DNA from: a virus
Lineage: Duplodnaviria > Caudoviricetes
DNA: 32,136 bases
Strand: one strand, 5' to 3'
Virus record (IMG/VR): IMGVR_UViG_3300033067_000240
Span: 1 to 32,136 of that record
Shown: in pieces, positions 1 through 32,136 of the stretch
How positions within the stretch are numbered: position 1 is the first letter of the stretch
Layout of the letters: each line of letters opens with the position of its first letter
Made by a program: the position numbers and the translations under genes
Notes under the pieces: generated by a model
Database searches by the model: none
What the model saw: the letters and a program-made list of their open reading frames with translations, nothing else
What the model was told of the DNA's origin: nothing

Positions 1-961
1 CTAGTTCCTTCAGTAGCTCTATCTGTTCAGGATGTGCCGCTAGTAAGTCAATGCGTGTGTAGCACCAAAACTTAATCTTAAATGGTAGGTCACGCATGAC
101 CTTTACCATCATTTCTAATTTTTCCGTGCTGTCATTAAATGTGTCATCTACAATAAAGTATTTTGTAGTTCCCCAGCGTTCGTAGTTTTCTAATAGCTCA
201 TCACGAATCTTGCTAGGATACTTTAAGTAGTCGTTTACATTCTTTTGTCCAATGAGTGGGAAATTACAAAACGCACACTTGAATCTACATCCACGACCTA
301 CTTCTAGTGTAAGTGTTTCTTGTGGTTGTATAAAATCAAACTCTGTATAGCGTGTTGAGCTTTCACGGAAGTCCCAAGTATCAGCATGTGCTTTACGATC
401 GTGGTCAATAAACTTGTTGAAGATGCGTTTGCTTTTTCCGCTTAACTTGTCTAGCAAGTCAATAGTCATTGTTTCAGCAATACCAAAGATAACATGGTCT
501 ACATTCTTTAAGTCCATATAGAAGTCTGCTTTAGCACCACCTAGTACAATTTTAAGTTTAGGATTAATTGTCTTAGGGTACAGTAAGAACTCGTCTACTT
601 CATCCTTGCCAAACTTAACAACTAAGTTATCTTTACGCCAATCGTGTTTTTCTTCTTTAGTGTTACTAAGCTCATGGTCTTCACCGATGTAATGTCCGGG
701 AATTTGATTAGTAAACTCTCCAGGTAGTTCTGGCCAGCGATATGGTAGCCATGTAGTACTATATCCAACCATTAATGTTTCAGGGCCAACACTGGCATCT
801 ATGATCTCTTTATACTTGTCAAAGGTGAGTGCTGAACTGAAGTCTACTACTAAGCAAGTGTAGCCGTTGGCTCTGATTTGGCTAGCAATACGGTGAACAC
901 CATATCCACGAATTTTGTGATGAGGGTAAGGTGCATCGGTAAATAGTATTACATTAAACAT
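1..961 (-). CDS. Cobalamin-binding (class B-like) radical SAM protein, 3' end truncated by the window edge
   Basis: Not in the ORF track; translated by hand from ATG at 961: MFNVILFTDAPYPHHKIRGYGVHRIASQIRANGYTCLVVDF...VGYSTTW...KIVLGGAKA (B12-binding-like domain), then LEVGRGCRFKCAFC (CxxxCxxC) and FIVDDTFND. Frame stays open to base 1. Confidence 0.85.
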   Translation of the reverse strand, partial: MFNVILFTDAPYPHHKIRGYGVHRIASQIRANGYTCLVVDFSSALTFDKYKEIIDASVGPETLMVGYSTTWLPYRWPELPGEFTNQIPGHYIGEDHELSNTKEEKHDWRKDNLVVKFGKDEVDEFLLYPKTINPKLKIVLGGAKADFYMDLKNVDHVIFGIAETMTIDLLDKLSGKSKRIFNKFIDHDRKAHADTWDFRESSTRYTEFDFIQPQETLTLEVGRGCRFKCAFCNFPLIGQKNVNDYLKYPSKIRDELLENYERWGTTKYFIVDDTFNDSTEKLEMMVKVMRDLPFKIKFWCYTRIDLLAAHPEQIELLKEL

Positions 962-967
962 AGCATA

Positions 968-973
968 TATTTA
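968..973 (-). promoter_or_regulatory. TAAATA late-promoter-like box 6 nt upstream of the ATG at 961
   Basis: Minus strand reads TAAATA-TATGCT-ATG; the same geometry recurs at other block starts. Confidence 0.5.
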
Positions 974-989
974 AGCAGATAGGACTACT

Positions 990-1676
990 ATGAAATATTT
1001 TCAATCCGTGTTAGCATTTGGCGACAGCCATGTGGCAGGGTGTGAGCTTGCTGGCCAAGGCGGGTTAGATGATTACACACAGGGTAAACTAACTATAGAA
1101 GAATTAGACGCTCCGGGCAAGCTCCTAGCGTTTCCCCAAATTGTAGCAGATTATTTAAAAGTGCCTTGTTACAACTATGCTATGACAGGCGGCAGTAATG
1201 CTCGCAGTCTAAGACTACTAACTAAAGCAGTTCAAGAACATCCTAACAGTCTAGTACTATTTGGTTACACTTGCACTGATCGTTCAGAATTTTACTACCC
1301 AGATCCAGGCAACTTCTTAGGGCGTGATAAAGACAACTTCATACAAGTTGGCCTACAGTGGGAAGGTCCTATCAAGAGCAAGGGAATGGAGCATCCAATA
1401 AACGATGTGTTCATTAGAAACATACTTAGACCGTACAACAACATGAACGAACTTATGTTTCATGTTGACAATACATGCACAATGTACGCAACTGACTTTT
1501 TACACATTCCTCTAGTCACTGAAGAGTTTAGCACACAAGATAATGTCTTAGACTTTGAAGGACATATATCTTATGCCAAGTGGTGCATTGAGCGTAAGTT
1601 TAAACAATTGCCTTATCGCCATTACGACCGGGCAGCACATACAGCACTAGCTGAACTAATTCTTAAGGAACTATAA
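990..1676 (+). CDS. SGNH/GDSL hydrolase-like protein (possible acyl esterase or transferase)
   Basis: Block I AFGDSH, block II-like NYAMTGGSN, and C-terminal RHY..AAH His motif. Confidence 0.6.
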   Translation: MKYFQSVLAFGDSHVAGCELAGQGGLDDYTQGKLTIEELDAPGKLLAFPQIVADYLKVPCYNYAMTGGSNARSLRLLTKAVQEHPNSLVLFGYTCTDRSEFYYPDPGNFLGRDKDNFIQVGLQWEGPIKSKGMEHPINDVFIRNILRPYNNMNELMFHVDNTCTMYATDFLHIPLVTEEFSTQDNVLDFEGHISYAKWCIERKFKQLPYRHYDRAAHTALAELILKEL

Positions 1677-2023
1677 TGGCTTGGGGCTATCACTTAATGG
1701 TTGACTGTACGAAGTGTAATCTAGATTACATCACAGACAAAGAACGCATTGCTGAATTTGTCAGAATATTGATCAGTCGAGTTGACATGGTTGCACACGG
1801 CGAGCCACAAATTGAATTCCTATTGCCAGGCACAGACAACGAAGGATATAGTGTATTGCAAATGATTACAACTAGCAATATAACTGCACACTTTGTAAAC
1901 TCTACTAGAGCAGGTTACATTGACTTGTTTAGTTGTAAACCGTTTAATAAGACAGTTGTGCTTTACACCGTTAACGAGTTCTTCAATCCTGAAGAAACTG
2001 TTGTAAACTATTTAGAGCGTTAA
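1676..2023 (+). CDS. speD: S-adenosylmethionine decarboxylase proenzyme-like (SpeD/SpeH family, pyruvoyl-dependent)
   Basis: 115 aa; GYHLMVDC at N-terminus, GYSVLQMITTSNITAHF (self-cleavage region, canonical ESHISIHT), YIDLFSCKPF. Confidence 0.75.
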   Translation: MAWGYHLMVDCTKCNLDYITDKERIAEFVRILISRVDMVAHGEPQIEFLLPGTDNEGYSVLQMITTSNITAHFVNSTRAGYIDLFSCKPFNKTVVLYTVNEFFNPEETVVNYLER

Positions 2024-3102
2024 GGATCTAAACGCATCTGTTCTCTGCTACGGAACTGGTAGCGTTCAGGAACAGTATCCCACAAGGTTGCATTTTTATT
2101 AACAGCTTGATCACGCAACATGATCTGATGTAGGAAGTTGGTAATAGGCTTGCCCGGCACAAAGTCACACCATGGTCCGCAACGCAGTTCTTCCATGTCA
2201 ATAGTCTTAGGATCACTCCACTGGATTAGTCTATGTACAATTCCGTTAATCTTAACCATGTAGTGATACAAGTTGTCATCTGCAGGAATCTTCTCCCATG
2301 TCCAACCCCGACTATCTACATAGGCTTTAATTTCCTTAATGTGGTCGCTTAGGTAGTAGCGTGGTTCGTCGGGGTTGCGTCCAATGTCACTGCCAGCACG
2401 GATACGATATTGTGTAGCACTATCGCCTAGCAGTTGAATTTCTTCTAGTACATCTGGAATGTGTGTAATACTTTCTAGTGTATATCCAATGTAATACAAA
2501 AGTATGCCTTCTTCCTTACAATTTTGAATGCCTTCAAGTTGCTTGCGATGCACAGTTTCGCCCTGGTAAGAATGGTGGTTTAAACCTATCATAACAGCCC
2601 TACAGCCGGCTTGTTTTATCTCATGCACCCAAGCCCTATCACTTAGCTTTACGCCGTTTGTAAGGATTGTAATATCCTGGTGACTTCTGCCCAATTTCTG
2701 TTGTAAATCTGCCACACGCTTGATAAGTTCTGGTAGGTCTTTTCTTACTGTGGGTTCTGCGCCTGCAAGGATAACACTACCTGCATCATCAGGCCATGAT
2801 TCAATTTGTGCTAGGATTAGGTCAACTGGTTTGTCTGTGGTAGCTGATTCAGGTTCGTGATAGCAGTGAGGACATTTCAAGTTGCAACGGTCTGTGACTT
2901 CTACCATGATGCCGCTTGGTACATCGTAGCCGTAGGGATCAAACTCTAATGAGTTGTAGAACTCTGCGTCACGCTCTATCATGTACTCTGACTCGCCGTG
3001 AACAGGACAAGTCTTCTTCATCCAGACACTGCCATCTCTTTCAAACTTTTCTGCTGGAACATGTCTGTAGCATTGTTCACATAATGATGTTGTTAATTCC
3101 AT
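2020..3102 (-). CDS. Radical SAM protein with MJ0619/Tes-like N-terminal metal-binding domain
   Basis: TTSLCEQC...KKTCPVHG N-terminus; EVTDRCNLKCPHC; LAGAEPTVR; ILTNG. Confidence 0.85.
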   Translation of the reverse strand: MELTTSLCEQCYRHVPAEKFERDGSVWMKKTCPVHGESEYMIERDAEFYNSLEFDPYGYDVPSGIMVEVTDRCNLKCPHCYHEPESATTDKPVDLILAQIESWPDDAGSVILAGAEPTVRKDLPELIKRVADLQQKLGRSHQDITILTNGVKLSDRAWVHEIKQAGCRAVMIGLNHHSYQGETVHRKQLEGIQNCKEEGILLYYIGYTLESITHIPDVLEEIQLLGDSATQYRIRAGSDIGRNPDEPRYYLSDHIKEIKAYVDSRGWTWEKIPADDNLYHYMVKINGIVHRLIQWSDPKTIDMEELRCGPWCDFVPGKPITNFLHQIMLRDQAVNKNATLWDTVPERYQFRSREQMRLDP

Positions 3103-3629
3103 CGCTCTACCTTGTTTAGTTGTTCTAAGAATACAGAACTATTTAACTTCCAGAAAGTCTGCACATGCCCTCTGTATTCTTTTTCAAACGCACGAGTCAA
3201 CACACCTGTCTTTTCTAAGGTTGGTCCCCATATGGTATGCACTAGTCGTTGTGTGCCCACATCACTTGGGTGTGTTGTTATGTACATGTCACCTTTAGCC
3301 CATTCAATACAAGCAGGCATAAAGAACTGTGCTGTATAATGTTGATGAGTTGCTATTTGATTTCTAGTACGCAAGGTAGTAGCTGGCAACAGGTCGCTGA
3401 GTATACAGGTCCTTGCACAAATACGATAACCTTCATCTATGCTGTGTGCGCCCACTGAGCCTACGGCCTTATTGTTGTAGTAAAGAATCCACACGCACCA
3501 CTCACGCTCGTTTCTAAAGCAATCAATCATTGCCTTTTGACTAGCGTTATTTACAAAACCCCTACGGTCTGCTTCAGCATAGAATTCAGTTAAATCTAAC
3601 TCTGGCGTCCACGGAATTATTTTATACAT
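3093..3629 (-). CDS. GNAT-like acyltransferase, putative
   Basis: 178 aa; VWILYYNNKAVGSVGAH beta-strand pattern, RICARTC and MYITT resemble GNAT fold elements; weak match. Confidence 0.4.
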   Translation of the reverse strand: MYKIIPWTPELDLTEFYAEADRRGFVNNASQKAMIDCFRNEREWCVWILYYNNKAVGSVGAHSIDEGYRICARTCILSDLLPATTLRTRNQIATHQHYTAQFFMPACIEWAKGDMYITTHPSDVGTQRLVHTIWGPTLEKTGVLTRAFEKEYRGHVQTFWKLNSSVFLEQLNKVERWN

Positions 3630-4303
3630 TTTGCTCGTTCAATAAAATCACTAGGATAGTTCTTTCTAAAACTTTCCCAACACAGTTCCTCTAGTAATGC
3701 TAGGGGCTGTGGTTCAGTCCAACTGATGCCCATAGCGTCAGTTGCTTTCTTCATCTCTTCTTGTCTAGTACTATAGATATGACTGGTATGATCTGCAATG
3801 CTAATAGGACCTTCAGTTAGATGATAAGTGAAGAAGTAGTTGATGCTTTTTAGTTTGCCGTCAATGACAAAATAACTGCTGGGGTGCATACTGTATTTGT
3901 ACAAACATACTGCATGGTGTGCTTCAATAATGGTCAGCATCTGCTCTTGCCAATCCGGTAGCACCTTATCAAAGTTTGCCTGGTCACAGCCCGCTAGTTC
4001 CCAAAAGTCCGGCCCTTCTACTTCTAAGTAAATTTTGCGTTCGCAATGATCGATCAGTAGGATCTTAGGAATGAACTCTGGAAATATCTTTTCCATCATA
4101 CGCAGATACTTGACTTCACGCTGGAACTTATCGTCCATTAATTTTGGATCTACTACTTGATTCTGCCCTTTATGGTAATCACCCTCTGTAGTGTAATGCT
4201 GGACGAAAACTTTTTTATCGGCACTCATTAAACTAGTGTAAATAAGATTGTTACGACACAAGCCGGAACCTGGCACATTGTTGTAGTAGTATTCGTAGTT
4301 CAT
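3617..4303 (-). CDS. Degenerate protein-kinase-like fold protein
   Basis: FQREVKYLRMM...FIPKILLID...KIYLE resembles the kinase alphaC/N-lobe; catalytic HxDxxxxN and DFG positions read YSMHPSSY and LKSINYF. Confidence 0.45.
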   Translation of the reverse strand: MNYEYYYNNVPGSGLCRNNLIYTSLMSADKKVFVQHYTTEGDYHKGQNQVVDPKLMDDKFQREVKYLRMMEKIFPEFIPKILLIDHCERKIYLEVEGPDFWELAGCDQANFDKVLPDWQEQMLTIIEAHHAVCLYKYSMHPSSYFVIDGKLKSINYFFTYHLTEGPISIADHTSHIYSTRQEEMKKATDAMGISWTEPQPLALLEELCWESFRKNYPSDFIERAKCIK

Positions 4304-4326
4304 ATAGTAATTATCAAAGAGGAAAC

Positions 4327-5127
4327 ATGATCAAGGGCATAAACGGCATTCCATATTATAGCATGGAACAACACTTAGATATGGCAGAGTTTGACAGACT
4401 GCAACCAGAAATAATCGCGGGCTTTGCTACAGCTAGAGAGTTTGCCAAAGAAGGCACTTGGATGAAGCCGGGATTCACTTTTGAAGATATGAGCTATCAG
4501 CCAAACTGGAAACCTATGTATAAGGCGTTAGAAGAGTTTCAAGCACTTGACGACAACGATCCAATTAAGCTAGCAGGTAGTGCGTTTTGTAAAGACTTTA
4601 GTGATTACAAGATGCGTAACAAACTAACACGATTTTTAAAAATGGCAATGGGTGCTTACGATCCTTACATTTACTATTTCCTATGGGAAGAAGGTAGTTG
4701 GGATGATAGAACTGCGCCACGCAAGTTAACAGAAGAAGCTGAACACTTTCCTAATGTTGTTAAGTGGGTAGAGCAATTACAAGGTACAGTGTTTGAACAC
4801 ATTGGCCGTGTAATCTTCTTTCATTGCGACCATGACGGTATTCCTTTTGAACACAGAGACTTAGATGCTAAGAATGGTATGAACATAACATTCCCGCATC
4901 GCAACGAATTTATCCACATACGCCCTAATACAAAGAAAGCGTTTTACTTGTGGGATCCAGAAAAGAAAAACAAAGTATATCTTAACACTAGAGCCGCATG
5001 GTGGAATGACCAAGACTGGCACGGTGGCGAGAAGATTATGGAACAAAGTTACAGCTTACGCATTGACGGTAAGTTTACAGAAGAGTTCCGCAAGAAGCTA
5101 GGAATTGATCATCTTGACAACTACTGA
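4327..5127 (+). CDS. Fe(II)/2-oxoglutarate oxygenase-like (cupin) protein
   Basis: EHRD...DWHGG His-x-Asp...His triad followed by YSLRIDG; GAGG Shine-Dalgarno upstream. Confidence 0.6.
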   Translation: MIKGINGIPYYSMEQHLDMAEFDRLQPEIIAGFATAREFAKEGTWMKPGFTFEDMSYQPNWKPMYKALEEFQALDDNDPIKLAGSAFCKDFSDYKMRNKLTRFLKMAMGAYDPYIYYFLWEEGSWDDRTAPRKLTEEAEHFPNVVKWVEQLQGTVFEHIGRVIFFHCDHDGIPFEHRDLDAKNGMNITFPHRNEFIHIRPNTKKAFYLWDPEKKNKVYLNTRAAWWNDQDWHGGEKIMEQSYSLRIDGKFTEEFRKKLGIDHLDNY

Positions 5128-5689
5128 TCACGGTATTTTTACCTTAATGACTAAAGGTAACCTGGCCATTATGGATTTCAATCCAGAAGGCGATCGTTAC
5201 CCGCAAGAGCTAGTAGACGATGTGTATGCTAGAGAATGTAAGTACTTGCTACAACTAGCCAAGTACAGTTGGGCTCCAGAAGCTGTTAACTTTGACAAAC
5301 AGTTTAGGCGCATATATTTTAAGTGGTATGGCAATACTTGCGAAGATATTGTACCAGACGATTATGCAGAACAGTTGCTACAAATAACTAAAGACTTGCA
5401 TACTGAACAAATATACAAGCCTAGTTTTTACACCAAGTATTTTTATGTAGATGATCGCAACAAGCTTCATGCATGGTCGTTTTATTCTGCTAGCAGTTAT
5501 GACGAGCAACCTATAGCAATGGACTTTTATAGACCTATTCTAAACAATCAGCGCGAAGAGCTAGTTAACAAACTTGAGTCTGATGGCAAGTTAGATATGA
5601 AGTTGCTAGTAGAGCGTGGATTTAATGAATACATACAATGGCCCGGCAATCCACTACCGAGCATTTACCAATCAGTTTACAATTCTTAA
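5105..5689 (+). CDS. Degenerate kinase-like protein, paralog of 3617..4303 (start uncertain: TTG 5105 or ATG 5147)
   Basis: YARECKYL, RRIYFK, YAEQLLQI, IYKPSFYTKYFYV align with FQREVKYL, RKIYLE, WQEQMLTI, LYKYSMHPSSYFV. Confidence 0.45.
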   Translation: MIILTTTDHGIFTLMTKGNLAIMDFNPEGDRYPQELVDDVYARECKYLLQLAKYSWAPEAVNFDKQFRRIYFKWYGNTCEDIVPDDYAEQLLQITKDLHTEQIYKPSFYTKYFYVDDRNKLHAWSFYSASSYDEQPIAMDFYRPILNNQREELVNKLESDGKLDMKLLVERGFNEYIQWPGNPLPSIYQSVYNS

Positions 5690-7293
5690 AACTTTAAAGC
5701 CATCCACTCTTGTGGAGTCATACCTTTAAAGATTTCACTCTTAAGATACTCATAGTATTGCGGAAACTTATGTGCTGACATCTTCAAGTGATCTTGTATA
5801 TACTTAAAGTGTAGCTCTGCTAGTTTAAGTTCATCTTCTGGAATGTTCTTTGAAGGCCACTTGCTTAGATCTAAGTTCCATGTTGCTGCCAACTCAATCC
5901 ACATGTAATCAGGGAAGAAGCACTTTGACTGTGCGGCACCATTGATTGTGTTTTTATGATCGTTGTACTTGTCTAATAGTAACTGTTCGTGATTTAATTT
6001 TTGACCTATGTCACGCATCTGCAACCAGAAGTCATTGTCAGTCCTTGATGTTAGCGTATAGTGTACTAACACAAAGTCTGCAATATCGTCAAAGGTATAA
6101 CCCATCTTTGTATTGTAGTCAGTCCAATCAATGTTATGAATATTCTCTTTGTTTGCTTCAATGGTGTGTGCAATTTCCCATGCTGAGTTAGATATAACAC
6201 CTAGCATGTTTGCTTCCATAGGTTCAACAAATCCAATAGTCATTCCTACAGCCACTACATTACCAAAGCCCGGGGATATCATACGCTTCTTATCCCAAGA
6301 AATTTTCTTAGGTTCAAACTTAGGCTTGGTTAAAATTTTCTCGTGATATTCTCTTAACACATCTTCGTCACTAACAAAGTCGTTGTTAAAAATGTAGCCA
6401 GTTCCTCGACGATGGTACAGATCAATATCAAAGACCCAACCTTTATCCATAGCAATAGACTTAGTGTAGTTGACTACCTCTGTAGTAGGATCTTCGTAAT
6501 CAACTTGGCACACAAATGATGTGTTGGCAGGATTGTTATCATACCACTTCCATTTGACATTATCAAATTCTCTAATCAAAGCACGATGGAATCCTGAACA
6601 GTCAATATATAGGTCAGCAGTCATTTCTTCACCAGTGTCTAGCACTAGTTTAGAAATACGCTCGCCTGCTTTTTCCACACCTTTAACATGTGCTAGTTTA
6701 TGTTTTACGCCACCCGGTATTGCCACATACTTCATCAAGTAATCTGCAAAGCGCTCAGTGTTGATATGGTAAGCCCATGTAAGGTCATTTGTTGGCAAGT
6801 ATGACTCGCCGTTGATAAAAGGTGCTTTAAGGTCTTCAGTAAACTCTGTCCATCCTGTAAAGTTTTTACTAAAGTTTCGATCAGTGCGTCCTTGCTTGAA
6901 CAGCTCTAGCCAGTAGTCAGTAAGTCGTAATTCGTCTACTGATACATCCATGTGGTCGTTCCACGATACTCCATTGTATGGAGATGATAGCAAGTGTTTC
7001 TTACCTTTGTTAAATGCAAAAGTAAATAGCTCATTTTCGCCTTTGCCGTGTAGCCAGTTGATAAAATTGTTACCATACTTATAAACGCTACCTGTTTCAA
7101 ACATGAAGTGTTTTTCTTCAATGCCCAGTACTCTGATAAATTCTGTTAAATGTACAGTGACAGATTCACCTACGCCAATCCGCGCCACATTTGGACTTTC
7201 AACTAGTGTTATTTCACTGTTAGGAACAAACTTGTTAAGCCAGCTTGCTGTCATCCATCCAGATGAGCCACCGCCAATAATAACGATCTTCAT
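5686..7293 (-). CDS. Tryptophan halogenase (PrnA/RebH)-family flavin-dependent enzyme
   Basis: 535 aa; IIGGGSSGW FAD-binding motif, IGVGES, SVYKYGNNFINW, AYHIN, ADLYIDCSGF, GWVFDIDL, GFVEPMEA, DFVLVHY..R.DNDFW. Confidence 0.9.
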   Translation of the reverse strand: MKIVIIGGGSSGWMTASWLNKFVPNSEITLVESPNVARIGVGESVTVHLTEFIRVLGIEEKHFMFETGSVYKYGNNFINWLHGKGENELFTFAFNKGKKHLLSSPYNGVSWNDHMDVSVDELRLTDYWLELFKQGRTDRNFSKNFTGWTEFTEDLKAPFINGESYLPTNDLTWAYHINTERFADYLMKYVAIPGGVKHKLAHVKGVEKAGERISKLVLDTGEEMTADLYIDCSGFHRALIREFDNVKWKWYDNNPANTSFVCQVDYEDPTTEVVNYTKSIAMDKGWVFDIDLYHRRGTGYIFNNDFVSDEDVLREYHEKILTKPKFEPKKISWDKKRMISPGFGNVVAVGMTIGFVEPMEANMLGVISNSAWEIAHTIEANKENIHNIDWTDYNTKMGYTFDDIADFVLVHYTLTSRTDNDFWLQMRDIGQKLNHEQLLLDKYNDHKNTINGAAQSKCFFPDYMWIELAATWNLDLSKWPSKNIPEDELKLAELHFKYIQDHLKMSAHKFPQYYEYLKSEIFKGMTPQEWMALKF

Positions 7294-7303
7294 TAGAGCA
7301 CCT

Positions 7304-7311
7304 TATAAATA
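7304..7311 (+). promoter_or_regulatory. T4-type late promoter consensus TATAAATA
   Basis: Exact TATAAATA in the 22-bp divergent gap, 4 nt before ATG 7316. Confidence 0.65.
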
Positions 7312-7315
7312 TCTC

Positions 7316-7951
7316 ATGTACTTTACTTATTTAGATCTTCCACCTTTGCCAACGGAATTAGAAGAACAACTGTTAGCATTAGTTGAAGCACCAATTGCCA
7401 ATTTTCACGACAGTGATGCATTTGTTGAAAGCATTAAGAATCGAACTGAATTGAACATTGGTGCAAGTGAAGCTATCATTGACGCTATTACAAATGTTGA
7501 ATATAATGCTGAAGACTCGTTAGGATATCCTTTAGCAGATGCTTGGGAACACTTTAAAGATCTAGCACACTTTGATTTCTTGGAAGTAAACGAAGCACTC
7601 AATGAATGGGCAAGAGCTAACATTGATCCTAATGTTGCCCATGTTAGTATACAGGCAATGTACGGTGGAACTACTATTACTCCACATATCGACGAGATGC
7701 GTTCATATGCATTCAACTATGTAGTTGCCACAGGCGGCAATAGTAGAACTTGCTTTTACAAGCCTAAAGCAGAGTACAGTCATTTACGAGTCTATCCACA
7801 AACAGTTTTTCCTATTGATAGACTAGAGCTAGTTGACGAAATACAAATAGAGCCACATCGCTGGCATAGACTAGATACAACTACTATTCATAGTGTTGAG
7901 AACTTAGATCCACAATTAAAAAGAATTTCATTGAGCTTGAGCTTTATATGA
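7316..7951 (+). CDS. Fe(II)/2OG oxygenase-like (cupin) protein; start corrected from 7103
   Basis: TPHIDEMR...TIHSVEN...KRISLSL (HxD...H...R-x-S). The 7103 start overlaps the halogenase on the opposite strand; ATG 7316 follows TATAAATA. Confidence 0.7.
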   Translation: MYFTYLDLPPLPTELEEQLLALVEAPIANFHDSDAFVESIKNRTELNIGASEAIIDAITNVEYNAEDSLGYPLADAWEHFKDLAHFDFLEVNEALNEWARANIDPNVAHVSIQAMYGGTTITPHIDEMRSYAFNYVVATGGNSRTCFYKPKAEYSHLRVYPQTVFPIDRLELVDEIQIEPHRWHRLDTTTIHSVENLDPQLKRISLSLSFI

Positions 7952-9132
7952 GTAAATTAATATTCCCCTACGCAACTAATGATGTTGTTAATGTTAGACA
8001 AATAACTGAATACACTAAGTTTGGCTTTAAGCAAGGTACACACGAGCTATTAGACTTGAGCTTGGGAAACTGCGGATGCTTTCCGTTAGGATTTAAAGAA
8101 CAAGATATCATCGACGAAGTTACTGAACAAATGTCAAAGTTGCCGTTTTGTAGCGGAGAGTTCTACACTACTAATCAAGCAGTATTAGAGTTAGGTGATA
8201 AACTATACGACCTAAGTGGCGGCTATCGTAGTGTATTTGCCTTATCAGGTAGCGATGCAATTGAAGGTGCTATACGACTAGCTCAACTATACAATCGTCG
8301 AAACAAGTTTTTAGGATTTACACGAAGCTATCACGGCAGTACATACATGAGTTCAAGTGTAAGTGATGCAACCTACATGACTGACTTCTACGGTAAAGAT
8401 CCTAGATGCATTATCAGCGACTACAATCTAGACTCTATAACTGACGAACTATGTGCAGTGGTTATCGAAACTAGCAGTTGGCAAAACGGACTATACGATC
8501 CAGGCCAAGACTTCTGGAAAGGACTAAGACAAAAGTGTACAGACCTTGATGTTGTACTAATTGTTGATGACATTGCTATGTGTGGTGGAAAGACAGGCAG
8601 CTTCTTTGGCTGGTCTGATACTGTACGCCCTGATATCTTTACCATGGGCAAATCGTTTACTGGCGGATACTTTCCACTAAGTGCTACCTTAATAGATGAT
8701 AAGATTTACGATGCTATTAAAGACATTCCGTTCGCACACGGCTTTAGCTACAGTTTCAGTCTAAGCGGCATTTACTCAACACTAGCATACATTCGCAAAC
8801 TAGAAAAGGAAAAGTTACTAGAAAGCGTAAATGATAAGAAAAAGTTAGCTGATAACATTTTTAATCACATGCAAGCGCAGGGCATAATCAAAAGTTACAA
8901 CAGCTTTGGCCTAGTTTACAACTTAGAACTAGTCACAGAGAAATCACTGACTAGTAGCTTTGAACAGTTCTTGTACCAATACGGGATTAGCGCAGGTATG
9001 TGGAATGAAGGTGGCAGCGGCTTATTGATTGTTGTGCCTATTAATGCTGATGATGAGTACTTTGAATTTCTAAACTCAAGACTCACGCAAGCATTAATTG
9101 ATTATAGAGCGACAGCTACCGTCTCTGACTAA
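7948..9132 (+). CDS. Class III PLP-dependent aminotransferase (BioA/omega-amine transaminase-like)
   Basis: SGSDAIEGA, SYHGST, AVVIE, LIVDDIAMCGGKTG, PDIFTMGKSFTGGYFPLSA (PLP lysine), HGFSYS. Confidence 0.9.
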   Translation: MSKLIFPYATNDVVNVRQITEYTKFGFKQGTHELLDLSLGNCGCFPLGFKEQDIIDEVTEQMSKLPFCSGEFYTTNQAVLELGDKLYDLSGGYRSVFALSGSDAIEGAIRLAQLYNRRNKFLGFTRSYHGSTYMSSSVSDATYMTDFYGKDPRCIISDYNLDSITDELCAVVIETSSWQNGLYDPGQDFWKGLRQKCTDLDVVLIVDDIAMCGGKTGSFFGWSDTVRPDIFTMGKSFTGGYFPLSATLIDDKIYDAIKDIPFAHGFSYSFSLSGIYSTLAYIRKLEKEKLLESVNDKKKLADNIFNHMQAQGIIKSYNSFGLVYNLELVTEKSLTSSFEQFLYQYGISAGMWNEGGSGLLIVVPINADDEYFEFLNSRLTQALIDYRATATVSD

Positions 9133-10137
9133 GTCTAAGGTAAGGCAGTGTATGCCTGCTTCCCAGAACAGTCCGTGACGCTGTGGAACTACATGGCAGT
9201 TAATACCATGCTTTTCCATAACCTTAAAGATTCTAGGTTGATGGTTAGAGAATATAACATTCTTGCTATCTACTACTAGAACATTGCTGTCAAAGAAAAC
9301 TTCCTGAGCATATCCTTTCCATTGTGTTAGCCACTTGTCTAACCATGCATCACTATACTTGCCATCTGTACTAGAAAAGTCAGTAATAAACTTTTCATCA
9401 TCAAACTGATCAAAGTGATCTTCTAGTTCTACAAGCTGTTTGTTACGCAACGGCTCCGGAACCCATTCTTTGTTTACGCAAAAGATTAGCTCGTCGCTAA
9501 CCATGAACCATCCGTGGTCAATATGACCAAACCCTTGTTGATGTGTAGCACCTACATCAACAATAGTATCAGCAGGCAAATTACGCTTCATCCATTCTAG
9601 CCCTGCAATGTTGCCTGGGCCTTGTGTATTAGTAATCAACTTGTCTCCGCACTTGAACATTGTAGCTGTGTGCCACAACACTTGGTCTTTTAATTGTTGA
9701 TGGTATACTTCGTATCCGTTAGCCCACCATTTATCAACTAGTGTGTCTAGTCTAGGTGCCGGCATGCTAAGCCAGTTATGGCCACGGTCAAACAAGTCTT
9801 TAAAGATATGATTATAGTTTGTACTGTCCAAGTATCTATCAGGCATACTAGTGTATGTTTGGTATACTGTTTCTCCGTAGACTAAGTATTGATCTCTTGG
9901 CACTATAGGAGCAGTAGGATTCTCAATTTTAAAGTAACCGAGGTCAAGTTCTTTTGCAGGATTTGCAACAGTGGGTCTATGTACCTTAACACCCATGTTA
10001 GTTAAGTAGTCAGCAAGATTGTTTAGATCTTCTTTAGTTTCTCCAAAGATTGTTGCTAGTTTATTACTGTATGCACCTTTAGGGCAGTCTCCTACGATAA
10101 CTTCTTTAAGAGGATCCCAGTTTGTCCAAATGCTCAT
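9094..10137 (-). CDS. Amidinotransferase (glycine or inosamine-phosphate amidinotransferase, pentein family)
   Basis: WDPLKEVIVG, VPRD, GHIDH, SNVLV, and C-terminal AGIHCLTLDLVR with the catalytic Cys. Confidence 0.9.
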   Translation of the reverse strand: MSIWTNWDPLKEVIVGDCPKGAYSNKLATIFGETKEDLNNLADYLTNMGVKVHRPTVANPAKELDLGYFKIENPTAPIVPRDQYLVYGETVYQTYTSMPDRYLDSTNYNHIFKDLFDRGHNWLSMPAPRLDTLVDKWWANGYEVYHQQLKDQVLWHTATMFKCGDKLITNTQGPGNIAGLEWMKRNLPADTIVDVGATHQQGFGHIDHGWFMVSDELIFCVNKEWVPEPLRNKQLVELEDHFDQFDDEKFITDFSSTDGKYSDAWLDKWLTQWKGYAQEVFFDSNVLVVDSKNVIFSNHQPRIFKVMEKHGINCHVVPQRHGLFWEAGIHCLTLDLVRDGSCRSIIN

Positions 10138-10553
10138 GATGTCAATATCTCTTCTAAATAATCACTTGCCCAGTGATTGTAGTATGTTGTCTTTTGTAAC
10201 TTGTCTCTTGCTTTCATTAAGTTATCGCGCCACTGACACAGGATAAGATTGTACTCGCCGTTGTTAGTTTGTACACCATTAATCTCTGTGTAACGATCTC
10301 TTGGATCTGGAAGGAATACTAAGTCAGGGTAAATTTTATTATACTCACTAGCAATAGAATTCACTTCTTCAATAGTATAGTTATCAGGAAGTTGATACAG
10401 GATCAACTCAAAGTCCCATGGTGGGGGACTGATGTCGCTGCCGTCTGTTTTGAGTACAGAATACTCTGCACCTTTTGCAAACGGGCATACGCTGAATCCA
10501 CCCAACAAGTCCGTCGGCTTACTAATACGCTCTACCCAATCCTTAATAGCCAT
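10134..10553 (-). CDS. Hypothetical protein with CPFA motif (DUF1415-like)
   Basis: WVERI...VCPFAK N-terminus; translationally coupled to both neighbours. Confidence 0.55.
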   Translation of the reverse strand: MAIKDWVERISKPTDLLGGFSVCPFAKGAEYSVLKTDGSDISPPPWDFELILYQLPDNYTIEEVNSIASEYNKIYPDLVFLPDPRDRYTEINGVQTNNGEYNLILCQWRDNLMKARDKLQKTTYYNHWASDYLEEILTS

Positions 10554-11154
10554 TTAACACCGTTATACTTGAAATAAAATTACGACCATTAATGCTTTGT
10601 AACACTAGGTCAACTGTCTTAACAATATCTTCCACTGTTATGATACTGTTAGTCTCCATAATCTTGTTATAGAGCTCCATACCGTTTTGTTCTTCTGTGT
10701 CATAGGGATTATAAAACTGTGTGGCAACTACCCCCGGCATCAACACAATGCTTTTGCACTTGCTACCGCTGTGATTAATCTCCCAGCTCTTCTTGTTAAT
10801 CGCATACTTCTCTTCACCGTAAGGTGTTAGCCACGGGAAGTTTGTAGGAATATCAGCTAAGGGCTCAGCCGCCATTGAACTAGTGCTAACTATAAAATGC
10901 TTATCATGCCAATGCTGTTGTTGCCACAGGTGTGCAAGCTCTACTTGTGCATATCCGCTATAAGCATTGTTGATAAACAAGTCACAGTCTTTAGTTAGTT
11001 CAATAATCTGTTCTTGGTTTTCTTTAGTCCCAATATCAAAACCGTTGTCTAAACTAAAACCTTTAACACGGCATCCTAAAGATTCGAAGTGCTTGTATAG
11101 CCCTTGACCAATACCGCTAGTATGTCCTGTGATTGCTACAGACTTAAACATCAT
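10543..11154 (-). CDS. Short-chain dehydrogenase/reductase
   Basis: AITGHTSGIG, DLFINNA, STSS, YGEEK (YxxxK), MPGVVAT. Confidence 0.88.
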   Translation of the reverse strand: MMFKSVAITGHTSGIGQGLYKHFESLGCRVKGFSLDNGFDIGTKENQEQIIELTKDCDLFINNAYSGYAQVELAHLWQQQHWHDKHFIVSTSSMAAEPLADIPTNFPWLTPYGEEKYAINKKSWEINHSGSKCKSIVLMPGVVATQFYNPYDTEEQNGMELYNKIMETNSIITVEDIVKTVDLVLQSINGRNFISSITVLNGY

Positions 11155-11677
11155 ACGCTACCTCTTTGAGCAACTCTAACAATACAACAACTCGTGGTTG
11201 AGAAGTATTGTTCCATATTGAATGTGGTACTTCTACATTTAACAAAAAGCATTCGCCTTCAACCCATGTACCTTTATAAGATCCCTCTAAGAAACCTATA
11301 TCGCCTTCTGGAACAATTAGCGGCACATGACATATTACATAATTCTCATGTCCTTCTTCTGTATCAGTATGCATGGGAACTGCCCCGCCTGCATCTAATA
11401 TGCTATAACCAGCACCGCGACAAATGTCTCCAAAGCTGTTAACTAGTTCAGCAAGAACAGGATACTTAGAAATGTTACCGTCTTCCCACTCTCCCATAAT
11501 CTTAACTACTAACATTTTCCACTTGCCATGCGGATCTAAACTATCGCCAATGTATTGACTGTATAAAGGTATGTCAGATGTGTCAAGACCGTGTACAGAT
11601 AAAAACTCTTCTTTAAGAGCAGGTATTAGTTTATTAATTTTGTCTGCAAAAACAAACTTGTTTATATCATAGTCCAT
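11144..11677 (-). CDS. Aspartyl/asparaginyl beta-hydroxylase-like Fe(II)/2OG oxygenase
   Basis: YSILDAGGAVPMHTD, CHVPLIVP, WVEGECF, PHSIWN...PRVVLL. Confidence 0.85.
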   Translation of the reverse strand: MDYDINKFVFADKINKLIPALKEEFLSVHGLDTSDIPLYSQYIGDSLDPHGKWKMLVVKIMGEWEDGNISKYPVLAELVNSFGDICRGAGYSILDAGGAVPMHTDTEEGHENYVICHVPLIVPEGDIGFLEGSYKGTWVEGECFLLNVEVPHSIWNNTSQPRVVVLLELLKEVAYDV

Positions 11678-12989
11678 TCCAGTCTCCGTTCATGTGCCAT
11701 GTTGGTCGCTCAGTAGGCTCTACGCTGCCTAGCATAATGATGGCAGCGTCTGGTACATGCTCCGCTAGCTTTTGTTTAATCAAACGCTCACTGTAAATTC
11801 TATGCTTTAGTGGATAGAATGGTGCTACTGGATCATAGTTAAAGATATGGCTCAAGTGTACGATAGTTTTAGGCACAGGATCTACCCATGTGCTTACATC
11901 TAGTGATTTGTTTAACACTAGGTCTTCGTGACGGAACTCAAACTTAACAGTTTCTTTAATCAATGTCCACTCTGGAATGTCTGGATCAAACAGTCGTCCA
12001 CCATCAGCTAGCCACTGTGAGCCATCTTTGCCTAAGAATGATGCTCGCTCGTTGATGTAGTTGCGGACAAATGTAGAATAGTTTGTGCCATCCCAGTTGT
12101 CTGTAATTTCTTTCATACACTCTAGCGCAAACAAATTGTAGTCAACGAATCGTACTACTGTGTTTGAATCGTAGCCGTATGTAATTAGATACTCTATCCA
12201 GTTTAATCCACTAGCTTGTGTAACTAGTTGTCTAATAGGACCATCGAATTCTACCTTAACTACATCTTCTGTGTTGTGTGGATAGAACATAGTCTGCGCC
12301 GCAACTTGATTCTTACCGTACAAGTAAGTGCTAGCCTTTAAGAACGCAGGTTCATAGTTAGGATAGTAGTTAAGTTTGTTGTTACGGAATGATTCCGGGA
12401 ATACAATGACTGGATGGTTGCCTTCAAATGCTCTTGCTAGAATATTCCAGCCGTGCCATTTGTGTTTGTACTGTCTAGTAGTATGACCTTTCATAACCCA
12501 TGTGGGCGTGTAATCGTCGTGTACATTTTGTTCACTACGCAATGGCTCTAACTGTTCATGTGCAGAGTAATATGCAGGTTCACCTACTGTGGGCTGTCCT
12601 AGTTGATTGTATATTGTAAGGTTAATTAAGTAGCATTGGTCATGCAACTCGTAGTACCCATCATCTCTATCTGGAATGTGTCCCATTAGAAAGTAGTATT
12701 CTGTATAAACAAAATTTTCTACTTCATTGAAGAACTCATCTCCATTGATAAACTCTGTGCCAGTGCTTAGTACCACAGCGTGTTTGTATTGTTTTGCAGC
12801 CAACTTAAGGCAAGCGTCTTCGTCAATGCCCTGTATGACATTGAACCCACTGTCGTTAATCTTTGTAATCACAAAGTCAGACAGGTTTTTCATTAGTTCG
12901 GCAGACCATGTGTTTTGGCATTGGCTAATGCGATCCAAAACTATAAAGACGATATCGTCACTGCCTGCAGGTGTATTAAATTTTACCAT
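11667..12989 (-). CDS. Hypothetical 440-aa protein, possibly a two-domain transferase
   Basis: Long ORF coupled to neighbours; no confidently recognised motif. Confidence 0.7.
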   Translation of the reverse strand: MVKFNTPAGSDDIVFIVLDRISQCQNTWSAELMKNLSDFVITKINDSGFNVIQGIDEDACLKLAAKQYKHAVVLSTGTEFINGDEFFNEVENFVYTEYYFLMGHIPDRDDGYYELHDQCYLINLTIYNQLGQPTVGEPAYYSAHEQLEPLRSEQNVHDDYTPTWVMKGHTTRQYKHKWHGWNILARAFEGNHPVIVFPESFRNNKLNYYPNYEPAFLKASTYLYGKNQVAAQTMFYPHNTEDVVKVEFDGPIRQLVTQASGLNWIEYLITYGYDSNTVVRFVDYNLFALECMKEITDNWDGTNYSTFVRNYINERASFLGKDGSQWLADGGRLFDPDIPEWTLIKETVKFEFRHEDLVLNKSLDVSTWVDPVPKTIVHLSHIFNYDPVAPFYPLKHRIYSERLIKQKLAEHVPDAAIIMLGSVEPTERPTWHMNGDWNGL

Positions 12990-13629
12990 ATTGCTCAGTA
13001 TAGCATCTTACTAACATATCACAAAACTCTTTGGTTCTATTACCTAGCACAACATTGGCAATCATATGTACACGATCCTTGCTACTGTGATTAAACACCG
13101 CATGGTTCTTGCTGATATTGATTAGGAATACTTTACCTTCTTGCCAAGGTACTGCTCCGTGTCCTTCTAGTTCCATAGTACAGTTAGCAGGGTGTCTAAT
13201 AGCTAGGTTAATTGGCAATATACTTTGGAGAGGATCGATTCCTTCAGGGATGGTTCCGTCATTGTGCCATGCAATGCTTCCGCCTGCTGACACTTTCATA
13301 AAGCGTATGCGAGTATATCGTTCCGCAGGAAATTGATACTTCCAGAAGTCTGTAATAGCAGGTGTTCGATATGCTAGGTCAGTGTAGGTATACGGTGCAG
13401 AATACTCGTCATGTCCATAGTTATCAGCAGTATATGTTTTATCTACTCCTAGTCCATGTAGGCAACAGCTAGACCAACCTTGACTTTCACTATCTCTGTA
13501 CTCTTGATAGAAAGGTTCTGCTTCTAATGCTTGTTGTTTCCATAGGTCTACATTAAAAGGAAGGTCTAATTCCAACCAAGGAATGTCTGTGTTCCTTAAA
13601 ATTTGTCTAGCGAGGTCTATATTATTCAT
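12976..13629 (-). CDS. Aspartyl/asparaginyl beta-hydroxylase-like Fe(II)/2OG oxygenase
   Basis: RIRFMKVSAGGSIAWHND, PINLAI, WQEGKVFLINISKNHAVFN...DRVHMI. Confidence 0.82.
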   Translation of the reverse strand: MNNIDLARQILRNTDIPWLELDLPFNVDLWKQQALEAEPFYQEYRDSESQGWSSCCLHGLGVDKTYTADNYGHDEYSAPYTYTDLAYRTPAITDFWKYQFPAERYTRIRFMKVSAGGSIAWHNDGTIPEGIDPLQSILPINLAIRHPANCTMELEGHGAVPWQEGKVFLINISKNHAVFNHSSKDRVHMIANVVLGNRTKEFCDMLVRCYTEQYGKI

Positions 13630-14660
13630 TGTGTAGTGTCGTAATGTGCAAGTCTAGCAGTTGAATCAGCACAGATAGCAGAGCAAACTAGCAGTCTACC
13701 TTCTCCGTACTTCTTAGTCCAACTGGCTTCTAATTCTTTGTAGTAGTCTGAAGCTAATACCTGTTCCCATGTGTGGTCAAACAAACTCAGTTGATGATTA
13801 TACTTGGTCCAATGCCGATAAAATCCATCGTATTCATCAGAGGGATCTAGTGTGTATACAGCGGCACCAAGATAACAACAAGGAAACAGTCTACCTTCCA
13901 CATCAATATATAGCTCGCCTCTGTGTTTACTTTCACAACAGATAGTAGCAGTCTCAGTTGTAGCTCTAAAGGATTCGTATGTTGTGTTCTTTGGGTCAAA
14001 GTTAATAACTACTTCGCTTTGATAGTTGGCAACAGTAGGTGGTGCTAGTCTAATGCCATTAGCACCGTATCTTATTTTACCATCTGCATCGTCGAGAACA
14101 AATCGGTTGTTGTCTACAGTAAAGAAGTTGACAAAGCCTAGCTGACTAGCCAACTCTCGACATGCTTCTGTTTGATGTTGATTGTGTAGGAATGGAATAA
14201 ACTGCCAATGCGCTCGTCCGCCTGCTTGAATAAATGCTTGAACATTACTCATTAGCTTGGTCCAGTTTACATTGACACGGTATATATGGTTTAGATCTTC
14301 AAGTCCGTCAATGCCGAACACTACATAATCATCGGGTCCTAGTAGTGCGCCCAGCTTGCCCCACCATTCTGCATTTTTCATTCCACCGTTAGTGCTGATA
14401 GAAATAGCATTAGCAGTCTTACTTTTAACTCGTTCAACTACTTCCAAGAAGTTAGGTGCGGCACAAGGATCTCCTAGTGTTCCGCAGAAGTTAAAGGTAG
14501 CTGACTTGTAGACACTATCAGGTATTAGATCGTAAAAGTCCGTGGGTAATGACTTCTGTTGGAAGAAACTATAGTCGCCGTACTTAGATTCACGCAGGCA
14601 TTGTGGGCAGGCTGCGTTGCAGATAGTGCTAGTTTCTATTTGTACATTATTTACAAGCAT
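13626..14660 (-). CDS. Radical SAM protein with C-terminal SPASM/twitch domain; start corrected from 14732
   Basis: CNAACPQC, FCGTLGDP, STNGG, FGIDGLED, GRLFPCC, CSAIC. ATG 14660 (MLVNNVQIETS) aligns with the start of paralog 23149..24240. Confidence 0.9.
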   Translation of the reverse strand: MLVNNVQIETSTICNAACPQCLRESKYGDYSFFQQKSLPTDFYDLIPDSVYKSATFNFCGTLGDPCAAPNFLEVVERVKSKTANAISISTNGGMKNAEWWGKLGALLGPDDYVVFGIDGLEDLNHIYRVNVNWTKLMSNVQAFIQAGGRAHWQFIPFLHNQHQTEACRELASQLGFVNFFTVDNNRFVLDDADGKIRYGANGIRLAPPTVANYQSEVVINFDPKNTTYESFRATTETATICCESKHRGELYIDVEGRLFPCCYLGAAVYTLDPSDEYDGFYRHWTKYNHQLSLFDHTWEQVLASDYYKELEASWTKKYGEGRLLVCSAICADSTARLAHYDTTQ

Positions 14661-15213
14661 AGTCTTTGAAGATCGCCACGGCTTCTTCCCAAGTAAGACC
14701 TGCTTCAGGAGCAGATTTACGACTAATGTCACAGCTAATACACCAACGAGGTTCCTTAGTGTGGTTAGTTATGTTATGCGGCACACCTGTTTGTACTAGA
14801 CTTGGCCAACGCACAGGTTGTGAGTGTGCGTGTGTAACTTGTTCCGGTTGATATAGTGTGTAAGGAGTGTCAGCTTGTGTAGCAACTTGCTCTGTAATTT
14901 CTTCTGTTGGATTTAGACTATACCAATGCATTATGCTTCCGACGCCTTGCACAATAAAGTTCATGCAAGCACGATCAGTAACACCAAAGCCGTCAATGTG
15001 TATACCGCATTGCTGTCCGTTGGGTGTATAAAATATTAACGGCGGGTAGGTCATAACTAAGTCTATGCTGTCTAACCACTTGGCAAACTCTTGATTAATA
15101 TTATCGTGACCGGCAAACCATATTTCAGGGTCTGTTCCCGTTTGATTAAGAATGCTTGCATCTTGTAAAGGATGTGCTACAGGAATAGTTAAATCTAAAC
15201 AGTACTTGTTCAT
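14647..15213 (-). CDS. Fe(II)/2OG oxygenase-like (cupin) protein
   Basis: GIHIDG...VPHNITN...PRWCISC; similar layout to 7316..7951. Confidence 0.7.
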   Translation of the reverse strand: MNKYCLDLTIPVAHPLQDASILNQTGTDPEIWFAGHDNINQEFAKWLDSIDLVMTYPPLIFYTPNGQQCGIHIDGFGVTDRACMNFIVQGVGSIMHWYSLNPTEEITEQVATQADTPYTLYQPEQVTHAHSQPVRWPSLVQTGVPHNITNHTKEPRWCISCDISRKSAPEAGLTWEEAVAIFKDYACK

Positions 15214-15743
15214 TTTGCAAACCCAATAAAGTTAAACAAGAACTTAGCTTCTAGGCCCATGTTCATACCGCCGTGCCATTGTTGCCAATCGCCCCATTGA
15301 TATACATTGCCCTGTGCTTCGTTAGCAAACACATGATCTTCTAATACGAATACTTGACCAAATTTAGATTGACTAATATGACAAGTAAAGCGTAGAGGTT
15401 GACCTTGTGCTAATAATTGTTCTTCGTCGTCTGTAATATCGTAATGCCACGGCACACAATAGCCCGGAGGCACACTAGTAATCCAACCGCCAACTGGTTC
15501 AGCATTAACAAACTCAGCAAACTTAGCAATAACTTCTTCAGGTACTTCGTAGTCTACCCAACCTACAGCCTTGTTGCCTTCGTATCCGGCAGCTTGCCAA
15601 GTCTTTCTAAGTTCTGCTACTTTAGGATTCTCATGGATGTCGTCTTCTTGATTGCTTCCTCTGAATCGTCCTTCTTCGGTACGCAGTCTTGATACTAGTT
15701 CTTCCCAGTTAATAACACTGGAACTATTGCCTATAAATTTCAT
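15210..15743 (-). CDS. Fe(II)/2OG oxygenase-like protein
   Basis: VPPGYCVPWHYD...QWHGGMN...KFLFNF. Confidence 0.7.
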   Translation of the reverse strand: MKFIGNSSSVINWEELVSRLRTEEGRFRGSNQEDDIHENPKVAELRKTWQAAGYEGNKAVGWVDYEVPEEVIAKFAEFVNAEPVGGWITSVPPGYCVPWHYDITDDEEQLLAQGQPLRFTCHISQSKFGQVFVLEDHVFANEAQGNVYQWGDWQQWHGGMNMGLEAKFLFNFIGFAK

Positions 15744-16288
15744 TTGGTTGCTCCTAAGAAGTTAAACAAGTACTTAGGCTCAAAGCTACAGTTGCCGCCA
15801 GCATGCCATGCACGATGATTAGGCCATTGGTAAACATTACCAGTAGGTTGATTATGAAATACATCTTCTTCAACAATTAAAACTTGTCCTAATACCGGCT
15901 TGCTAGGATGTGCTGTGAAGCGTACTAGCTTTCCTTGCTTTAGGTAGTCTTCTTCATAGTCATCAATGTCCCAGTGGTATGGTGCATAGCGGCCTGGCTT
16001 AATTTTACTAACCCATGCTCGTAAACAAGTAGTGCCAGTAAACTCTTCAAACTGTTTAATAACTTGTTCGCTGAAATGTTGGCCTGGATAATAGTTAATC
16101 CACTCTACTGTTCCTGCCTTATCATAACCTGCTTGTTGCCACAAGGTAATAATCTCATCAAATCGGCCGTCTTTGTTTTGATAGAAGTCAACGCCGTATG
16201 ATCTAACATCGCCTTCTTTATCTTTAATCTCTTCTAATAATACGGCCCAGTCAATACTTTGACAGTTGCCTACTAATTTACATTTCAT
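15740..16288 (-). CDS. Fe(II)/2OG oxygenase-like protein, tandem paralog of 15210..15743
   Basis: IKPGRYAPYHWD...AWHAGGN...KYLFNF; shares WQ.AGY, RFT.H and GNVYQW with its neighbour. Confidence 0.7.
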   Translation of the reverse strand: MKCKLVGNCQSIDWAVLLEEIKDKEGDVRSYGVDFYQNKDGRFDEIITLWQQAGYDKAGTVEWINYYPGQHFSEQVIKQFEEFTGTTCLRAWVSKIKPGRYAPYHWDIDDYEEDYLKQGKLVRFTAHPSKPVLGQVLIVEEDVFHNQPTGNVYQWPNHRAWHAGGNCSFEPKYLFNFLGATK

Positions 16289-16950
16289 TTTACTATCCTA
16301 AAGTACTCTGGCACAAGTGATTCTAATTCTGTTAAATGGTCTTGTTCAACATCAAAGCTAACTTCAGATCCAGTAAACTTAAAATTATTGATATAGCCAT
16401 CTCGATTAGCATCATTGAGCCACGGGCTTATATGATTGTCAAACAAATAACGATAGTCATATTTGTCTGTAGCTTGTTCTATTCTTACATGCACAGGCTT
16501 CGCAAGCTCATTGTCCCATAGCAGTTGTCTAACTACTAACTGCACCCGAGGTATTTGACCAAAGTTGGCGGCGCTATGTAGTCGGCCTGCCAGCATATCG
16601 TACCATGTACGGTCTTGTTCTAGCTTAAACATCTGTTCGTTAGTTAAATCGAGTAAGTACGACTTGTTGCCAGTCAAACTCAAGTGCCAGCGGTCATCTA
16701 TATCAGCATGGCTATAATAGCATTGCCCTGACTCTAGAGTAATAAGACGAGCTTCGCCTTTGTCAAATGGCAGAGAGTCTAGTATCTTTTCCCAAACAGT
16801 ACCTTTAAACTCGGGTGCAATTTCCCAAGGATCATAAAAGAAGTTGCCGGTTGGCTTGTTAATTGTCTGTTTGAATCCGCCGTTAGGTATGCTTGCTACT
16901 GCTTCTTCAAATAGTTCGTTTGGTACGATATGTCCTGTGCTATATAACAT
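16285..16950 (-). CDS. Asp/Asn hydroxylase-like Fe(II)/2OG oxygenase with extra C-terminal domain
   Basis: ARLITLESGQCYYSHADIDDRWHL...LHSAANFG..PRVQLVV, followed by roughly 75 additional residues. Confidence 0.7.
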   Translation of the reverse strand: MLYSTGHIVPNELFEEAVASIPNGGFKQTINKPTGNFFYDPWEIAPEFKGTVWEKILDSLPFDKGEARLITLESGQCYYSHADIDDRWHLSLTGNKSYLLDLTNEQMFKLEQDRTWYDMLAGRLHSAANFGQIPRVQLVVRQLLWDNELAKPVHVRIEQATDKYDYRYLFDNHISPWLNDANRDGYINNFKFTGSEVSFDVEQDHLTELESLVPEYFRIVK

Positions 16951-16992
16951 GAAATATTTATGTGCTACTTTAACTAGGGTAAATATTTCATG
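16948..16992. promoter_or_regulatory. Palindromic bidirectional promoter/start cassette, copy 1
   Basis: CATGAAATATTTA-tgtgctactttaactaggg-TAAATATTTCATG; 13-bp inverted repeat containing both start codons. Confidence 0.7.
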
Positions 16993-17718
16993 AATCTACA
17001 CTTTAACTCAGAATGGACAGACATTGCTATCAGCGTGTCTGGGGGCGCTGACTCAGCCCTATTAGCCTATATGGTCTGCGAAGCTGCCTACGAACAAGGC
17101 GCAACTATACACATCATCAATCATGTACGCTGTTGGAAGACCAAACCTTGGCAACAAGATGATGCAGATGCTGTTTACCAATGGCTATTCCAAAGATTCT
17201 ACCACACCAAGTTCAAACGACACACTAACTTCATTGCACCTGAGCTAGAGTACGGCAATGTGGGGCCTAATCTCACCGACGAATATGGTAAGAAGGTGTC
17301 GGGTGATAACATACAACAACGAGCCTACGCAGAATACATCTGCAACAAGTACAACATTGATGCTTACTACAATGGAGTCACACGCAATCCACACCTAGCA
17401 TTTGCTAATGGTATGCTAGAGCGTGACATTGAACCTACAGAAGCCAACCGGCATCTTGAAGTTATGCAACACATGGGTCGTTGGGCCATACATCCGTTCC
17501 GCTTTATAGACAAGTCTGAAATAGTTAAGAAGTATCTTGAGCTGGGCATCATGGACCTGTTCAATCGCACACGCAGTTGTGAAGGTACAGTTGCAGGCCT
17601 AGACTATACATCATACAAAAAGGGACAATATGTCCCGGTCTGTGGTACTTGCTTCTGGTGCAAGGAGCGTGAGTGGGCTCTTAACCTAAATGTGCCAACT
17701 CTGGAAACACCTGCTTGA
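16990..17718 (+). CDS. QueC-like PP-loop ATPase (7-cyano-7-deazaguanine synthase-like)
   Basis: ISVSGGADSALL PP-loop; HPFRFIDKSEIV...TRSCE...CGTCFWCKER Zn-site pattern as in QueC. Confidence 0.65.
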   Translation: MNLHFNSEWTDIAISVSGGADSALLAYMVCEAAYEQGATIHIINHVRCWKTKPWQQDDADAVYQWLFQRFYHTKFKRHTNFIAPELEYGNVGPNLTDEYGKKVSGDNIQQRAYAEYICNKYNIDAYYNGVTRNPHLAFANGMLERDIEPTEANRHLEVMQHMGRWAIHPFRFIDKSEIVKKYLELGIMDLFNRTRSCEGTVAGLDYTSYKKGQYVPVCGTCFWCKEREWALNLNVPTLETPA

Positions 17719-19105
17719 AGTCAGTCTTGCGTTGCTTGTCCATTGTAGTGATAAACTCTTTGAAGTCAGGCAACAAATAACTTTGATCTTCACTGTCCAT
17801 AAAGTCTAACATACCTTCCCAGCGTTTCCAGCCGTAGGGGTTAGTGACCCAGAACTCTCTATCCTGTGTGTAGTTGACCCACAACCAGTCTTTGAGTTCT
17901 TCAAACAGTTCACGGACATGTTCCTTATCAGCCTTAGGTAAGACACGCAGGTTCATCCAAGTAGGAATCCATAGCAGGTGTGCATTGGCAATGCCACCAC
18001 CTAGTTGTTGTCCCACTACATTAGTGCCCATGTTGAGTTTCTTAAAGCCACTGTTGATCTTCCACTTGATAAACTCTGGAATGTGCTTGATGTTTAACAG
18101 TTGCACGGCCAATTCAATGTTAGTGTGAATGTGATCCGGTGCTGCCTCCAGCTTCCATAAGACTGCTTCTAGTTTCTTCCAGTCTGTTGGATAGCGGATA
18201 TACTCTAAGCGTTCGCCTATGCCGTCAATGCTGATGCTGAACTTGACCTTACGGAAGTGCTTCCATAAGTCAATCATTGCATCATCAACCAATAGAGCAT
18301 TGCTGTTGTAGCGTAGGAGAATCTTGTCAGCAAACCCTCTGCGAATGATCTCTTCTAGAAATATTCTATGCTCTTTGATCAGCAAAGGTTCGCCACCTGC
18401 AAAGTATAGTTGCTTGATGTTGGGAATCTGATCAAACACTTCGGCCCAGAACTCCGGCTTCTCGTGCCAGTAGTTGTTGAAGTCTGCTTGATTCCATTCC
18501 ATCTGGCTACGGATAACAGGACTTTGAATAATAGGAAATACTTTCTTGTGTTCAGCAACCCACATACTTGAATCATGTGGACTGCACATGATACATTTTA
18601 AATTGCAAGTGTGGCCCAAGCGTAGGTCAAGGTATTGTAGTTTATAAGGTACGCTACCATCTTCCGCAGTTTGTTTAATCAACTCGGGAATGTCCACACC
18701 TTCGTAATGCCAAGTGCCTGTTTCCCAGATACGCTTGCTAGAGATGCCTTGTGCTTCTTCATCGTAGCACTTTTTACAACTAGCAGGCACTGCACCTTCC
18801 AACATGGTCTTGCGTAGACTCTTCATGTAGTCATTGTTGAACGCTTCGCTGGGCAAGCTGTTGCCAAAGTTAGCAGGCTCCCCATCTTCTTTCTTAACTA
18901 AGCCTACCGAGTAGTCGCCTGTGTCAGCACCACTTGCATTAGCCACACAGCATACACGCATATCTCCGTTTGGACGAGTTGCAATGTGTATCCATGGTAG
19001 AACGCAGAAGCTAGGGCTACCTGCAATGTCCGTAATCTGTTTTTGCCAACTGCCGATTTGAGTTGATTCTGGTTGAAGCCAAAATACCTTTTGTGTATTA
19101 TCCAT
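17681..19105 (-). CDS. Radical SAM protein with N-terminal SPASM/twitch-like domain
   Basis: FCVLPW...MRVCC...CKKC precedes LDLRLGHTCNLKCIMC; YFAGGEPL; SIDG. Confidence 0.9.
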   Translation of the reverse strand: MDNTQKVFWLQPESTQIGSWQKQITDIAGSPSFCVLPWIHIATRPNGDMRVCCVANASGADTGDYSVGLVKKEDGEPANFGNSLPSEAFNNDYMKSLRKTMLEGAVPASCKKCYDEEAQGISSKRIWETGTWHYEGVDIPELIKQTAEDGSVPYKLQYLDLRLGHTCNLKCIMCSPHDSSMWVAEHKKVFPIIQSPVIRSQMEWNQADFNNYWHEKPEFWAEVFDQIPNIKQLYFAGGEPLLIKEHRIFLEEIIRRGFADKILLRYNSNALLVDDAMIDLWKHFRKVKFSISIDGIGERLEYIRYPTDWKKLEAVLWKLEAAPDHIHTNIELAVQLLNIKHIPEFIKWKINSGFKKLNMGTNVVGQQLGGGIANAHLLWIPTWMNLRVLPKADKEHVRELFEELKDWLWVNYTQDREFWVTNPYGWKRWEGMLDFMDSEDQSYLLPDFKEFITTMDKQRKTDFKQVFPELAHLG

Positions 19106-19148
19106 GAAATATTTATATGCGTACTTAATAGGGTAAATATTTCATGGA
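19101..19148. promoter_or_regulatory. Palindromic bidirectional promoter/start cassette, copy 2
   Basis: TCCATGAAATATTTA-tatgcgtacttaataggg-TAAATATTTCATGGA; 15-bp inverted repeat with spacer similar to copy 1. Confidence 0.7.
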
Positions 19149-20001
19149 CCGTATAAGAATTGCACCCACCTACTCTGCTGAATATTTTGAAGTAGACAGA
19201 CCTAGCCCTGTTACTGATAACACAATTGAACGCTTAATTGCCGAGGTAATGACTGGCAAATTAGATGCGGATATTACTGACAGTGTTTACACTAAGTTCA
19301 AACAAGAAATGACTAATTGGTTATTTGCCAGTAAACTTAACAACATTACAGGCTTTGATAGTTTCGATCGCGTGGACATAATTAATGGTTGTACACAATA
19401 TATTGATAATTTGTATATGCAAGGTCCGGTGCAAACTATCACAGGTGATTACAGATATCATCAACGATTAGGAATTGGCTTCATTAAAGATGTGGGCAGT
19501 TTAATCCCGGGTATTCCTTTAATCATAGCAATGCCGTTTCCTAGTGTAGGCGCAGTACACGCTGACATGGGAGAAATACTAAATGAAGCGAAAGACAAAG
19601 GAATTGATGTACATGTGGACGGCGCTTGGGTTACTTGCTGCCATGGAATTGACTTTGATTTATCACATCCATCAATCGCTAGCGTAGGCATTAGTCTAAG
19701 CAAAGGTATGGGTTTGGGCTGGAATAGAATTGGCTTACGATGGACTAGACAAACTAAACCAGATAGTGTTACAATAATGAATGACTTCCGTATGAATAAT
19801 CGTGCATTGGCTATGATAGGCTTGCACTTTGTTCGTAACTTGCCGCCTGATTACATGTGGGCAACTCACGGAACACGATATCGCAGAGTATGTTACGACT
19901 TTAATCTTATGCCAACGCAAAGCATTTACCTTGCGCTAAAAGATAACAAGCCTGTAGGTATCAGTCCACTAATAAGGTATTTAGAGAATGCAGACAAGTA
20001 A
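19144..20001 (+). CDS. Fold-type I PLP-dependent enzyme (aminotransferase class I/II-like), compact
   Basis: VHVDGAW (PLP-binding Asp) and ISLSKGMGLGWNRIG (SxSK...RIG Schiff-base motif). Confidence 0.7.
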   Translation: MDRIRIAPTYSAEYFEVDRPSPVTDNTIERLIAEVMTGKLDADITDSVYTKFKQEMTNWLFASKLNNITGFDSFDRVDIINGCTQYIDNLYMQGPVQTITGDYRYHQRLGIGFIKDVGSLIPGIPLIIAMPFPSVGAVHADMGEILNEAKDKGIDVHVDGAWVTCCHGIDFDLSHPSIASVGISLSKGMGLGWNRIGLRWTRQTKPDSVTIMNDFRMNNRALAMIGLHFVRNLPPDYMWATHGTRYRRVCYDFNLMPTQSIYLALKDNKPVGISPLIRYLENADK

Positions 20002-21250
20002 AACATTTTGTATGCACCCTTTCACAGGGTTAGCAACTAGAGAAGATGGTGCCATACAAGTGTGCTGCCGAAGTCATCCAGTGGGCAATGTCCAGTGTCA
20101 GAGCTTAGAAGACATCTGGAATAACAACACAATGAAGCGTATTCGTCAGCAGGTGTTGAACAACGAACGCCCTAAGGAGTGTGAACCTTGCTTTAGTTTA
20201 GAAGATCAAGGTGTTGAGTCATTAAGACAGCGACACATTGAACCTAAGATTCCAGAAAGCCGTATTACACTTTACCCTAATGCGTTAGATAACCTAAGTG
20301 CTGACTACTCAATGCCGTTTGAGATTCCTACAATGGAACTTAAACTGAACAACTTGTGTAACTTAAAGTGCCGCATGTGCCATCCTATGGATAGTACGAG
20401 TTGGAATGATTGGAAAGAAGTAGAAGAGTTCTATGTTAAAGAAAATAACTTTATGGTGCAAGCCATTAAGGACTTAAACTTAGCAAACAAACCCTACTTA
20501 GATAAGTTCACAGACAACCCTAAATGGTGGGCTAGTTTAGAAAAGCTGTTGCCCTACTTCCGTCGTGTAGAGTTCGCAGGCGGCGAACCTCTAATGGATC
20601 CTACACACTATAAAATCTTAGACATGCTGAAGCCCTATGGACACCAAATTGAAATCAAATACGCAACTAACGGAACAACTACAGGTATTAAAGGCGGCAG
20701 AAACATACACGACTACTGGCCGCACTTTAAATCAGTCGCAGTCAATGTATCGATCGACGGCCTTGACAATAGCTACGAGTATATTCGTGGTAATGGTGTG
20801 TTTAGCGATGTCGTTGCTAATATAAAAACTATTCAAGCAATTCCTAATGTTACTCGTGTAGTAGGTGCTGTTGCTGTGCAGGTTATCAACATTATGGTTC
20901 TTGATAGAATGATTGAAAAGTTCTTAGACGAACTAGACATTGTGTTCTATACCAATATGGTCAAGTACCCTAATGTTCTAAGCATACAAACTATGCCTAT
21001 GGAACTTAAACAAATTGCGGCATTGCGCCTGCACTTGATTAAAGATAAGATTCCCGATTACAAGATGGTCAAGAAGCATCCTATCCTAGAGCAGATTACA
21101 CGCAAGCAAATTGAAGGTGTAGTCAACTTTATGTTTGCTAAGGATGAAAGTCATTTGTGGAAAGATACTATTGAGTTTAACCGCAAGTTAGATGCAAGCC
21201 GTAATCAGAGTTTCACAGATGTAACTCCGGAGTTCAAGCCGTATGTTTAA
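19988..21250 (+). CDS. Radical SAM protein with N-terminal SPASM/twitch-like domain, paralog of 17681..19105
   Basis: FCMHPF...IQVCC...CEPC, then CNLKCRMC, FAGGEPL, YATNG, VSIDG. Confidence 0.9.
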   Translation: MQTSKTFCMHPFTGLATREDGAIQVCCRSHPVGNVQCQSLEDIWNNNTMKRIRQQVLNNERPKECEPCFSLEDQGVESLRQRHIEPKIPESRITLYPNALDNLSADYSMPFEIPTMELKLNNLCNLKCRMCHPMDSTSWNDWKEVEEFYVKENNFMVQAIKDLNLANKPYLDKFTDNPKWWASLEKLLPYFRRVEFAGGEPLMDPTHYKILDMLKPYGHQIEIKYATNGTTTGIKGGRNIHDYWPHFKSVAVNVSIDGLDNSYEYIRGNGVFSDVVANIKTIQAIPNVTRVVGAVAVQVINIMVLDRMIEKFLDELDIVFYTNMVKYPNVLSIQTMPMELKQIAALRLHLIKDKIPDYKMVKKHPILEQITRKQIEGVVNFMFAKDESHLWKDTIEFNRKLDASRNQSFTDVTPEFKPYV

Positions 21251-22148
21251 AGTTACTAGTCGATGGCCGCATCAAGGATCTATTAAAATAGAATGGAACC
21301 TTGGCAAGCGTTGTAACTACGATTGTAGCTACTGCCCGTCGAGCATACATGATAACTTTAGTCCGCACACTGACATCGAAATATTAAAAGTTGCTGTAGA
21401 TAAACTAGCATCATTGGGCAAGCCTATCCGTATAAGTTTTACAGGTGGTGAACCAACTGTGCATCCTAAGTTCAGAGAACTAGTGCAGTATTGCAAGCAT
21501 GTGGGCATCAGTTGGATTAGCGTAACAACCAATGGCACATTGCCTTATGAGTTTTATGCTAGCTTGCCTGTAGATCAGTTAGTGTTTAGTATACACATGG
21601 AGTACGATTGGATGCGTGTGTTTAACACTATGGAAAGCGTTATTGACTCAACAAAGATAAAAGTGATAGCACAGATTATGGCTCACCATGATCATATGAT
21701 GAATGTAAGTATATTGCGTACTAGATGCTTGCTAGCACACATTCCCAATACAGTTCGTAGAATACGCTGGACTGAAGGCGACCACGATTTGTTTGATGAC
21801 ATGCGCTATAATGCAAATGACCTTAACTGGATCAAAGAGCAAGACGCAACTGTAACAGAGAATGTAATATTTTTTAAGGAAGCAGATGACGGATTACCAG
21901 TTTTCGCCCACGCAAACGATATGATTAAGAATCATCAAAATAAATTTAAAGACTGGTCTTGTAATGCTGGCATAGAAAGTTTGATGATTAACTGGGATGG
22001 CGATGTACATCGTGCCACTTGTCGTGTAGGCGGATCGCTAGGTAATATCTACGAAGGCACATTCATGCAACCAGTTGAGCCAGTTATCTGCGACAGGAAC
22101 TTTTGCACCTGCGCCGCAGACATACCTTTAACTAAGTTTAAACTTTGA
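21243..22148 (+). CDS. Radical SAM protein with C-terminal Cys-rich (twitch-like) domain
   Basis: EWNLGKRCNYDCSYC, FTGGEPT, TTNG, WSCNAG...CDRNFCTCAAD. Confidence 0.9.
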   Translation: MFKVTSRWPHQGSIKIEWNLGKRCNYDCSYCPSSIHDNFSPHTDIEILKVAVDKLASLGKPIRISFTGGEPTVHPKFRELVQYCKHVGISWISVTTNGTLPYEFYASLPVDQLVFSIHMEYDWMRVFNTMESVIDSTKIKVIAQIMAHHDHMMNVSILRTRCLLAHIPNTVRRIRWTEGDHDLFDDMRYNANDLNWIKEQDATVTENVIFFKEADDGLPVFAHANDMIKNHQNKFKDWSCNAGIESLMINWDGDVHRATCRVGGSLGNIYEGTFMQPVEPVICDRNFCTCAADIPLTKFKL

Positions 22149-23165
22149 TATTTGTGTTTCTGGTTGGCAGAAACAATTATTGATTCCGCAGATAACAGGT
22201 TTAAACTCTGGGTTAAACTGTTCCACAAAATCCTTATCTAGTATGTTGAAGCTGTAGTCTAAGCCGTATAGCTTCTGTTGGCAACTACCTGCAATGCTTC
22301 CATCCCAATGGATGTAGACTGCTTCAAGACCTAAGTCACAACTCCAACCTTTAAAGTTGTTCCAGTTGTTGTTAATGTATGCTTGTGGTCTTGCATTCAT
22401 CTTCTTGCCGTTAGACAGAGTTGCTTTGCTTTCAAAAATACGCATTTCACTAGCTAGTAGTTTAAAGTTCTTGATGAACCATAACACTCCTGGAATACGC
22501 TTTAAGCCTTTCTTCATGTACTGCTTTTGGGCTGGAGTGTATCTGCGTTCTTCCGCACTAATAATCTTAATGCTGTTCAACGACATGTGTTCTGGTTCAA
22601 TTACTTCAGCGGCTTGAATGAACCACTTGTGCTTACTGTTTGCTCGCATGTATTCAATGTCTTCAACACCTTGTTCCCAGTTATACGGATCCATTAATAC
22701 TAGTGCTGTAGTCTTTTTACCTAGCTCAAACATTGTATCTGCAACTGCGATGTGATGGTCACGGTCGCCTTCTGCGATGTGATAGCTAAGTGTTACATTA
22801 TCAATTAGGTGCCCGTACTCTTTCCACCAGCGCAGAGTTCTACTGCCGTTAGAAATAAGTGTTAGGTACACATCATTTTCTTTCTTAATGCCGTGTATAA
22901 AGATAGCTAAGTCTTTCCACAGGGTAGGTTCACCACCTGCAATCTTTAAATGCACTTTGGTCTTGCCTAGCTTTTCTTTATATTGTTTTAGGAAGTGATT
23001 GAAGTTCTTGATAATCAAGTCAATGTCTTTAGGACTCTTGTAATCGCCATCGTGTGAACCTGGAAAGCAATACCTGCAATCAAAGTTACACACATTGTTT
23101 GGACACCATCTTATTTCTAAGACATTGTCCGGCTGTGTTGAAACAATCTTAATAGGCGTTATCAT
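22128..23165 (-). CDS. Radical SAM protein with C-terminal Cys-rich domain; start corrected from 23246
   Basis: CNFDCRYC, IAGGEPTL, ISNG, WSCDLG...CGINNCFC. ATG 23165 (MITPIKIV) gives a short overlap with the upstream gene. Confidence 0.9.
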   Translation of the reverse strand: MITPIKIVSTQPDNVLEIRWCPNNVCNFDCRYCFPGSHDGDYKSPKDIDLIIKNFNHFLKQYKEKLGKTKVHLKIAGGEPTLWKDLAIFIHGIKKENDVYLTLISNGSRTLRWWKEYGHLIDNVTLSYHIAEGDRDHHIAVADTMFELGKKTTALVLMDPYNWEQGVEDIEYMRANSKHKWFIQAAEVIEPEHMSLNSIKIISAEERRYTPAQKQYMKKGLKRIPGVLWFIKNFKLLASEMRIFESKATLSNGKKMNARPQAYINNNWNNFKGWSCDLGLEAVYIHWDGSIAGSCQQKLYGLDYSFNILDKDFVEQFNPEFKPVICGINNCFCQPETQISKFKLS

Positions 23166-24240
23166 CTCTGTTATCCTGTACTTCGAGGAACTGGTCGCTC
23201 GGTTGTGAAATTTCTGCACTCGTAAACTTGCCGCAAACTCTAGCACAAGTAATCATCTTCTCTTCATTCCAATACTTGTTCCAGACTGTTTGCCAAGGCT
23301 CCGAGTCAATAATGTTGCGTATGCCTCTTGTTGCATTTAGCTGTCCTAACTCTTCAACAAGGTTAGCATACTGTGATTTAATTGCGTAATCAATTCTAGG
23401 GTCAACAAACTTATTGTCGTAATAGGTTGTTGGAATAGAACTTACCCAACAGCAAGGTAACAGTTTCTTGTGTGCATCAATATAGATTTCCTTTTCGTGC
23501 TGTGCATGGCAACTAATGACTGCTTCTGCAACTAGCTCCTTATAGGAATTAATAATTTCTTTGCTGATAAAATGCAAAGGCGTATCTGTAGGTGGTTCAA
23601 TCGTGTGTGTATGATTGCCTTCCTTGTCTTGCACTTCGCAGAATGGTTCGCCAACAAAGCGTGAACTGTTCTTTAAAGTAAATCTAGCAAAGCCCATTTC
23701 AACGCTACGCTTACGGCATTCTTCTGCTTGATGCTCGTTATGCTTAAACTTGATAAAGGTCCACTCTGCTGTGCCGCCTGCACCGATAAAAGCCTGTGCG
23801 TTGCGGATTACATTGTCGTATGTTGTGCCAATACGATGTAGATGATGTGTGTCTTCTAAACCGTCAATGCCAAACATGACTAAATGATTTTTAGGCAATG
23901 CCTGTGCTAGTGATTCCCACCACTTGGTATTTCTTGCGCCACCGTTTGTATGAATGCCAACAATGACGTCCGGTGCATTGTCTTTAATGTGTTGGCACAT
24001 TGCTACTAAATCTTGATTAAGAATAGGGTCGCCGAAGTTGCCGCAGAAGTAAATGCGTTCAACTTGATCTAGAACTTCTTGTGTGATAATCTGCTTAAAC
24101 TCGTCCAGTGACCAATCGTTTAACTGTAGCAAAGGATTAACTGGGCCGCCATGCTGATTACGAGCACACATAGGACAGGATGCTTGACAGTTGTTTGTCA
24201 CTTCTAAGTGAATCTGTTTTAGTTCTTTAAAATTAAACAT
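23149..24240 (-). CDS. Radical SAM/SPASM protein, paralog of 13626..14660
   Basis: CQASCPMC, FCGNFGDP, HTNGG, FGIDGLED, LLPCCW, CARVCG. Confidence 0.9.
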   Translation of the reverse strand: MFNFKELKQIHLEVTNNCQASCPMCARNQHGGPVNPLLQLNDWSLDEFKQIITQEVLDQVERIYFCGNFGDPILNQDLVAMCQHIKDNAPDVIVGIHTNGGARNTKWWESLAQALPKNHLVMFGIDGLEDTHHLHRIGTTYDNVIRNAQAFIGAGGTAEWTFIKFKHNEHQAEECRKRSVEMGFARFTLKNSSRFVGEPFCEVQDKEGNHTHTIEPPTDTPLHFISKEIINSYKELVAEAVISCHAQHEKEIYIDAHKKLLPCCWVSSIPTTYYDNKFVDPRIDYAIKSQYANLVEELGQLNATRGIRNIIDSEPWQTVWNKYWNEEKMITCARVCGKFTSAEISQPSDQFLEVQDNRDDNAY

Positions 24241-24826
24241 TGCGTCCTATTACCATAAATCTTTTATACAAGGGCAATTCTAATTCCCCTGCCCACAATA
24301 CTTCAATTCCGCATTGTGTTTTAAACTCTTCTAAGTCTTTTGCTGTGCGAACATGCTCAGGTATGTCGTAGTCGTTACTTTGCAATACCAGCAAAGTGTT
24401 ATACGGCATACCGCTCAACCATAAGTCAAACTGGTCTTGTGTAATATGCTCGCAACTCGTATTGATAACAATGTCTGCGTCACTGCGAATTGTACACATA
24501 TCAGAAGTAACTGCACGGAATCGTCCTTGCATTTCTTCATGCTTGTTCATCATAGTCGCAATAGGTTCGCATGTTGGATCAATATCGATGCTACGAATAG
24601 TAGTAACAGGAATGTTACTTTGAAATAGCATACTAGCAAGAGTGCCTACCCAGCCTCCGTGTATATCTACACTAGAACCAAAATGTACATGTTCGTCTAA
24701 GCAATCGATAAGCCACTCTTTACTTTTAAGCTGACCTGACCAGAACGCATCCATTGTACGCATAGGATCCGGACTTTGGCGAATTGCCTGCATCCAGTAG
24801 TGTAAATGTTCTGTGTCTATTTGCAT
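24233..24826 (-). CDS. Class I SAM-dependent methyltransferase-like protein
   Basis: VDIHGGWVG (motif I), IRSIDID (motif II acidic residue), DIVINTSCEH. Confidence 0.7.
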   Translation of the reverse strand: MQIDTEHLHYWMQAIRQSPDPMRTMDAFWSGQLKSKEWLIDCLDEHVHFGSSVDIHGGWVGTLASMLFQSNIPVTTIRSIDIDPTCEPIATMMNKHEEMQGRFRAVTSDMCTIRSDADIVINTSCEHITQDQFDLWLSGMPYNTLLVLQSNDYDIPEHVRTAKDLEEFKTQCGIEVLWAGELELPLYKRFMVIGRNV

Positions 24827-25788
24827 TTTGGTATTTTGCTGTCTGCTGAACTAACACAACTAGGTGTAATACAACGAGTAGGTTCCTTGAATAAATTAAA
24901 GTTATCCAATGTACCTAATGGAACATCATGACAACTGTAACTGCGTTTGACTTCGTTACCTCTTATTATAACACTTTGATAGCCTGCATTGCAAGACCAG
25001 TTAGTAAATTTATTAAAGCCAAAGGCATTAAATCTTTCTGCTTGATCAAACAAATGTTCAGTACCGTCTGCTTCGTATAAAGCAATTTGATAAACTTCTT
25101 CACCGTTTGCTCTTTGTGGAAATCCTTCACGCATCTTGTGTATCATGTCTTCGGTGTAGCCGTCGACAATACTGCTAGCAGTTAGATCGCTTTGCGGTTT
25201 GAGCGTTACATTAATACCACGCTCGTGTAATCGTTCCATGCGTTCGTAGAGTTCGTAAAACTTCTCCGGCACCATAACTTGGTTAACTGTCACATGAACT
25301 AGCTCGTATTGTAGTTGTAAACACTTGTCGCCAAACTCTTGCTCTTTAGCAAACTCATCGTGGAAGCTGGCAGTGATACTGCGGCGTTGTAGCATCTCTG
25401 TATTCTTACACCAAGTGTTCCACCATTTGCTGCCTGGACTCAAGTTAGTGGTCATGTGTATACTTTGATAAGAACTTTCTTTCTCATCTAAGTGTTTAAT
25501 TAACTCTGGTAACTGTTTGTAGGCTGTAGGTTCGCCGCCACTGAACGACCAATGAAATTGGTTAAACCCATTAGCACGGGCTTGTCGTTTAATCTCGTCT
25601 ACTGTACTTTTATACAGTTCTAGACTTTGGTAATCTTGCACATCACTCCTAGCATAAGGCCAGCAGTAACTACATTTATAATTACAGAATCTTCCTAATA
25701 TCCAACTGGTTGAAAATAATGGATTGGCTAGCATGGTGCGCTGTCCAAAACGAACTATGTTGTTAAATGGTATATTAGAAAATTGCAT
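24817..25788 (-). CDS. Radical SAM protein with C-terminal Cys-rich domain
   Basis: SWILGRFCNYKCSYC, FSGGEPT, MTTN, WSCNAG...CITPSCVSSAD; related to 21243..22148. Confidence 0.9.
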   Translation of the reverse strand: MQFSNIPFNNIVRFGQRTMLANPLFSTSWILGRFCNYKCSYCWPYARSDVQDYQSLELYKSTVDEIKRQARANGFNQFHWSFSGGEPTAYKQLPELIKHLDEKESSYQSIHMTTNLSPGSKWWNTWCKNTEMLQRRSITASFHDEFAKEQEFGDKCLQLQYELVHVTVNQVMVPEKFYELYERMERLHERGINVTLKPQSDLTASSIVDGYTEDMIHKMREGFPQRANGEEVYQIALYEADGTEHLFDQAERFNAFGFNKFTNWSCNAGYQSVIIRGNEVKRSYSCHDVPLGTLDNFNLFKEPTRCITPSCVSSADSKIPKCK

Positions 25789-25794
25789 TGAATG

Positions 25795-25800
25795 TATTTA
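25795..25800 (-). promoter_or_regulatory. TAAATA late-promoter-like box 6 nt upstream of ATG 25788
   Basis: Minus strand reads TAAATA-CATTCA-ATG. Confidence 0.55.
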
Positions 25801-25840
25801 ATACGCAGAAAATAAGTCCAAATATTTCAGCCAAATAAGG

Positions 25841-25869
25841 TTGACATTGTAGCCAAAGTGCTATATAAT
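25841..25869 (+). promoter_or_regulatory. Consensus sigma70 promoter
   Basis: TTGACA (25841-46), 17 bp spacer, TATAAT (25864-69); predicted +1 falls at about the 5' end of the tRNA-like RNA. Confidence 0.85.
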
Positions 25870-25875
25870 ACAAGG

Positions 25876-25992
25876 GTAGATGTGAGTGGAAAATGGTATA
25901 CCTCCTCCAATGCTGGTACCCTAACTAGCAACGGAGGGTCAGGTCTTGCTCTTAGAGCGACTTTGTAGGTTCGAACCCTACCATCTACACCA
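25876..25992 (+). tRNA. Atypical 117-nt tRNA-like RNA (class II, Leu-like scaffold) with elongated anticodon arm; no anticodon assignable
   Basis: Acceptor stem GTAGATG/CATCTAC plus A plus encoded CCA; T arm GTAGG-TTCGAAC-CCTAC; D loop GGAAAATGGTA; central arm CCTCC-AA-TGCTGGT-ACCCTA-ACTAGCA-AC-GGAGG; long variable hairpin. Confidence 0.8.
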
Positions 25993-26020
25993 ATTTTAAT
26001 CATGCTTAGAAAGGCATTGT

Positions 26021-26347
26021 ATGAAGAAGGTTTTAGTATTACTGGCATTGGTTGCAACGAACACATTGGCATTTACTGATGACCCTACTGCACCGTTTGA
26101 TGCAAGTACTTTGATGACTACCAAAACAACCATTAGCTGGGAAGTTGTTCCTAATGCTAACGCCCGTTGTCAAGCAGAAAGTAAGAAGCGTGGCTACGGT
26201 GGCTTTGGCAGTAAAGTCGAAGCATGTTCTTTCTGGGAAAAAGGTTTGACTGGTAATCGTTGTATTATCATTACAAACAAGTGGACTAGTATGCATCAGC
26301 TAGGACACGAAACTCGCCACTGTTTCCAAGGTGGATTCCATAAATGA
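26021..26347 (+). CDS. Exported small protein with HExxH (zincin-like) motif
   Basis: Signal peptide MKKVLVLLALVATNTLA; C-terminal LGHETRHC; four Cys. Confidence 0.65.
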   Translation: MKKVLVLLALVATNTLAFTDDPTAPFDASTLMTTKTTISWEVVPNANARCQAESKKRGYGGFGSKVEACSFWEKGLTGNRCIIITNKWTSMHQLGHETRHCFQGGFHK

Positions 26348-26742
26348 AAGAATACGATTTACAAGAAGAGATTCGCGACTGTTCCTGGATAATGGCTAAG
26401 ATCCAAGCCGAGGATCGACGCTATGCCCAGAATTTATATGCGGCTTGGTGCAACATGCAATGGTGCAAGCGTGAGATGTGGCCAGTGCTTTCAGAGCGTT
26501 ACTGGTCAGCAACTTGGCGTGGCGCAGGTGGTATTGTAGCAGAACTTCGCGGCCAAGGCGAAGACTATATGGACTACTATTGTAGTGGTATGCGTGGTGG
26601 ACTTAGCTTTGATGGCAAGGATGACGAAGACTATTTTGAGAAAACTGGCTACATGAGCGAGGGTGAAGTTTCGGAAGAAATAGCACAGGACTTGAATGAT
26701 TTAGGGTGGTTTCCTGTTCCTTATGATGATGACTTCGTTTAA
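26344..26742 (+). CDS. Hypothetical phage protein
   Basis: 132-aa acidic ORF (YAQNLYAAWCN, WRGAGGIVA, YMDYYCSG) overlapping the upstream stop. Confidence 0.7.
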   Translation: MKEYDLQEEIRDCSWIMAKIQAEDRRYAQNLYAAWCNMQWCKREMWPVLSERYWSATWRGAGGIVAELRGQGEDYMDYYCSGMRGGLSFDGKDDEDYFEKTGYMSEGEVSEEIAQDLNDLGWFPVPYDDDFV

Positions 26743-26753
26743 GTAAATACAAT

Positions 26754-26921
26754 ATGACAACATACACCGTAGACGAGTTGTTCGAAGATATCCCTGGAGA
26801 TCCGGACAATGTCATATTTAAAATTCCGCCGGAAATTTGCGAACTGCAAGGGTGGAAAGAAGGCGATACCATTAAGATAGTAGTTGAAGACGGCAAGATG
26901 GTGTTAACAAAAGTGAGCTGA
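26754..26921 (+). CDS. AbrB/MazE/SpoVT-like small DNA-binding protein (55 aa)
   Basis: Below the ORF-track cutoff; MTTYTVDELFEDIPGDPDNVIFKIPPEICELQGWKEGDTIKIVVEDGKMVLTKVS. IPxxI...GWKEGDxI is the swapped-hairpin signature; preceded by TAAATA-CAAT. Confidence 0.7.
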   Translation: MTTYTVDELFEDIPGDPDNVIFKIPPEICELQGWKEGDTIKIVVEDGKMVLTKVS

Positions 26922-26923
26922 TC

Positions 26924-27598
26924 ATGAACTCAATTATGGAAACTGTGAGAGATGTTTGCAACAGAGTTAGAGCTAACAGCAAGCATGGAACAAGTTTTCA
27001 TAATTTATTAGTCATGTTACGCAGAGAGTTCAAGCGTAACGACCTAGATGTTCGAGTAAAAAGCGAACGCAATAAGAAGCTTCTCGATGAAGAGTTTTAC
27101 ATCAACGCATACTACGATGCTGAAGATGACGACACATACGAAACCCCTATTGAAGTTGTAGTACATCATAACTTTGACAAAGCCATGGTGTGGGATAAGA
27201 AGCATGTCACTAGTTTCTTGATCCAAGTATTCGACGCAACAGTACACGAATATAAACATCAACGACAAAGCCGTAAGCGTGGACATGAAAGTTTCTGGGA
27301 CCACCCTAATGGCGCATATCACTATCAAGAATACTTAATGGACCCGGACGAAGTAGATGCATACTCACTGAGCATTGCTATTGAGCTTTGTCGAAGTTTG
27401 GGCAAGTACCGTGCCTTACGATACATGAGCAAGTTCACAGCACTTAGCAAGCTCAAATTCCAGGACACATTTGTTAGTCCAAACCTTAGCGCATACATTG
27501 GACAGTTTGGAAACACTTCCACTCCGGTGATAAAACTGTTAGCCAAAAAAGTGTATGTACGCCTACAAAAGATTGACACTGACTGCATCTTCGTGTAA
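26924..27598 (+). CDS. Putative zinc metallopeptidase-like protein
   Basis: TVHEYKHQRQ (HExxH) with downstream YLMDPDEVDAY (third-ligand Glu pattern). Confidence 0.6.
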   Translation: MNSIMETVRDVCNRVRANSKHGTSFHNLLVMLRREFKRNDLDVRVKSERNKKLLDEEFYINAYYDAEDDDTYETPIEVVVHHNFDKAMVWDKKHVTSFLIQVFDATVHEYKHQRQSRKRGHESFWDHPNGAYHYQEYLMDPDEVDAYSLSIAIELCRSLGKYRALRYMSKFTALSKLKFQDTFVSPNLSAYIGQFGNTSTPVIKLLAKKVYVRLQKIDTDCIFV

Positions 27599-27601
27599 AA
27601 T
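27573..27601 (+). promoter_or_regulatory. sigma70-like promoter
   Basis: TTGACA, 17 bp spacer, TAAAAT upstream of 27627. Confidence 0.65.
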
Positions 27602-27626
27602 ATAATTTTAATTATATGGACTTTAC

Positions 27627-28331
27627 ATGTCGGAGCCCGTCAGAACATATCCTCTCCAGAGTTTACTAGAGCTAGCATGTGCGGCTCAGCGAACCAACGG
27701 GTCGTATATCAAGCAAGCAGAAGCAATAGTTGCTGACGACAACAAGGTGTTGGGTTACAAATGGCCTAACCGAAGCCTAATGACTTTTGCGCTAGGCGAA
27801 GATGGCGCTACTTATAGTGACCCTTTAATGCGTCCGACATTGATCAAGCCCACTATGGAAGACCGGGCTCATGCAATAGAAATCCAAAAGTTTTATCGTA
27901 GACTAGCGTTCACAGCTATTGAAGGAACTGACGAGTTTAAAACAACTCTCAACGGGCTACTTAACAGTGGCGTTGATATTCCTTCTAACAAGATGGGATT
28001 CATTGCCTGCTTGCCAGGTCAGTATGCTCGTGACTATGCAATGAACAGAATGGAACGACTTTCCAAAACTGTTGAGAACGGATATCTAGCAACCATTGGC
28101 AGTGAAGTTTATGATTTAGATTGTGAGATTATAGAATGCAAACGCTCAAAGACTTATGATGCTTATAATGTTGATGCTATAATTAACAATATGATGGTCA
28201 GTTGGATGGGTAAGAATTCATTTGCTCCCGGGCCATGTGTTGTTATTCGAGCAAAAGTTAAGGATCACACTAAGCATTGGAAGTACGAAAACGCAGTAAC
28301 CCGATTAAACTATGTAAAGGCCGCACAATAA
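27627..28331 (+). CDS. Hypothetical phage protein, possible C-terminal OB-fold
   Basis: 234-aa ORF; beta-rich C-terminus (VIRAKVKDH...TRLNYVK). Confidence 0.65.
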   Translation: MSEPVRTYPLQSLLELACAAQRTNGSYIKQAEAIVADDNKVLGYKWPNRSLMTFALGEDGATYSDPLMRPTLIKPTMEDRAHAIEIQKFYRRLAFTAIEGTDEFKTTLNGLLNSGVDIPSNKMGFIACLPGQYARDYAMNRMERLSKTVENGYLATIGSEVYDLDCEIIECKRSKTYDAYNVDAIINNMMVSWMGKNSFAPGPCVVIRAKVKDHTKHWKYENAVTRLNYVKAAQ

Positions 28332-28522
28332 TGTATATTACAAGAGAAGAAGTTCAAAAGATTGCAGAAACAATGGATAAGTTTCCAGAGGCACAATCTT
28401 TTAAGTTAGAAGAAACAGGCCATAGTGGCATTGGTAGTATTACTAACTTAATTGTTCATACTAAAGTGAACGGCCTCGATGGTACATTTACTGTTGAAAT
28501 TTCAGGTGTGGAGAACTGGTGA
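28331..28522 (+). CDS. Hypothetical protein (63 aa); start corrected from 28277
   Basis: TAATG coupling with the upstream gene; MYITREEVQKI...EISGVENW. Confidence 0.7.
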   Translation: MYITREEVQKIAETMDKFPEAQSFKLEETGHSGIGSITNLIVHTKVNGLDGTFTVEISGVENW

Positions 28523-28959
28523 TGAGTGAAGATAAAGAGTTTCAAGAATATGAACTGTTTGCCCAACGGATGGAGAAGTCCTATCCTAAAATGTACAGTG
28601 GCAAGTACGGCGGCTTTGCTGTAGGCAAAGGCTGGTATCCAATCATTGAAAGATTAAGTTCTAGCATTCAACAACACATTGAATTTAAGAATAGAGAAAC
28701 CGAAGTTTGTCCGCAAGTAGTTGTAATGCAGGTTAAGGAAAAGTTCGGCGGGCTTCGTTTTTACTACGAAGGCGGTGACGACTATATCCAAGGTCTTGTA
28801 TCAATGGCAGAATCGTGGGCAGGTGTTGCTTGCGAAGACTGCGGTGGCATTGGCAAGCGTAGAGGCGGCGGTTGGGTGCGTACACTTTGCGACCTACATG
28901 AACAAGAACGCAATGAGCGTATCGAAGAACAAGCTCGAAAAGACGGCTTAGAACTGTAG
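28519..28959 (+). CDS. Conserved hypothetical phage protein with C-terminal Zn-ribbon
   Basis: GWYPII, QVKEKFGGLRFY, CEDCG...WVRTLCDLH. Confidence 0.75.
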   Translation: MMSEDKEFQEYELFAQRMEKSYPKMYSGKYGGFAVGKGWYPIIERLSSSIQQHIEFKNRETEVCPQVVVMQVKEKFGGLRFYYEGGDDYIQGLVSMAESWAGVACEDCGGIGKRRGGGWVRTLCDLHEQERNERIEEQARKDGLEL

Positions 28960-28960
28960 G

Positions 28961-28989
28961 TTGACGCTCAAAACAATGTATGTTATAAT
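28961..28989 (+). promoter_or_regulatory. sigma70 promoter with extended -10
   Basis: TTGACG, 17 bp spacer, TGt-TATAAT. Confidence 0.75.
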
Positions 28990-29020
28990 ACATGCAAATA
29001 GCGAATTATTGGAGCAGAGA

Positions 29021-29881
29021 ATGAAAATTAAATTGGTTAGTGACTTACATTTGGAATTTTCAGATTGTTTTATTAACAATGACGAAGGTGCCGATGTATT
29101 AATTTTGGGTGGCGACATTATGATTGCCCAGGATCTACACGACCATATGGAACTCCCTAGCATGGGCATGTACACTATGCCAGGTGAGCTTGCGGGCTTA
29201 GGACGTCGCCAGCAGGCTGTCCAACGCTACAGAGATTTTTTGAAGCGTTGCTCATTCCAATTCCCACATGTTATCTACATTATGGGTAATCACGAATTTT
29301 ACAATGGAAAGTTCTTTGCTGGCATTGATTACATGCGGGATGAAATTGCCAAGTACCCTAATATCTACTTGTTAGAGCAGGACACTAAAGTTATCGATGA
29401 TGTAACCTTTGTTGGCGGCACTTTGTGGACTGACATGAACAAAGGCGACCCTTTGACTATGCACGCCATTGAAGGTATGATGAACGACTTTCGTATCATT
29501 CGCAATGACAAGCGTAACTATGCCACGATGAGTGCTCGTGATGTTGTCAGTCGACATGCTCGTACTTTGCAGTACTTTAGAAGTATATTGGCTGAACAGC
29601 ATGACAAGAAGTTTGTTGTGGTCGGACATCACAGTCCAAGTTTTCAAAGTGTGCATCCAAGCTACGCTCACGAAACTTTGATGAACGGTGGCTACCATAG
29701 TGACTTGAGTGAGTTCATTTTGGATCATCCGCAGATCAAACTGTGGACACATGGTCACACCCATCATCCGTTTGATTACATGATCGGTGAGACACGGATT
29801 GTATGTAACCCTCGAGGTTACGAAAACGACGGATACAGCGAACAAACTGGCTGGGATCCTACTAAAATTTTGGAGATTTAA
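29021..29881 (+). CDS. Calcineurin-like metallophosphoesterase; start corrected from 28961
   Basis: SDLHLE, GGDI, MGNHEFY, TLWTD, VGHHSP, WTHGHTH, NPRGY; GGAG Shine-Dalgarno before ATG 29021. Confidence 0.92.
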   Translation: MKIKLVSDLHLEFSDCFINNDEGADVLILGGDIMIAQDLHDHMELPSMGMYTMPGELAGLGRRQQAVQRYRDFLKRCSFQFPHVIYIMGNHEFYNGKFFAGIDYMRDEIAKYPNIYLLEQDTKVIDDVTFVGGTLWTDMNKGDPLTMHAIEGMMNDFRIIRNDKRNYATMSARDVVSRHARTLQYFRSILAEQHDKKFVVVGHHSPSFQSVHPSYAHETLMNGGYHSDLSEFILDHPQIKLWTHGHTHHPFDYMIGETRIVCNPRGYENDGYSEQTGWDPTKILEI

Positions 29882-29882
29882 A

Positions 29883-30044
29883 ATGACAGATAAGATTACA
29901 GTACCATCAATGCTTCGAACCCTTGGAGAAAATAACAAGGGCTTTATGGAGCAGGTTGCAGAACACATTGAAAAGTTAGAAGGTGAGATTGTCCGTCTAA
30001 CTGCTCGTGTTAACGAACTTGAAGCGAAAGAAGACGAACAATGA
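29883..30044 (+). CDS. Small coiled-coil hypothetical protein (53 aa)
   Basis: ATG 29883 after GGAG; AEHIEKLEGEIVRLTARVNELE heptad pattern. Confidence 0.65.
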   Translation: MTDKITVPSMLRTLGENNKGFMEQVAEHIEKLEGEIVRLTARVNELEAKEDEQ

Positions 30045-30397
30045 ACAACATTAAAACAGATGTAACTGACCTGGAAGCATTCAAGCCCTGGCTTAAGAGT
30101 ATGCTTCAGATGGGTGAGGTTGTTGTAACATTTACCAAAAAGGACGGTACTGAGCGTGTAATGAAATGCACAACTAGTACCGAACTTGTTCCTCTAGTAG
30201 AAGAAAAGGTTCATGTAACAAATACAGATAATCCAATCGATTTCCCTGCGCCCAAAAAAGAAAAGAAAGTAAACGAGGATGTCATGCCCGTTTACGATTT
30301 GGAAAGTAAAGCGTGGAAGAGCTTCCGTTGGGATAGTGTCAAAACGGTTAACATTACAATTGGGGAAGAAAATGGCGACGATAATTCGGCACAGTGA
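30041..30397 (+). CDS. DUF2693/WYL-like SH3 beta-barrel phage protein
   Basis: VVTFTKKDGTERVMKCT...VYDLESKAWKSFRWDSV. Confidence 0.75.
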   Translation: MNNIKTDVTDLEAFKPWLKSMLQMGEVVVTFTKKDGTERVMKCTTSTELVPLVEEKVHVTNTDNPIDFPAPKKEKKVNEDVMPVYDLESKAWKSFRWDSVKTVNITIGEENGDDNSAQ

Positions 30398-30605
30398 AAC
30401 TTGCCAAATTAAAATGGCTAAGAGTTCCAAAACTGTAGAAGCAGTAGTGGACCAATTTATTTTTGAACAAACACTTGACGTCATCCTGAATAAGAGTGTA
30501 AAATTAAAGCTAAAGTGGAATGGTAAACTTTATGAAGGCAGGAGTGCTGGAATGGATGTTGAAAGTGCCGGCCCTACTATTTCTTATACACAGACTGGAA
30601 GATAA
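30372..30605 (+). CDS. Hypothetical protein (77 aa); start corrected from 30279
   Basis: GGGGA Shine-Dalgarno-like site before ATG 30372 (MATIIRHSETC); LKWNGKLYEGRSAGM. Confidence 0.65.
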   Translation: MATIIRHSETCQIKMAKSSKTVEAVVDQFIFEQTLDVILNKSVKLKLKWNGKLYEGRSAGMDVESAGPTISYTQTGR

Positions 30606-31040
30606 ATGAAAATCGGACTTAGTTATTCTCGTTGCGTTCGCGATATTGTTGATGGAGTAGTTGACATTAATGATGTGCTAGTATTGATTACTCGCACAGA
30701 TTTCGACCCGCATGACGATGCACAGTGGAAAAGTATCTGGCTTGGCTATGGTGGCGGAAACGGTGGCCGCACTAGCATTTGGTCTGCCCCAGAATGGGGT
30801 AACTACCCTGCTGAAGATGAAGCTAAGTTTCGCGAGATTAGCATTGCCCTATATGACGGCGGTAAGATGCATCAACCCCGCCAGTTTGGAGCGCATCCGA
30901 CACGCCGCCCTGAAATTTGGCTGGAAGCAGTTCTGCCAAATTCGGAGCTAGAATCAAATCCAATGGCCAAGGCAGCTTGGGACAAGTTCCAAACGGTTGC
31001 TGGTCTTACTAATGTAAAACTTGATGAAAGCTACAAATGA
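30606..31040 (+). CDS. Hypothetical phage protein
   Basis: 144-aa ORF (MKIGLSYSRCVRDI...GKMHQPRQFG) abutting the upstream stop. Confidence 0.7.
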   Translation: MKIGLSYSRCVRDIVDGVVDINDVLVLITRTDFDPHDDAQWKSIWLGYGGGNGGRTSIWSAPEWGNYPAEDEAKFREISIALYDGGKMHQPRQFGAHPTRRPEIWLEAVLPNSELESNPMAKAAWDKFQTVAGLTNVKLDESYK

Positions 31041-31432
31041 AATATGTTCTAGCGTTGTTGGCAGTAATGCTAACAGCATGTGGACCAATTCCACAAGAAA
31101 CTCCCGTCCAGCATACAGAAGTTCGACAACCTGACGAAAACGGTTGCGTTGTCGACACTTCTAGCAATCTAGTCAGCGAACGACAAGTTGGCAAAATTAC
31201 CAATTTGGTTAAAGAAAAAGACGAAGTAGGAGCAATTGGTACATGTACAGTCAAGTTTGATTTGACAGTTGACGGCAAAACTTACCATTTGGAAGAAACT
31301 GAAAATGGGCTAGAACAACTCGAAAGCCTGTGCTACTATGCAAGAGAACGGGCTCGAAAAAATCTTCTTTTGGATTTGGGCGGTACTTTTGAAAGCAAGG
31401 CCATAGTAAGTTGTCGCCAAAATGGTGCCTAA
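31037..31432 (+). CDS. Lipoprotein
   Basis: Signal peptide with lipobox MKYVLALLAVMLTAC; four further Cys. Confidence 0.75.
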   Translation: MKYVLALLAVMLTACGPIPQETPVQHTEVRQPDENGCVVDTSSNLVSERQVGKITNLVKEKDEVGAIGTCTVKFDLTVDGKTYHLEETENGLEQLESLCYYARERARKNLLLDLGGTFESKAIVSCRQNGA

Positions 31433-31449
31433 CGGTTTGCCAAAAGAGA

Positions 31450-31478
31450 TTGACTGTCTGCACCAAATGCGTTATAAT
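31450..31478 (+). promoter_or_regulatory. sigma70 promoter
   Basis: TTGACT, 17 bp spacer, TATAAT, then an A/C-rich leader and AAGGAG Shine-Dalgarno. Confidence 0.8.
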
Positions 31479-31507
31479 ATACACATACAAACACAAAAGG
31501 AGTTACT

Positions 31508-31654
31508 ATGTTAGTTGAATTTAGATACCGAGTTTATTTGAGCGATCGTACTTTTGATACGACATTTAAAGCAACTTCGATCAATGAGGGTGCAGAAATC
31601 CTCAAGCGCCAATATGGTGCAAATGATGTAATTGGTATGGGTGAAGTTTACTAA
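31508..31654 (+). CDS. Small hypothetical protein (48 aa)
   Basis: Hand translation MLVEFRYRVYLSDRTFDTTFKATSINEGAEILKRQYGANDVIGMGEVY; strong AAGGAG Shine-Dalgarno. Confidence 0.7.
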   Translation: MLVEFRYRVYLSDRTFDTTFKATSINEGAEILKRQYGANDVIGMGEVY

Positions 31655-31669
31655 TAGAAAGAAAGTAGC

Positions 31670-31792
31670 ATGAAAGTAGTTCTAGCATTATTTTTGGTTG
31701 CCATGTTGTCTGCTTGCTCCACTGTAGCCGGCATTGGTAAAGACATTCAATCGTCCGCCGAATGGACAAAAGACAAAATGAACGGAAAATAA
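31670..31792 (+). CDS. Entericidin A/B-family small lipoprotein (40 aa)
   Basis: Hand translation MKVVLALFLVAMLSACSTVAGIGKDIQSSAEWTKDKMNGK; LSAC-xTxxGxGxDI is the entericidin signature. Confidence 0.75.
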   Translation: MKVVLALFLVAMLSACSTVAGIGKDIQSSAEWTKDKMNGK

Positions 31793-31793
31793 A

Positions 31794-32136
31794 ATGAAAA
31801 AGTTTCTAATTGCACTTCCACTTATCGCCCTGTTGACCGCTTGCGGCACTACAGATCCGTATGCTAAACGAGCTGACGCAGAGCGTGAGCGTGAAGAACG
31901 CATGGCAGAAAAGGCTTTTAAACAGACACCTAGCTGGTTCAAAGATGCTCCACGCATCAGTAACTCAGCAGTATATGCCTACGGTATGGCAGAGTCTAAG
32001 AGCCGTGAACATTCGGAATTTCTAGCTAAGAACTTTGCCTATGGTAAAATCTGTATGAGTGCGGGCGTGATCTTTGCCGCGCTCCTGACTGTCCTAGTCA
32101 CAAGCCTGATCCCATGGGGAGGTGAGAGAGATGGGG
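31794..32136 (+). CDS. Lipoprotein (LPP20-like), 3' truncated
   Basis: Hand translation MKKFLIALPLIALLTACGTTDPYAKRA...TPSWFKDAP...AVYAYGMAES...; lipobox LTAC; frame open to the window end. Confidence 0.7.
   Translation, partial: MKKFLIALPLIALLTACGTTDPYAKRADAEREREERMAEKAFKQTPSWFKDAPRISNSAVYAYGMAESKSREHSEFLAKNFAYGKICMSAGVIFAALLTVLVTSLIPWGGERDG

Follow-up and report, generated by a model that had tools for sequence, protein, structure and literature searches.

A late-type island of radical SAM tailoring genes in an uncultured giant phage from lake water

Closest described systems

Radical-SAM-rich gene clusters have already been published for phages, without a function explained in the passages that describe them (PMC2853527, PMC5332604). 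CP220 and CPt10 are reported to carry an interchangeable module of about 10 kb with five radical SAM genes and an amidinotransferase gene, which was read there as boosting host metabolism (Timms et al. 2010, PMC2853527). The uncultured T4-like TARA_ERS488813_N000010 is described as having 12 radical SAM genes together with Fe-S assembly genes (Nishimura et al. 2017, PMC5332604). A cyanophage cluster combines a halogenase, several 2OG oxygenases, methylases and a carbamoyltransferase with no scaffold gene, and it was proposed to serve capsule decoration or to make a secondary metabolite (Iyer et al. 2021, PMC7824862). The soluble PBCV-1 protein A064R is reported to join a GT-A domain and a methyltransferase in one chain that builds and methylates the virion glycan (PMC9614988), and mycobacteriophage-encoded glycosyltransferases are stated to decorate capsid and tail-tube subunits (Freeman et al. 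2023, as cited in PMC12619734). Thymidine hypermodification, an example of combinatorial tailoring by phages with radical SAM, PLP, flavin and acetyltransferase enzymes, is described as defined by a P-loop 5-hmdU kinase, an amino acid:DNA transferase and a hydroxymethyl-U source (Lee et al., PMC8989533).

We compared these systems with an island from an uncultured giant phage of lake water, in a window of 32,136 nucleotides. The CP220 module is one-third the size of the island, and twitch-N-terminal, oxygenase, halogenase and B12 genes were not seen in the region covered; on the model of the 23149-24240 family, three CP220 proteins reach 84-97 bits, the island amidinotransferase is 26% identical to CP220 gp086, and two NDP-sugar-transferase-fold genes adjoin the module. 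TARA_ERS488813_N000010 is likened by description alone; its genes are called only Fe-S-related auxiliary genes in the passage concerned. The cyanophage cluster has 8-12 genes; PMC7824862 does not use the word "radical", and its section 3.4.10 draws no link to late promoters or a tail operon. The layout of a 440-aa fusion in the island resembles A064R, whose GT domain is a top fold match of both that protein and a GT2-like gene of the glycosyltransferase (GT) block described below (identity 6-20%). However, PBCV-1 is a eukaryotic virus, A064R has a DxD motif and proven activity, and the account of it includes no radical SAM/oxygenase battery. In the mycobacteriophages glycosylation was measured, whereas for the island it is predicted from gene content, and the citing passage has no radical SAM/oxygenase tailoring. 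None of the three hallmarks of thymidine hypermodification was recognised in the island. For the twitch radical SAM family NF033640, which names single proteins, we found no assigned reaction; unlike that definition, its two members here lie within a 32-gene late island.

Extent, gene content and conservation

The 31 genes in bases 1-25788 (2 to 25788) run back-to-back, with a coding fraction of 0.994 (99.4%) and a largest gap of 39 bp (Table 1). They comprise nine radical SAM and eight oxygenase-type genes, an amidinotransferase, a halogenase-family protein and helpers, which confirmed the 31-gene modifying-enzyme cluster of an earlier sequence-only reading. Its extent, given as at least 25.8 kb, stood as a contiguous run and was revised: the whole island is about 28 kb with 32 genes, 25.8 kb being visible in the window, and has a GT-A-fold gene inside. 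Gene 2-961 is truncated by the end of the record. In G001 it is 99% identical and 537 aa long, and is followed by a 515-aa paralogue, the island end and a convergent Mtd_N protein. Three starts were revised, 7316, 14660 and 23165 being likelier than 7103, 14732 and 23246.

Table 1. Genes and promoter regions of the island
Feature	Position	Strand	Evidence
B12-type (class B-like) radical SAM, N-terminal 320/537 aa	2..961	-	Pfam PF04055 E=6.5e-8; B12-binding below cut-off
Divergent promoter region	935..989	both	TAAATA at 973 (minus) and 940 (plus)
SGNH/GDSL-like protein	990..1676	+	conserved GDSH motif; Lipase_GDSL Pfam E=0.075 (weak); profile to another SGNH-like family E=3e-10
SpeD-like AdoMet decarboxylase, accessory	1676..2023	+	PF02675 E=3e-16; in 5/8 merged related contigs
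Radical SAM with HMPTM-type zinc ribbon (short Tes/TrsS-like)	2020..3102	-	PF23545 + PF04055; NF045702 89.9 bits, cut-off 450
GNAT-like protein, core	3093..3629	-	Pfam E=0.033 (weak); Atlas cluster, 20% PF00583; no match in PDB profile search
Protein-kinase-fold kinase-like, core	3617..4303	-	profile to TTK kinase E=4e-4
Divergent spacer	4304..4326	both	TAATTA ahead of both starts
AspH-like Fe(II)/2OG-type oxygenase, core	4327..5127	+	H176-D178-H232-R245 invariant; Atlas 0.95 to PF05118 cluster
Second kinase-like protein, core	5105..5689	+	paralogue; profile to 3617-4303 family E=6e-33
Flavin-dependent halogenase-family protein, non-canonical motifs, accessory	5686..7293	-	PF04820 E=3e-83; VirX1 E=1e-56; in 6/8 merged related contigs
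Divergent promoter region	7294..7333	both	TATAAATA 4 nt before ATG 7316; TAAATA 34 nt before ATG 7293
Fe(II)/2OG-type oxygenase	7316..7951	+	HxD...H...R conserved; start moved from 7103
Class III PLP aminotransferase	7948..9132	+	PF00202 E=2e-41
Amidinotransferase	9094..10137	-	HsvA and inosamine-phosphate amidinotransferase, both E=1e-22; His-Asp and Cys motifs aligned
139-aa protein, CPFA motif	10134..10553	-	phrog_10325 E=5e-21; accompanies amidinotransferase in phage and several bacterial loci
SDR-like dehydrogenase	10543..11154	-	Pfam Epimerase, adh_short, both below cut-off (weak)
Asp/Asn beta-hydroxylase-domain oxygenase, accessory	11144..11677	-	PF05118 E=8e-20
Predicted GT-A/nucleotidyltransferase fold (N-terminal) + class I SAM-methyltransferase fold (C-terminal), 440 aa	11667..12989	-	structure model
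Asp/Asn beta-hydroxylase-domain oxygenase	12976..13629	-	PF05118 E=4e-11
Radical SAM, paralogue of 23149-24240	13626..14660	-	PF04055; start moved from 14732
Fe(II)/2OG-type oxygenase	14647..15213	-	conserved motif; profile E=2e-3 to AspH family
Fe(II)/2OG-type oxygenase	15210..15743	-	motif; profile E=4e-4
Fe(II)/2OG-type oxygenase, paralogue of 15210-15743	15740..16288	-	shared family
Fe(II)/2OG-type oxygenase, core	16285..16950	-	motif; profile E=2e-3
39-bp divergent promoter cassette	16951..16989	both	TAAATA 4 nt before each ATG
QueC-like PP-loop protein, accessory	16990..17718	+	PF06508 24 bits, cut-off 22
N-terminal-twitch radical SAM, core	17681..19105	-	NF033640 397 bits, cut-off 170
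38-bp divergent promoter cassette	19106..19143	both	near copy of 16951-16989
Fold-type-I PLP enzyme, threonine-aldolase-like (weak)	19144..20001	+	invariant H157-x-D159, S184-K187; PDB threonine aldolase E~0.5
N-terminal-twitch radical SAM, core	19988..21250	+	NF033640 329 bits, cut-off 170; 160 relatives in viral contigs
Radical SAM with C-terminal Cys cluster, core	21243..22148	+	PF04055 E=3.5e-13
Radical SAM	22128..23165	-	PF04055 E=5e-13; start moved from 23246
Radical SAM, core	23149..24240	-	family common to CP220 and Mosig islands
Class I methyltransferase-like protein	24233..24826	-	motif only; PDB search blank; Mosig_00090 annotated putative methyltransferase; HMM 111 bits on RsoM2USA_347, in tail-linked GT operon
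Radical SAM, core, end gene	24817..25788	-	PF04055 E=4e-13; adjoins GT block in many relatives
TAAATA	25795..25800	-	6 nt ahead of terminal gene's start

All nine radical SAM genes contain CxxxCxxC and match Pfam PF04055; eight pass its cut-off, and the 13626-14732 call scores 29.2 against 29.5. The two that pass NF033640 (N_Twi_rSAM) have N-terminal twitch cysteines in addition to CxxxCxxC. The count of eight Fe(II)/2OG-type oxygenases also held: two match Pfam Asp_Arg_Hydrox, while for the other six the call rests on an HxD...H triad that at least 90% of family rows keep and on a weak profile likeness to AspH families (E 8e-5 to 0.03 at best). These six fall into five families, four of which have a distal Arg; none is conserved in the 15210/15740 family. 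The halogenase-family, class III aminotransferase, SpeD-like and QueC-like calls are database-backed, and profile matches bear out the amidinotransferase and the kinase-like pair. The SDR, SGNH, GNAT, second PLP (conserved Lys187) and methyltransferase calls are consistent but weak or motif-only.

We found that dN/dS against G001 was 0.009-0.093 in all 22 gene pairs tested, and the island genes are therefore under purifying selection; the sole divergent gene is 13626-14660 (63% to G001). Clustering is kept across related phages rather than scattered. The relatives are T4-like jumbo myophages of about 350 kb with a gp55-like late sigma. The viral origin of the contig is supported by its virus record and by the T4-like hallmarks and gp55-like sigma (E=4e-80) of a relative with a colinear island. 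The term "viral system" holds for the phage genome, but the system is not purely viral, as sub-clusters occur in Bdellovibrionota chromosomes, one of them (L201) beside rpoD/dnaG on a 917-kb contig.

The sequence-only reading had seen no scaffold gene, and none emerged. No A-domain or ketosynthase was found in five relatives, one of them 99% complete (positive controls were detected), and no PqqD/RRE in the island or these relatives, with the control detected in only 4 of 14. No scaffold lies beyond base 1 in a relative colinear at 87%, where one B12-type radical SAM gene ends the island, and none was found in the 99%-complete relative. The 90 accessory genes scanned in related islands include UDP-glucose dehydrogenase, epimerase, GT8, de-N-acetylase and sulfotransferase, and no ACP, A-domain or PqqD.

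Late-type promoters and glycosyltransferase linkage

All 11 transcription-unit leaders carry a late-type motif, TAAATA in nine and TAATTA in two, and these motifs also precede virion genes of relatives. Shuffled spacers gave a mean of 1.4 leaders with TAAATA, and 0 of 1000 shuffles reached nine. The motif occurs at 1 of 20 internal genes and 1 of 11 right-arm genes. With leader classes assigned by hand in G002, it stands in 18 of 24 structural leaders versus 3 of 18 replication/early leaders (p=4e-4). The late-type promoters suggest the assembly stage. Late timing is also compatible with Mom-type DNA modification, and it fits lysis-stage products too.

The 440-aa protein, newly read here as a predicted fusion of a GT-A fold with a methyltransferase, gave a model of pLDDT 79.7 with Foldseek matches to GT-A folds. 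In VIA its Z was 9.8 to STIV A197 and 9.5 to the PBCV-1 capsid GT (rmsd 4.0, 170 aligned), and 8.8 to CheR for residues 225-425; values up to 9.8 are close to the background of 7-8. The GT-A model has no DxD motif, and the gene is missing in G006.

The end gene is carried by 89 loci, 57 of which show at least 1.5 kb past it. A GT-block gene lies within 3 kb in 31 of the 57, and 30 of these 31 overlap the end gene. Grouped at 90% identity, the island adjoins the GT block in 13 of 35 groups, and 22 have no GT within 3 kb. In the window, G001 and G002 no GT block adjoins the island; in G002 the block sits elsewhere in the genome. The block comprises two GT8-like and two GT-A genes, with matches to glycogenin (E=1.2e-7) and, for a GT-A fold with an invariant DxD, to the PBCV-1 capsid GT (E=2e-4). 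It follows tail-fibre-type genes in several lineages, and in the distant relatives L069 and L085 (U440 about 35% identical) fibre-type genes, GT block and island lie on one strand.

Cognate islands of four cultured phages are smaller and contain glycosyltransferases. RsoM2USA has the run sheath, tube, fibre-like gene, GT8, GT8, GT2-like, twitch radical SAM, GT2-like, methyltransferase. In K566, five radical SAM genes are interleaved with two GT8 and two weak GT4/GT1-like genes; CP220 has five radical SAM genes, the amidinotransferase and two annotated NDP-sugar transferases; the Mosig island adjoins tail fibres, with a GT8. Among 16 bacterial loci scanned, four have GT2, and bacterial homologues adjoin GT2, epimerase and carbamoyltransferase genes. 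The Bdellovibrionota loci most like the island (L197, L201, L204, L265) had no Pfam GT in view.

Candidate functions

We give roughly an even chance to the island being a late pathway that tailors a phage-built glycan on virion proteins, such as tail fibres. Support comes from the late-type promoters, the GT linkage in relatives and cultured phages, the sugar genes among the accessory genes of related islands and the resemblance of the fusion to A064R. Gene content, promoter motif, purifying selection, the conserved core and the GT-block linkage behind tail genes in relatives are shown, and the steps that follow are inferred. The short divergent units would be switched on by the gp55-like sigma late in infection, and Fe-S clusters would likely come from phage Isc/Suf proteins (IscU is encoded in G002, SufC/SufBD in G006). 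Cytoplasmic attachment of sugars to a virion protein would fall to the GT block, which in the window's subgroup probably sits elsewhere in the genome, as it does in G002. The sugar or its donor would be oxidised, epimerised, deoxygenated, methylated and acylated by the core, made up of the twitch and other radical SAM enzymes, the AspH-type oxygenases, the methyltransferase, the PLP enzyme, the kinases and GNAT. Among swappable modules, SDR, aminotransferase and amidinotransferase may convert carbonyl to amine to guanidine; others would be the B12 radical SAM pair with SGNH and SpeD, and the GT-A/methyltransferase fusion. The halogenase-family module may act on an aromatic group, and groups hung on the glycan may also be edited. 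If so, the virion protein plus the GT block would take the place of the "missing scaffold", and the selective purpose would likely be a shielded or varied particle surface.

The GT-A-fold gene and the glycosyltransferase linkage make the glycan target stronger, and DNA or RNA weaker, than the sequence-only reading allowed. Against glycan tailoring, the substrates best known for halogenase-family, AspH-type, SpeD and amidinotransferase enzymes are aromatic compounds, amino acids, lipids or polyamines. HsvA, which ties with an inosamine enzyme as the amidinotransferase match, is a polyamine amidinotransferase. Amino-acid or polyamine chemistry would suit the halogenase, amidino and oxygenase modules too. 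Neither an NDP-sugar nucleotidyltransferase nor a clear epimerase is present in the window's island, and the Bdellovibrionota that carry sub-clusters have no virion.

Direct modification of virion-protein side chains, proteusin-like on very large fibres and with glycosylation secondary, is unlikely. The chemistry would be hydroxylation, C-methylation, epimerisation, halogenation, phosphorylation and amidination, and the eight oxygenase-type genes with AspH affinity, protein-kinase-fold kinases, halogenase-family enzyme and B12-type pair would suit it. So would the late promoters, the Ser/Thr/Gly-rich fibres of 1,900-4,900 aa and the collagen fibres in G006, and an amidinotransferase and a 2OG oxygenase are reported in the S-SCSM2R virion preparation (PMC12801897). 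However, PqqD/RRE was not found in the searches noted above, the large proteins of G001 and G002 have no collagen runs, and in unrelated cultured phages the radical SAM families are found together with GTs.

The combination of SDR, aminotransferase, amidinotransferase and kinases is reminiscent of streptidine logic, and that of 2OG oxygenase with a threonine-aldolase-like PLP enzyme of nucleoside antibiotics. These sets could make a diffusible small molecule (aminocyclitol, high-carbon nucleoside or guanidino-polyamine type), lysis-released or intracellular, which we regard as quite improbable. The same families cluster on Bdellovibrionota chromosomes, and Iyer et al. allowed for this possibility in cyanophage halogenase clusters (PMC7824862). 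On the other hand, A-domain and ketosynthase were not found in the five relatives and no transporter-like gene is present, the genes show overlapping linkage to tail-associated GTs, and modules swap around a fixed core more than one metabolite would usually tolerate.

It was proposed for cyanophage clusters that host envelopes are altered (PMC7824862); remodelling of envelope sugars or lipids (LPS, capsule, ornithine or other lipids), blocking superinfection, is still more doubtful here. The AspH family includes lipid hydroxylases (OlsC match E=8.5e-9, far below cut-off), one radical SAM protein is Tes-like, some related islands have fatty-acid desaturases, and bacterial homologues adjoin the GT2, epimerase and carbamoyltransferase genes named above. 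However, all 31 products look soluble (no transmembrane-type gene; maximum 19-residue hydropathy mean 1.82), with no flippase or polymerase, late promoters suit host protection poorly in the lytic end stage, and the island lies within the tail operon in RsoM2USA.

Hypermodification of phage DNA (or tRNA) after replication and before packaging is very unlikely: radical SAM, PLP, GNAT, flavin and kinase classes are all reported in thymidine hypermodification (PMC8989533), a QueC-like gene is present and G006 has 49 ARAGORN tRNA calls, but the kinases have a protein-kinase fold, not P-loop, the QueC-like gene was not found in G006 though FolE/QueD/QueE homologues are kept, relatives carry ThyX or ThyA plus DHFR, with the FolE/QueD/QueE set and a DpdA-like gene outside the island, and CP220, with a cognate island that is given no role in the passages concerned, carries dADG in place of every G, a change assigned there to DpdA3 and the CDG pathway.

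Gene content and limits of the island

An earlier sequence-only reading had described a run of tailoring-enzyme genes on phage DNA, and both points were borne out. The island consists of 31 contiguous genes in alternating orientation (see the table), and the DNA comes from a virus record, which rules out a cellular origin. The capsid (gp23), portal (gp20), terminase, sheath and gp55-like sigma genes that mark T4-like jumbo myophages were found in the 270-kb relative G002, where the island is colinear; none lies within the 32-kb window. Capsid proteins of Phosso, 2.275.O, PA5oct/Paride and GAP32 share 68-72% identity with that of G002. The sequence and close variants are present in contig datasets, with one study from freshwater. 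No tRNA genes were found in the window.

Features of the window and of related genomes
Feature	Location	Strand	Observation
Tailoring-enzyme genes (31)	window 2-25788	both, alternating	99.4% coding
Halogenase-family gene	window 5686-7293
440-aa gene	window 11667-12989		previously unannotated
Diverged radical SAM gene	window 13626-14660		63% identity to G001 counterpart, neighbours 82-99%; blastn break 13629-14113
Divergent promoter cassettes	window 16951-16989; 19106-19143	both	near-identical, 38-39 bp
Twitch radical SAM gene	window 17681-19105		NF033640, 397.4 bits
Twitch radical SAM gene	window 19988-21250		NF033640, 329.3 bits
Methyltransferase gene	window 24233-24826
Radical SAM end gene	window 24817-25788	-
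Right-arm genes	window 26021-32135	+	small; include metallophosphoesterase and WYL_2-fold protein; kept in G001
AbrB/MazE-like gene	window 26754-26921		55 aa; Pfam E=8e-7
Blocks aligned to G001	window 1-13629; 14113-32067		~87%
Mtd_N-domain gene	L001 13146-14384
N-demethylase-like gene	L035 9113-9838		PF11927, haem-dependent; extra in G002 island
FolE and QueE-like genes	G002 93429-105494 (L039, L040); G006 188861-197069		QueD elsewhere

All nine island radical SAM proteins carry CxxxCxxC and a Pfam match. Two of them passed the curated cut-off (170) of NF033640 (N_Twi_rSAM), which the other seven did not reach. Among the eight oxygenase-type genes, two matched Pfam Asp_Arg_Hydrox, and the remaining six were assigned from weak profile similarity and conservation of an HxD...H triad. 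Database matches supported the halogenase-family, aminotransferase, amidinotransferase, SpeD-like and QueC-like assignments; those of the SDR, SGNH, GNAT, second PLP and methyltransferase genes are weak or motif-only. The start codons of three island genes are to be shifted. Comparison with G001, a 98-kb related genome, gave dN/dS below 0.1 in 22 of 22 island gene pairs, ruling out chance open reading frames or decayed genes.

The motifs WxWxIP and FxEPLESxG are diagnostic of flavin-dependent halogenases (PrnA/VirX1). When the halogenase-family protein was aligned to VirX1, the GxGxxG flavin motif and the catalytic lysine (Lys72) were present and conserved in the family, and both diagnostic motifs were absent (WVFDID and FVEPMEANM versus WVWNIP and FIEPLESTG in VirX1). 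Since the family consensus at these sites is GW-x and FxEPxEA, halogenation is not assured. The amidinotransferase, a pentein, has the His-Asp and C-terminal Cys motifs in alignment to HsvA. The Tes-like radical SAM protein scored 89.9 bits against the GDGT-MAS/Tes tetraether synthase model NF045702 (cut-off 450). The B12-type radical SAM protein gave 17-18 bits for the B12-binding domain PF02310 (cut-off 32.1); its best NCBIfam matches were B12 families, far under cut-off, and no match to it was found among cultured phages.

Past base 1, G001 completes the truncated B12-type radical SAM gene and then encodes its 515-aa paralogue and, in convergent orientation, an Mtd_N protein; small unrelated genes follow. 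This gene order rules out a scaffold gene just past base 1 and gives an island of 32 genes spanning ~28 kb, without an adjoining scaffold. In several relatives the left end of the island is met by a convergent gene for an Mtd_N-domain protein, whose length varies widely (347-696 aa). Between the two blocks aligned to G001, the pattern of identity suggests that an allele swap likely occurred at the diverged radical SAM gene.

Relatives indicated which island genes are retained. The island of G006 (353 kb, rated 99% complete) shares 14 window families: six radical SAM, three oxygenase, two kinase-like, GNAT-like, PLP and methyltransferase. Family models detected no B12 pair, SGNH-228, SpeD, Tes-like, halogenase, amidino module, 440-aa gene or QueC-like gene anywhere in G006. 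Eight merged related contigs, retrieved by left-arm queries so that the subgroup of the window is over-represented, all contain the set of aminotransferase, amidinotransferase, 139-aa and SDR genes; six contain the halogenase and five SpeD. The 90 accessory or neighbouring proteins of related islands include UDP-glucose dehydrogenase, epimerase, GT8, de-N-acetylase and sulfotransferase, together with TauD, further oxygenases, alternative oxidase and desaturases. The alternative oxidase gene is inserted within the island in 10 distant-group loci (for example, L076, L081 and L082), and the G002 island is without a homologue of the window methyltransferase gene that ends at 24826.

Predicted late-type promoters and glycosyltransferase neighbours

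The T4 late promoter has TAAATA as its core. Transcription units begin at 11 points in the island, with ten of these starts arranged as five divergent pairs; TAAATA is found at nine of the 11 and TAATTA at two, 4-44 bases upstream of the ATG. Dinucleotide shuffles of the same 60-mers gave a mean of 1.4, and none of 1,000 reached nine. TAAATA precedes 1 of 20 internal island genes; in the right arm it precedes 1 of 11, which encodes the AbrB/MazE-like protein. With classes assigned by hand, TAAATA precedes 18 of 24 structural leaders in G002 versus 3 of 18 replication/early leaders. The TAAATA/TAATTA leaders are likely to be late-type promoters, as predicted from sequence. In both divergent cassettes, TAAATA lies 4 bases before the ATG on each strand, and the predicted transcripts would therefore be nearly leaderless.

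In the structure model of the 440-aa protein (pLDDT 79.7), the N-terminal part adopts a GT-A/nucleotidyltransferase fold (VIA Z 9.8 to STIV A197; Z 9.5, rmsd 4.0 and 170 aligned residues to the PBCV-1 capsid glycosyltransferase) and the C-terminal part a methyltransferase fold (CheR, Z 8.8). The protein is without DxD, and the fold Z-scores barely exceed background. It is predicted to be a fusion of a GT-A fold and a methyltransferase, and is the only candidate soluble glycosyltransferase within the window.

In relatives, virus-encoded soluble glycosyltransferases form a block made up of a GT8-like pair (glycogenin E=1.2e-7) and a GT-A pair in which DxD is invariant. Among 89 loci containing the end gene, at least 1.5 kb was visible past that gene in 57, and a gene of the glycosyltransferase block lay within 3 kb in 31. 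After collapsing at 90% identity, the block was near the end gene in 13 of 35 groups and absent from that position in 22. Distant relatives have fibre-type genes, the block and the island in that order on one strand. In G002, block and island are 80 kb apart; the block there follows tail genes and includes a twitch radical SAM gene of its own. As a matter of gene order, we regard this synteny as more telling than the 440-aa fold match. G006 (L184, L189) also carries several collagen-repeat fibre proteins, 49 tRNA calls, a tmRNA, three further glycan loci and a 1576-aa multi-GT/FkbM fusion (L178).

Cognate genes in cultured phages and bacteria

Smaller islands of this kind occur in cultured phages. 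In RsoM2USA, the sheath and tube genes are followed by a fibre-like gene, GT8, GT8, GT2-like, twitch radical SAM and GT2-like genes, and a methyltransferase of the window family. ORFs 359 and 356 (sheath and tube) are among the virion bands in PMC8504454. In Vibrio phage K566, two GT8 genes and two weakly GT4/GT1-like genes are interspersed among five radical SAM genes. The cognate island of CP220 combines an amidinotransferase gene and five radical SAM genes with two genes annotated as having an NDP-sugar-transferase fold. Mosig has AspH, GNAT, PLP, radical SAM, carbamoyltransferase, methyltransferase and GT8 genes beside its tail fibres.

Radical-SAM-rich content was noted before in a CP220 module (PMC2853527) and a marine T4-like genome (PMC5332604), in both cases without a tested function in the portions available, and cyanophages are described as having a halogenase/oxygenase cluster, also without a tested function (PMC7824862, section 3.4.10). 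Virus-made virion glycans are established for PBCV-1 (PMC9614988), and are cited for mycobacteriophages in the moraphage paper (PMC12619734), which treats a different lineage. Searches of mostly open-access main texts found no published characterisation of the island.

Bdellovibrionota appeared in the titles of 54 of 76 genome loci matched by the twitch alignment. Six Bdellovibrionota loci hold multi-family sub-clusters with amidinotransferase and PLP families, and one sub-cluster adjoins rpoD and dnaG, within a contig of 917 kb. These chromosomal sub-clusters indicate that the chemistry is not virion-only. GT2 genes were present in 4 of 16 bacterial loci scanned and were not found in the four most like the window island. 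Six contigs in bacterial MAG bins (L194, L200, L202, L209, L211 and L229) resemble phage islands of the window's family, and are probably bin contamination.

Candidate functions of the island

Gene content, promoters, selection and glycosyltransferase linkage were observed; a substrate, an order of steps, a product and a purpose are what we infer. In the best-supported reading, which has perhaps an even chance of being correct, a late pathway edits a phage-built glycan and its attached groups on virion surface proteins: the late-expressed island enzymes would act on the phage-made glycan, and on groups hung on it, on the particle. Several modules fit amino-acid or polyamine chemistry equally with sugar chemistry.

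The island may well represent an unusually large case of virus-encoded surface tailoring. Fe-S- and oxygen-demanding enzymes under strong purifying selection take up about 8% of a ~350-kb genome, with more than 100 related viral loci; Fe-S assembly genes occur in relatives (IscU in G002, SufC and SufBD in G006). If the island edits the virion surface, phage particle chemistry is far richer than known, which would be relevant to host range, grazing, decay and recognition by immune systems. The question is testable in cultured CP220, whose 11 radical SAM genes have been unexplained since 2010, Mosig and K566.

More speculatively, the virions of aquatic jumbo phages, which are abundant, might bear a natural-product-grade coat, a polymer or glycoconjugate that radical C-H chemistry builds (C-methyl, guanidino, hydroxyl, possibly halogen), with modules swapped like serotypes and a core shared with predatory Bdellovibrionota. 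Such a coat would add a new chemical class to phage particles and provide a dozen uncharacterised radical SAM/oxygenase families.

Direct modification of side chains in fibre proteins appears unlikely. Collagen-specific hydroxylation is not favoured as a general purpose: collagen runs are found in G006 and in no G001 or G002 protein.

Synthesis of a small molecule is a still weaker candidate. As the sequence-only reading had claimed, NRPS and PKS are missing: adenylation (AMP-binding) and ketosynthase domains were found neither in the window nor in five relatives, one of them 99% complete, with search controls matching in 12 and 14 of 14, respectively. Pfam coverage of the relatives was partial (146 of 250 ORFs in G002; in G006, 131 of the 170 ORFs of at least 120 aa that matched nothing in the window, G001 or G002). 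RRE/PqqD domains were also found in none of the five or the window, in a search that matched 4 of 14 controls and that divergent RREs could escape. Within the island, where the largest intergenic gap is 39 bp, there is no short RiPP precursor gene, although a precursor or a protein substrate may be encoded elsewhere, and the 90 accessory or neighbouring proteins include no carrier protein or ligase.

Remodelling of the host envelope, ranked just below a small molecule, is also improbable.

DNA modification is very unlikely, since the island kinases have a protein-kinase fold and not the P-loop type of the 5-hmdU kinase of thymidine hypermodification, the thymidylate genes are ordinary in relatives, the FolE/QueD/QueE set is separate from the island, and the dADG of CP220 is assigned to DpdA3 (bioRxiv 2023.04.13.536721). 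Tet_JBP and HMUDK_hel, of thymidine hypermodification, were found in none of five relatives, but neither matched any control. AADT had no match in general Pfam scans of the window and of the relatives' scanned ORFs. Among the genes for 7-deazaguanine DNA modification, FolE, QueD, QueE and DpdA are absent from the island, and FolE, QueD and QueE lie elsewhere in G002. The QueC-like gene, missing from G006, is not favoured as an obligate part of a deazaguanine pathway. PDB profile searches with the GT2-like, GNAT-like, methyltransferase-like and DpdA-like alignments returned nothing useful. The FolE regions of G002 and G006 also encode a DpdA-like protein of 508-587 aa, which itself drew a blank in the PDB search and owes the DpdA label to a GDSGG motif. 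The two genomes probably carry out 7-deazaguanine DNA modification independently of the island.

What the first reader, a model, noticed from the sequence alone, without database searches (positions are those of the whole stretch)
25876..25992. 117-nt tRNA-like RNA with perfect acceptor and T arms but no canonical anticodon loop
Seen: a 7-bp acceptor stem, A discriminator, encoded CCA, canonical T arm and Leu-like D loop. The anticodon arm is a 5-bp stem, a 2x2 internal loop (AA/AC), a further 7-bp stem and a 6-nt loop (ACCCTA). The 27-nt variable region forms its own hairpin (AGGTC-TT-GCTC-TTA-GAGC-GACTT). It has a consensus sigma70 promoter with +1 near the mature 5' end. Intact pairing throughout argues against decay. 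Established: bacterial LeuRS relies on A73 and tertiary shape rather than the anticodon. Inference: a chargeable non-decoding tRNA mimic, for example an aminoacyl donor for the neighbouring enzymes or a decoy for anticodon nucleases. Alternatively it is a tRNA with an unusual short insert that is processed out.
Basis: partly seen in the sequence, partly recalled or inferred. Interest (0 to 1): 0.85.

Follow-up and report, generated by a model that had tools for sequence, protein, structure and literature searches.

The report
Anticodon-less leucine tRNA mimic of phages
This freshwater phage gene is shaped like a leucine tRNA but has a plain hairpin where the codon-reading arm should be; because some 200 related versions keep the marks read by the leucine-loading enzyme, it is likely loaded with leucine and likely hands it to an enzyme outside the ribosome, a job not yet shown for any phage RNA of this kind.

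Summary
The RNA belongs to a family of 208 distinct sequences (93-119 nt) from large T4-like phages, one copy per genome. Acceptor, variable and T arms covary; the D-stem pairs are invariant. The anticodon arm is a free hairpin of 14-36 nt, often UUCG-capped. None of 208 forms a canonical anticodon arm and the shortest are too short to splice, so intron and pseudogene are refuted. The LeuRS identity set (A73, A15-U48, G18G19, A20a) is kept in 207-208 of 208. A weak EF-Tu pair, A51-U63, is kept in 204 of 208, against 3 of 91 phage tRNA-Leu. A sigma70 promoter places +1 on the mature 5' end (98 of 99; 71 of 102 in a second set), against 1 of 178 canonical phage tRNAs. Best reading: a host-leucylated, non-decoding leucine donor (0.4); rival, a defence decoy (0.3). 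The link to neighbouring enzymes is not supported, no partner enzyme was found, and expression is unshown. Not in Rfam or cultured phages. The closest known RNA is phage T5 RNA1, function unknown. This scan noted the same kind on other DNA (e1-6114233).

The parts
25841..25869 (+). sigma70-type promoter, -35 at 25841-25846, -10 at 25864-25869; predicted +1 = 25876 (leaderless transcript)
   Evidence: 12 of 12; same 6-nt spacing in 98 of 99 homologs and 71 of 102
25876..25992 (+). 117-nt anticodon-less tRNA-Leu-like RNA gene (whole element)
   Evidence: model R1 98 bits (the window is part of the model's alignment)
25876..25882 (+). acceptor stem, 5' strand (pairs with 25982-25988)
   Evidence: 6 of 7 pairs show changes on both sides
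25885..25903 (+). Leu-type D arm: A10-U25, G11-C24, bulged U, G12-C23, G13.A22; loop with A14, A15, G18G19, A20a
25904..25937 (+). hairpin in place of the anticodon arm (5 bp, 2x2 loop, 7 bp, 6-nt loop); length and loop free in the family
25938..25964 (+). long variable arm (5 bp, 2-nt bulge, 4 bp, 3-nt loop) and U48 at 25964
   Evidence: 8 of 9 pairs show changes on both sides; U48 in 208 of 208
25965..25981 (+). T arm with G49-C65, U50-A64, A51-U63 (weak EF-Tu pair)
   Evidence: values from PMC3239215 Table 2
25982..25992 (+). acceptor 3' strand, discriminator A73 (25989), encoded CCA
   Evidence: CCA in 207 of 208
26021..26347 (+). 108-aa ORF with an N-terminal hydrophobic stretch, first gene of the predicted co-transcript (family F2)
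   Evidence: first downstream ORF in 59 of 72 loci; no Pfam or PHROG match
26344..26742 (+). 132-aa ORF (family F1), used to find the homologous loci
   Evidence: no Pfam, PHROG or Atlas hit
24817..25788 (-). divergent radical SAM gene, common but not constant neighbour
   Evidence: PF04055; upstream neighbour in 60 of 78 loci

Best explanation
This is a tRNA-Leu-shaped phage RNA gene with a plain hairpin instead of an anticodon arm; its RNA is likely made without a 5' leader, likely loaded with leucine by the host leucyl-tRNA synthetase, and likely used as a leucine donor by an enzyme outside the ribosome. Steps: (1) shown: promoter spacing, cloverleaf, no anticodon arm, leucine identity set, weak 51-63 pair, single copy beside a normal set of tRNA-Leu genes. 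(2) Inferred: host sigma70 polymerase starts at G1, so the RNA needs no RNase P, only 3' trimming at the U/A-rich run after CCA. (3) Inferred from known LeuRS rules (about 0.7): it is leucylated. (4) Inferred: having no anticodon it cannot decode, and A51-U63 lowers EF-Tu binding by about 0.9 kcal/mol against phage tRNA-Leu, so the charged RNA forms a pool that the ribosome does not drain, as the non-proteinogenic tRNA-Gly of staphylococci does. (5) Not shown: the acceptor enzyme. The host Leu/Phe-tRNA-protein transferase feeding ClpS-ClpAP is one candidate; an unrecognised transferase is as likely.
For: Identity set: U48 and A73 in 208 of 208; A14A15 and A20a in 207 of 207 parsed. In 636 canonical phage tRNAs the set is in 89 of 91 Leu, 8 of 14 Tyr, 0 of 52 Ser. 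Ten of the 12 best canonical matches to the family model are tRNA-Leu. LeuRS needs A73, A15-U48, G18G19 and A20a but not the anticodon arm (PMC9976931 passages; PMC2377443 abstract); TyrRS needs U35. Conservation pattern fits a partner that reads the acceptor end, elbow and variable arm and ignores the anticodon arm. A51-U63 in 204 of 208 against 3 of 91 phage tRNA-Leu; predicted -9.40 against -10.27 kcal/mol; the same pair marks S. aureus non-proteinogenic tRNA-Gly (PMC7826273 passage) and three analogous RNAs of cultured phages. Carriers keep normal tRNA-Leu(UAA) and (UAG) (4 of 4 genomes).
Against: No tRNA-dependent transferase or synthetase family in 363 of 372 ORFs of the 94% complete G001; PF03588 in 0 of 5 records. 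The acceptor stem does not match the E. coli L/F-transferase preference (PMC4105747 abstract): G3-C70 in 111, A4-U69 in 23, C68 in 8 of 208. ClpS is also in G208, which lacks the RNA, and was not found in two incomplete carriers. The EF-Tu effect is modest: -9.4 equals normal Tyr, Ile and Trp tRNAs, so it does not exclude EF-Tu. The D stem is atypical (A10-U25, bulge in one clade) and the variable arm is longer than in tRNA-Leu, either of which could impair charging. No expression evidence.
Confidence: 0.4

Rival explanations
1. Decoy against tRNA-targeting defence. Made at once from a strong leaderless promoter, it would bind anticodon nucleases without offering a cleavable loop, or absorb toxins that act on the CCA end or on the attached amino acid, and so spare the real tRNAs.
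For: Anticodon loop replaced by stable caps (UUCG 28, CUUG 8 of 99); elbow, variable arm and CCA kept; no need for RNase P; sits inside the tRNA cluster in many clade B loci; phage-only so far. It is compatible with leucylation.
Against: A decoy for anticodon nucleases would be expected to keep anticodon-arm features, yet that arm is the least conserved part. A general decoy would not need the exact leucine set or a weak 51-63 pair. No defence system was identified.
Confidence: 0.3
2. Sponge or modulator of host LeuRS or other class II tRNA machinery: it competes for LeuRS or leucine and shifts charging between host and phage tRNA-Leu.
For: The full LeuRS set is kept; the anticodon arm carries editing determinants (PMC2377443 abstract), so the complex could behave unusually; the usual operon includes IF-1 (61 of the loci).
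Against: The phages encode their own tRNA-Leu and, in G001, no synthetase, so they depend on the same enzyme.
Confidence: 0.12
3. Cis element: a 5' structure that stabilises the operon mRNA or directs its processing.
For: It lies at the very 5' end of a transcript, mostly 20-31 nt before an ORF; no convincing terminator follows.
Against: Downstream genes differ between clades and are often a tRNA; a stabiliser would not need A73, CCA, the D/T-loop contacts or a fixed variable arm.
Confidence: 0.1
4. Normal tRNA with a short intron or processed insert.
For: The window copy alone has 17 nt more than a canonical loop.
Against: Arm length runs from 14 to 36 nt with no shared junction or anticodon; 8 of 99 are shorter than a canonical arm; 0 of 208 form 5 bp + 7-nt loop in register.
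Confidence: 0.02
5. Decaying pseudogene or assembly error.
For: ARAGORN and Rfam do not call it.
Against: 208 distinct versions; 22 of 28 pairs change on both sides; contigs of public runs cover it, one spanning 25713-26684 with 1 difference (that run may be the window's source).
Confidence: 0.02

Closest known systems
Phage T5 RNA1 (NC_005859.1 30501-30644, annotated 'tRNA-like stable RNA with unknown functions')
   Same: Leu-type D arm with A15 and A20a, long irregular hairpin in place of the anticodon arm, long variable arm, U48, A51-U63.
   Different: U at the discriminator position, no encoded CCA, mismatched first pair, no promoter directly upstream; 25.7 bits on model R1, below T5 tRNA-Leu (36.4) and far below members (78-102). 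Same kind, different family.
Unannotated elements of Erwinia phage pEa_SNUABM_19 (MW879342.1 289123-289234) and Vibrio phage 2.275.O (MG592671.1 210989-211123)
   Same: Leu-type D arm, non-canonical anticodon arm, long variable region, U48, A51-U63, A73.
   Different: No encoded CCA, no adjacent promoter, 40.7 and 34.5 bits; not described as far as the Erwinia record shows (the Vibrio annotation was not checked).
Phage T4 RnaC and RnaD (species 1 and 2 RNAs)
   Same: Stable small RNAs of the tRNA region with unknown role; RnaC has a T arm near its 3' end.
   Different: No Leu-type D arm; RnaC 18.6 bits, RnaD no match; late RNAs.
Bacterial and phage class II tRNA-Leu (Rfam RF00005)
   Same: Identity set, D loop, acceptor stem close to a bacterial tRNA-Leu(UAG) (L210).
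   Different: No anticodon arm, A10-U25, longer bulged variable arm, A51-U63, leaderless.
Non-proteinogenic tRNA-Gly of Staphylococcus aureus
   Same: A51-U63 and weak EF-Tu binding; donor for a non-ribosomal transferase: the functional model used here.
   Different: Cellular, glycine, intact anticodon arm, known partner (Fem); larger EF-Tu gap (1.2 against about 0.9 kcal/mol).
Allo-tRNAs and irregular tRNA0/1/2 (Mukai et al., PMC5389517)
   Same: Non-canonical tRNAs, some with long variable arms, found in metagenomes.
   Different: 8/4 or 9/3 acceptor branches with anticodons; this family is 7/5 without one.

Membership tests
Canonical tRNA (RF00005) | 5-bp anticodon stem with 7-nt loop and U33 | tested here: not met
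   0 of 208 in register; ARAGORN and Rfam negative on the window
Canonical tRNA (RF00005) | 7/5 acceptor-T branch, D/T-loop consensus, NCCA | tested here: met
Bacterial LeuRS substrate | A73, U8.A14, A15-U48, G18G19, A20a, T-loop contacts | tested here: met
   (207-208 of 208); rules from PMC9976931
Bacterial LeuRS substrate | Actual leucylation | not testable with these tools
   needs a charging assay
Bacterial TyrRS substrate | U35 anticodon base and G1-C72 | tested here: not met
   no anticodon; G1-C72 in 163 of 208
tmRNA tRNA-like domain | G3.U70, no D stem, tag reading frame | tested here: not met
   G3.U70 in 9 of 208; G001 and G210 carry a separate tmRNA
Intron-containing tRNA | Removable insert that restores a conserved anticodon loop | tested here: not met
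Bacterial Y RNA (YrlA) | Rfam match and a Ro60 (TROVE) gene | tested here: not met
   no Rfam hit; PF05731 in 0 of 5 records, 1 of them at least 90% complete
Allo-tRNA | 8/4 or 9/3 acceptor branch | tested here: not met
   7/5 in all
T5 RNA1 family | Sequence-structure similarity above ordinary tRNA-Leu | tested here: not met
   25.7 bits against 36-46 for tRNA-Leu
T5 RNA1-like kind (anticodon-less tRNA-Leu shell) | Leu D arm + hairpin instead of anticodon arm + long variable arm + T arm | tested here: met
Non-proteinogenic donor tRNA | Weak EF-Tu T stem | tested here: inconclusive
   A51-U63 in 204 of 208, but predicted -9.4 kcal/mol lies within the range of working tRNAs
Non-proteinogenic donor tRNA | A partner aminoacyl transferase | tested here: inconclusive
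   none found in the phage; a host enzyme was not tested
Preferred E. coli L/F-transferase substrate | G3-C70, A4-U69, C68, C72 | tested here: not met
   111, 23, 8 and 163 of 208

The most novel reading that the evidence does not exclude
Large phages encode a dedicated class of leaderless, anticodon-less leucyl carriers: charged by host LeuRS, tuned away from EF-Tu, and used to feed leucine to a non-ribosomal transferase during infection. T5 RNA1 and the unannotated RNAs of Erwinia and Vibrio phages would be further members of the class, which would give a first function to phage stable tRNA-like RNAs.
Probability: 0.3. Interest if true: 0.9.

Novelty: new variant of a known kind. Interest (0 to 1): 0.72.

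Why it matters
T4 and T5 stable tRNA-like RNAs are on record as of unknown function. This family supplies 208 natural variants that show which features are under selection (LeuRS set, variable arm, CCA, A51-U63, start at G1) and which are free (the whole anticodon arm). That turns an old open question into three direct assays: charging, EF-Tu binding and partner capture. If the RNA is a donor or decoy, it is a phage tool acting on host tRNA biology that tRNA finders miss or mislabel (ARAGORN called 7 of 60 loci, as Pro, Arg or undetermined). It is also a natural tRNA scaffold that tolerates 14-36 nt of cargo in the anticodon arm.

Tried and rejected
ARAGORN and Rfam (gathering and E<=10): no relevant match. 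blastn against 50,697 phage records: only T-arm pieces for the window, nothing for a clade B member. An exact D-loop/T-loop pattern found 0. The leaderless scan was mis-specified by one base and gave only noise; it was dropped and repeated. In one search two rows tagged as family (L445, L458) are ordinary tRNAs with leaders and were not counted. The 3 GTDB pattern hits and L090 are chance matches. Model R1 found 0 of 151 genomes of G004's class at E<=1e-11, but without a positive control and with 25 candidates scored per genome: weak. Expression: two metatranscriptome runs gave no contig over the RNA; one covers 26054-26449 only; contigs show neither ends nor levels, so this is no evidence either way. 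Gene-content comparison of four carriers with G208 gave no convincing partner; Atlas searches on two operon proteins named no family. The variable-arm loop as a relocated anticodon was rejected: its loop varies (UUA 55, AUU 21, CUA 6, AUA 6 of 99). A sarcin-ricin mimic as the main function was rejected: the motif is in 39 of 99 and not in the window copy. The A15 count of 102 was a parsing error, corrected. No structure or complex prediction was run.

Full report
Observation. A perfect sigma70 consensus ends 6 nt before G1. ARAGORN and Rfam call nothing. The window is a 32-kb virus record. Public runs labelled freshwater metagenome hold it, and one contig spans the RNA with a single difference (that run may be the window's source).

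The family. Searching viral contigs with the downstream 132-aa protein gave 65 loci, 41 of which carry a homologous RNA upstream. A D-arm pattern gave 119 loci (about 290 estimated), 114 of them complete copies; of the other five, four are cut by a contig end and one is chance. With the window this is 156 copies and 99 distinct sequences (clade A). A scan anchored on promoter, T arm and CCA, not on the D arm, found 20 members among 102 distinct matches and exposed a divergent clade. A scan aimed at it gave 33 loci and 24 distinct sequences, all members. A metagenome scan without the promoter gave 120 loci (about 660 estimated), 112 distinct, 103 members and 9 dropped as non-members. The total is 208 distinct sequences of 93-119 nt, down to 43% identity with the window. 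A covariance model finds exactly one copy (78-102 bits) in 7 of 10 large records searched, six of which were picked because they hold it, and none in G207, G214 or the complete G208. Carriers are T4-like phages of up to 400 kb with about 30 ordinary tRNAs, tRNA-Leu(UAA) and (UAG) included. DnaK and IF-1 of G001 match Neisseria, Ralstonia and Aquabacterium best among plasmid records, a weak hint of a betaproteobacterial host.

What is conserved. On 61 non-redundant sequences, 94.4% of cells pair and 22 of 28 pairs change on both sides; sliding the partners drops pairing to 34-50%. The variable arm keeps its shape (about 5 bp, bulge, 4 bp, 3-nt loop) while its sequence covaries. A10-U25, G11-C24, C26-G44, G7-C66 and G53-C61 never vary, and so give no covariation support. 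The anticodon position is the opposite: in clade A the arm is 14-36 nt with loops of 3-10 nt, most often UUCG (28 of 99), and 0 of 208 form five pairs around a 7-nt loop in register. Eight of 99 arms are shorter than a canonical arm. This refutes the intron and pseudogene readings: selection keeps a hairpin there, not an anticodon.

Leucine identity. E. coli LeuRS needs A73, A15-U48, G18G19, A20a and the D/T-loop contacts, and still charges tRNAs without the anticodon arm (PMC9976931, passages; PMC2377443, abstract). U48 and A73 are in 208 of 208, A14A15 and A20a in 207 of 207 parsed. Circularity was checked: A73 was free in the 99 clade A sequences (99 of 99), A15 and A20a were free in the metagenome set (102 of 102), U48 was free throughout. 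Among 636 canonical phage tRNAs the set marks 89 of 91 Leu, 8 of 14 Tyr, 0 of 52 Ser and a minority of several short-arm tRNAs. Tyr is unlikely because TyrRS needs U35. Ten of the 12 canonical tRNAs that score best on the family model are Leu. Descent from tRNA-Leu is well supported; leucylation is an inference (about 0.7).

T stem. A51-U63 is in 204 of 208 members and 3 of 91 phage tRNA-Leu. With the published increments (PMC3239215, passages with Tables 1, 2 and 4) the family averages -9.40 kcal/mol against -10.27 for phage tRNA-Leu. The same pair marks the non-proteinogenic tRNA-Gly of S. aureus (PMC7826273, passage). Against over-reading: -9.4 is normal for Tyr, Ile and Trp tRNAs, so this lowers EF-Tu binding and does not abolish it.

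Leaderless start. The -10 hexamer ends exactly 6 nt before position 1 in 98 of 99 clade A sequences. In the metagenome set it does so in 71 of 102 (5-7 nt in 81; other spacings in 8; no good promoter match in 13). L638, found by the model alone, has the same spacing; for the other clade B loci the promoter was part of the pattern. Position 1 is a purine in 208 of 208 and position -1 a pyrimidine in 85 of 102. That sigma70 starts about 7 nt after the -10 element at a pyrimidine-purine step is my recall. As control, 1 of 178 canonical phage tRNAs directly behind such promoters is leaderless (0 of 74 and 1 of 104). The RNA is therefore predicted to begin at G1 with a triphosphate and to bypass RNase P. 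No start site was measured.

Context. In clade A the RNA heads an operon of small unknown ORFs that usually includes IF-1; the first ORF is family F2 in 59 of 72 loci, and a divergent radical SAM gene is upstream in 60 of 78. A subclade precedes other genes, and clade B often lies in the tRNA cluster, with tRNA-Arg(CCU) close by. Most of the window's enzymes have no match in G001 or G210. So neither the neighbouring enzymes nor one downstream gene explains the RNA. Pfam scans of 363 of 372 G001 ORFs (70 aa or more; ORFs across the 20-kb cuts were missed) showed no synthetase, L/F-transferase, CDPS, Fem, RtcB, CCA-adding or TROVE family, and targeted searches for PF03588 and PF05731 found 0 of 5 records. 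G001 encodes ClpS, ClpP and a ClpA/B ATPase, but ClpS is also in the non-carrier G208.

Mechanism. I commit to a host-leucylated, non-decoding leucine carrier that feeds a non-ribosomal transferase (0.4). L/F-transferase competes with translation for Leu-tRNA (PMC4810233, abstract), which would make a ribosome-proof pool useful, but the family does not match that enzyme's preferred acceptor stem (PMC4105747, abstract), so the partner is open. A decoy against tRNA-targeting defence is the main rival (0.3), then a LeuRS sponge (0.12) and a cis leader (0.1).

Known relatives. T5 RNA1 has the same architecture and A51-U63, but U at the discriminator, no encoded CCA and only 25.7 bits. T4 RnaC and RnaD are more remote and of unknown role (PMC9697503 and PMC3014915, passages). 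Four cultured phages close to G001 by capsid protein lack a member (best 46 bits), but two hold analogous shells with A51-U63. Allo-tRNAs differ in branch geometry (PMC5389517, passages; PMC7609411, abstract and outline). PMC7162821 (passages) does not mention anticodons or introns.

Novelty. Ten literature searches turned up no description of this family; the library lacks most subscription papers and the old T5 work. Fremin et al. 2023 (PMC10690425, passages) list 8,495 unnamed structured RNAs from IMG/VR. Their readable supplements did not contain four family motifs (one readable file was skipped in that search) or five contig names, but the two archives likely to hold the alignments could not be read, so an unnamed entry there is not excluded. 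Verdict: a real, widespread, uncatalogued family; a new variant of a known but unexplained kind; interest 0.72.

Noticed in passing
L201 13786-13877; L207 7709-7800; L208 (G001, G002, G003): Each phage carries a 92-nt tRNA with a UAU anticodon and a long variable region; ARAGORN also lists Ile(UAU) in G208 and G210.
   Followed up: no
L202 about 3120-3430, minus strand (G001): A permuted two-piece tmRNA directly after a cold-shock-protein-like ORF (the protein label is my recall); tag ends in ANDAEFALAA. G210 has a tmRNA too.
   Followed up: partly
free arm of 39 of 99 members, e.g. L003 2551-2661: An AGUA/GAA bulged-G motif; 34 of 99 share a 9-nt stretch with the 23S sarcin-ricin stem of G004 (L206) but lack its tetraloop. 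The window copy lacks the motif.
   Followed up: partly
loci, e.g. L002; G001 L200 1051-1266: The usual operon behind the RNA includes translation initiation factor IF-1 (61 loci); it was not detected in the window or in L001.
   Followed up: partly
MW879342.1 289123-289234 and 295946-296070; MG592671.1 210989-211123, 211223-211358, 171224-171342: Several further tRNA-shaped RNAs with altered arms in cultured jumbo phages; the first is unannotated in its record.
   Followed up: partly
L544 336-412: A leaderless short-variable-loop tRNA-Leu(UAA), the only leaderless canonical tRNA among 178.
   Followed up: no
L394 and L432: Two 95-nt tRNAs with a UAU-type loop, unusual D arm and long variable region that ARAGORN does not call.
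   Followed up: no
window 990-25788: A large island of radical SAM and other tailoring-type enzymes (one confirmed as PF04055; the rest read from the translations); noted by the scan on other genomes.
   Followed up: no
G001 L203, L199, L197, L201: The phage encodes ClpS, ClpP, a ClpA/B-type ATPase, DnaK, DnaJ, ribosomal protein S21 and an RNA polymerase omega-type subunit.
   Followed up: partly
G208 and G210: Each has a tRNA with a CUA anticodon (ARAGORN label Pyl), a possible amber suppressor.
   Followed up: no
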